From Candidatus Saccharimonadota bacterium (GTDB lineage Bacteria; Patescibacteriota; Gracilibacteria; BD1-5; UBA6164), in assembly GCA_963677765.1 (NCBI GenBank), contig OY782392.1, forward strand, positions 780,001 through 812,000: 32,000 nucleotides of DNA. Reading direction: 5' to 3'. Under the pieces are notes generated by a model, which did no database searches, was not told the DNA's origin, and saw only the letters and a list, made by a program, of their open reading frames with translations. The translations under genes were made by a program, and so were the position numbers. Of this stretch, positions 1-32,000 are shown in pieces. Within the stretch, counting starts at the first letter, position 1. Each line of letters starts with the position of its first letter.

Positions 1-1
1 A

Positions 2-70
2 CCAGTTGAACAATTAGTATGAGTACAACAAGTTGATAAATTAGAAGAAGTTTGTTCTAAATATTTATAA
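2..70 (+). CDS. 3' end of an unidentified CDS (partial, runs off the window start)
   Basis: Frame 2 is open from the window edge to TAA at 68-70, with one in-frame TGA at 20-22. A terminator hairpin follows directly. It is too short to name. Confidence 0.3.
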
Positions 71-71
71 T

Positions 72-106
72 AAAAAAACTAGATTTTAAAAATCTAGTTT
101 TTTTTA
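72..106. terminator. Bidirectional intrinsic terminator (A-tract, CTAGATTTT/AAAATCTAG palindrome, T-tract)
   Basis: A perfect inverted repeat at 79-87 / 89-97 is flanked by an A-run and a T-run. It sits between two convergent CDS ends. The pilC stop codon (104-106) lies in its T-tract. Confidence 0.75.
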
Positions 107-1222
107 TATTACATTTACCATATTAAAGAAAGGTAACATTATAGCCATTATTAGTACTCATACTATAGATCATACTATTACAATTACTAGTGGTTCTATA
201 GCTGTTTGTATATTTTTTACTATGTTATCAATTTCTTTATTATATTTTTTTCATATTTTTATAAGAAGACTATCTAGTTTTCAAGTAGATTCTCATATTT
301 TTACTATAGAAGCTAACTCTATAGGAAATAAGAAGTTTTCTTTTCATGTATGTATTTCGTGAACTCACATAAGCTTACTAAGTTCAACTCATTTACTAAC
401 TCTAGAATTTATTTCTTTTAAAGCTTTTTCATAATAATCATTTTCTAATGCCTTTGAACTTATTTCTAATGATTTATTAATTATAACTCAACTTTTTAAT
501 AATATTCATAAACTATTAACAAATAATGCTAATGTTTTCTTTTTTATAAGAGGTCAAAATATAGGTATTCTTAGTATAAAATTATCCCAGAATATTTTTG
601 TTTTTTTATTGGTTTTGAAAATTATAACTCATATTATGAAAAAAATAATTCATAAAACTATATATATTATATTTTCTTGTATAAAGGTTGATGTATCAAT
701 TACTCATTGAGTTAATGCTGGTAAATTTACTTTTGAGTCTATATACATTTTTTGTATTTTTGGTATTACATAAACCATAAACACACCTATCATTATAATA
801 GATAAACTTACTATAACTATAGGGTAAATAAGTGCTCAAATTATTTTTCATTTTAATTCTTGAGATTTTTCTTCTTTTTCTTTTATTGTTTCTATAGAAT
901 CTCATAATTTTCATGTAACTTCTCCCATTTCTACAATAGAAACATCAAATACTCAAAAAGATTTATTATTTTTTGCAAATATTTCACTTAAACTATCTCA
1001 TTTATTTATATCATCTACTATTGTTTTTAATAATAATTTTAATTTTTTTTCTCTAGTTTGATACATTATTATCTTAAATGCATTTATAAGAGGTATTCAA
1101 GATTGAAGCAAATTAGATAATTGCTCCAAAAGATTAATTTTTTCTTTTGAGCTTATTTTTATGTTTGATTTATTATTAAATTTCTCTTTTATTTTTTCAA
1201 GAAATTGATTAATTTTTTGCAT
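104..1222 (-). CDS. pilC: Type IV pilus / type II secretion platform protein PilC (GspF family), 372 aa
   Basis: Table-25 translation of 1222->104 is uninterrupted (1119 nt). It shows two GspF-type repeats: LSNLLQSGIPLINAF...VEMGEVTGKLGDSIETI and IELASIVKIGESTGKLDSLL...IEPLVIVIVGSIVGVLIMAIMLPFFNM. Hydrophobic TM stretches are also present. Confidence 0.85.
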
Positions 1223-1320
1223 CAATACTAAATTATAGTTAATTTATATTATTTTATCATTTTCCTTGAATTTTTTCAAAAAATAATATACTTAAAATAT
1301 AATTATTAAATATTTGATTT

Positions 1321-1740
1321 ATGTTTAAGTTTTTTAATGTTACAAAAAATAATCAATATAGAGATATAGATGAAGAAGAATATATTGATGAAGAAATAGA
1401 AAATCAAGAAGTAGGTCAAGTTGCTATTGATATATTGGAAACAAAAAATGAAATGATTTTATTATCACCAATAGCTTGAGTTGATTTAGATGATGTTGAT
1501 ATATCATATAATGATCAAATTTTAACTATATCTTGATATAGAAAAAGACCTGATATCTTCTCAAAAGATATAATTGTTAAGAATAGTGAATGTTTTTGGT
1601 GAGAATTTACCAGAAATATAATACTTCCAGAAAATCTAGATTTTGATAATATAAAAGCAAATTTAGATAATAATTTACTAGTTATAACTATACCAAAAAT
1701 TAGTTTTTCTAGTAGGCATATAAGAGTTGAAAAAATTTAA
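1321..1740 (+). CDS. Small heat-shock protein, Hsp20/alpha-crystallin family, 139 aa
   Basis: ATG 1321 to TAA 1738-1740 with 3 in-frame TGA=Gly. The alpha-crystallin core reads GQVAIDILETKNEMILLSPIAGVDLDDVDISYNDQILTISGYRKRP...FWGEFTRNIILPENLDFDNIKANLDNNLLVITIPK. Confidence 0.85.
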
Positions 1741-1757
1741 TATTAATATAATTTACT

Positions 1758-1988
1758 GTGATATTTAAGAGGAAATGAGTTCATGCATGAGCAAGAAAAA
1801 TAGATAAAATAGTTACATGAGTTATAGTATGAACTGCAGTAGCTTCTATGGTATGATTATCAAAAACAAAAAAATGAAAAAAAATCACTCAAAAATTATG
1901 AGAAAAGGGAACATGATTATTTAAAAAGTCATATAGCTACTTTGGTAAATGCTTAGTTTGAACTATTAATTTTTTAAAGAAAAAATAA
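1758..1988 (+). CDS. Small YtxH-like Gly/Lys-rich membrane or stress protein (about 76 aa); start codon uncertain (GTG 1758)
   Basis: The frame is open under table 25 from GTG 1758 to TAA 1986-1988, with 11 in-frame TGA. The segment KIVTGVIVGTAVASMVGLSKTKKGKKITQKLGEKG resembles the YtxH hydrophobic helix plus basic tail. It lies 18 nt downstream of hsp20. No in-frame ATG is present. Confidence 0.45.
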
Positions 1989-1989
1989 T

Positions 1990-2718
1990 ATGAGAAATAA
2001 ATTCTTATTATCATTTGTTATATTTTTTATATTAACACCATATACTTTTTCATGTAAATATGAATCTGAAATTTCTCAATGTAATTCTCAAATACAAAAA
2101 TTTGTTCCAAAAAATTGATGAAATTATATATATAATGGATCATCTATAAAAAGTTTTGAAGATTTTGTTTGTTTGCAAGCTGCTCCTGAAACAAGAGTAG
2201 CTCAAATTGCTTTGGATTTGAATTTTAAAGAAATAGATGAAGAAGTAGATACTTATATAAAAGATTTAGAATCTCAAAAAAATAGATTTTTCTGAGAAGG
2301 TTCTAGTTGAAATTATTTTGATGCTGTTAATTTTATATCTGATAAAGTTTCTGAATTCGAAGGTAAATATAGAGAGGCATGTGTAAAAAGCTTGCAAGAA
2401 ACATCAGAGTGTACTAATAATTATGCTTATGATTTAGAATGAGAACAAAAGTCTGTAGGAGTTTCTACTGCTATAGAATATTTAGCTGAATGATGAGATT
2501 GTTATGAACTAATAAATATAAAAAAGGATATAATTTCTAGTGTTTCTTATAATATATTGTTACTTAATCAAGCTCAAGTTCAAAAGGATCAGCAAACACT
2601 TTATGAACAAGATAATAGAACAAAATATAATAAATTAATTGATATTATGATGATTAATTTATGATATATTGAAAGAATTTGGCAAAAAACACCAAGTTTA
2701 ACTAAAAATCCATTATAA
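1990..2718 (+). CDS. Secreted or lipid-anchored Cys-rich hypothetical protein, 242 aa
   Basis: ATG 1990 overlaps the preceding stop (TAATATG). The N-terminal signal peptide is MRNKFLLSFVIFFILTPYTFSC. The frame runs uninterrupted under table 25 to TAA 2716-2718. I recognise no family motif. Confidence 0.6.
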
Positions 2719-2750
2719 AAAAACAAGAAGTATTACTTCTTGTTTTTTTG
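2717..2750. terminator. Bidirectional intrinsic terminator
   Basis: Stem AACAAGAAG / CTTCTTGTT with loop TATTA, flanked by an A-run and a T-run. It sits between convergent CDSs. The stop of the minus-strand gene (2733-2735) lies in the loop. Confidence 0.8.
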
Positions 2751-4271
2751 TTTTGTTCAACAATAAGGACATATTTTCATATCTTTTTTTATAGATTTTT
2801 TACATTTTTCACATTTTTTTCTTGTTGTTTTTCTGAAAAGTATAAATATAAGAATAAAAAATATTAATATTAATCATGCAAACATAAAGAAATAAGGATT
2901 TAATCATACATATTTTACTTTATAGTTTACTTGAAATTCTTCTGCAGAGTTAAATTCTATATTTTTTCATTCATAATTTTCATATCAAATCTCAATTACA
3001 GCACTTACATTTTTTTGTTCTAATTTTTCATTTACTCTTTGCCAAGGGAATATCATTCATATGTCAGCAATATTTTGATTTGTATAATACTCAGATGGAG
3101 TCCAATATTTTATTATCTTTTTACCATCTTCATCATAATCTTCATATGGAAATCATTTCCATTCACTAGTATATATTCTTTTTGTGTTTGGTAAAATATT
3201 TCATCAACCATCATTAATAGGAATATAATCAACAATTTTTTCTCATGTTATCATTCAATTTTGATCTTTTATAACTTCTTTTCAGATTCATTTTATTTGA
3301 TTACCATTCTCATCTATTAGAGTTATTTTTCATTCTGGTTTTACATGAGTATTTCAATTATTTTCAAATGGAATGCTTATTTCTATATTAAAATCTTCTT
3401 CTTTTTCTTCATTATTTGTAGCTAATTGATTATTATCTTCATTTGAGTTATTTTCTTGATTTTCATTATTATCTTCTTCTTGCTCCAAAGCTAAATTAGA
3501 GTTATTTTCTAAAGTTAACTCAGTATTTTTATTGTTATTTTCTATACTTATATTATCTCAATCTTTTTCTCATCTGTTTGAAACTATTTCAATTGCTTTT
3601 TCGAAATAAACAGTATCAAAACATTTTCAATCTGTGTCACTACTTGTAAAATCTCAGAATCTACAAACATCTTTAGAGCTAATGTTATTATCTCATCTAT
3701 CTTTTGTCCAATCATATCAACCTCATGATGAACCTGTTCATATATTTATTTCAGGCTCTCAAGGTCAAGCATTATCAATTATTTCTCAATCTACATTTAC
3801 TAATAACAATACTCAATAATCAGCATTTATTTGTACTTTTGATCAATTAATTGATCATTCATCTCATGATGTTTTAAAGAAAACAGCTCAATAATGTCAT
3901 CCTGGAACTGCATCAGTTGGTACTTCTATTTGAAATGTTATGTCATATTCTTCTAATCATCATATAACAAAACTATCAGTATCTATAGTAATCCAGCTTG
4001 CCAATTCTTGATTTGGATTTACTAATTCACTTTTTCTCACAAATGTTGGGTTTCAATATGAATCTCTAGATTCAAAATCAGATACTGAAGTTGTTATATT
4101 GTATGAACCAGTAGAGTTATTTATTAATTTTGCTGATTTTGTAACTATTTCTCATGGTTGAGCTTCTATTTCATATCTAATAGGACTAACTACAAGGTCA
4201 ATATTAGCATTTACACTAGATATATTTATACTAAAAAATAGTAAAACTAAGCTAAATAATAATTTTTTCAT
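2733..4271 (-). CDS. Cell-surface protein resembling WxL-interacting proteins (DUF916/WxLIP_PGBD-like N-domain, second beta domain, TM anchor, C-terminal zinc ribbon), 512 aa
   Basis: The ORF is 1539 nt under table 25, with signal peptide MKKLLFSLVLLFFSINISSVNA. The N-domain reads IDLVVSPIRYEIEAQPGE...SWITIDTDSFVI..EEYDITFQIEVPTDAVPGGHYGAVFF, which fits the DUF916 pattern as I recall it. An acidic Asn/Glu linker follows. The TM helix is PYFFMFAGLILIFFILIFILF, and the tail is CEKCKKSIKKDMKICPYCG. Confidence 0.7.
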
Positions 4272-4382
4272 ATATTTTTAAATTATTTAAATTATTTAAT
4301 AATCCTAATAATATTAAAAATATTTCAAAAATCAAAAAATACCTCTAATTTAGAGGTATTTTTTTAAAATTATTTTTTATAA

Positions 4383-5045
4383 TTAGAAATTACCAGTTAC
4401 AGTAAAAGTAATTTCATCAGTATAGTCACCAGCTGGAGTTTCAGCATCAACATCAACTTCAACAGTAAAAGTTACATCAGCAACAGCATTATCATCTAAT
4501 TCTGGTTTATTTGTTTCGTAAATTTTATGTTCTGTTGTATTATCAGTTACTTCAGTAGCAGTTAAATCACCAGTACTTGTAAATGTACCAATAGTTGAAT
4601 CTACTGCATTTGCAGTTGAAGCATAAGTATAATTATCACCATTAGTGTTATTTATAACAATAGAGTTATCAGAAGTATTAACTAAACCTCCATTTGCAGA
4701 TCTAGCAGTAATTGTAACACCATTTGCTGCATTTGTACCAACTTCGATATCAATACTTGCACTTTCAGCAGTACCAGGATTAATATTACCTAATGCAATA
4801 ACTGAATCAGATAATGTCATATTTAAAGTAGGTAATACAGAAGCAGTTACTTGAACACCAGAAACTGTACCAGTTGCAGTACCAGGAAAATTATCATCCC
4901 AAACTACATTTGAGTCAAAAGCAGCTTGACCTTGTACACCAGCAACACCAATATTAGTAGCTGCGAAAACATTTGCAAAATTTGTCATTGTAATAGCTGT
5001 AATTCAAGCAACAGCAAAAGCTTTTTTTATTTTTGTTTTTAACAT
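4383..5045 (-). CDS. Abundant secreted beta-rich surface protein, WxL-domain-like, 220 aa
   Basis: I extend the track ORF 4383..4988 upstream to ATG 5045, adding MLKTKIKKAFAVAGITAITM with one TGA=Gly; this gives a signal peptide ending VFA/A. The composition is Thr/Asn/Gly/Val-rich and the C-terminus is PAGDYTDEITFTVTGNF, reminiscent of WxL-domain ends. Its only TGA codon is in the signal peptide. Confidence 0.8.
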
Positions 5046-5199
5046 AGTATATGTTTAAAAATATAATATAAATAAATTTTTATTTTAATATCTCAAGAAA
5101 TTTAATTTGAATTTCTTAAGTACAAATATATTCTAGCATATTTATTTTTATAAAGTCAAAAAAAAAGCAGCTTTTTTATAAAAAACTACTTTTTAATTA

Positions 5200-8100
5200 T
5201 TAATAATCAAAAATTATATCAAAATCTATATTTCAAGAATAGCTTCATGCTGCTATATTTTCATTTATATTAGCTCAAAACCTTATACTATAAATATAAG
5301 TATTTTTTTCTCAGTTAATATTTATATTTTTTGCTTGATTTACTATTAATTGGTTTTGATTAATAGTATTTATTGTATTTGTAATAGGTTCTCAGTCATA
5401 TCAAAAACCATTAGTTCAATTCCAATCACTTATGTTTAATCAAGAATAATTTAATTCTCATGATTTATTCATTTGTATATCAAATCAAGCTCAAACAGTA
5501 TTTACTGTTAAAAATAAATCAGGGCTAAATTTATTTGTATTCAAATTATTTATATTTCATATATCAATTATAGAATCAGATATTAAAAATTCTGGTTCAT
5601 CTATATAGAATATTAAATCTTTTGTACTAGTGTTTCATCAATTGTCATCAATACTAAATCTAAATCTATATTTACCATATCATAGGGGAGATATATTATA
5701 TGTAGATTGGTTTATATTATTACTTACTGATGTCTGGTAAGTTGCTAATATATTATTTCACCAACTTGTTCAATTCCATTTACTTAGGCTTGCATTTATT
5801 GTATTCAAATCTAATCAAGACTCATCATTATAATCTATTGTTATACTTTTATTAGAATTTGGTAATAAATCATTATTACTAATATTATTATAATCTATTG
5901 TTGGTTCTGTAGTATCTAAAATAGCAGTATAATGAATTATACCATTCCATATACGAGGAGAAAATGAGTTTTGAAATTCAAATACTTTTCAAATACCTTC
6001 TCTAAATATTATAAAAGCATCTTGTGCAAATATATTTCACTCAGTAGTTCAATTTGTATAACGTATTCAAGAAGTTCATACTTCTGTAACATAAAATGAA
6101 TAAGTTGTATTTGAGTTTAAATTCAAATTATCTATTTCTATATATGTAGGATTTCATTCTCATGCTCATGTAAAAGGGTAATCTCAAACCAAAGTCCATC
6201 AGGCTGCAGCACTTTCAAATCATGCATAACTTCATTGTTTATAGTAAACACGAAGACTAGAGTTAGCAGTTCTTGTATTTATAGATAAGGCATTTACTAT
6301 TACATCGTTATTTAGTATATCTATTTCAAACATATTACCAGCTTGTCAATTTCATCATGCGAATGTAGTTTCTAATCATGATTCTACATTTCAAGTAAAA
6401 TTTACATCATAATGAATTATCCCATTCCATATACGAGGTCTCCATGTATTTGGTCAAAACTCATTACCAACTCATATTCATTCTCTAAATATTAAAAAGT
6501 TATCTTGCGAATATATAGATCATTCAGTAGATCAGTTTGTATAACTTAAATTATCTCAACTGGTATTTAGTATATAAAATGAATAATTACTATTTTCATT
6601 TAATATTAATTCATCAGTTTGAACAAATGTTTGTCATGGTCATCAATTAAAAGAATAATCTCATAACAAAGTCCATGCAGTTGAATCTGTTTCAAATCAG
6701 GCATAAGTTCATGATTTATAATATATTCTTATATCTCATGTTTGAGTTTGAGGGTTTATTGAAAATCATTTTATAGTTATTGATTGATCTAATACTTCTA
6801 TATCAAACATATTTCATCTTTGTCAGTTTCATCAAGCAAATGTAGTTTCTAGTCATGCAAATATTCATCAACTACAATCTCAGTGAAATATGTTATTTCA
6901 ATTTAAATTTACAAATCAAGAATCACTAGGTTTTTGCCAATCAAGTTCTACAACAGCTCAACCTCATCTCTCATAATATTCTAATCTTATATTATATATT
7001 TGTCATTGATTTAAATTTATATTTCATGTTACTATTGTAGGTGCCTGATCTACCCATTGATCTATTATTATATTTCAATCTATATAAAGTCTAACTCAAT
7101 CATCTGATCTTGTACGAAATGTATAATTTCATGATTCATCTGCTTGAAATTTTCATTCCCATTCTACTGTAAAATCATCATTTGGTAATTGTTCATTTGG
7201 ACTTAGATTTCACCAATCAAATCTTACTTCATAATCTGTTTGGCTATTTACGAAATTTATTAGATTGTATGGTTCAGTTGCAGTTCATGTATAGTATTTT
7301 CAGCAAAATCAAGGTGTTCATATTAGAGTATTTAAATTCCAATTTGAATCTACATTTGTTCAATTACTACAAAATCATATAGTATGAGTTTCTCAAGGGT
7401 TAATTATCTTGTTATAAGATAAAGGAGTTATTGTATGAATATTTGTATTTTGGCTATAGTTTCATCAATAACTAGATGATAAAGCTTGATCTAACTCAAA
7501 ATTTAATTGCCATCCATTTATTGTAGTATTTCAATTATTAGTTAATGTTATATCTCTACAAAATCATCAAGCCCAACTATTATTAGTTGTTATACTTACA
7601 TCTAATCAATTATCAGTTAAATTATAATCTTGTAAAACTAGTCATCATATATTTTGATAATTTTTAGTTATTAAATTTGATATATATCATATTCAACTAT
7701 CTGCACATAATCAAAAACTAAGAGTTTGTCATACTGAAAAAGTATCAGCATAAGTTCCTGGTGAAGTTATTATATATTCTCATCATCAAAGATTTGTAAA
7801 GTTTCATCACCAACTACTTGTAATATTAGCTCAGTTTAGTTTAAATCATATTTCCCAGTTTGTTATATTAAGAGTAGAATTATTTGTTGCATTAAACTCA
7901 TAACAAAATCATGTATTCCAATAATTTTCATTTGTAGTATTAAATGAAATAGGAGTTTCTTCTAGAGGAGGAGTATAATCTACTATTAGATTAGCTCTAT
8001 ATACTCTTGCATTTCTAGTTCATCAACCAGTTTTCCTATATTTTAATAGTATTCAAAAATTATTAGATTTTATTTCTGTATCACTCCATGTTGTTCACCA

Positions 8101-8544
8101 TAATTCAGTGTTTGAACCATAAATTGTTATATTTTTTGTTGTCTGACTTGCATTATTTGCCAAATTACTTGTATAAGAATCATTTCAATTTTTTGTTAAT
8201 TCAACAGCAAAATCAGTTACTCTAGTACTGCTACCTTGCCATTCTACTTCAATTTGTATTCAATTAATAGTTGATCATACAGGTATATTTTGTGATTTTA
8301 AATCAAATCATTTTAATATAAGAGTATCAGAAACACTAGGATTATTAGACATATTTACTTGTCAAAAACTAGAGGTATCATCTCAGATTATATTGTTTGC
8401 ATTAGTCCATGAAAAATCTCAGTCATTTATTACTTGTACTTCTCATACATAATTAGATACTATATCAGCATATGATATATTGTTTATACTAAAAATAATT
8501 GAAGTTATTATAAAAAAGTATATTAACTTAATAATTTTCCTCAT
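5200..8544 (-). CDS. Giant secreted adhesin-like protein, 1114 aa: signal peptide, N-terminal beta domain, 2x CBM2-like modules, PA14 domain, 2x unnamed ~160-aa repeat, C-terminal Ig-like region
   Basis: The ORF is 3345 nt, uninterrupted only with TGA=Gly and carrying dozens of TGA codons. The CBM2-like modules read YWNTGFCYEFNATNNSTLNITNWEIGFKLNGANITSSWGGNF and SWAGGFCRDITLTNNGNTTINGWQLNFELDQALSSSYGGNY. The PA14-like stretch reads DFTVEWEGKFQADESGNYTFRTRSDDGVRLYIDGNIIIDQW...IYNIRLEYYERGGGAVVELDW. Confidence 0.85.
5930..6860 (-). repeat. Intragenic tandem duplication, 2 units of ~477-480 nt (159-160 aa), diverged
   Basis: TGTAGTTTCTA(A/G)TCA occurs at 6364-6378 and 6841-6855. CCATTCCATATACGAGG occurs at 5942-5958 and 6422-6438. 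Both protein units run GLETTFAGGNGQxGNMF(D/E)I ... YYKxG(T/S)YAGFE ... YSFY ... YTNG ... PRIWNGIIHY. Confidence 0.85.
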
Positions 8545-8662
8545 TTTTTCTTATTTATTTTATATTTTAAAAATTATATATATAAACTATGTTTTTTCAA
8601 TTAAATTTAAAAATTGTAAAAAAGATTTTTTTGTTTAAAATAGGAGAAATATTTTTTAATAT

Positions 8663-9487
8663 ATGTACTTAGTGAGTTTAGATATACTAAAGAAATACAA
8701 AATAAAAGCTAAAAAATCTTTAGGTCAAAATTTTTTAGTTAATGATGAAATTGTTGAAGAAATTTCAAATATAATTGATGTAAATTGAAGAAATATTATT
8801 GAAGTTTGACCTTGATATTGAGCTTTGACAGAAAGACTAATAAATAAAAAACCAAAATCTTTAAATCTAGTAGAGCTAGATAATGATATGATAGATATAC
8901 TTAATTCAAGAATAAAAAATTGAGATTTTGATTTAGATTGAATTGATTTTAATATAAATAATATAGATGTTTTAAAATATATTCCTGAACAATCAGATTA
9001 TTGAGTTATTGCTAATATACCATATTACATTACTTCACCTATAATTAGACATTTTTTATATAATGTCGAAAATAAGGCAAAATTTATGATAATTCTTATG
9101 CAAAAAGAAGTATGAGATAAAATTTTATGAAACTGAAAGAATAAATCTTCAGTAATAAGTCTTTTTGTTGATAAAAAATGTTATGTTGAAGAAAAAATAT
9201 TTGTTTGAAAAGAAAACTTTGTTCCTGCTCCAAAAGTAGAATCAAGTGTTTTATATTTTGAGCTTCATAATAAATATGACTATATTGATGATATTTTATT
9301 CTTAGAATTTATAAAAAAATGATTTGGTGAACCAAGAAAAAAATTATTTAAAAATTTTGTTAATTCATGATTAGAAAAAAACTTAGTTTTACAATATTTT
9401 AAAGAATTATCAATAGAAGAATGAGTTAGGTGAGAAGATTTAAATATCTGAATTTGGTGCCAATTATTTGAAAAATTTAACAAATAA
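8663..9487 (+). CDS. rsmA: 16S rRNA (adenine1518/1519-N6)-dimethyltransferase RsmA/KsgA, 274 aa
   Basis: Motifs are KKSLGQNFLVN, the SAM motif IEVGPGYGALT (three of its Gly are TGA), ANIPYYITSPI and FVPAPKVESSV. By hand count there are 16 in-frame TGA against 2 GGN codons. Confidence 0.93.
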
Positions 9488-9625
9488 TTAACAACTAAAA
9501 CTTGATGAAAATAAAAATCTTTTTATAATCTGGTCTCCAATAGTGAATTGTTTAAGATATGTTTAATGTATTTTATACAAAAATACAAAATATAGTCTTA
9601 ATATTTATAATGTTAATCTAATCCC

Positions 9626-10972
9626 ATGGATAAAAAAGCTATAGTCCATATAATGACTAAGTCTAGGATGAAGAGTGATGTTTTTACCTCTGATATTGAT
9701 GCTATAGAAGAAATTTCTGAGAAATATTGAGTAAAAAATGTAATTTTTTATAAATGAGAACCTATAGAATATGCTGACTTGATAACTAAGTTAGAAAAGT
9801 TTGGTATATTTGTATATAATTATCAAAATAAAGAAGATTTAAAAGAACAAGTAATAAAATTTTCTAAAGAATATGAAGTAGTTTTTGTAACAACTGCTAT
9901 AGAATTACTTATTAATACAGTAAATGAAGTAAAAGAGTCTTTATGAAGACCTCTTTCTGAAAATCCTGATATTTTCAGAAATAAGTTTTTACAAAGAGAA
10001 TTAATACAAAATCATAATCCTGATTTGTGAATTAAGTTTATGAAATGAACTCCTGAAGATTTGAATATAGAAGAAGTTGAAAATCATGTTTGATATCCTT
10101 TTATAATAAAGCCAGTTGATTGAGTTCAAAGTTCTTGAGTAGCAAAAATCAGAAATAGATCTGATTATAATAACTATATGAAAACTTATAATGATTTTCA
10201 TGATAGATTGAAATCAAGATGAGTTGATAATAAAGATTTAATAGTTGAAGAATTTATTGATGGTACATTGTATTCTATAGATTACTATGTTAACGATAAT
10301 TGAGAAACAACTATATCAAAACCAGTTAAGGTTAGACTTTGAATAGATGTAAAAGTAAATGACTATTGTAATATAGCTAGAATATCTTCTGAAAAAACAG
10401 AATGAGAGTTTAAATGAAAAAGATTAAAAACTTTTGTTAACTCTACTATAAAAGCTACTTGAATAAGAAATACTTTTGTTCATCATGAGTTCAAAATTAA
10501 TAGTAAATGAGAATTAAAAACTATTGAGTTAAATGGTAGACTTGGTTGATGAAGATTAGAATTAATAAAAAGAGCATATGATTTCAATATGTATGAAATG
10601 GTATGTAATCCTGATATAAAAATTTGAAAATTAAAAGAAAGTAATATAGTTGTTAATATATATTCAACAAAAAGATGAATGTTGAGAGCATATAATGAAG
10701 ATTTATTATCAAAAATAGAAAAAAGAGATTCAGTTTATAAAATAGAAAAATATGACTGATTCTTATGAAAAGAAACTTGATTAACAAAAGATTGATTTAT
10801 TAAGGTTTGAGCTATTAGAATGGCTAACAAAGATTATGATGAACTAGCTAAAGATTTTAGATATATCAAAAATAAATATAAAGATTTATTAATCATTGAT
10901 GAATTTGATGAAAATCATAATATAAAACAAAAATGAATATTTTCAAAAATTAGAGAATATATTAATAGATAA
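9626..10972 (+). CDS. ATP-grasp domain ligase (carboxylate-amine/peptide ligase type), 448 aa
   Basis: Under table 25 the ORF is 1347 nt. Motifs are GYPFIIKPVDGVQSSGVAKI, LIVEEFIDGTLYSIDYYV and FVHHEFKINSKGELKTIELNGRLGGG, i.e. the typical ATP-grasp phosphate-binding, linker and Mg-binding regions. Confidence 0.85.
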
Positions 10973-11008
10973 AAAAATAGTAAGACTTATTGTCTTACTA
11001 TTTTTTTA
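10971..11008. terminator. Bidirectional intrinsic terminator
   Basis: Stem ATAGTAAGAC / GTCTTACTAT (10977-10986 / 10992-11001) between an A-run and a T-run. The TAG stop of the minus-strand gene (10998-11000) lies inside the stem. Confidence 0.8.
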
Positions 11009-12836
11009 TTAGTGCATTTTTTCTTAGTTTCTTCATAGAATTAAGAGCATCTTGAATAATGTCTTCATTGTAACTGATATTTTGTCATATAATATCCATT
11101 ACTTCTAGCTTTACTTTTTGTCTTTCTTCTTCAGTTGAGTGTGTGTATATATTTTTTAATCATATATTGATTATACCATCTATACTTATTTTTGTTTTAT
11201 TTGAAACTATATTTATTCAGTATTCATTAAAATCTAATATAGGATATTTTATTGAAATATATTTTATAAAATCCATTTCATCTAATTCTTTTCATTGCAT
11301 TCTTTGTTTTATTGCAAAAAATACTATATCAGAATAAAACATTGGCTTTAGTATTTTTTTTGAATTTATTTCATTTTTGATTTCAATTAATAATTTAATC
11401 TCATCAAATCAAACTTTTCATAAAAATAAATCTTCAAATTTTATTCATTTTTCACCATCAGATAATATATATTTATTTATTTCTTTTGCTGCCTGGAATA
11501 ATCATCTTGTATATGTTGTGTCTTTGTGTTGTACTCAGATTTTATTAGATCTTTTTAGTCTAAATAATCTATCTTTTACAGATATTATGTCTTTTTCTAA
11601 TTTGTTTGATATTATTAAAAAATCTATTAATTCTTCATTTGTTAGTATTTCAGCAAAAAGTATTTTTATAAAATTACTATTAAAATCTAATTTTTTTTCA
11701 TCAATAATATATTTTCATGTTTTTTTATCTATTTTAAAAATTTGTTCTCAATACTTCAGCATATTTTCCATCAAAATTGCTGCTCATTCATCTTTTTGAG
11801 TTGATCATTTTCATCTAATATTTCATATCAATATTTGAGAATTATGCTCTGAAATATTGTGAGTTTCATTTTCATGTGAATTTAAGGCTAGAAATCTTGG
11901 AAAATCAAAAAAAGCAAAACTTTCAGTACTTGGTATTTGAAATCAGTTTGGTCAGTCAGATATACTTTTAGCATAATTATTAACCTCTACATTAAAGTTC
12001 ATTTTTTTGAATGCTTCTATAAAAAGATTGAATCATAAAATATAATCTTTTTGACTTAGCTTATATTTAGATAATTCATTTAATTTATTTTGATTGCTAT
12101 TTGATTCTTTGTATTGGAATCATATTTCTAAAAATGACTCTAATTTTTTTATATATCATAAAAATCTTTCTTTTTCTTCTTGGTTTATTTTATGTTTATT
12201 TTTTTCAAATATAGTTTTGACTTTTGTATAACATAATCAAACTTCTTCAGGGTTTTCTTTTATTAATCATCAAAATAATTTTTTATCTATATCTCTTTGT
12301 TTTTTATTTATTTTTGATTCTTCTTCATTTTTTAATTCAATATCTAATCATGCCTTTTCTTCTTCAAATACTAATCAATTTAAACAATATTTTAGTAAAA
12401 GAATTTTTTCATCTAGTGAATTCTTAAGTATTAGTATTTTATTTTTATTTTTTGTTTTTAGTTTATCTATATTTATTTTTTCTATAAGATCTTTTGAAAT
12501 TTTTATTTCTTTTATTTTGCTTTTTATTTTCTTTCTTAATTTTTTAGATGCTTTTTTAACCTGTTTTATTTTTTCACTATCGTCTGATTCTAAAAATAAA
12601 TTTATATCTAACTCTCATAAACTTATGAATAGGGTAGTATTTATATTTACTTCTCTTCAGTTTAATATTAACTTTTCTCATGTTTTTTCATTTGTATTTA
12701 AATATGAGTAAGTTACTTCAGCTATTTTCCACATTTCTTGTTTTATCCATATTTCATCATCATAAACTAGAGAAGTTATATCATTTATAAACTCCTCTAG
12801 TTTTTCTATTCAAAAATTTTCTAGATTTTTTTTCAT
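10998..12836 (-). CDS. DUF1704/MATCAP-like (QEGLA-motif family) putative Zn-metallopeptidase with a long Lys/Glu-rich N-terminal region, 612 aa
   Basis: The ORF is 1839 nt under table 25. The core reads FQIPSTESFAFFDFPRFLALNSHENETHNISEHNSQILIGNIRGKGSTQKDEGAAILMENMLKYG, followed by HKDTTYTRG. Its layout parallels the CDS at 14926-16062. The family call is from memory of the HE..H ... (Q)EG(L)A signature. Confidence 0.6.
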
Positions 12837-12962
12837 AGATTTGATAAAATAAATTAATTCTATTCTAAAATAACATATTTCCTCTATTTTTTCAAATTCT
12901 TTACTTTTTGTTTTTTATTTATAGAATATGCAAAATTAATTTTAACAAGACTTTTAAAAGAT

Positions 12963-14846
12963 ATGAATTTAGAAAAGATTAGGAATTTTTGTATAATCGC
13001 ACATATAGACCATGGTAAATCAACTTTGGCTGATAGATTATTAGAAATAACATGAACTATTGATAAAAGATGAATGAAGCATGGACAAATGCTTGATACA
13101 ATGGATTTGGAGCAAGAAAGATGAATAACTATAAAGCTTCAACCAGTTAGAATGCAATGGAAGTGATATGAAATGAATATAATTGATACTCCAGGTCATG
13201 TTGATTTTCAATATGAAGTTTCTAGAAGTTTAGCTTCTGTAGAAGGTGCTTTATTGATTGTTGATGCTACTCAATGAATTGAAGCTCAAACCCTTAGTAA
13301 TGTTTATATGGCAATAGAAAATGACTTAGATATCATACCAGTTATAAATAAAATAGATTTACCAGCTGCTGATGTTGATAAAGTAAGTGAAGAAATAATA
13401 AATTTACTTGGTTGTGATAAATCAGAAATTATACCAGTATCAGCTAAAACATGAGAAAATGTTGAAACAGTATTAGATGAAGTTATATCAAGAATTAGTT
13501 CTCCTCAAGTATTTGAAGAAAGTTTATGAACAGACAAAGATGAATTAAAAGCTCTAGTTTTTGATAGTCAGTATGATCCTTATAGAGGTGTAGTTAGTTA
13601 TGTAAAAGTTTTTAAATGAGAAATTAAAAAATGAGATAATCTAACTTTCTTGCATACAAACAAAAAAATAGAAGCATTGGATGTAGGATATTTTTCTCCT
13701 AGTTATGTTAGTGATAAAAAAATTGAAAATTGATCTGTTTGATATGTTGTTACTGGTTTAAAAAACTTGGAAAATGCAAAAGTATGAGATACTTTATGGA
13801 AACCAGAGAATAAAGAATGACCAAAAGATAAAGCAGAAGATGCAAAACCTATAGAATGATTTAGTGAAGCTAAACCTTTTATATATGCAGGTATATATCC
13901 TATGGATAGTAGTGAATACCCTCAATTGAAAGATGCAATGGAAAAGCTTATATTAAATGATTCTGCATTAAGTACTGAATCTAGTGTTTCTCAGGCTTTA
14001 TGACATGGTTATAGATGTGGTTTCTTATGATTATTACACTTGGATATAGTAAAAGAAAGGCTTTTTAGAGAGTTTGATATGGATGTTATAATGACATCTC
14101 CTCAAGTAACTTATAAAATAAAATTTTATTGAGATAAATCATCTGAATATAATAGATTTCATCCTGAAGTTTTCGAACTTGAATGAAAAAAATATACTTA
14201 TATTTATATATCTAATCCAGAAGATTTACCTGATAGAGAAAAATATTTAACTATTGAAGAACCAATTGCAAAAGTAGAAATAATTACCCCAAGTGAGTAT
14301 GTTTGAGCTCTTATGCAACTGTCTCAAGAAAGAAGAGGTAAATTTGTAAATCAACATTTTATAGATACAACTAGAGTTATGATAGTTTATGAATTACCTA
14401 TGAATGAATTAATAGGGGATTTTTATGATGAAATAAAATCTTTATCTAGTTGATATGCATCTATGAACTATGAATTTATAAAGTATAGTGAAGATGATAT
14501 GGTAAAATTAGATATAGTTATTGCTGATGAAAAAGTGGAAGCGCTATCTTTTATCACTCATAGAGATCAAGCTCATTATGTTTGATGAAAACTTTGTGCA
14601 AAATTAAAAGAAACAATACCAAGAGCTTTGTTTTCGATAAAAATACAGGCTGCTGTTTGATCTAAGGTTGTTGCTAGAGAAACTCTTAGTGCTCTTAGAA
14701 AAGATGTTACTGCTAAGCTTTATGGTTGAGATATTACAAGAAAGAAAAAGCTTCTAGAAAAACAAAAAAAAGGTAAAAAGAAAATGAAACAATTTGGTAA
14801 AGTTAGTTTACCTAGTGAAGCTTTTGTTAATTTATTAAAAAAATAA
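12963..14846 (+). CDS. lepA: Translation elongation factor 4 (LepA), 627 aa
   Basis: Motifs are [37 protein letters not shown] (that Gly is TGA at 13122), [17 protein letters not shown] and the NKID box. The C-terminal LepA region is [18 protein letters not shown]. Confidence 0.95.
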
Positions 14847-14869
14847 TGGATTTTCCATTATTTTTTTTT
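14837..14869 (+). terminator. Intrinsic terminator after lepA
   Basis: Stem AATAATGGA / TCCATTATT (14842-14850 / 14854-14862) followed by a T-run of eight. Confidence 0.8.
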
Positions 14870-14925
14870 AATATAATTATATATTTGTTTATTTTTATAA
14901 ACACTAACTAATTAATTTTTTTGTT

Positions 14926-16062
14926 ATGGATTTATTTATAAAGTTTTTGAAAGAAATTTCAAAGAATAATATTCATTTGATTAAGCCTTTAAAAAAGAGT
15001 AATATAACTCAAAACCCAGTTATTTTTTGATATAGTAAAGTTCCAAACTTAAAAGAATATAGATATATATATCTTTGAAAGCTATATAAACAAAAAGTTA
15101 AACTTGAACAAATAAATAAGCGTATAAAGTTAAATAAGATAAAATTATGAGAGCAAAGATATAAAATTCTTTCAGAAGAAATTAAATATATTTATAAAAA
15201 AATAGATTTTTTAAAAAATGTTTATGATTTTGAGGCAAATAAGATAGATCCAAAATATAAAATATCTTATCCTGAGATGGATTATGATTATTTTAATAGA
15301 GCATTTTTTTGAGTTAAAAAATCTGATATATGTAAAGATACATATATAGAAGATATAGATGAAAAATATACAAATGTTTCAAAGGCAGATTTAAAAGAAT
15401 TACTGGAATTATCTAAAAAGTTAGTCCCGTGATTGAATTATAAATTTTGATCTTATGCTTTTATGTCACATAGTTCTGGTACTTTGGTAATACCTACAAA
15501 AAAATATTATACATCTAGAGAGTTAGTTACACTTTTTTTTCATGAAATGACACATTTTTTTAGAAGATATAATAATATAGCTAATTATCAAACTACTCAT
15601 TGATTTTCAGATTATATGAAATTAGAAGAATGATTCGCATTGTATAATGAATATTATTATTGAAAAAAAATATTACCAAATATCAAATACAACCCTTTTT
15701 ATGATGCATGTTATTGTATTCTTTTAAATAACAAATTAAATAAAATACAAAAACAAGAAAAGATATATAAAATTCTAAAGGTAAAATGATTTAGTAGGGA
15801 AAAATCATTACATTATTATTATCGTTTTTATCGTTATAGTTCTTTTAAAACAGATCAATATTTTTTAAAAGATTTAATTTATACTAAATGATATAAAAAA
15901 GTTAATAGGTTATTAAAACTAAATAAAAAAAATTATAACTTAATTTTTTCTGGTAGAGTATGACCTAAAATGTTGAAAACTGATTTATGTATAACTCAAA
16001 ATAACTTTGATACAAAAACTTATTTTGAAACTATGTTAAAAGAAATACAAAAAAAGATATAG
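14926..16062 (+). CDS. DUF1704/MATCAP-like gluzincin metallopeptidase, 378 aa
   Basis: The ORF is 1137 nt under table 25. The core reads GTLVIPTKKYYTSRELVTLFFHEMTHFFRRYNN...DYMKLEEGFALYNEYYYG, i.e. HExxH plus a downstream EEGFA glutamate. A later FLKDLIYTKGY segment is present. Confidence 0.7.
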
Positions 16063-16084
16063 AGTTAATTCTATATCTTTTTAT
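16051..16084. terminator. Bidirectional intrinsic terminator
   Basis: Stem AAAGATATAG / CTATATCTTT (16053-16062 / 16071-16080). The plus-strand TAG stop sits in the 5' arm, and the minus-strand stop is at 16081-16083. Confidence 0.8.
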
Positions 16085-16560
16085 ATACTTATATTTATAC
16101 TTATTTCTATATCTTGAGCGTCTTCACCTAGAGGATTTTTCATTTTAAAAATATTTAATCCTGGTTTTATATATATCGGTTCATTTATAATAGTTGGAGT
16201 TTTTATTATATCTTTTATTCTTTCCACCATATCGCTTGGATTTGTATTTGATTTTATAACATAATCATCAGCTCAGTTTTGCATAGCTTCATCTAGTTTT
16301 TCATTGTCTACTACATTAGTAAATACTAATATCTTACAATGACTTGATGTTTGATGTTTTATTGATTTTAATGTATCAAATCAATTCATTACAGGCATCA
16401 TTAAATCTAATAATATAACATCAGGATTGAATTCTGATATTTTTGTTAATCAATCTAATCAATCACATGCTTCCATTACTTCAAATCATGATTTTCTTAG
16501 TTTTATAGCATACATTTCACTTAAAACTTTATCATCTTCTATTATTAATATTTTTTTCAT
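16081..16560 (-). CDS. Response regulator, receiver domain only (CheY-like) with a ~40-aa tail, 159 aa
   Basis: The sequence MKKILIIEDD...PDVILLDLMMPVMNGFDTLKSIK...ILVFTN...GADDYVIKS carries the acidic pocket, the phospho-Asp and the conserved K. No DNA-binding output domain is present. Confidence 0.9.
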
Positions 16561-16566
16561 AGTCTT

Positions 16567-17274
16567 TTAATTATTTATTAAATCAATTTCAAAATAAAAA
16601 TTACTTCATTTTCATATTTCAGATTTTACTTTTATTTGCGATCAAAAATCTTTTATAAAATTTTTACATAAGGCAAGTCATAATCATAATCAGCTAGTAT
16701 TATGTCTTTGCATACTTGATTCTATTTGAGTAAATTTATCAAAAAGTAATTCTATTTTTTCTTTTGCTATACCTATTCAATTATCTATTATTTCAAATAA
16801 TACTTTAGATTCTTTTTTTGTTGCTTTTAGAATAATTTTTCATCCTGGTTTTGTAAATTTTATAGCATTACTTAATAAATTTATAAAAACTTGTTTTAAT
16901 CTATCTTCATCTATATTTATTTTTTCATTTTTTAATCTTTTATCTATATTTATTTCAAAATCTAATCATTTAGTTTCCATTTCTAAAAACATATCATTAT
17001 AAGTAGATTTTAATAATTCAGTTATATCTACATTTTTTTTGTAGTATTCCATTCTTCAAGATTCTATTTTTGACAAAGCAAGAACATCGTTAACTAGTTT
17101 TATCAACCTAACAGAGCTATCATAACAATGATTTAAAGCTTTTCTAGCATCATCACTTATCTCTCACATATCTCACTCTAAAATCATAGATGTGTATCCT
17201 CTAATAGATGTAAGAGGTGTTCTCAGTTCATGTCATACAATTGATATATATTCTTGGCTTGTATGAGGATTCAT
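16567..17274 (-). CDS. Histidine kinase consisting only of DHp + CA domains (no TM or sensor domain), 235 aa
   Basis: The H-box VGHELRTPLTSIRGY starts at residue ~13. The N-box is NLLSNAIKFT, G1 is DNGIGI and G2 is GLGLGLALC. It ends 6 nt upstream of the response-regulator start. Confidence 0.9.
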
Positions 17275-17360
17275 TTTGAAAATATAATTATAAATATAAT
17301 CTACATTTATATTGTATCATAATCCTTTTTAAAAAAGCCAAAAAAAGTATAAAAATTGTT

Positions 17361-17388
17361 TTGACAAATGCTTGTTTTTTAATATAAT
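17361..17388 (+). promoter_or_regulatory. Near-consensus sigma70-type promoter for tRNA-His
   Basis: TTGACA (17361-17366), a 16-nt spacer, then TATAAT (17383-17388), about 29 nt upstream of the tRNA. Chance matches are common in AT-rich DNA. Confidence 0.55.
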
Positions 17389-17416
17389 CAGCCTGCTTTT
17401 ATTAAAAAGTATTTGT

Positions 17417-17494
17417 GGTGCCCGTAGTTTAGTTGGTTAGAACATCAGGTTGTGACTCTGAGGGTCGTGGGTTCGAGTCCCATCGGGCACCCCA
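17417..17494 (+). tRNA. tRNA-His (anticodon GTG) with encoded G-1 and encoded 3' CCA
   Basis: I folded the cloverleaf by hand. G-1 is followed by acceptor GTGCCCG/CGGGCAC and D stem GTTT/GAAC. The anticodon stem is TCAGG/TCTGA with loop TTGTGAC. The T arm is GTGGG-TTCGAGT-CCCAT, followed by C73 and CCA. Confidence 0.93.
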
Positions 17495-17676
17495 TTTTTT
17501 TTATTTGAAGTTTGATTAAAGTTTATTAAAATTAAAAGTTTTTAAGTAGAAAGTTTTAAGTCCTAACTTGCTTTTTACTACATAGATTTTTAATTTTTAT
17601 TGTTTTTAAAGCCTTATAAAACCTAAATAATAAAAAAATCTAGTTTATATTTTATTACTTAACGTATATTTGCATT

Positions 17677-18822
17677 ATGGCAAAAAATGATTTAACTCTG
17701 TTTGAAGAGTTGTTTGCAGCATCTCCTGAAATTAAATACCCAAAACAAGGAGAAGTTATTTCTGGTACTATTGTTAAAATAGAAAAGAAAAATATTTTAG
17801 TAAATGTTAACAATCAATTTACTGGTTTAGTTGTTTCTAAAGAAGTAGGTAATACTATTGATTTAAATGAATTACAAGCTGGTCAATCTATTGATGTTAT
17901 GGTTTTAGGTGACTCTGTTGAAAGAGGTTTATTAATCCTTTCTCTTAAAAGAGCTAACCAAATCAAAAACTTATCAAATCTTACTAAATATAACGAAACT
18001 AGTGAAATTATTACAGTTAGACCAACTGAAGCTAATAAATGAGGTTTATTAGTTGATATTGATGGTTTAAAAGGGTTTATACCTGTTTCTCAATTAACTC
18101 CAATTCACTACCCAAGAGTTGAAGGAGCTGATCCTGAAAAAATTCTTGCTCACTTAGACGGTTTAGTTGGTGAACCATTCAAAGTTAGAGTTATAAATGT
18201 AGATGAAGCTGGTAAAAAAATCATTTTCTCTGAAAAAGCTGCTATAGAAGAAAACAGAGAAAAAGCATTAACTAACTTAAAAGAAGGTGATGTTGTTGAA
18301 GGTACTGTTTCTGGTATCTTATCATATGGTTTATTCGTTACTTTTGATTGATTAGAAGGTTTAGTTCACGTTTCTGAAATTGATTGGGGACATGTTACAG
18401 ATCCTTCAAAATTTGCTAAAGTTTGAATGAAAGTAAAAGTAAAAGTTATAGGACTTGATAGTGAAAAAATTTCATTATCTATAAAAAGATTAAAAGAAAA
18501 TCCTTGGGATGTTCTTGCTAAAAAATACAAATTAAACGATTCAATAACTGCTCCTATTTCTAGAATTTCTAAATTTGGTGCATTTATGGACTTAGAAGGT
18601 GGAATACAAGGTCTTATCCATTTATCTGAAATTTCTCACGGAGTTGTTAAAGATATTAGAGATCATGTTAAAGTTGGTGAAGAAGTTACTGCTAAAATCA
18701 TCAATTTTGAACCAGAAAAGAAAAGAATTGGTTTATCTTTAAAAGCTTTACAAGAAGCTCCTAAAGAAACTGAAGTAAAAGAAGAAACTAAAGAAGATTC
18801 AAAAGAAGAAGCTTCAAAATAA
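17677..18822 (+). CDS. rpsA: 30S ribosomal protein S1 (four S1 domains), 381 aa
   Basis: Track fragments 17677..18042 and 18427..18822 are in one frame (1146 nt), joined through 3 TGA=Gly. The contexts are ANKGGLLVDI, FDGLEGLVHVSE and AKVGMKVKV. S1-domain motifs repeat. Confidence 0.93.
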
Positions 18823-18840
18823 TTTTTAAAAATAAAACAA

Positions 18841-18918
18841 TAGATACTCTGGGAAGTGTAAAACACACAGGGTATCTAAATTTAAGGCTATCCTGTTTAC
18901 CTTATGGTAGATTAGCCT
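18841..18918 (+). promoter_or_regulatory. Two stable stem-loops in the rpsA-rpsB spacer (candidate rpsB-tsf leader and/or rpsA terminator)
   Basis: Hairpin 1 is TAGATACTCTG / CAGGGTATCTA (18841-18851 / 18868-18878) with inner GTGT/ACAC. Hairpin 2 is AGGCTA / TAGCCT (18885-18890 / 18913-18918) with inner TACC-TTAT-GGTA. Neither is followed by a U-tract. The region is locally GC-richer than other spacers. Confidence 0.4.
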
Positions 18919-18949
18919 GATTTATATAAATAATAATATTAAGGAAAAT

Positions 18950-19744
18950 ATGAGTAAAACTGTATTAAATTCAATGTTTGAAAATTTATTACATATTGGT
19001 AATAAATCAAATTACTGGAATCCAAAAATGAAATCTTATATCTATGGATCAGTAAATGGTATCCATGTTATAGATTTAACTAAAACTGCTGAAAAATTAG
19101 AAGAAGTTAAAGCTGAATTAAAAGAAATTCACGAATCAGGTAAAAAAATCTTATTTGTTGCTACTAAATTACAAGCTAGAGATGCTGTTTCAAAAATGGC
19201 TACTGAATCTGGTCACTACTATGTAGCTGAAAAATGGGTTCCTGGTTTATTAACAAACTTTAAAACAATCAAAAAAAGAATTGCTACTTATGTTAAATTA
19301 TCAAATGATTTAGAAAATGGAGCTTTTGATATGTTAACAAAAAAAGAAAAAGCTGCTAAATTATTAGAACACGAAAAATTAGATAAAGCATATGCATGAG
19401 TAAAAGATATGAAAAAAATGCCAGATGTTATATTTGTAGTTGACGGTATTTATGAAGATCAAGCTATCAAAGAAGCTAATTCATTAAAAATCAAATCATT
19501 TGCTATATTAAATACAAATGGTGATGATACTTTAGTTGATAATTGTATACCAGCTAACACTAATGCTGTTAAATCAATTGAATTCTTAGTAAATGAATTA
19601 TCTACTTCTTTATCTGGTACTGCTAAAAAACCAGCTGCTGCTAGAGTAAGAAAAGTTGATGATAAAAAAGTTAGTGGAGAAAAAAAAGCAACTAGAAAAC
19701 CAGCTGCAAAAAAAGCTCCAGCTAAAAAAACTGAAGAAAAATAA
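18950..19744 (+). CDS. rpsB: 30S ribosomal protein S2 with Lys/Ala-rich C-terminal tail, 264 aa
   Basis: Track fragments 18950..19399 and 19409..19744 are in one frame, joined by a single TGA=Gly (AYAGVKDM). The S2 motifs are HIGNKSNYWNPKM and ILFVATK. Confidence 0.95.
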
Positions 19745-19808
19745 TATTGCATTTTTAGAGGAATAATTATTATATAGTTATTCCTTATTCTTTAAAAAAA
19801 TTATAAAA

Positions 19809-20123
19809 ATGAATAATACTGAAAACCAAAATGCTAGAGTTAAAAATGCTCTATGTTATATTCCTGTTGTTGCTTTTGTTTTATTTTTTATTGAAGAAAA
19901 TAAAACTCCAGACTTAGACAGAAATATAAAATATTGAATGATATTTTTTGCAGTATATTTTGTACTATCAATAATAATATCGTTTTTTCTAACTGGTTTA
20001 TTATTTTTGATATATATGTGATTAAGTATCTTCTTTTGATACAAAGCATATATAGGTGAAGATGTAAAAGTAGAGTTTATTGATAATTTTTTAGAAAAAA
20101 ATAAAAAAGATAAACAAGACTAA
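19809..20123 (+). CDS. Small DUF4870-like membrane protein, 104 aa
   Basis: ATG 19809 to TAA 20121-20123 with 3 in-frame TGA. The sequence ARVKNALCYIPVVAFVLFFIEENKTPDLDRNIKYG is followed by two further hydrophobic helices. Confidence 0.7.
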
Positions 20124-20150
20124 AATTTATAATTTAATAAATATATAAAT

Positions 20151-20936
20151 ATGGCAATTACAGCTGCTCAAATAAAAGAATTAAGAGAACTTACAGGTAT
20201 CGGTATGATGGAATGTAAAAAAGCTCTTAGCGAAACTGATGGTGATATGGAAAAAGCTATTGAAGAATTAAGAAAAAAAGGTTTAGCAAAAGCTGCTAAA
20301 AAAGCTGATAGAGATACTTTTGAAGGTGGTATTAAAATTATTACTGAAGCTGGTAAAGCTTATATCGTATCTGTTTCATGTGAAACTGATTTCTTAGCTA
20401 ATTCTGATAAGTTTAAAGCTATGTTAGAAAAAGTTGCTGAATTCTTAAAAGAAAACGGTGCTGATTCTAAAGAAGCTGCTCAAGAATTCATCAACTCTAA
20501 CTATTCTTTAGAAATGGGTGAAAACTTACAAGTTTCTAACTATAAAATAGTTGAAGGTGATGTTGTAGCTGACTATGTTCACTCTAACGGTAAATTAGCT
20601 GCTTTAATAGTTGCTAAAGCTGGTACTGATGAAGAAAAAGCTAGGCAAGTTGCTATGCACGTAACTGCAAGTAATCCTGAATTCTTATCTCCAGAAGAAA
20701 TTTCTGATGAAGTATTAGAAAAAGAAAAATCAATTCAATTAGAAATGATGAAAAATGACCCAAAAATGGAAGGTAAACCAGATGATGTTTTATTAAAAAT
20801 TATCGAAGGTAAAATGGGGAAATTCAAATCAGATATTTCTTTAACTGAACAAGCATTTGTTATGGATCCAAATATGAAAGTTAAAACTTTCATCGGTGAA
20901 GGTAACTTACAAGCTTTTTACAGATTTTCTATATAA
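20151..20936 (+). CDS. tsf: Translation elongation factor Ts, 261 aa
   Basis: This is an intact standard-code ORF. The UBA-like N-terminus is ITAAQIKELRELTGIGMMECKKAL, with CETDFLANSDKF further in. It has no TGA codon; all 17 Gly are GGN by hand count. Confidence 0.97.
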   Translation: MAITAAQIKELRELTGIGMMECKKALSETDGDMEKAIEELRKKGLAKAAKKADRDTFEGGIKIITEAGKAYIVSVSCETDFLANSDKFKAMLEKVAEFLKENGADSKEAAQEFINSNYSLEMGENLQVSNYKIVEGDVVADYVHSNGKLAALIVAKAGTDEEKARQVAMHVTASNPEFLSPEEISDEVLEKEKSIQLEMMKNDPKMEGKPDDVLLKIIEGKMGKFKSDISLTEQAFVMDPNMKVKTFIGEGNLQAFYRFSI

Positions 20937-20948
20937 TAAAATTTTACT

Positions 20949-21245
20949 ATGGCAGATATAAAAAAGCTTCAAAAGGAAGCTTTCGAAAATAAAGTAAATA
21001 AATGATTCAATACTACAAATATTGATATGGAATTTAACTTAATTTATTGAGAGTTAGCCGAAGCTTTTGATGCCTACCATAGAAATAGATGAAATGTTTG
21101 AGAAGAACTTGCAGATGTTATGATTTTCTTACTTTGATTATCAGAAATGCTTTGAGTTGATCTTGAATCAGAAGTCTTAAAAAAGATGGAAATCAATAAA
21201 AATAGAATTTATAAAAAATCATGAAGCTGACATATAAAATCTTAG
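20949..21245 (+). CDS. MazG-like nucleotide pyrophosphohydrolase domain protein, 98 aa
   Basis: The sequence is FNLIYGELAEAFDAYHRNRGNVGEELADVMIFLLGLSEMLGVDLE, showing the EExxE/D helix pattern of all-alpha NTP-PPases. It is uninterrupted only with TGA=Gly and ends in TAG at 21243-21245. Confidence 0.7.
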
Positions 21246-21257
21246 CTTCATGTCTTT

Positions 21258-21332
21258 AGTCCCATAGTTAAACGGCTATAATTCAGGACTCCAAATCCTG
21301 CGTTCAAGGTTCGATTCCTTGTGGGACTGCCA
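21258..21332 (+). tRNA. tRNA-Trp (anticodon CCA) with encoded 3' CCA
   Basis: Acceptor is AGTCCCA/TGGGACT. The anticodon stem is CAGGA/TCCTG with loop CTCCAAA. The T arm is CAAGG-TTCGATT-CCTTG, followed by discriminator G and CCA. Confidence 0.93.
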
Positions 21333-21342
21333 TTAAACCAAT

Positions 21343-21380
21343 AAAAAAAATAATCTCCTAATTTTTTAGGGGATTTTTTG
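21343..21380 (+). terminator. Intrinsic terminator after tRNA-Trp
   Basis: Stem AATCTCCT / AGGGGATT (one G-U pair) with an 8-nt loop, followed by TTTT. Confidence 0.65.
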
Positions 21381-21981
21381 TATTAAAAAAGATAATTATT
21401 ATATTTAGGAATGAATGGATAAAAGTGAATATGAATATATATTATTAAAATATTAAATAAATAAAATATATCTATATATTAATATTATATAACTTTTCTT
21501 TACTATTAAATTTAAAATTATATAATAGTGTATAATTTTATTATTAATAATTTTAATTCCTATGAGATAGGAAATTAAATCTTTTAGAACAAATTGATAT
21601 TATCCATGTCTTAATGATATACAAGGTCATGATTTTAATCAATCTAAACATAACTTTTTTTCATCTGAAAAAATTGAGTGCAATATTGTTTATGATTTTT
21701 TAAATTAAACTATAATTTTGAATTTTCTATATATAGAAGGGGATTCAGAAAAATTATTAAAGCATATATGATCTAACTCTATAGGTGAAATGATGTTTTT
21801 ACTAAAAAAATTAATGAGTTAAGTAATATATAATAGTTCTATTTATCATGAATTAACTAAAAAAAGATAAAATATTATTTATATTTTGATGAATGATATT
21901 TTTTATATTACCAATAATAATATTAACCTATAACAATATTATTTGATGATATAGTTTATTTAATTATATAACTTAAATTTT

Positions 21982-22311
21982 ATGAAAAAAATATTTGCAT
22001 CAGTATTATTGTTTTTATCATCTGTTTATATATGAATTTATATTTATGATTATATAAATAATTTAAATAAGCCTATAATGTATACTTGATTGCTTGTAGA
22101 AAAAAGTTGTTCTATATCTTTAGGTGAATCTTGCTTTGAATCATGTATGGATAAACATAAATGAAGTCCTGTTAGTTATATAATATACTGTAAAGATAAA
22201 TGTTGTTTATTAACGTCAAAATCGACTTTTAATATATTTAATTTTTTAATTTTAATTTTATTTATATTTTTAATAAAATATTTATTTTTTCCTAAAAATT
22301 CTAATAAATAA
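21982..22311 (+). CDS. Small Cys-rich membrane-anchored hypothetical protein, 109 aa
   Basis: ATG 21982 to TAA 22309-22311. It has an N-terminal hydrophobic segment, the Cys cluster CSISLGESCFESCMDKHKGSPVSYIIYCKDKCC and a C-terminal TM. I recognise no family. Confidence 0.5.
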
Positions 22312-22337
22312 AAAAACACCCCTTCGGGTGTTTTTTA
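22311..22337. terminator. Bidirectional intrinsic terminator (GC-rich stem ACACCC-CTTC-GGGTGT)
   Basis: Stem at 22316-22321 / 22326-22331 between an A-run and a T-run. The stop of the minus-strand gene (22335-22337) lies in the T-tract. Confidence 0.85.
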
Positions 22338-22769
22338 TTTTATCTCACAAATTTCTTTTCATTCTCAAGCAAATTTTGTTGCTATTCAATCAATTATTAA
22401 TCAAATTATTGCTCATTCTAATACTAACCAGTAAGGAGAGTATCATTCAAAAGCAGAACCTATCATTATAGTAGTCAAAATAGGGAATATGAATAATACA
22501 AGAACTAAGTTAAACCAAGCTCAAAGAAAAATTCATCTAAAACACCAAGGCATTTTAAACCAGTTTAAAACAGGATGTTTATCCATGATTCACATCAAAC
22601 CAATCATGGCACCAACAGTTGTATACCAAAACAAAACTGCCAATCTAAGCTCTAAACTAGCTTCTTTAAACACATAAGGCATTACAAAAAAAGCAACTAA
22701 TCAAATAATAAAACCAAGACTTTTAGCTATAGTAAGTCTTCTAACAAACTTATTTTCAAAAATTCCCAT
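22335..22769 (-). CDS. Hypothetical integral membrane protein (about 4 TM), 144 aa
   Basis: The ORF is 435 nt under table 25. Hydrophobic segments are LGFIIGLVAFFVMPYVF, LAVLFWYTTVGAMIGLMGI, GIFLGAWFNLVLVLFIFPILTTIMIG and WLVLEGAIIGLIIDGIA. Confidence 0.65.
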
Positions 22770-22832
22770 AATATAAAAATTATAAAAATAAACTATTAAA
22801 TTATATTATTTAATCTAATAATAACAAATAAA

Positions 22833-23243
22833 TTAAAACTCTTCTATTATTTCAATTAGGTTTTCAGTAAATACTTTTATTATTTCATCAGTATCAGTTA
22901 TAGAAAATTTACCCAATGGATATTTTCTAGTTTTTTGTCATTTTTCTGTTGATGAAAATTCTGGATGTATGTATCAGTATTTTAAATCAATTTGTTTATA
23001 ATTAAAATTACAAACTATTAATTTATTTATCATTTGAGTAGTGTCATTTATTTTGATTTTTACTGTAAAATTTCAAAACTCAGTGTATTCTACTCAGTAT
23101 TTAGCTATTATATTTTTTCTAATAGATTCTTCAGCAGCTTCTATTATTTTTTTTAATTCTGCATCAAAATCTCATGTATATTTTTGTTTTGATTTAATTT
23201 TTAAATCATGTATTTCTTCATATGTTTTAACGTATGTTCTCAT
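22833..23243 (-). CDS. Hypothetical cytoplasmic protein, 136 aa
   Basis: The ORF is 411 nt under table 25 (ATG 23243, TAA 22833-22835) with 5 in-frame TGA. I recognise no motif. Confidence 0.55.
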
Positions 23244-23393
23244 TTGTTTTTTATATTATATATTAATTTTATTATATAAAAATGTTTTATTTTTTCAATA
23301 AATAGTTGATTATAAGCTATTTTTTAATTTTAAATTTGGGTCTTTATTATTTATGAATATTATATCTAATATATTTAATACAAATTATAACAA

Positions 23394-24653
23394 ATGAAAT
23401 TTAACGAATTAGGTCTTGTATGACCTTTACAAAAAGCATTGGATAAAGAATGATTTGATACTCCAACAGAAATACAAGAAAAAGTTATACCTTTAGCTTT
23501 AAAATGAAAAGATATATTAGCTAGTGCTCAAACAGGTAGCGGTAAAACTTTTGCTTTTGTATTACCTATATTACAAAGCCTTTATAATGAAAGAAAAGAG
23601 CTAGAAGAACAAGGTAAAGCAAAAAGAAAATTACAAGCTCTTATTATAGCTCCTACTAGAGAGTTAGCTATACAGATAGGAGATTCTATGAAACTATATT
23701 GTTCTAATGTAAATCTTAAAAGTACTACTATTTATGGTTGAGTTAATGATTTTCATCAAAAGAAAGCTATAGAAAAATGAATAGATATATTAGTTGCTAC
23801 TCCTTGAAGATTGGAGGACTTAATTAATCAATGAGTTATAAAACTATCATATATCGACTATTTAGTATTAGATGAAGCTGATAAAATGTTGAATATGGGA
23901 TTTTTACCTGATATAAAAAAGGTAATGAAAAGAATACCAGAAAAAAGGCAAACTTTATTTTTCTCAGCTACTATGCCAAAAGAAATAAAAGAATTAGCTT
24001 CTAGTTTATTACATTGCCAAGAAGAAGTAAAGGTTCATAAAGTTGCTTCTACTACAGAAAATATAAATCAACAAGTTTATCATGTAAAAGCTAGTCATAG
24101 AAGACAATTACTACAATACCTTGTAAAAAAAACAGAATTTGATTCTATACTTGTTTTTGTTAGAACAAAAGATGATACAGAATATGTTTTAGAATATATA
24201 AAATCTATATGAATAAAAGCTGATAATATTCATAGAAATAGATCTCAAAATGCTAGACAAAGAGCTTTGAAGGCATTAAAAGATGGAGAAATAAAAGTAT
24301 TGGTTGCAACAGATATAGCTTCTAGATGATTGGATGTAAATGATTTATCATGTGTTATAAACTATAATATACCATTAGAACCAGAAGATTATGTTCATAG
24401 AATATGAAGAACAGCTAGAGCTGGTAAAAAATGAGTAGCTATAACATTTTGTATAGATCATGAAAAAGAATATTTAAAAAAAGTAGAAGAAACTATTGGT
24501 AAAAAAGTAAAAGTTATTGATGATGATTCATATAAAAATGAAGTAATACCAAAAACAAAAATACTTTGATATGATAATTTTCAAGAATGATTTAAGAAAA
24601 AACCAAAAACTAACCCAAATAAAAAAAGATATTATTCTAAAAAGAAAAAATAA
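23394..24653 (+). CDS. DEAD-box ATP-dependent RNA helicase (RhlE-like), 419 aa
   Basis: The Q motif region is GFDTPTEIQ. Further motifs are [21 protein letters not shown] (Gly is TGA at 23805), LDEADKM, SAT and HRIGRTARAG (the first Gly is TGA). The C-terminus is a basic tail. Confidence 0.92.
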
Positions 24654-24656
24654 ATA

Positions 24657-24692
24657 AAACCCCTTATCAAGTTATGATAGGGGGGGTTTTTT
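24657..24692. terminator. Bidirectional intrinsic terminator (10-bp stem CCCCTTATCA / TGATAGGGGG)
   Basis: An A-run, stem at 24660-24669 / 24675-24684, then a T-run. It is shared by convergent CDSs. Confidence 0.85.
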
Positions 24693-25056
24693 ACTCAATG
24701 AGTTCGAGATAAGCTTTGAACTGCTTTCTCAAAACAGTGAGTTTAAAGGGTCTATCAACTACAATAGTTCTTACTTTTGCAGTAAAGCCAATTTCTTCAT
24801 CTTCGGTTCCAGGAGTTTTTCCTTTCATAACCTCAAATGATTTAAAACTTACCAGAAATTCTGTAATTGAGTCAAATAGGCTACCACTGAAATACAGACG
24901 AAGGAGAATAGGTTTTTCTCCCAGGTCTATATAGTTGTGATTGCTCTTTTTTTCTACTCTTTTTTTGAAGTTTTGGTAGATTTTTTCTTTTTGCTCATTG
25001 CTCAAATCACCTTTTTGTATTGATTGAGGAAGAGCCATATGAAGATGTTTTTTCAT
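24691..25056 (-). CDS. Hypothetical protein, 121 aa, compositionally atypical (possible horizontal acquisition)
   Basis: This is an intact standard-code ORF with no TGA; all 6 Gly are GGN. A strong SD (AGGAG) lies 6 nt upstream of the ATG. It uses CTG/CTC/CCC/GGC/CGT codons that are rare in neighbouring genes. I recognise no family motif. Confidence 0.7.
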   Translation of the reverse strand: MKKHLHMALPQSIQKGDLSNEQKEKIYQNFKKRVEKKSNHNYIDLGEKPILLRLYFSGSLFDSITEFLVSFKSFEVMKGKTPGTEDEEIGFTAKVRTIVVDRPFKLTVLRKQFKAYLELIE

Positions 25057-25181
25057 CTTTTACTCCTTTTTGTTTCAAAAAATGTTTAATTATTGTAAAA
25101 TAAAAACTTTTTTAGTCAATTTTATCTTGCATAATATTATTTTTTGTCTAATATAAAAAAAATAAATTATAAACTTTTATT

Positions 25182-25964
25182 ATGGTTGATAAAACAAAAA
25201 ATAATCTTGATGTAGAACAGTTTTTAGATTTTTTAGAAACTAATTCTGTTAACAGTTTACCAGAGTCATTATATGAAGTACAGAACCTTATAAAAGTTGA
25301 AATAGAAAATATATTATGACAAAATGTTTTATCTCAATTGCTTATAAAATCAAAAGAGTATTGACTTATTACTATAAGTGAAAATTTAATAAATGATTTT
25401 GAACAAGAAAAAGAAATAAAGATACTTTGAGTAGATAAGGAAAAACTAGAAACAGATTTATTGGAAAAAGCATGAGCAAAAATGGTTTTTAAATGAACTG
25501 TTATAGATGTGTATTATGATTTTGAAAATGATGCTATAGAAAAAACAAAATGAAAAACAAGTTTTAGAATAAGGGAAAAAATTTGAGAAGATGGAAAATC
25601 TACTTTTTATTATACTATTAAAAGAAAAGAAAAAAAAGATGAAGATTCTTCTGTAATGAGAGTTTGTTATGAAAAAGAATTCAAGATAAATGACATAATG
25701 TTATTCATAGAGTTATTAAATCATTTATGATTTAAAAAAACTAGAGCCAAGAAAAAAGATAGAGTAGCATATGAATTATGAAAAATAAAATTTGATATTG
25801 ATTCTTATGAATGAATACCACCATTATTAGAAATAGAAGCTCATACAGCTAAAATTGCTGAATTTTATATAGAATCTTTATGATTGTCTTCTCTTGAAAA
25901 AAGTAATTGATGATCTAGAAGTTTATATGAAAAATATGATAAAACTTATAAAACTTTTGAATAA
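25182..25964 (+). CDS. CYTH-domain protein (class IV adenylate cyclase / triphosphatase fold) with ~70-aa N-terminal extension, 260 aa
   Basis: The ExExK strand is EKEIKIL. It is followed by FRIREKIGEDGKSTFYYTIKRK and CYEKEFKI, then KKDRVAYELGKIKFDIDSYEGIPPLLEIEA. It is uninterrupted only with TGA=Gly. Confidence 0.78.
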
Positions 25965-26002
25965 AAAATAACATAGAATAAAAATTCTATGTTATTTTTT
26001 TA
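25963..26002. terminator. Bidirectional intrinsic terminator (13-bp stem AATAACATAGAAT / ATTCTATGTTATT)
   Basis: Stem at 25967-25979 / 25984-25996 between an A-run and a T-run. The SulP TAG stop (25987-25989) lies inside the 3' arm. Confidence 0.85.
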
Positions 26003-27750
26003 TAAATCATTTTTTCTCATATTTTCTCTATTTTTTTGTTTTTTGCTTTGTATTTTAATAATGGTTTTAAGTCTAGATCTTTTTTTTCATTTTGTTTTTT
26101 TAGATATTCTATTATATCTTGTAATTTTTCAAATACTTTATCTTTTCATATAGATTCAATAAAACCTACATTATCTAATTTATTTAATACTTTTATCCTA
26201 AGATTACAGTAATAAACTTTTATCAATTGTTTTCTAAGTCTATAATCTAAATCTCTAAGAACTACATAGCTTGAAGAATCTATATTTCATACCCATTCGA
26301 AGTCAAATATAACTATCTTAAGATCTGGTTTTTCAGATATATAATTTAATATTTTGCTCTCAAAATGTCATGCATTAGCAAAAAATAAATTTCAATCAAC
26401 TCTAAAAACAGATACATATTTTGATTTTTTAATTTTGAAAAAATTAGCATCTCTAAATATTCAGTTTTTATACATTGAAACTTCAATCACCTTTGGTTTC
26501 ATAGATCTATATATATGAAAAGCAAGAGATAATATTACTCATACAGCTATTCACATTTCTACATTTGGACTAGTAAACATTGTTGCTAGAAATGTAATAA
26601 TGGCAACATAAGCATCTTTTTTTTGTACTTTCCATGCTTCTATTATAGGTTCAATTTTTATTAAATCAGAAACAGCAATTATTATTATTGCAGCTAAAGT
26701 AGCAATTGGTAAATGATATAACATTGGAGTTAAATATATCAATGTTATTGCTACTATTATTCATGTAACAATAGATGCTGCTCATGTTTCTGCTCCTGCT
26801 CTAAGATTTACAGCAGTTCTAGAAAAACTTCATGCAACTCAATATCATCAAAAAATTGACGATCACATATTAGCAGCAGCTTGTCATAATAATTCTCTAT
26901 TTGCTGATACTTTTTGTTTTGTTTTAACAGCTACTCATTTAGCAACTGCTATAGATTCTGTAAATCATATAAGTCATACTATAAATGCAAATAACATTAC
27001 TTTGTATGTATTTTCTCAAAATAGTATTTCTGTAGTAAAATTTAAATTCAGATTTGGTAATCAACTAGGTATTACTCAAACAACACTTCATCAATAATTT
27101 ATTTCAAATCATATTTGATATGATACAGCTATTGATATTATCAATAAAAATAATACTCTTGGAACTTTTGGGAGAAATTTTTTTAGTATTAACAAAAATA
27201 ATATTGCTATAAATCAAAATAAAAATGTTATTAAGTGTAATTCATCTAATGATTTTATGATAATTTGCCAAGTATGTTCAAAAATTCAAAGTCATTTAGT
27301 TATAGAAAATCAAAAAATTTTTTCAGCTTGAGCTATTATTGTTATAAGTGCTATTGCATTTGTAAATCATACAATTACTGGGTGTGATAAAAACTCTACT
27401 ATTATTCACATTCTAAAAATTGATAGTATCAAATATGTTAATCACATAAAAAATGCCATCATAGAAGCATAAATAATATATTGCTCCATTGATTGTAATC
27501 ATAGAGATCATATAGTTGCTGCAGTCATTATTGATACTATAGTAACAGGTCAAGTAGACATTTGTTTACTAGATCAAAATAATCATCATATTATAACTCA
27601 TACTAAAGCAGTATAAAGTCATATATAAATAGGCAATCATGCTAATCAAGCATATGCCATTGATTGAGGTATGATAACTAGAGCTACTGTTATTCATGCT
27701 AATAAGTCAGCTCTAAAAAATGTTTTTATTTTATTTTTTAATTCTGTCAT
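25987..27750 (-). CDS. SulP-family inorganic anion transporter with C-terminal STAS domain, 587 aa
   Basis: The ORF is 1764 nt under table 25 and is in frame with track fragment 26551..26742. Motifs are LLAGITVALVIIPQSMAYAGLAGLP, TGPVTIVS, NRELLGQAAANMGSSIFGGYGVAGSFSRTAVN and YHLPIATLAAIIIIAV. The STAS-like end is DANFFKI...VFRVDGNLFFANA. Confidence 0.92.
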
Positions 27751-27825
27751 AGTGTTTTAATGACTATTTATTATATTAATTTTATCATATATATTTTAAA
27801 AAATAAAATATTAATATTTTTATAT

Positions 27826-28027
27826 TTGCTTTTTGATTTTTTATATATATAATCCGCACATAAATTTGGAACTTCCTTTTAAGGACTCAATATAATGGGA
27901 TATAATTAATTTGGGTCAAATAGAGGATTATGGCGTAAAATTAATTATATTATATTGATTTTTTTAAAAAGAAGTTTTTCACTTAAATGATGAAGAACTT
28001 GCTTTATATGCTTGTTCTTTTTTTATA
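27826..28027 (+). promoter_or_regulatory. Candidate promoter plus structured ~170-nt leader or small RNA ending in a terminator-like hairpin just upstream of the DeaD-like gene
   Basis: TTGCTT (27826-27831), a 16-nt spacer, then TATAAT (27848-27853). A GC-enriched segment follows with nested pairings CCGCACATAA/TTATGGCG (27854-27863 / 27928-27935) and GACTCAA/TTGGGTC (27884-27890 / 27911-27917). Next is hairpin AAGAAC..GC / GC..GTTCTT (27993-28019) plus a T-run, 25 nt before ATG 28052. Confidence 0.35.
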
Positions 28028-28051
28028 TTTTTAAAATTTAAGTTATACAAA

Positions 28052-29788
<1,737 letters not shown>

Positions 29789-29789
29789 T

Positions 29790-29823
29790 AAAAAAAACTA
29801 GAATTTAAATTCTAGTTTTTTTT
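29790..29823. terminator. Bidirectional intrinsic terminator (CTAGAATTT/AAATTCTAG palindrome)
   Basis: A perfect palindrome at 29798-29815 is flanked by an A-run and a T-run. It is a near-twin of the terminator at 72-106. Confidence 0.8.
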
Positions 29824-29824
29824 A

Positions 29825-31432
29825 TTATCTTTTAATTTTAAAAACAATATTATCTTTTATTTTTGATATTTTATTTAAAAAGAAAGGTCTAATGTTTATC
29901 TCAACATTACTTATTTTTCATGTATTTATAAGTATTTTTTCAGCTTCATCTTTATCTAATCATACTACTATACTTTTTAATCTATCTACATAATTATTGT
30001 TTTCAGATAAAAAGTTATGTATAAAGAAAGCTTCTACTAATGCTGTAGTTTTTACTGAAAATGGGTAGTTTGAAGTACTAAGAGTAGGAGATATTATTCT
30101 TAAAGAATCTTCATTTATTTCTAGTAATTCTTCTATATTATCAAGTATTCAATCTCTTACAGTTTGTCTAAGCTTTGTTAATAACATTTCTTTATTATAT
30201 GAATATGTTGTTATTTTTATTGATGCTCATAATTTGAAACTATCAGTTTCTTCTCATATATTTATTTGATCTTCTCATACTACATTAAATTCTGAATATT
30301 TTGTAACTCAGTCTACAGGAAATATTTCATATTGTACATTATTTCTTTCGTTGTTATCTTTTATGTCGTTTTTTACATCTTCATATATTTGTGTTTCAAG
30401 CTTTCATCTAAGTATAGTTTTAGCATTTTCTATATCTTGTTTTGTAACAACTTTTTTATAATTATCATTTCATCATTTAAATTGACTTATACTTTCAGCA
30501 TATATTTTATCACTATCTTCTTTTAGTCATGGTAAAAACATTGCTATTCATGTATCTATATTTCAATTAGATCATATTATATTTCATTTGCTATCTCTTA
30601 ATCTAGATTTTGCATAAGCATCTATTTCTCAAGGTATTACAGCTCATGTTGAACTTACACTACTAGATGGTATAACAACATTTCATTCTATTAAATACAC
30701 TAATCAAGTTTGAGTTTCAAGTCTAGTGCTATCAATTAATTCTATTTCATCACTAAACATATTGTACAGTTTTACTTTTCATCTAGATGTTGAAACTGTA
30801 TCTTCAGATACTCAAGATGTTCAGAAACTTGAATCTATAAAAATTTCTTTTGTTATTTTCTTTAGTCTTATAGTGTTTTCATCTAATACTAATTGATCAT
30901 TTTCTGATTCTGTAAATATAAAATTTTTTCATTTAGTTTTTACTTCTATTTTTGGTGTTATTTCAATATGTGTTTCATTTACCGCAAAGTAAAAGACAAA
31001 TATTAGTAAAAATAATGATAAAAATAAAAAACTTATAAAATATCATATTTTTGAGTTTCCATATTTATCTCTATATCTAGATATTATATTATCATTATTT
31101 TTTTGTAAGAAAATATCTTTTATTTCTCTAAAATAGTTTTTAAATGTGTATAAAAAATATTCAAAAAAACTATAGTTATATTCTATTAAATCAGGATTAT
31201 TAGTTATAGAGTATTTTATTCATAATCTTTTTCATATTTTTTTCGCTGTTTTATCATTAGTAATAATAACTAAATCTTTTTTTCAAGATTTTGCTTTTAA
31301 TATTCTAAGTGATGTATAATTATGTAAAACTGGATGTCAAAAAGGGAATTCTAAAATTATTTCTCTTTCTTTAGTATTTTTAATTTTTATTATAATATCT
31401 ACTATAGAATCATTCTTATGAATTTTTATCAT
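29825..31432 (-). CDS. Hypothetical single-pass membrane protein (small cytoplasmic N-domain, TM, large extracytoplasmic region), 535 aa
   Basis: The ORF is 1608 nt under table 25. The TM is IGYFISFLFLSLFLLIFVFYFAV at about residue 130. I do not confidently recognise a family. Confidence 0.7.
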
Positions 31433-31559
31433 TTTTTATTTTAAAATTATTACTATTTTATTTGTTTTAGAATATCTATTTAATCTTTTTTTTCAAGTTA
31501 ATTATTACTTTACAAAATATCTATTTTGGCTACACTTTTATTATATTTATAGTTTAACT

Positions 31560-32000
31560 TTGTTTGTTTTGCAAGAGATACTGAAAATAATTGATTTAAT
31601 AGAAAGTTCTATCAAAGAAAATCCTGAAAATTCACTTACAGCATGAGAAATAATTGCTGATAATTATGATGAAAAAGTAGATCAATATAGAAATATTATA
31701 AATAATTCTCAAGAATGGCTATTAAATTATCAAAATGATTTATCAACAAGTACTTGAATATCAAACTTAAAAATTAAGTTTACTAATGCTTCTGGATATT
31801 TTATAGAAATACCAAAATCACAAACATCAAAAATTCCTGATAGTTTCATACATAAACAAACACTTGTAAATGCTTCGAGATATATAACTATAGAACTAAA
31901 AGAATTTGAACAGAAAATGCTTGAAGCACAAAATGAAAAATCTTCAAGGGAATATAATATATTTTTAGATATTAGAGAAAAAATATTAGATTCTTACTCT
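31560..32000 (+). CDS. mutS: MutS-family protein, 5' boundary uncertain, 3' end beyond the window; alignment begins in the core/clamp region
   Basis: The sequence STGISNLKIKFTNASGYFIEIPKSQTSKIPDSFIHKQTLVNASRYITIELKEFEQKML matches the MutS TGI..LKI.FN...GYYIEV ... R.QTL.NAERYIT.ELKE.E motif block. No ATG is in frame between the divergent gene (ends at 31432) and this block. Possible starts are TTG at 31560 or 31569. Confidence 0.7.

Follow-up and report, generated by a model that had tools for sequence, protein, structure and literature searches.

Glycine decoding of UGA across a 32-kb chromosomal segment assigned to Candidatus Gracilibacteria (BD1-5)

Background

Gracilibacteria (BD1-5) are an uncultured, host-dependent CPR lineage. 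The reading of UGA as glycine has been proven by proteomics in BD1-5 Gracilibacteria (PMC4032931), a tRNA-UCA-Gly is present in Gracilibacteria called UGA = Gly by Codetta (PMC8629427), and prfB is reported to be missing from every available BD1-5 genome (PMC6851277). For the Absconditabacteria (SR1), a variant of code 25 in which CGA and CGG additionally encode tryptophan has been proposed (PMC8629427). The whole stretch of DNA analyzed here (32,000 nucleotides, hereafter the window) has a GC content of approximately 24% and had been predicted from its letters to use the same UGA = Gly code, with the remark that this recoding was already described. We hold with very high confidence that the window is a piece of a Candidatus Gracilibacteria (BD1-5/GN02) chromosome translated by table 25 with UGA as glycine, a tRNA-Gly(UCA) and the loss of release factor 2 (RF2) being presumed parts of this explanation. 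As the recoding is known, the window adds one more species-level instance and no new principle.

Open reading frames under the two codes

Under the standard code (table 11), 11 ORFs of at least 80 aa were found, covering approximately 14% of the 32-kb window, and with TGA taken as sense approximately 27 genes covered approximately 90% of it. The number of open stretches of 100 aa or more likewise rose from 14 (the longest of 268 aa) to 55 (the longest of 1117 aa), while the control in the same window, reading TAG as sense, brought no comparable gain. The original prediction, that the standard code breaks or hides the genes, agreed with the ORF lists: rpsA and rpsB each appeared in two parts, of helicase 1 one fragment of 108 aa survived, and the table-11 list had no entry for lepA, helicase 2, or SulP. 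Reading TGA as sense restored single frames, giving intact genes with full-length Pfam domains. Every gene call in the window hangs on the code, table 11 fragmenting or missing nearly all genes and table 25 giving intact proteins. The main features, read with TGA as sense, are as follows.

1..32000, strand not applicable: chromosomal segment, assigned to Gracilibacteria (BD1-5); TGA is sense (Gly), TAA and TAG terminate
104..1222, minus: PilC/T2SS-F pilus platform protein; Pfam T2SSF; 21 TGA vs 2 GGN
4383..5045, minus: secreted protein, 220 aa; TGA at 1 of 18 Gly codons; strong codon bias
5200..8544, minus: secreted protein, 1114 aa, with two CBM_2 domains and PA14; 107 in-frame TGA, 13 GGN, 22 TGG
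8663..9487, plus: RsmA/KsgA; in the SAM-binding motif E-V-G-P-G-Y-G, all three Gly are TGA (8807, 8813, 8819)
12963..14846, plus: LepA/EF4; 24 in-frame TGA, including 13122 in ERGITIK
17418..17494, plus: tRNA-His(GTG), first element of the conserved tRNA-His–rpsA–rpsB–tsf–tRNA-Trp block
17677..18822, plus: RpsA (bS1); TGA-poor, 3 of 31 Gly codons; TGA 18040 in KGG
18950..19744, plus: RpsB (uS2); TGA-poor, 1 of 12 Gly codons
20151..20936, plus: Tsf (EF-Ts); TGA at 0 of 17 Gly codons
21258..21332, plus: tRNA-Trp(CCA); anticodon stem canonical, 5 bp
23394..24653, plus: DEAD-box helicase 1; TGA 23805 in TPGR
25987..27750, minus: SulP anion transporter with STAS domain; 43 TGA vs 2 GGN
28052..29788, plus: DEAD-box helicase 2 (DeaD/CshA-like, DbpA domain); TGA 29087 in HRIGRTGRAG

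MutS is also encoded in the window, and for the product of 4383..5045 the prediction is a surface or pilus-associated protein present in high amounts.

The coding frames comprise 9,356 codons in 27 genes and contain 448 in-frame TGA (4.8% of codons) and no internal TAA or TAG. Random codons drawn by base composition would include, per 1000, approximately 54 TAA, 18 TAG, and 18 TGA, and the occurrence of 448 in-frame TGA with zero TAA or TAG is far beyond chance. All 27 genes end in TAA (23) or TAG (4). Pfam domains run end to end over many in-frame TGAs (Sulfate_transp, 1-380 of 380; RrnaAD, 3-262 of 263), and the stop of LepA matches residue 598 of 600 of its Aquifex homolog. TGA is read as sense because of the restored ORFs, the full-length Pfam domains spanning TGAs, and the TAA or TAG ends of all 27 genes; UGA lies in frame within conserved protein-coding genes here without ending them, UAA and UAG being the only stops. 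Nearly every gene does look broken under table 11, as would be the case if the TGAs were true stops in a decayed, pseudogenised, or mis-assembled region, or stops bypassed by programmed readthrough or selenocysteine. Against such an account, TAA is absent from the frames though expected three times as often as TGA, the frames remain unbroken over as many as 1114 codons, the affected genes include the essential rpsA, rpsB, and lepA, and a share of 4.8% of all codons is incompatible with selenocysteine or readthrough.

Residues opposite TGA in homologs and amino acid composition

When five proteins of the window were aligned with standard-code homologs of solved structure, glycine stood opposite 59 of the 109 aligned TGA codons against a background of 6.9% (p ≈ 3e-39). 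Within single proteins, glycine was opposite 11 of 20 aligned TGA in the PilC gene (compared with PilC 3jc8) and 16 of 20 in LepA (compared with Aquifex LepA), and the RpsA and helicase 2 alignments gave additional support beyond the five-protein set. The original prediction had placed seven TGAs (8807, 8813, 8819, 13122, 23805, 29087, and 18040) on invariant glycines; all seven were exact, in frame, and in the peptide contexts given for them, and each was opposite glycine in the solved-structure homologs, namely in the motifs EIGPGIGALT of KsgA, ERGITIK of LepA, TPGR and HRIGRTGRAG of the helicases, and KGG of S1. Approximately 45% of the aligned TGA faced other residues (Ala, Ser, Pro, Asp, and similar), which is expected at variable positions. 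In the GGN control, 75% of codons faced glycine, and the shortfall of TGA relative to GGN probably reflects recent glycine gains at tolerant sites.

The composition of the proteins points the same way. With TGA left out of the glycine count, many proteins of the window would contain only 0.2–1% Gly, and with TGA counted as glycine the Gly content was 6.7% in TGA-poor and 6.9% in TGA-rich genes; only the latter count yields normal glycine levels. These values bear on a reading of UGA as tryptophan (table 4, of the Mycoplasma/insect-endosymbiont type), through a tRNA-Trp(UCA) encoded elsewhere or a tRNA-Trp(CCA) able to read UGA. Low GC and a small-genome lineage are the usual setting of that code, and within Patescibacteriota a family that reads UGA as Trp is on report (PMC13092985). 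Under it, however, window proteins would reach 11.6% Trp while keeping that very low Gly content, and tryptophan was opposite none of the 109 aligned TGA positions in the best homologs and none of the 181 in all pairs.

Codon-level orthology among relatives

The original prediction had proposed aligning the table-25 translation to orthologs; in this alignment, TGA exchanged with GGN and never with TGG. In orthologs from 58 other Gracilibacteria, the codon opposite window TGA was TGA in 50% and GGN in 30% of cases, and TGG was opposite window TGA in 0 of 2598 codon comparisons, while window TGG faced TGG in 95%. Counted by site, GGN occurred in one or more orthologs from other Gracilibacteria at 190 of 299 window TGA positions, and TGG at 0 of 299. 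That the sites are kept as TGA or GGN in the 58 species also speaks against true stops, and selenocysteine fares no better, with Cys opposite TGA in 1 of 181 aligned pairs and a Cys codon (TGT or TGC) in 3 of 2598 comparisons; we judge stops, readthrough, and selenocysteine together to be vanishingly improbable.

Lineage and synteny

Tsf was chosen as a code-neutral lineage query, as it carries no TGA. Its identity was 63–91% to the 58 best genome matches and then dropped to approximately 40% in Firmicutes. Most of the 58 are named Gracilibacteria, the others being labelled Peribacteria, Patescibacteria group, or bacterium. The order of the block tRNA-His–rpsA–rpsB–tsf–tRNA-Trp(CCA) is kept in relatives, and the window is collinear with complete Gracilibacteria chromosomes, e.g., CP017714.1 and CP042461.1. 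The nearest public genome shares approximately 84% DNA identity, by which the organism is a species distinct from its nearest representative. These matches place it within Gracilibacteria or Absconditabacteria (GTDB class JAEDAM01), and in Gracilibacteria specifically. The recoding also marks the organism as a member of Gracilibacteria (BD1-5). The earlier claim that the code fixes the lineage is refined to Gracilibacteria as opposed to SR1/Absconditabacteria; none of the close relatives is labelled SR1.

Phages are known to recode stop codons, and some metagenome tRNA(UCA) matches look phage-like, such as contig L123 with its terminase-like ORF, so a recoded phage or mobile element was weighed as the source of the window in place of a cellular chromosome. 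The window nevertheless encodes RpsA, RpsB, EF-Ts, LepA, RsmA, and MutS, no phage structural genes were found in it, and it follows the two Gracilibacteria chromosomes named above, which leaves a mobile origin with next to no probability. The assignment of UGA to glycine (table 25) is supported by four independent lines of evidence: homologs, composition, codon-level orthology, and lineage.

tRNAs and decoding of UGA

ARAGORN and Rfam identified two tRNAs within the window, His(GTG) and Trp(CCA). No tRNA(UCA) was found in the window (ARAGORN, Rfam) or in the 10-kb flanks of the 58 relatives (ARAGORN). The original prediction had taken the CCA anticodon of the sole tRNA-Trp as an argument against UGA = Trp. 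The anticodon is as stated, but the argument is weak alone because a tRNA(UCA), or a second tRNA-Trp, may sit elsewhere in the genome and because a 4-bp anticodon stem enables a CCA tRNA-Trp to read UGA (PMC13092985). The stem is a canonical 5 bp in the window and in 58 of 58 clade loci, which rules out the 4-bp-stem route; the argument therefore survives and is strengthened. Two further observations favor tryptophan: the clade tRNA-Trp has A24 (U11:A24), as does the Hirsh UGA suppressor of E. coli, and rare Trp at UGA was seen in the BD1-5 proteomics (PMC4032931). Set against the alignments, the ortholog codons, the composition, and the canonical stem, UGA = Trp is on the sequence evidence effectively refuted, and we give it only a very slight chance.

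For UGA = Gly, the literature and the relatives suggest that a dedicated tRNA-Gly with anticodon UCA, bearing the GlyRS identity elements G1:C72, C2:G71, G3:C70, and U73, would read UGA, that RF2 would have been lost, leaving no competitor for the codon, and that the canonical tRNA-Trp(CCA) would keep UGG as Trp, separate from UGA = Gly. This machinery (tRNA-Gly(UCA), RF2 loss) would lie outside the window, and we infer it from the literature and from the Gly-type tRNA(UCA) of another contig. The latter is L122, a separate metagenome contig (25% GC, TGA as sense) in which a tRNA(UCA) of Gly identity adjoins a sigma-70 gene that itself has TGA at an invariant Gly. The ORFs of the metagenome tRNA(UCA) contigs share almost no genes with the Gracilibacteria loci by BLAST. 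Several low-GC tRNA(UCA) matches considered as Gracilibacteria were rejected as unrelated, tRNA-rich contigs, and at least one, L123, was set aside as phage-like.

UGA share of glycine codons

UGA is the majority glycine codon of the window (448 of 639, 70%), having become so under very strong A+T pressure (~24% GC). Across the 58 relatives, the UGA share of Gly codons ranges from about 0.1 to 0.74 and tracks GC (rho = −0.78). In ordinary window genes, UGA makes up 80% of Gly codons, and in five codon-biased genes, namely rpsA, rpsB, tsf, and two more, it makes up 6% (odds ratio 0.016). The same avoidance in translation genes relative to their neighbours was seen in 56 of 56 evaluable clade loci; highly expressed translation genes retain GGU. 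Conservation was considered and rejected as the cause of the low TGA content of rpsA, rpsB, and tsf, as TGA encodes invariant glycines of RsmA, LepA, SulP, and the helicases, and as a general codon bias of the translational-selection type is seen in the TGA-poor genes.

We tentatively suggest that UGA in Gracilibacteria is a captured stop codon turned into a mutationally favoured majority glycine codon and yet a "second-class" one, selected out of highly expressed genes, although we consider this somewhat doubtful. If true, tRNA-Gly(UCA) may decode UGA more slowly or with more errors than GGU is decoded. The A24-type tRNA-Trp(CCA) of the clade might be the reason, by competing for UGA, and the rare Trp-at-UGA peptides seen in proteomics would be consistent with such competition. 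No earlier description of this avoidance bias was found in the searchable literature, and one may exist in Campbell et al. 2013, the founding paper on SR1. The UGA share, its AT scaling over 58 species, and its avoidance in translation genes could inform models of the spread of reassigned codons, e.g., by codon capture driven by AT pressure and opposed by translational selection.

Comparison with known systems

With translation table 4 (Mycoplasma, Spiroplasma, and insect endosymbionts), the window shares the reassignment of the UGA stop, an AT-rich reduced genome, a presumed loss of RF2, and an AT mutation pressure that favours the reassigned codon. It differs in the meaning of UGA, which is read as Gly and not Trp. 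The Absconditabacteria (SR1) code has UGA = Gly and extremely rare CGG in common with the window, whose 9,356 codons include no CGA, CGG, or CGC. CGA in relatives faces AGA (Arg) in the window, its standard meaning, and the window differs from SR1 in that its close relatives all carry other labels. In comparison with the known Gracilibacteria table 25, there is no difference in kind: UGA is a sense codon facing Gly, UAA and UAG are the sole stops, UGG encodes Trp with a tRNA-Trp(CCA), GC is low, and the organism falls among genomes named Gracilibacteria. With UGA at 70% of Gly codons, the window genome is at the extreme of UGA use among these relatives.

TGA as a sense codon

The window, 32 kb long, has a GC content of about 24%, and the standard bacterial code gave no more than 11 ORFs of 80 aa or longer, summing to about 4.6 kb. 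Read with TGA as sense, the sequence held 55 open stretches of 100 aa or more, the longest 1117 aa, against 14 with a longest of 268 aa when TGA was read as a stop; making TAG a sense codon gave no comparable gain. A non-overlapping gene set called with TGA as sense comprised 27 complete genes which, together with two tRNAs and an incomplete gene of the MutS family, covered about 90% of the window.

Features of the window discussed in the text (TGA share is the fraction of Gly codons that are TGA)
104-1222 (-), PilC, member of the surface/pilus cluster
2733-4271 (-), 512-aa secreted protein with a C-terminal TM segment and a zinc ribbon
4383-5045 (-), 220-aa secreted protein, TGA share 0.06
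5200-8544 (-), 1114-aa secreted protein with two CBM_2 domains, PA14 and an internally duplicated domain of about 200 aa
8663-9487 (+), RsmA
10998-12836 (-), putative metallopeptidase, weakly MATCAP-like (PF08014)
12963-14846 (+), LepA
14926-16062 (+), putative metallopeptidase, weakly MATCAP-like (PF08014), with an HEMTH motif
17677-18822, RpsA, TGA share 0.10
18950-19744, RpsB, TGA share 0.08
20151-20936, Tsf, TGA share 0.00
20949-21245 (+), MazG-like pyrophosphohydrolase, 98 aa, between tsf and tRNA-Trp
21258-21332 (+), tRNA-Trp(CCA)
23394-24653 (+), helicase 1
24691-25056 (-), 121-aa protein, TGA share 0.00
25987-27750 (-), SulP
28052-29788 (+), helicase 2, DeaD/CshA-like with a DbpA domain
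about 31599-32000 (+), MutS-family gene, partial, domain IV match, continuing past the window end

Among the 9,356 coding-frame codons there were 448 in-frame TGAs and no internal TAA or TAG, against a random-codon expectation from base composition of about 54 TAA and 18 TAG per 1000, and the 27 genes terminated in TAA (23) or TAG (4). Pfam domains ran end to end over many TGAs, including Sulfate_transp (1-380 of 380), RrnaAD (3-262 of 263), and GTP_EFTU with LepA_C. The ORF gain, the Pfam spans and the lack of internal TAA and TAG thus bear out the original prediction that TGA is sense in the window, with TAA and TAG as the stops. The seven TGAs cited for it, at 8807, 8813, 8819, 13122, 18040, 23805 and 29087, were all found exactly there, in frame and in the peptide context described.

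Taxonomic placement

As the Tsf gene holds no TGA, its use as a query does not depend on the code. Searched against a single genome for each GTDB species, it matched 58 loci at 63-91% identity, followed by a drop to about 40% in Firmicutes. Most of these loci are named Candidatus Gracilibacteria, including the complete genomes CP017714.1 (HOT-871) and CP042461.1, and the remainder are labelled Peribacteria, Patescibacteria group or bacterium. The block tRNA-His(GTG)–rpsA–rpsB–tsf–tRNA-Trp(CCA) was kept in essentially all 58, and the nearest representative, JASMTS010000014.1, showed about 84% DNA identity across 9.8 kb aligned. A look-up of the exact Tsf protein in a large index linking proteins to contigs gave no match. 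Given these results and the Tsf placement, the organism is a separate species within a known clade, and its lineage is Gracilibacteria, not SR1/Absconditabacteria. The sequence does not come from a recoded phage, given the ribosomal and translation genes of the window and its collinearity with complete Gracilibacteria chromosomes.

Amino acid assigned to TGA

Three tests free of any assumed genetic code, based on homolog alignment, composition and ortholog codons, agree on glycine, as originally proposed. For the first, TGA was kept as X in the queries, and the residue facing each X was tallied in the best solved-structure homolog, from standard-code organisms, of each of LepA, SulP, RsmA, helicase 1 and PilC. 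Glycine faced 59 of the 109 aligned X positions in these five proteins (background Gly 6.9%; binomial p≈3e-39) and tryptophan none; the other residues were those that usually replace Gly (Ala, Ser, Pro, Asp and Thr). In added cases, Gly stood opposite X at 3/3 positions in RpsA and 5/7 aligned positions in helicase 2. The motif glycines cited for the recoding were all matched in homologs (EIGPGIGALT in KsgA, ERGITIK in LepA, TPGR and HRIGRTGRAG in the helicases, KGG in S1). Regarding composition, without TGA as Gly many window proteins fall to 0.2-1% Gly, with two glycines in the 587 residues of SulP and one in a 535-aa protein, and reading TGA as Trp would put the 1114-aa protein at 11.6% Trp. 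Reading it as Gly equalises the Gly content of TGA-poor (6.7%) and TGA-rich genes (6.9%).

For the third test, TGA was masked in the window and the relatives alike, and codons were compared with orthologs in the 58 other Gracilibacteria. Where the window has TGA, the relatives carried TGA (49.7%) or GGN (30.4%), every other class reaching at most 2.5%, and at least one GGN ortholog was present at 190 of 299 window TGA sites. TGG was never found in 2598 ortholog comparisons, and window TGG faced TGG in 95% of cases and TGA in none. TGA therefore means Gly in the window and UGG stays Trp; alignment, composition and ortholog codons rule out UGA=Trp. Pseudogenes, mis-assembly, and selenocysteine or readthrough are likewise excluded, since in-frame TAA and TAG are completely absent, TGA makes up 4.8% of codons, and the TGA/GGN sites are conserved in 58 species.

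UGA usage and gene expression

TGA was the majority Gly codon of the window (70%; 448 TGA, 145 GGT, 38 GGA, 7 GGG and 1 GGC). Across the 58 relatives its share ranged from about 0.1 to 0.74 and tracked AT-richness (Spearman rho=-0.78), so the window lies at the high end without being unique. Most genes had a TGA share of 0.57-1.00 and helicase 2 an intermediate one (0.37), in contrast to the low values of RpsA, RpsB, Tsf, the 220-aa protein and the 121-aa protein. The TGA-poor genes also differed from the others in GGT (0.75 vs 0.15), ATC (0.22 vs 0.02), CAC (0.56 vs 0.11) and ATA (0.22 vs 0.71), a bias that bears the general marks of translational selection. Because of this bias, and because invariant glycines are freely TGA in poorly expressed conserved proteins (for example 3/3 glycines of the SAM motif of RsmA, and those of the LepA G-domain), the contrast reflects expression, not conservation. 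The TGA share of rpsA, rpsB and tsf together was below that of their neighbours in 56/56 evaluable loci, namely the window and 55 related Gracilibacteria loci (mean 0.16 vs 0.60; Wilcoxon p≈8e-11). AT mutation pressure would push GGN towards TGA, and selection for speed or accuracy would retain GGU in abundant proteins. We found no statement of this reading in the searchable literature, a scope outside which the founding SR1 paper falls, and we make no confident claim of novelty.

Other genes and codons

PilC and the 512-, 220- and 1114-aa secreted proteins form a surface/pilus cluster. The 220-aa protein had no significant Pfam match; its codon bias predicts very high expression and makes it a candidate for a major subunit of the pilus or surface. 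The 121-aa protein, with no Pfam match and orthologs in only three relatives, had a GC3 of 0.28 vs about 0.09 elsewhere and holds the only GGC of the window; either high expression or recent acquisition would explain this. The MazG-like gene, with TGA at 8/8 Gly codons, looks like a lineage-specific insertion, since tRNA-Trp comes within about 30-100 nt after tsf in most relatives. The two putative metallopeptidase genes flank lepA. The MutS-family gene has little sequence upstream in which N-terminal mismatch-binding domains could be encoded, pointing to a MutS2-type protein or a MutS with a short N-terminus.

CGA, CGG and CGC were absent from the window coding codons, Arg being encoded by AGA (243), AGG (15) and CGT (9). 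In the 58 relatives, CGA faced window AGA, in line with its standard meaning. CGG was very rare there and twice faced a conserved window Trp (LepA of locus L009 and RpsB of locus L058), which recalls, from these very few cases, the CGG=Trp code proposed in some Gracilibacteria (PMC8629427).

Decoding machinery and known recoding systems

The CCA anticodon of the window tRNA-Trp had been taken to argue against UGA=Trp. This argument is weak as stated, because a CCA tRNA-Trp is able to read UGA when its anticodon stem has 4 bp, a form that organisms using code 25 should avoid (PMC13092985). It holds after inspection of the stem in the window and the 58 clade members: the window tRNA has a canonical 5-bp stem (C27:G43 through A31:U39), and 5 bp were found in 58/58 clade tRNA-Trp(CCA). 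With positions counted as a simple index on the 75-nt genes, all 58 clade genes carry A9 and U11:A24. In E. coli the Hirsh mutation G24A, a classic UGA suppressor, produces the same A24, which might cause low-level Trp misreading of UGA in this clade.

UGA would be decoded by a tRNA-Gly(UCA), with RF2 absent. Neither the window nor the 10-kb flanks examined in the 58 relatives contained a tRNA(UCA). A scan of metagenome contigs for UCA-anticodon tRNAs whose acceptor has Gly identity gave 79 matches, about 12 of which join an ARAGORN-confirmed tRNA(UCA) to a strong TGA-as-sense ORF signature. In the best match, L122 from a 144-kb contig (25% GC), the acceptor stem of the tRNA is almost the same as that of a Gracilibacteria tRNA-Gly(UCC). 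Beside this tRNA lies a sigma-70 gene in which TGA occupies the invariant glycines of region 2 (QEGSLG) and region 4 (EEIG). This match shows the expected machinery on another TGA=Gly contig, not in the genome of the window. Four further contigs, L123 (JACCDY011504751.1), L132, L133 and L155, combine a tRNA(UCA) of Gly-type acceptor with ORFs open only with TGA as sense; at least L123 has a terminase-like ORF, and the D-arm is atypical in the tRNAs of L132 and L133. These four may be phages with their own UGA-decoding tRNA-Gly.

The recoding itself is not new, as the original prediction had noted. Its practical value lies in the use of table 25 and the assignment to Gracilibacteria, and the codon usage of UGA is a modest quantitative addition. 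UGA=Gly has been proven by proteomics in BD1-5 (PMC4032931), and none of the available BD1-5 genomes has prfB (PMC6851277). tRNA-UCA-Gly occurs in those Gracilibacteria for which Codetta predicts UGA=Gly, and the two exceptions to UGA=Gly have RF2 and lack this tRNA (PMC8629427).

Follow-up and report, generated by a model that had tools for sequence, protein, structure and literature searches.

A candidate operon for an usher-less, lectin-tipped surface fiber, including a WxLIP-type membrane protein, in recoded Gracilibacteria

The window analyzed in this study is a whole stretch of DNA of 32,000 nucleotides. Under the standard code the region is almost without ORFs, whereas long ORFs tile the window when TGA is read as a sense codon. 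TGA stands at universally conserved glycines: in the DEAD-box motifs 'TPGR' and 'HRIGRT' the glycine codon is TGA in one paralog and GGT in the other, and the glycine of the LepA motif 'LYGGD' is also TGA-coded. TGA therefore encodes glycine (code 25), which bears out the UGA recoding proposed in an earlier reading of the sequence alone (the sequence-only reading). That reading had located three consecutive signal-peptide genes on the minus strand. They lie there in the order A, B and C (Table 1) and encode 1114, 220 and 512 aa; a typical Sec signal peptide can be read from the sequence at the start of all three. A consensus scan found two terminator-like sites in the region, compared with 0.6 +/- 0.8 in shuffles.

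Table 1. Features of the three-gene cluster (positions in the window)
Feature	Position	Strand	Basis
Gene A, 1114-aa secreted multi-lectin protein, candidate tip adhesin	5200..8544	-	ORF and translation, Pfam, PDB sequence matches
A, two CBM2 modules, about aa 200-409	7318..7947	-	Pfam PF00553, two stretches; N-terminal boundary approximate
A, PA14 domain, aa 411-541	6922..7314	-	Pfam PF07691, 103.8 bits, E 9e-30
A, tandem duplication of ~185-aa beta domain (GLETTFAGGNGQxGNMF...RIWNGIIHY), about aa 560-925	5770..6867	-	Read from sequence
A, conserved ~140-aa C-terminal module, aa 973-1114	5203..5628	-	Comparison with L002/L003, synteny, HMM
Gene B, 220-aa secreted beta-sandwich, candidate major fiber subunit (minimal Pam-type pilin)	4383..5045	-	Homologs, HMM, AF2, Foldseek, TGA usage
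B, candidate donor/linker strand, aa 58-72 (TVSGVQVTASVLPTL), just before Ig-like domain	4830..4874	-	Conservation; assignment inferred
Terminator-like hairpin between B and C	4334..4364	-	14-pair stem then T run, consensus scan
Gene C, 512-aa WxLIP/DUF916-type membrane-anchored protein, candidate assembly chaperone or base	2733..4271	-	PF06030, reciprocal HMM, Foldseek of ortholog
C, DUF916-like Ig domain with invariant ATPGGHYG motif, aa 24-170	3762..4202	-	Family alignments
C, second beta domain ending in long beta-hairpin, aa 293-452	2916..3395	-	AF2 model of ortholog
C, TM helix then basic cytoplasmic zinc ribbon (CxxC-x10-CxxC), aa 457-507	2751..2903	-	Hydropathy, Pfam
Terminator-like hairpin	2715..2751	+	Convergent end of C and plus-strand gene 1990-2718; 17-pair stem, consensus scan

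A had been proposed to be a large lectin-type adhesin, and Pfam supports this with a PA14 domain and two CBM2 domains. The CBM_2 match (E 3e-22) has its best stretch at aa 316-409, PDB sequence searches also returned CBM2, and the region matches the NCBIfam model of the CbhB C-terminal region. The PA14 domain matches that of RsgI3 in a sequence search (PDB 6qe7/6qdi, E 1e-33 to 1e-35). The duplicated beta domain had no match in the Pfam search. The C-terminal module is the sole part of A common to the large proteins of two related loci (L002 and L003; 35% identity). In at least nine loci of Gracilibacteria, a protein of 291-1632 aa encoded immediately upstream of B has a module of this type at its extreme C-terminus, and the N-terminal parts of A-like proteins from different species are not related to one another. 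A thus combines a variable lectin part at the N-terminus with a C-terminal module that is conserved. This combination is the layout of FimH/PapG-type tip adhesins, and A resembles in layout the tip adhesins of chaperone-usher pili, which carry a C-terminal pilin-like domain. The module of A and the domain of B are co-linear over 125 columns, although the match is weak (hhalign E 0.002, probability 13%; reversed control E 0.18). B was the only other ORF in the window matched by an HMM of the module, and the B HMM searched against A gave no match. The module may serve as a pilin-like acceptor domain through which A is attached to a fiber of B.

The lectin domains might also serve a complex for glycan capture and nutrient scavenging instead of host-cell attachment, following the Lactobacillus csc idea of a 'cell-surface complex for carbohydrate utilisation'. 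The sequence-only reading had already named this alternative, and CBM2 is typical of polysaccharide-degrading enzymes while PA14 occurs in glycosidases. However, we consider it quite unlikely: the Pfam search of A found no catalytic glycoside-hydrolase domain, and the flanks of the cluster are without sugar transporter or glycosidase genes. In addition, host-specific adhesion fits better than a conserved substrate because the N-terminal parts differ so completely between species.

B is set apart from the other genes by its glycine codons. TGA accounts for 1 of its 18 glycine codons, as against 452/566 (80%) in the other genes (Fisher p = 6e-11), and the share in rpsA, rpsB and tsf together (4/60) is at the same level. 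The avoidance is seen in B but not in A (107 TGA among 120 glycine codons) or C (36 TGA). Judged by this codon usage, B looks like a major, highly expressed component, the TGA share of A is the signature of a low-expression gene, and both A and C look weakly expressed. The sequence-only reading had taken the near-absence of TGA in B as a sign of a major surface component, and the ribosomal-gene level of this share agrees with it, as does the hairpin that follows B. A terminator-like hairpin also follows the major-subunit gene of chaperone-usher pili.

In 2026, Troman et al. (bioRxiv 10.64898/2026.03.03.709456) described a pilus of CPR bacteria whose PapD-like chaperones are anchored in the membrane. 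This Pam system comprises the pilins PamA/B/E/T, which are proven filament formers and of which PamT forms the tip, the chaperones PamC/D, and the RbmA-like anchor PamR (NCBIfam NF058581, NF058579), and in M. amalyticus few proteins are more abundant than PamA and PamB (bioRxiv 10.64898/2026.03.03.709456). B, which has 412 conserved homologs, is a remote relative of these pilins. The CPR_Pam_pilin_C model (NF058581) was matched by 38 of 41 B-family members with a best E of 4.5e-7, all below the cut-off, and nine of the 41 matched the PamT model. B of the window itself reached 17 bits (E 0.003) against a cut-off of 55 bits; by these profile scores, its relation to the Pam pilins is one of remote homology and not of curated membership. 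In the wider superfamily, 29 of 60 proteins matched NF058581 (best E 5.5e-13), and many of them are two-domain proteins of 270-390 aa like PamB.

The sequence-only reading had described B, whose C-terminus reads ...GDYTDEITFTVTGNF, as a WxL-like protein. This part did not hold. PF13731 matched none of A, B and C at E <= 1, nor any member of the B family (0/41) or the wider superfamily (0/60), and neither W-x-L nor W-x-[LIVM] occurs in B or in aa 975-1114 of A, each of which has one Trp. B does share the terminal-strand motif AG-x-Y-x-x-x-x-T-F/Y-T-x-T-x-G with real WxL proteins, and the WxL domains of Paenibacillus align with it over the last strand only (16 columns). We therefore rejected B as a WxL protein; its predicted fold matches donor-strand pilins, and the relatives that could be detected are the C-terminal domains of CPR Pam-pilus pilins.

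The AF2 model of B (mean pLDDT 86.9) gave CfaB, the TasA fiber, CsuA/B, CupE and FimA as top Foldseek matches, with modest scores (E about 2e-3, TM 0.35-0.55). The predicted fold thus resembles those of donor-strand-exchange pilins and of the TasA fiber. In the model, just a beta-hairpin (aa 30-50) lies ahead of a linker and the Ig-like domain. The most conserved stretch common to B and its two-domain Pam-like relatives of 270-390 aa is V-x-V-T-A-T-V-x-P-T-L, in which A, V and P are nearly invariant; the AF2 monomer does not show the candidate donor strand at aa 58-72 as a strand. The Pam pilins are reported to be most conserved in their donated linker (bioRxiv 10.64898/2026.03.03.709456).

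The TasA fiber (8aur) was the second-best structural match of B, and it is conceivable that B forms a chaperone-independent TasA/camelysin-like fiber or an S-layer-like coat, with A and C as functionally separate neighbors. A weak match to Pfam 'Enas', the high-expression signature, which fits a coat protein, and a related locus (L001) that has B and C without the large adhesin gene are in line with this idea. Nevertheless, it appears improbable, as there was no TasA or camelysin Pfam match, the window is without a SipW-type peptidase or TapA-like gene, and mature B (about 190 aa, about 19 kDa) is small for an S-layer protein. The neighborhood of B and C also speaks against it. A pilin-like gene lies near a C-like gene on the same strand in 33 of 42 CPR loci, and this adjacency, kept in CPR lineages that are very far apart, points to a pair of functionally linked genes. 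In loci of Saccharibacteria and Parcubacteria, two or three C-like genes are interleaved with pilins, as in the pam operon. Because at least nine further Gracilibacteria have the genes in the order A-B-C, the three-gene arrangement seen by the sequence-only reading stands as a conserved one.

The N-domain of C had been assigned to DUF916, which holds at the level of the family. PF06030 was matched by 35 of 56 C-family members (best E 8e-9) and by 5 of 10 C-like proteins of other CPR, one of them above the gathering score, while C of the window alone did not match it at E <= 1. In the reciprocal search, genuine DUF916 proteins matched the C-family HMMs with 33-46 bits. PF11797 (DUF3324) matched none of the 56 C-family and 10 other-CPR C-like proteins. 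Foldseek of an ortholog of C (P0123) returned the crystal structure of the E. faecium WxLIP (9i25_C, E 2e-9) as the top match, in an alignment of about 395 columns that spans both domains (TM 0.47 normalized to the target), followed by the pilus chaperones CfaA, YadV, CsuC and Caf1M (E 6e-8 to 1e-5), although unrelated Ig-rich proteins score similarly against a multi-Ig protein such as C. Structure prediction places the C ortholog closest to the WxLIP fold, and B closest to donor-strand pilins and the TasA fiber. RbmA turned up solely as a fold neighbor of C itself.

C is a WxLIP/DUF916-type, TM-anchored protein with two beta domains. The second beta domain and the TM anchor noted in the sequence-only reading were confirmed by the AF2 model of the ortholog and by hydropathy, which peaks at aa 455-483 around a hydrophobic helix at about aa 457-479; a helix is also present in the model. 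An HMM of domain 2 matches a protein of locus L006 (E 2e-27). The tail matches Pfam Zn_ribbon_3 (E 1e-5), and across the family its four Cys hardly vary. In domain 1, the final strand is INADYGVLLLVNV, and the loop before it is disordered in the model of P0123 (residues 140-153, pLDDT < 50, between the last two strands of the domain). This loop, as modeled, appears to correspond to the hairpin of the WxLIP DUF916 domain, which AF2 predicts to insert into WxL and to complete its sandwich (PMC10599100). The earlier view of C as an anchor agrees with its TM-anchored WxLIP type; however, we favor a role of C in assembly, as a chaperone or base, over that of a simple anchor.

WxL/csc clusters of Lactobacillales and Bacillales combine small WxL, large WxL and WxLIP proteins, the last with a DUF916-DUF3324-TM organization (PMC10599100, PMC9772566; PDB 9i25, 9i1y), and by the definition of Hassan & Williamson contain one or more WxLIP and two or more WxL proteins in a span of four genes. 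The likeness of A-B-C to these operons stands in its architecture. One gene encodes a short secreted beta protein, one a long protein whose N-terminal binding part is followed by a C-terminal module that is conserved, and one a TM protein of the DUF916 type. Reciprocal HMM matches and the fold of its ortholog relate this last protein to WxLIP, and it has the C-terminal TM helix of WxLIP. In WxL clusters, the large protein also has at its extreme C-terminus the domain of the small protein, and in A this position is taken by the module with the weak match to B. The likeness fails in the missing WxL domain, and C gave no PF11797 match. In addition, C is 150-170 aa longer than WxLIP and carries the zinc-ribbon tail, there is no LPXTG protein, the host is a CPR bacterium and not a Firmicute, and B falls among pilins that form filaments.

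In the current description, WxLIP and WxL form a static complex and not a fiber (PMC10599100). In a similar manner, and in line with the WxL-type surface complex of the sequence-only reading, C might bind on the cell surface one copy each of B and of the C-terminal domain of A and display the A lectins with no polymerization. The WxLIP-like sequence and fold of C, an architecture that is the most common among WxL clusters, the WxLIP-long WxL complex in PDB 9i25 and the terminal-strand motif shared by B and WxL proteins all favor such an assembly. We regard it as unlikely, since B and the C-terminal domain of A fail PF13731 and the dual W-x-L motif, the detectable relatives of B are the filament-forming Pam pilins, and the WxL chain of 9i25 is absent from the top 50 structural matches of B. 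A 1:1:1 stoichiometry also fits poorly, because B carries an expression signature like that of ribosomal-protein genes and is followed by a terminator of its own, while the expression of A and C looks weak.

The cluster resembles the Pam system in several respects. Both occur in CPR, export their subunits by Sec, lack an usher, have a highly expressed major subunit and place pilin and helper genes side by side; B is remotely homologous to the C-terminal truncated-Ig domain of the pilins. C, like PamC/PamD as these are described, is a helper of two Ig domains that has a TM helix near its C-terminus and a fold like that of chaperone-usher chaperones. The C family had no match among the NCBIfam Pam models. 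On the other hand, B is a single-domain protein without the nine-strand N-terminal domain of PamA/B, which two-domain relatives in other CPR possess. There is one helper gene only, and C adds a Cys loop, a low-complexity linker and the cytoplasmic zinc ribbon. The PA14/CBM2 protein takes the place of PamR/PamT, and the lineage is that of recoded Gracilibacteria. Searches of the window ORFs with pilin, C-like and A C-terminal-domain HMMs found no PamR-like anchor, PamT-like gene or second pilin. The sequence-only reading was not aware of such a cluster in UGA-recoded Patescibacteria, and this needs to be adjusted: a CPR pilus has been published, but its description neither covers Gracilibacteria nor draws the link to WxLIP (bioRxiv 10.64898/2026.03.03.709456). 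The comparison with chaperone-usher pili is one of folds, as B resembles CfaB, CsuA/B and FimA and the C ortholog resembles CfaA, CsuC, Caf1M and YadV. Sequence similarity between the cluster and these systems was not detectable. An usher-like protein is absent among the window genes and none is listed in the related loci, there is no outer membrane, and the helper C is membrane-anchored and not soluble.

Judging from its gene structure and domain content, its remote homologies and fold similarities, its expression signature and its conserved synteny, we think it probable that the cluster encodes a minimal, usher-less surface fiber of the Pam-pilus kind that carries a lectin at its tip and is assembled with the help of a membrane chaperone of the WxLIP type. 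A, B and C would all be exported by Sec, and C would stay in the membrane through its C-terminal helix. The first Ig domain of C, of the DUF916 type, may cap subunits that have just been exported, donating a strand to complete their beta-sandwich. B, in large excess, would polymerize head-to-tail by donor-strand exchange via the conserved strand before its Ig-like domain. A would join in small amounts via its conserved C-terminal module, and at the far end of the fiber would expose its lectin domains, CBM2 and PA14, which may bind glycans of the host-cell surface.

This operon would tie together two surface systems that have so far been described separately, the Pam pili and the WxLIP of gut Firmicutes. 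It is possible, although we propose it tentatively, that the Firmicutes WxL/WxLIP clusters and the CPR Pam pili are two branches of one ancient usher-less, membrane-chaperone-assisted donor-strand fiber system of monoderm-type bacteria, of which the A-B-C cluster of Gracilibacteria, with a tip adhesin, one pilin and one chaperone, would be the minimal form. DUF916-type relatives in Actinomycetota and Deinococcus may be part of the same system. If this is true, the WxL 'complexes' would also be assembled by strand exchange, and the host range of recoded CPR epibionts would be set by their variable lectin tips.

On balance we lean towards reading the three consecutive minus-strand genes A, B and C as a minimal Pam-like fibre, in which A would be the tip adhesin, B the major subunit and C a WxLIP-type membrane chaperone. 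The Pam pili of Ca. Mycosynbacter amalyticus, whose structure was determined by cryo-EM, are filaments held together by donor-strand exchange. Both of their chaperones, PamC and PamD, are PapD-like and carry a C-terminal transmembrane (TM) helix; the preprint mentions neither WxL/DUF916 nor Gracilibacteria (bioRxiv 10.64898/2026.03.03.709456). C resembles PamC and PamD as they are described there. A sequence-only reading had likened the cluster to WxL operons, an analogy that held for the architecture and for the identity of C and failed for B.

The G+C content of the window is ~23%. The standard code yields almost no ORFs, and reading TGA as sense gives long ORFs that tile the window. TGA was preferred as the recoded stop over readthrough of TAG or TAA. 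Invariant glycines of the DEAD-box proteins (TPGR, HRIGRT) are encoded by TGA in one paralogue and by GGT in the other, and a conserved glycine of LepA is likewise encoded by TGA. TGA is glycine in this window, and code 25 applies because homologues carry the label Candidatus Gracilibacteria. Under this code the three genes lie exactly where the sequence-only reading had placed them, and each product begins with a Sec-type signal peptide, as judged by eye. Many recoded contigs in the protein database have been translated with TGA as Trp (entries P0001 and P0121, among others), which introduces dozens of false Trp per protein, breaks word-indexed searches and probably lowers HMM scores.

Coordinates of the cluster genes, their features and other window genes discussed
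Feature	Position	Strand	Remarks
Gene A	5200-8544	minus	1114 aa, code-25 ORF
Gene B	4383-5045	minus	220 aa, code-25 ORF
Gene C	2733-4271	minus	512 aa, code-25 ORF
A tandem duplication	5770-6867, aa ~560-925	minus	unannotated ~185-aa domain, GLETTFAGGNGQxGNMF ... RIWNGIIHY
C loop D-x-C...D-G-K-C and linker	about 3395-3670, aa ~200-292	minus	conserved loop
C zinc-ribbon tail, cytoplasmic	2751-2819, aa 485-507	minus	four Cys nearly invariant across Gracilibacteria
T2SSF gene, PilC/GspF-type type IV pilus platform	104-1225	minus	~1.5 kb from the cluster
Example low-TGA genes	17677-18822, 18950-19744, 20151-20936, 24691-25056		codon counts; the last is the 121-aa gene

The N-terminal domain of C had been suggested to fit DUF916, and the profile evidence agrees at the family level only. 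The window's own C matched zinc-ribbon models alone in Pfam, and DUF916 in neither the Pfam nor the NCBIfam scan. PF06030 (WxLIP_PGBD/DUF916) was matched by 35 of 56 C-family members (best E 8e-9) and by 5/10 C-like proteins from outside Gracilibacteria, one of them above the gathering score. Reciprocally, the C-family HMMs gave 33-46 bits with proteins annotated as DUF916, taken from Arthrobacter and from a WxL cluster of Paenibacillus. PF11797 (DUF3324), also proposed for searching, never matched the C family or the C-like proteins. The AF2 model of P0123, a correctly translated NCBI orthologue (56% identical to C, pLDDT 76), shows a pair of beta domains and a long hairpin, together with a TM helix and the zinc ribbon. 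Its best PDB match is 9i25_C, the E. faecium locus A WxLIP bound to a long WxL (E 2e-9), with 9i1y scoring nearby; the pilus chaperones CfaA, YadV, CsuC and Caf1M follow, and then RbmA. Because unrelated Ig-rich proteins score about as high, this fold evidence is valid only jointly with the HMM evidence. In domain 1 of the model, a disordered loop separates the final two strands; it corresponds to the WxLIP hairpin, which completes the WxL sandwich according to an AF2 prediction (PMC10599100).

Compared with a 373-aa relative that uses the standard code (locus L006), Gracilibacteria C proteins additionally carry a conserved Cys-Cys loop, probably a disulfide, then a low-complexity linker rich in Asn and Glu that differs greatly in length from species to species, and a zinc-ribbon tail. 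In the window's C, this tail is a basic CxxC...CxxC stretch behind a hydrophobic helix. Both loop and linker are missing in the L006 homologue. Neither the standard-code CPR relatives examined (L006) nor the Paenibacillus DUF916 protein has the tail. The tail may couple C to a cytoplasmic partner. A C-like/DUF916-like protein of 272 aa without a TM helix was also observed on a plasmid of Deinococcus sp. AB2017081 (L051, NZ_CP140100.1, 3848-9533), with 54 bits to the C5 HMM. Its neighbours are a CarboxypepD_reg protein of 1090 aa and secreted proteins with the C-terminal sequences ...AVNFKLTGTF and ...AVLSWSVEAR, and the set may represent a diderm version of a related chaperone-type system.

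B has 412 conserved homologues without annotation. The proposal that it is WxL-like was not upheld: PF13731 (WxL domain) was unmatched in B, 41 family members and 60 remote relatives, B lacks the W-x-L motif, and genuine WxL domains align to it at the last strand only. NF058581 (CPR_Pam_pilin_C) was matched by 38 of the 41 family members and PamT by 9, all below the curated cut-offs. An exhaustive profile search recovered 200 relatives, many of them 270-390 aa long and ending in the B-like domain; of the 60 sampled, 29 matched NF058581 (best E 5.5e-13). The AF2 model of B (pLDDT 87) is nearest in fold to CfaB, the TasA fibre, CsuA/B, CupE and FimA, with modest scores. Conservation with the two-domain relatives is highest in V-x-V-T-A-S-V-L-P-T-L, a stretch that precedes the Ig-like domain and is a plausible donor strand. 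When the B, C and wider pilin profiles were searched against PDB sequences, the only matches were InlJ, zinc fingers and a Big_2 domain; neither WxLIP/WxL nor Pam chains were recovered. On a Paenibacillus urinalis plasmid (L049, NZ_CP118105.1), a protein annotated by NCBI as 'WxL domain-containing protein' (7869-8438) and the C-terminal end of the large partner protein (8454-11600) have GW[AQ]Y and FT[YF]T in place of a literal W-x-L; the pair ends AGTY[KR]SVFT[YF]T.TSGI, which is similar to B's PAGDYTDEITFTVTGNF.

A contains two CBM2 domains and one PA14 domain by Pfam, with concordant PDB sequence matches, and its duplicated ~185-aa domain was matched by nothing in Pfam, NCBIfam or the PDB sequences. 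What A has in common with the large proteins encoded at related loci is confined to its last ~240 aa. The final ~140-aa module lies at the very C-terminal end of proteins (291-1632 aa) encoded directly 5' of B in at least 9 further Gracilibacteria genomes, and the B-C order is kept. The three-gene arrangement, whose conservation the sequence-only reading had proposed to check, is found in relatives. B is the sole other window ORF matched by the HMM of this module, and the two profiles are co-linear over 125 columns, weakly (E 0.002, probability 13%, reversed control E 0.18). The B-family HMM did not match A even with filters off, and the A C-terminal domain as a single sequence was not significant against profiles. 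A homologue search with the A C-terminus returned two proteins only, probably because the database translated TGA as Trp. The module is likely, though unproven, to be a pilin-like acceptor domain. In some Gracilibacteria, two tandem large-adhesin genes with this C-terminal module lie 5' of B, at L029 (2-646 and 789-5063) and L032 (2-406 and 1775-5047), which suggests interchangeable tips.

TGA makes up 107/120 Gly codons in A, 36/43 in C and 1/18 in B, against about 80% in the other window genes (p = 6e-11 for B). In this respect B resembles rpsA (3/31), rpsB (1/12) and tsf (0/17); a 121-aa gene of unassigned function has 0/6 (GC 0.33). TGA avoidance may be an expression proxy in this genome, in keeping with the earlier suggestion, drawn from codon usage, that B is a major component. 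Together with a terminator-like hairpin between B and C, it implies that B output lies far above that of C and A. Such a stoichiometry is less easily reconciled with a 1:1:1 complex than with a polymer that has a minor tip and a catalytic helper. Promoter-like sites occurred at chance level for AT-rich DNA (70 found, 63 +/- 7 expected) and were not used as evidence.

The conserved gene order is ksgA, (A) B C, then the 240-aa, 75-aa, HSP20 and T2SSF genes; the large gene is absent or relocated in some related loci, and the last four genes are syntenic with B-C in three other Gracilibacteria loci (L001-L003). A C-like profile scan of GTDB representative genomes found 42 loci in Gracilibacteria, Peribacteria, Saccharibacteria, Parcubacteria/Paceibacterota, Kerfeldbacteria, Lloydbacteria and Minisyncoccia. 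A pilin-like gene lay within a few kb in 33 of them, mostly on the same strand and directly upstream. In Saccharibacteria and Parcubacteria, two or three C-like genes alternate with 360-460-aa pilins, as in the Pam operon. Three C-like loci (L013, L040, L048) came from MAGs that bear the labels Gammaproteobacteria, Chloroflexi and Cyanobacteriota; because code 25 suits L013 best, this contig at least appears to be CPR DNA that was mis-binned.

The WxLIP/DUF916 proteins of gut Firmicutes are homologous to the membrane-anchored helper found beside Pam-like pilins across CPR. The principle itself is not new, since the Pam pilus of CPR and fibres built by chaperone-assisted strand exchange were already known; the Gracilibacteria variant and the homology of WxLIP with the helpers of Pam-like operons appear to be new. 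These findings join two literatures. The homology suggests a common strand-complementation mechanism, and it offers an annotation route for hundreds of 'hypothetical' CPR surface genes. For the A-B-C fibre, the assembly mechanism is one that we infer. The operon, with its abundant subunit, membrane helper and species-variable lectin tip, is a concrete and widely conserved candidate for the device by which uncultured, UGA-recoded and presumably host-dependent Gracilibacteria attach to other cells.

Follow-up and report, generated by a model that had tools for sequence, protein, structure and literature searches.

Carboxypeptidases of the MATCAP/TMCP type (KIAA0895L and KIAA0895; PF08014, formerly DUF1704) act on protein C-termini and have a metal motif composed of HExxxH and a downstream EEG-type glutamate (PMC10499314). 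In tubulin detyrosination and tyrosination, MATCAP and TTL form a pair of carboxypeptidase and ATP-grasp ligase that acts on a free C-terminus. Published bacterial ligase/peptidase pairs include RimK/RimB, a proven cycle of poly-glutamylation of S6 (RpsF) and its reversal, and RloC/RloA of Pseudomonas, a system in which cells lacking the proteases are rescued when the ligase is lost as well. In both, an ATP-grasp amidoligase of the cytosol works alongside its own peptidase, by which the product is reversed or removed, and the Rlo system has in RloB a 7TM transglutaminase-type partner. In Photobacterium, low salinity co-induces an ATP-grasp gene and its QEGLA neighbour. Genes of the QEGLA family (TIGR02421) in Proteobacteria are reportedly found in typical positions beside genes for RimK-related/GshB-like ATP-grasp enzymes and 7TM (inactive) transglutaminases. 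We found no biochemical data in the literature for bacterial DUF1704 proteins.

The locus described here lies in a stretch of 32,000 nucleotides (hereafter, the window) and comprises an ATP-grasp gene and two genes for DUF1704/MATCAP-like proteins, one long and one short. When read with translation table 11 the region appears devoid of genes; with UGA read through, long ORFs cover 41 kb instead of 6 kb. UGA coincides with conserved glycine positions in LepA (DATQ[G]IEAQT and ER[G]ITIK) and RsmA (GPGxGALT), hence the code is code 25 (UGA = Gly), in agreement with the CCA anticodon of the tRNA-Trp in the window. The host bacterium has a reduced genome and translates UGA as glycine. Under code 25, all three ORFs were recovered at the coordinates proposed for them in an earlier sequence-only reading, with 25 (ATP-grasp), 29 (long) and 12 (short) UGA codons. 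The features of the locus are as follows:

8666-9487, plus strand: rsmA (16S rRNA dimethyladenosine transferase), given for context only; PF00398 is annotated at locus L001
9626-10972, plus strand: ATP-grasp amidoligase of 448 aa, ATP-grasp_4/L-amino-acid-ligase type by its match to PF13535 (1.6e-25)
10968-11010, no strand assigned: inverted repeat, likely a bidirectional terminator; sequence read directly
10998-12836, minus strand: long DUF1704/MATCAP-like gluzincin of 612 aa, assigned by family profile against canonical DUF1704
12963-14846, plus strand: lepA (EF4), between the long and short genes, with LepA motifs read directly
14926-16062, plus strand: short DUF1704/MATCAP-like gluzincin of 378 aa, assigned by PF08014 (29.8 bits)

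Upstream of the ATP-grasp gene is rsmA, and further downstream of the short gene are an RR/HK pair, rpsA, rpsB and tsf. The genes for the ATP-grasp and the long protein, previously described as back-to-back, are indeed adjacent but convergent, in separate transcription units. Their stop codons, 25 bp apart, are both spanned by the hairpin at 10968-11010, a 19-bp perfect inverted repeat with A and T runs on its flanks and the sole terminator-like site in a scan of 8400-17700. The short gene runs in the direction of lepA, with its start 79 bp past the lepA stop codon. With the ligase and long genes convergent on a terminator hairpin and lepA placed between the ligase and the short gene, the three genes are therefore without operon-level coupling here. 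All three proteins are predicted to be cytosolic, and no transmembrane or signal-like segments were detected in any of them. The genes for 7TM_transglut, ATPgrasp_ST or an exporter were not found beside the window locus.

Profile comparisons place the long and short proteins as divergent members of the DUF1704/MATCAP superfamily, in line with their earlier recognition from motifs. PF08014 matches the short protein with 29.8 bits (gathering score 27, E 3.8e-7) over profile positions 155-324 of 365 and matches 9 of the 25 members of its family at E<=0.01; alignment of the short family with canonical PF08014 proteins using hhalign gave 99.3% (E 2.5e-20). The long protein of the window scores 20.1 bits, under the gathering score of 27 and over residues 435-488 only; in its family 14 of 29 members match PF08014 (best 1.4e-10), and hhalign against the canonical proteins gave 98.1% (E 1.1e-13) over 203 columns. 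The two families align with each other at 90% (E 1.7e-6), which makes the proposed paralogs remote ones. The window proteins (20 bits) do not reach the TIGR02421 cutoff of 338, and the short family is small, with about 26 clusters among 1.84e9 representatives. AF2 models of orthologs have pLDDT values of 93 (short) and 90 (long). A Foldseek search of these models against the PDB returned no match at E<=1e-3, and MATCAP was not among the structures listed; the best matches were weak and to gluzincins, namely M32 carboxypeptidase (prob 0.93, E 0.034) and ACE (E 0.13).

The motifs quoted in the sequence-only reading are present in both proteins and invariant within each family. The long protein, which has additional helical regions at the N- and C-terminus, carries IPSTES, HENETH (residues 321-326; 11859-11876), KDEGAA (residues 348-353; KDEGAAILME at 11766-11795), RLKRS (11547-11561) and VQHKDTTYTRG (residues 435-445; 11502-11534), the last two in its C-terminal part; H321, E322, E324, H326, E350, E357, R426, K428, R429, K438, D439 and Y442 are invariant among 29 sequences. 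The corresponding motifs of the short protein are IPTKK, HEMTH (residues 206-210; 15541-15555), LEEGFA (residues 233-238; LEEGFALYNEY at 15622-15654), RFYRYS (15823-15840) and LKDLIYTKG (residues 314-322; LKDLIYTKGY at 15865-15894), with R300, R303, K315 and Y319 as C-terminal invariants. Canonical bacterial DUF1704 proteins carry HExxxH, TEEGLA, RxKRG and KDxVYxxG, with C-terminal invariants R296, R299, G300, K305, D306, Y309 and G312, and both window proteins align with them at the RxKRG and KDxVYxxG motifs.

It is at the metal site that the two proteins part. In the long protein, H321, E322, H326 and E350 (HENETH and DEG) align with the canonical HEIxTH and EEG, the extended site also found in MATCAP, whereas HExxxH was not found in the short family, which has HEMTH (HExxH) throughout. 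Since HExxxH is canonical in MATCAP/DUF1704, HENETH is typical and HEMTH deviant; this turns around the earlier suggestion that the longer copy had diverged by one extra residue. The alignment of the short family with canonical proteins has a one-residue gap within the His motif, hence the short protein is regarded as a motif variant inside the superfamily. Although the window proteins belong to the peptidase superfamily of MATCAP, homology with MATCAP is very remote, with no PDB match by sequence or fold.

The ATP-grasp protein has intact catalytic motifs, KPVDGVQSSGV (10109-10141), VEEFIDG (10244-10264), HHEFK (10481-10495) and IELNGR (10523-10540), and the invariants of its family include K162, K174, E208, E209, H286, H287, E288, E301, N303 and R305. 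Both by sequence and by profile it is closest to the L-amino-acid ligases BL00235 and BacD/YwfE: the single sequence matches BL00235 at 1.4e-9, and the family profile searched against the PDB matches BL00235 at 4.3e-13 and BacD at 4.6e-8, with Ddl next. As judged from these matches it is an enzyme of the ATP-grasp_4/L-amino-acid-ligase type with BL00235 and BacD as the nearest solved relatives, having in common with them the domain layout over approximately 300 residues and conserved catalytic motifs; the resemblance is remote (E 1e-9 to 4e-13) and substrate specificity is not transferable. Known L-amino-acid ligases belong to antibiotic/dipeptide biosynthesis clusters, whereas the window ligase is near putative carboxypeptidases in a housekeeping gene order.

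A RimK/TTL-type ligase, as proposed in the sequence-only reading, was not recovered. The RimK and TTL families (PF08443 and PF03133) gave no match to the protein at E<=1, TIGR00768 (rimK_fam) scored 25.6 bits, below its cutoff of 143.4, RimK structures were absent from the profile matches in the PDB, and no TTL/TTLL chain appeared in the PDB searches. This clustering, with L-amino-acid ligases nearest and Ddl second, comes close to what had been named as evidence against the proposal, a metabolic ligase (for example of the Ddl or PurK type). The locus thus differs from the TTL/MATCAP cycle, which has a TTL-family ligase, and the window has no tubulin. It also differs from RimK/RimB and Rlo, where the ligase is of the RimK family and the peptidase is a retropepsin-like aspartic protease instead of a gluzincin.

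Conservation was assessed over orthologous loci, which are not independent observations because much of the linkage is common by descent. The rsmA gene is immediately upstream of the ATP-grasp gene and co-directional with it in 29/29 assessable loci, and a hydrolase adjoins the ligase in 26 of the 27 loci where this could be assessed. The hydrolase is the long protein in 18 loci, the short protein only in six and an FGase amidohydrolase only in two, where it directly follows the ligase in the same direction; no hydrolase is visible at the one other locus (L023). The long gene is therefore missing beside the ligase in nine assessable loci. It is sandwiched by two ATP-grasp copies in five genomes, and the short gene is directly 3' of lepA in 10 loci. 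The median identity of the ligase over 14 loci is 65%, on par with RsmA and RpsB, versus 41% for the long peptidase, indicating very different evolutionary rates. In one genome (L001/L004), PNPase takes the place of lepA on the far side of the long gene while rsmA, ATP-grasp and long are retained, and the translation-gene context, read earlier as a clue to the substrate, is therefore no specific evidence for a translation factor or ribosomal protein. That lepA, rpsA, rpsB and tsf lie nearby reflects an inherited gene-order backbone, and lepA is not counted in the module proposed below.

The ATP-grasp/DUF1704 linkage itself is conserved and recurs in several arrangements that are independent of one another, among them a domain fusion and clusters with RimK-like ligases. 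At L032 the short gene is followed in tandem by two ATP-grasp genes, the intervals being 20 and 6 bp. A fusion of about 825 aa, in which DUF1704 is joined to ATPgrasp_ST (a family distinct from ATP-grasp_4), is conserved in eight loci; it is directly upstream of an ATP-grasp_4 paralog in six of these (with an overlap or a 4-bp gap in four), and 7TM_transglut adjoins or is near the ATP-grasp gene in seven. Enlarged clusters with a 623-aa DUF1704-like protein are present at L038, L041 and L044, and the first also contains RimK-like ATP-grasps. Clusters of this Gracilibacteria/Absconditabacterales type repeat the combination of RimK-like ligase, DUF1704 and 7TM_transglut of the QEGLA systems, from which the window differs in having an ATP-grasp_4 partner ligase and no 7TM protein. 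The window ligase and the cluster paralog have only 30-41% identity.

We consider it somewhat more probable than otherwise that the locus encodes a cytosolic ligase/carboxypeptidase module, in which an amino acid is ligated and then removed by the DUF1704/MATCAP peptidases. The ATP-grasp enzyme would activate a free alpha-carboxylate to an acyl-phosphate in an ATP-dependent manner and couple an amino acid to it, and the gluzincins would cleave the C-terminal residue(s) off again, the long enzyme through the canonical HExxxH with the (D/E)EG glutamate and the short enzyme through the HExxH variant with EEG. We infer that ligase and peptidases act on one bond, and likewise the direction of the chemistry and the nature of the substrate. 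This reading is supported by the family assignments, the intact motifs, the conserved linkage, the exchangeable hydrolase (long, short or FGase) and the fusion and tight coupling in paralogous clusters. The lack of transmembrane or signal-like segments, the RsmA-like conservation of the ligase, the RimK/RimB and RloC/RloA precedents and the Photobacterium co-induction also speak for it. Judging by the type of ligase, and by analogy with RimK (poly-Glu) and RloC, a protein tail is a less likely substrate than a free amino acid or a short peptide/poly-amino acid of non-ribosomal origin. Against the module stand the absence of MATCAP from the Foldseek matches, the score of the window long protein under the Pfam gathering score, the identity of the fusion partner as ATPgrasp_ST, the convergence of ligase and long gene on a terminator, the separation of the short gene by lepA, a linkage that is largely by descent, and L023.

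Possible, if rather doubtful, is an absence of functional coupling in the window, with an independent metabolic ligase (making, for example, a dipeptide, an osmolyte or a cell-wall precursor) and scavenging carboxypeptidases of an amino-acid-auxotrophic episymbiont brought together by inherited proximity. The separately terminated convergent genes, the difference in evolutionary rates, the nine loci without the long gene beside the ligase, the lack of a visible hydrolase at L023, and the resemblance of the ligase to L-amino-acid ligases and Ddl are as expected from this; it accounts poorly for unrelated FGase genes that refill the hydrolase slot directly downstream of the ligase, for the long gene between two ATP-grasp copies, and for the tight linkage of ligase paralogs with DUF1704 in three or more further architectures (such as the tandem operon and the position beside the fusion). 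Synthesis and turnover of a peptide or poly-amino acid that is exported or associated with the envelope, along the lines suggested for RloABC and 7TM-transglutaminase systems, would make the window copy a streamlined cytosolic remnant of a larger cluster (fusion, RimK-like ligases, 623-aa DUF1704 and 7TM_transglut). Such clusters contain the ATP-grasp_4 paralog in at least eight genomes, Rlo genetics describe a toxic ligase/7TM product cleared by proteases, and the low-salinity induction in Photobacterium fits as well. We nevertheless hold this to be very unlikely for the window, where 7TM_transglut, ATPgrasp_ST and exporter do not adjoin the locus, the three proteins are predicted to be cytosolic and the ligase is distant from the cluster paralog.

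Reversible tagging, in which a C-terminal amino-acid extension that the ligase puts on S6, S1, S2, EF-Ts or LepA is trimmed by the DUF1704 peptidases, appears unlikely. It draws on the protein C-terminal activity of MATCAP/TMCP, the precedent of RimK/RimB, the constant position of rsmA before the ATP-grasp gene, the short gene after lepA in 10 loci, and conservation of the ligase at the level of housekeeping genes. However, the ligase is outside the RimK/TTL families and its nearest characterised relatives produce free dipeptides, and the translation context is lineage-wide, kept with or without the long and short genes, with lepA swappable for PNPase. FGase, whose substrate is a small N-acyl-amino acid, substitutes for DUF1704 in two genomes, and the 7TM membrane protein of the paralogous clusters suggests that the product is exported or belongs to the envelope and is not ribosomal. 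The pairing at the locus, as we read the module, looks like an enzyme pair that adds a residue and cuts it off again, and none of the results identifies the translation machinery as its target. That Gracilibacteria carry out cytosolic, reversible C-terminal tagging of one or more proteins, possibly translational, which an L-amino-acid-ligase-type ATP-grasp enzyme writes and MATCAP-type carboxypeptidases erase, is accordingly put forward with little confidence; if true, and taken with the fusion proteins, it would make the pairing of ATP-grasp and MATCAP-family enzymes a prokaryotic invention older than the eukaryotic tubulin tyrosination cycle.

The window has a G+C content of about 22%. With table 11, the standard bacterial code, hardly any long ORFs can be called in it (6 kb covered), but the long-ORF coverage comes to 41 kb once UGA is read as a sense codon. 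Gracilibacteria and Absconditabacteria use code 25. Since UGA encodes invariant glycines in conserved proteins such as LepA and RsmA (DATQ[G]IEAQT, ER[G]ITIK, GPGxGALT) and the anticodon of the window's tRNA-Trp is CCA, the code of this organism is code 25 (UGA=Gly); code 4 (UGA=Trp) was ruled out on the same two grounds. No tRNA-Gly(UCA) was present within the window. Table 11 ORF calling was useless for this sequence and code-25 translation was used in its place, upon which the coordinates proposed by the sequence-only reading for the three genes of interest proved to be exact:

9626-10972, + strand, ATP-grasp ligase (448 aa, code-25 ORF)
10998-12836, - strand, long protein (612 aa, code-25 ORF)
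14926-16062, + strand, short protein (378 aa, code-25 ORF)

The window's own public protein entries (P0001 and P0104) and many of the orthologs were translated with UGA=Trp, and carry W at each UGA-encoded Gly (e.g. EEWFA for EEGFA), which corrupts the catalytic motifs and lowers the HMM scores. The practical lesson is that UGA=Trp translation affects many public proteins from this lineage, spoiling glycine-rich catalytic motifs and depressing HMM scores.

The ligase is a member of the ATP-grasp_4 family (PF13535, 1.6e-25) with invariant catalytic motifs: a P-loop-like KPxxGxxSxGV, EEF, HHE and ExNxR. It had been compared with RimK- and TTL-type enzymes, an affinity that did not hold, as the ligase gave no RimK or TTL match in Pfam and scored 25.6 bits against rimK_fam, for which the cutoff is 143. 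The nearest solved structures are instead those of two L-amino-acid ligases, BL00235 (4e-13, profile) and BacD (5e-8); D-Ala-D-Ala ligases come next. Over 14 loci, the median identity to the window was 65% for the ligase, 67% for RsmA, 70% for RpsB, 65% for the short protein and 41% for the long protein; the conservation of the ligase is thus on par with that of its housekeeping neighbours RsmA and RpsB.

The motif strings that had suggested DUF1704/MATCAP (PF08014) peptidases are present in both putative peptidases and invariant in each family. Against the Pfam threshold of 27 bits for PF08014, the short protein scored narrowly above (29.8 bits) and the long protein below (20.1 bits), its match being confined to the C-terminal motif region; individual members matched PF08014 in 14/29 cases for the long family and 9/25 for the short. 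An exhaustive search of the short-family profile against 1.84 billion representatives returned only about 26 full-length short-type clusters, and the tail beyond these was made up of canonical PF08014 members (10/10 tested, 80-176 bits). When aligned by hhalign with canonical PF08014 proteins, the short family (99.3%, E 2.5e-20) and the long family (98.1%, E 1.1e-13) both placed the His motif, the EEG glutamate, RxKR and KDxxY in register. BLASTP between the long and short proteins gave nothing significant, and their paralogy is detectable at the profile level only (hhalign 90%, E 1.7e-6). Neither peptidase family reached MATCAP in the PDB by sequence or profile searches. Judged by the PF08014 matches of family members, the canonical search tail and the hhalign results, both proteins belong to the DUF1704/MATCAP superfamily as divergent members and are remote paralogs of each other, and the original family assignment is upheld for both at the profile level.

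MATCAP/TMCP enzymes are characterised by an extended HExxxH motif and an EEG glutamate (PMC10499314), and canonical bacterial members show the same features (HEIGTH, HEVDTH, TEEGLA). The long protein, with HENETH and DEG, had been regarded as a possible diverged or regulatory copy; as both reference groups carry HExxxH, that judgement has to be reversed, the long family being typical and the short one, with HEMTH (HExxH), the departure. A one-residue gap was needed inside the His motif of the short family in its hhalign alignment to the canonical proteins. AlphaFold models of the correctly translated orthologs P0004 and P0039, standing in for the window peptidases, were confident (pLDDT 93 for the short type and 90 for the long). 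Foldseek searches of both models against the PDB gave no match at E<=1e-3, and MATCAP was not among the matches, of which the best were other gluzincin peptidases (M32 carboxypeptidase, M61 and ACE). For this reason we claim no structural confirmation beyond a weak resemblance of the modelled folds to gluzincin carboxypeptidases, which is only loosely supportive.

Within the window, the coupling of the ligase and the peptidases is one of proximity only. The ligase and long genes converge across a 19-bp hairpin, and lepA separates the long gene from the short one. The group is preceded by rsmA and followed by an RR/HK pair, rpsA, rpsB and tsf. Two tRNA genes, tRNA-His(GTG) at 17418-17494 and tRNA-Trp(CCA) at 21258-21332, are located just 5' of rpsA and after tsf, respectively; upstream of the former, at 17361-17388, is the one site in the scanned region that matches the sigma-70 consensus perfectly. 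The genes rpsB and tsf are usually adjacent; here a small ORF of about 105 aa (19767-20123, +), resembling a membrane protein by eye, lies between them. Further along are two DEAD-box RNA helicases (23391-24653, + and 27968-29788, +), of which the second combines a Gly/Arg-rich tail with a DbpA RNA-binding domain, as well as a CYTH-domain protein (25173-25964, +) and a SulP/STAS transporter (25987-27756, -). At the other end, a secreted protein of 1114 aa with PA14 and two CBM_2 domains (5200-8550, -) is accompanied by a T2SSF/PilC gene and by several other proteins whose N-termini resemble signal peptides (2733-4277, -; 4383-5054, -; 1978-2718, +; 104-1243, -). The region has the look of a neighbourhood for surface/adhesion functions and type IV pili, as would be expected of an episymbiont.

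Scanning a genome collection with the ligase alignment yielded 48 loci, labelled mostly as Gracilibacteria, Absconditabacterales or "Peribacteria" and in a few cases only as Patescibacteria group or unclassified bacterium. Code-25 ORFs were called for each locus and searched with the family HMMs; L017, L020 and L026, with a scaffold gap or contig ends, were left out of the counts. The backbone of the orthologous loci runs rsmA, ATP-grasp, long gene (opposite strand), second ATP-grasp, lepA, short gene, RR-HK and rpsA-rpsB-tsf, in which the long, second ATP-grasp, short and RR-HK genes are variable. The rsmA gene is directly ahead of the ligase in 29/29 assessable loci. Among 27 loci assessable for a nearby hydrolase, 18 have the long gene, six the short gene only, two an FGase-family (PF05013) amidohydrolase only and one none visible, so the ligase-hydrolase linkage on which the earlier proposal depended is conserved (26/27). 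In the two FGase-only loci, one or two such genes are found immediately 3' of the ligase in the same direction, filling the slot between ATP-grasp and lepA where the long gene is absent (L013 11397-13571 and L015 2362-3321); this looks like a non-orthologous replacement of the hydrolase. Locus L029 has both, with an FGase gene (4415-5428) next to the long gene. Two ATP-grasp copies flank the long gene in five genomes (L008, L010, L024, L027 and L028), the second copy, of the same family, being located between the long gene and lepA (e.g. L010 13314-14687). One MAG has its long gene split into two overlapping ORFs (L011 11424-13240), possibly through a frameshift, pseudogene formation or assembly error. 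In one genome PNPase takes the place of lepA, with rsmA, the ligase and the long gene still together. Because the backbone persists with or without peptidases and PNPase can replace lepA, the translation-gene context is an inherited backbone, and a hydrolase of whichever type tracks the ligase.

Independent evidence comes from a second ATP-grasp_4 clade in the same genomes, whose members share 30-41% identity with the window ligase. In locus L032, two second-clade ligases follow a short-type DUF1704 gene, the gaps being 20 and 6 bp. Locus L046 (9863-16289) has an ATP-grasp_4 paralog and, 2 bp on, a Mur-ligase-like gene, a combination that recalls the domain make-up of cyanophycin synthetase; the pair is adjoined by an M29 (amino)peptidase, a 527-aa DUF1704-like protein and a short-type DUF1704. 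Eight loci encode a fusion of about 825 aa, in which an ATPgrasp_ST domain (8.5e-42) and a C-terminal DUF1704 domain (59.6 bits; HEVDTH, DEEGLA) form a single polypeptide:

L038 226-2691, + strand, ATPgrasp_ST-DUF1704 fusion (orthologs in L035, L037, L039, L040, L041, L042 and L044)

The fusion gene is immediately 5' of an ATP-grasp_4 paralog in 6/8 loci (in four of them with an overlap or a 4-bp gap), and a 7TM_transglut gene adjoins or lies near the ATP-grasp in 7/8. A 623-aa DUF1704-like protein is additionally encoded in the expanded clusters L038, L041 and L044, the first of which contains RimK-like ATP-grasps as well. These paralogous clusters match the RimK-related ligase/QEGLA/7TM-transglutaminase gene theme of Proteobacteria. 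In a published transcriptome of Photobacterium, an ATP-grasp gene (38-fold) and the adjacent QEGLA gene (27-fold) were co-induced at low salinity, and Pseudomonas RloABC and RimK/RimB provide experimental precedent for an ATP-grasp ligase with a dedicated peptidase.

The evidence best supports reading the locus as a cytosolic ligase/carboxypeptidase module, and we lean slightly towards the ligase and hydrolases being a functional pair. The ligase would join a residue to a free carboxylate by an alpha-peptide bond, and the DUF1704 enzymes (or FGase) would take the C-terminal residue off again. That the ligase and peptidases are not coupled at all is rather unlikely; the convergent arrangement of the ligase and long genes in the window is compatible with it, and the recurrence of a hydrolase beside the ligase and the fused polypeptides speak for a pair. 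The idea that the module tags translation proteins drew on the adjacency of lepA and rpsA-rpsB-tsf, which fails as a pointer to the substrate as the same backbone is found with and without peptidases; with the type of ligase, the replacement by FGase and the paralogous clusters that contain 7TM proteins also against it, we regard this as improbable, and on these last three grounds favour a small peptide or poly-amino acid as substrate over a translation-protein tail. An envelope or exported polymer as the product seems more improbable still; signal peptides and TM segments were predicted to be absent from all three window proteins.

Ligase/peptidase pairs are already known (TTL/MATCAP, RimK/RimB and RloC/RloA), and NCBI labels some of the present proteins "DUF1704" or "ATP-grasp domain-containing". 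The literature searched contained no biochemically characterised bacterial DUF1704/MATCAP-family protein, no joint mention of MATCAP and ATP-grasp and no mention of an ATP-grasp-DUF1704 fusion. What is new is that the partner is of the L-amino-acid-ligase type, that the short family has an HExxH variant, that the hydrolases in the slot are interchangeable and that the fusion is conserved. The locus and its relatives offer a compact, conserved and testable case of MATCAP-type peptidases partnered with ATP-grasp ligases, physically fused in some relatives. Should the two prove to be functionally paired, a widespread domain of unknown function would gain a role, a strongly conserved and so far unexplained enzyme of minimal episymbiotic bacteria would be identified, and bacterial roots would be suggested for the ligase/carboxypeptidase logic of the tubulin code.
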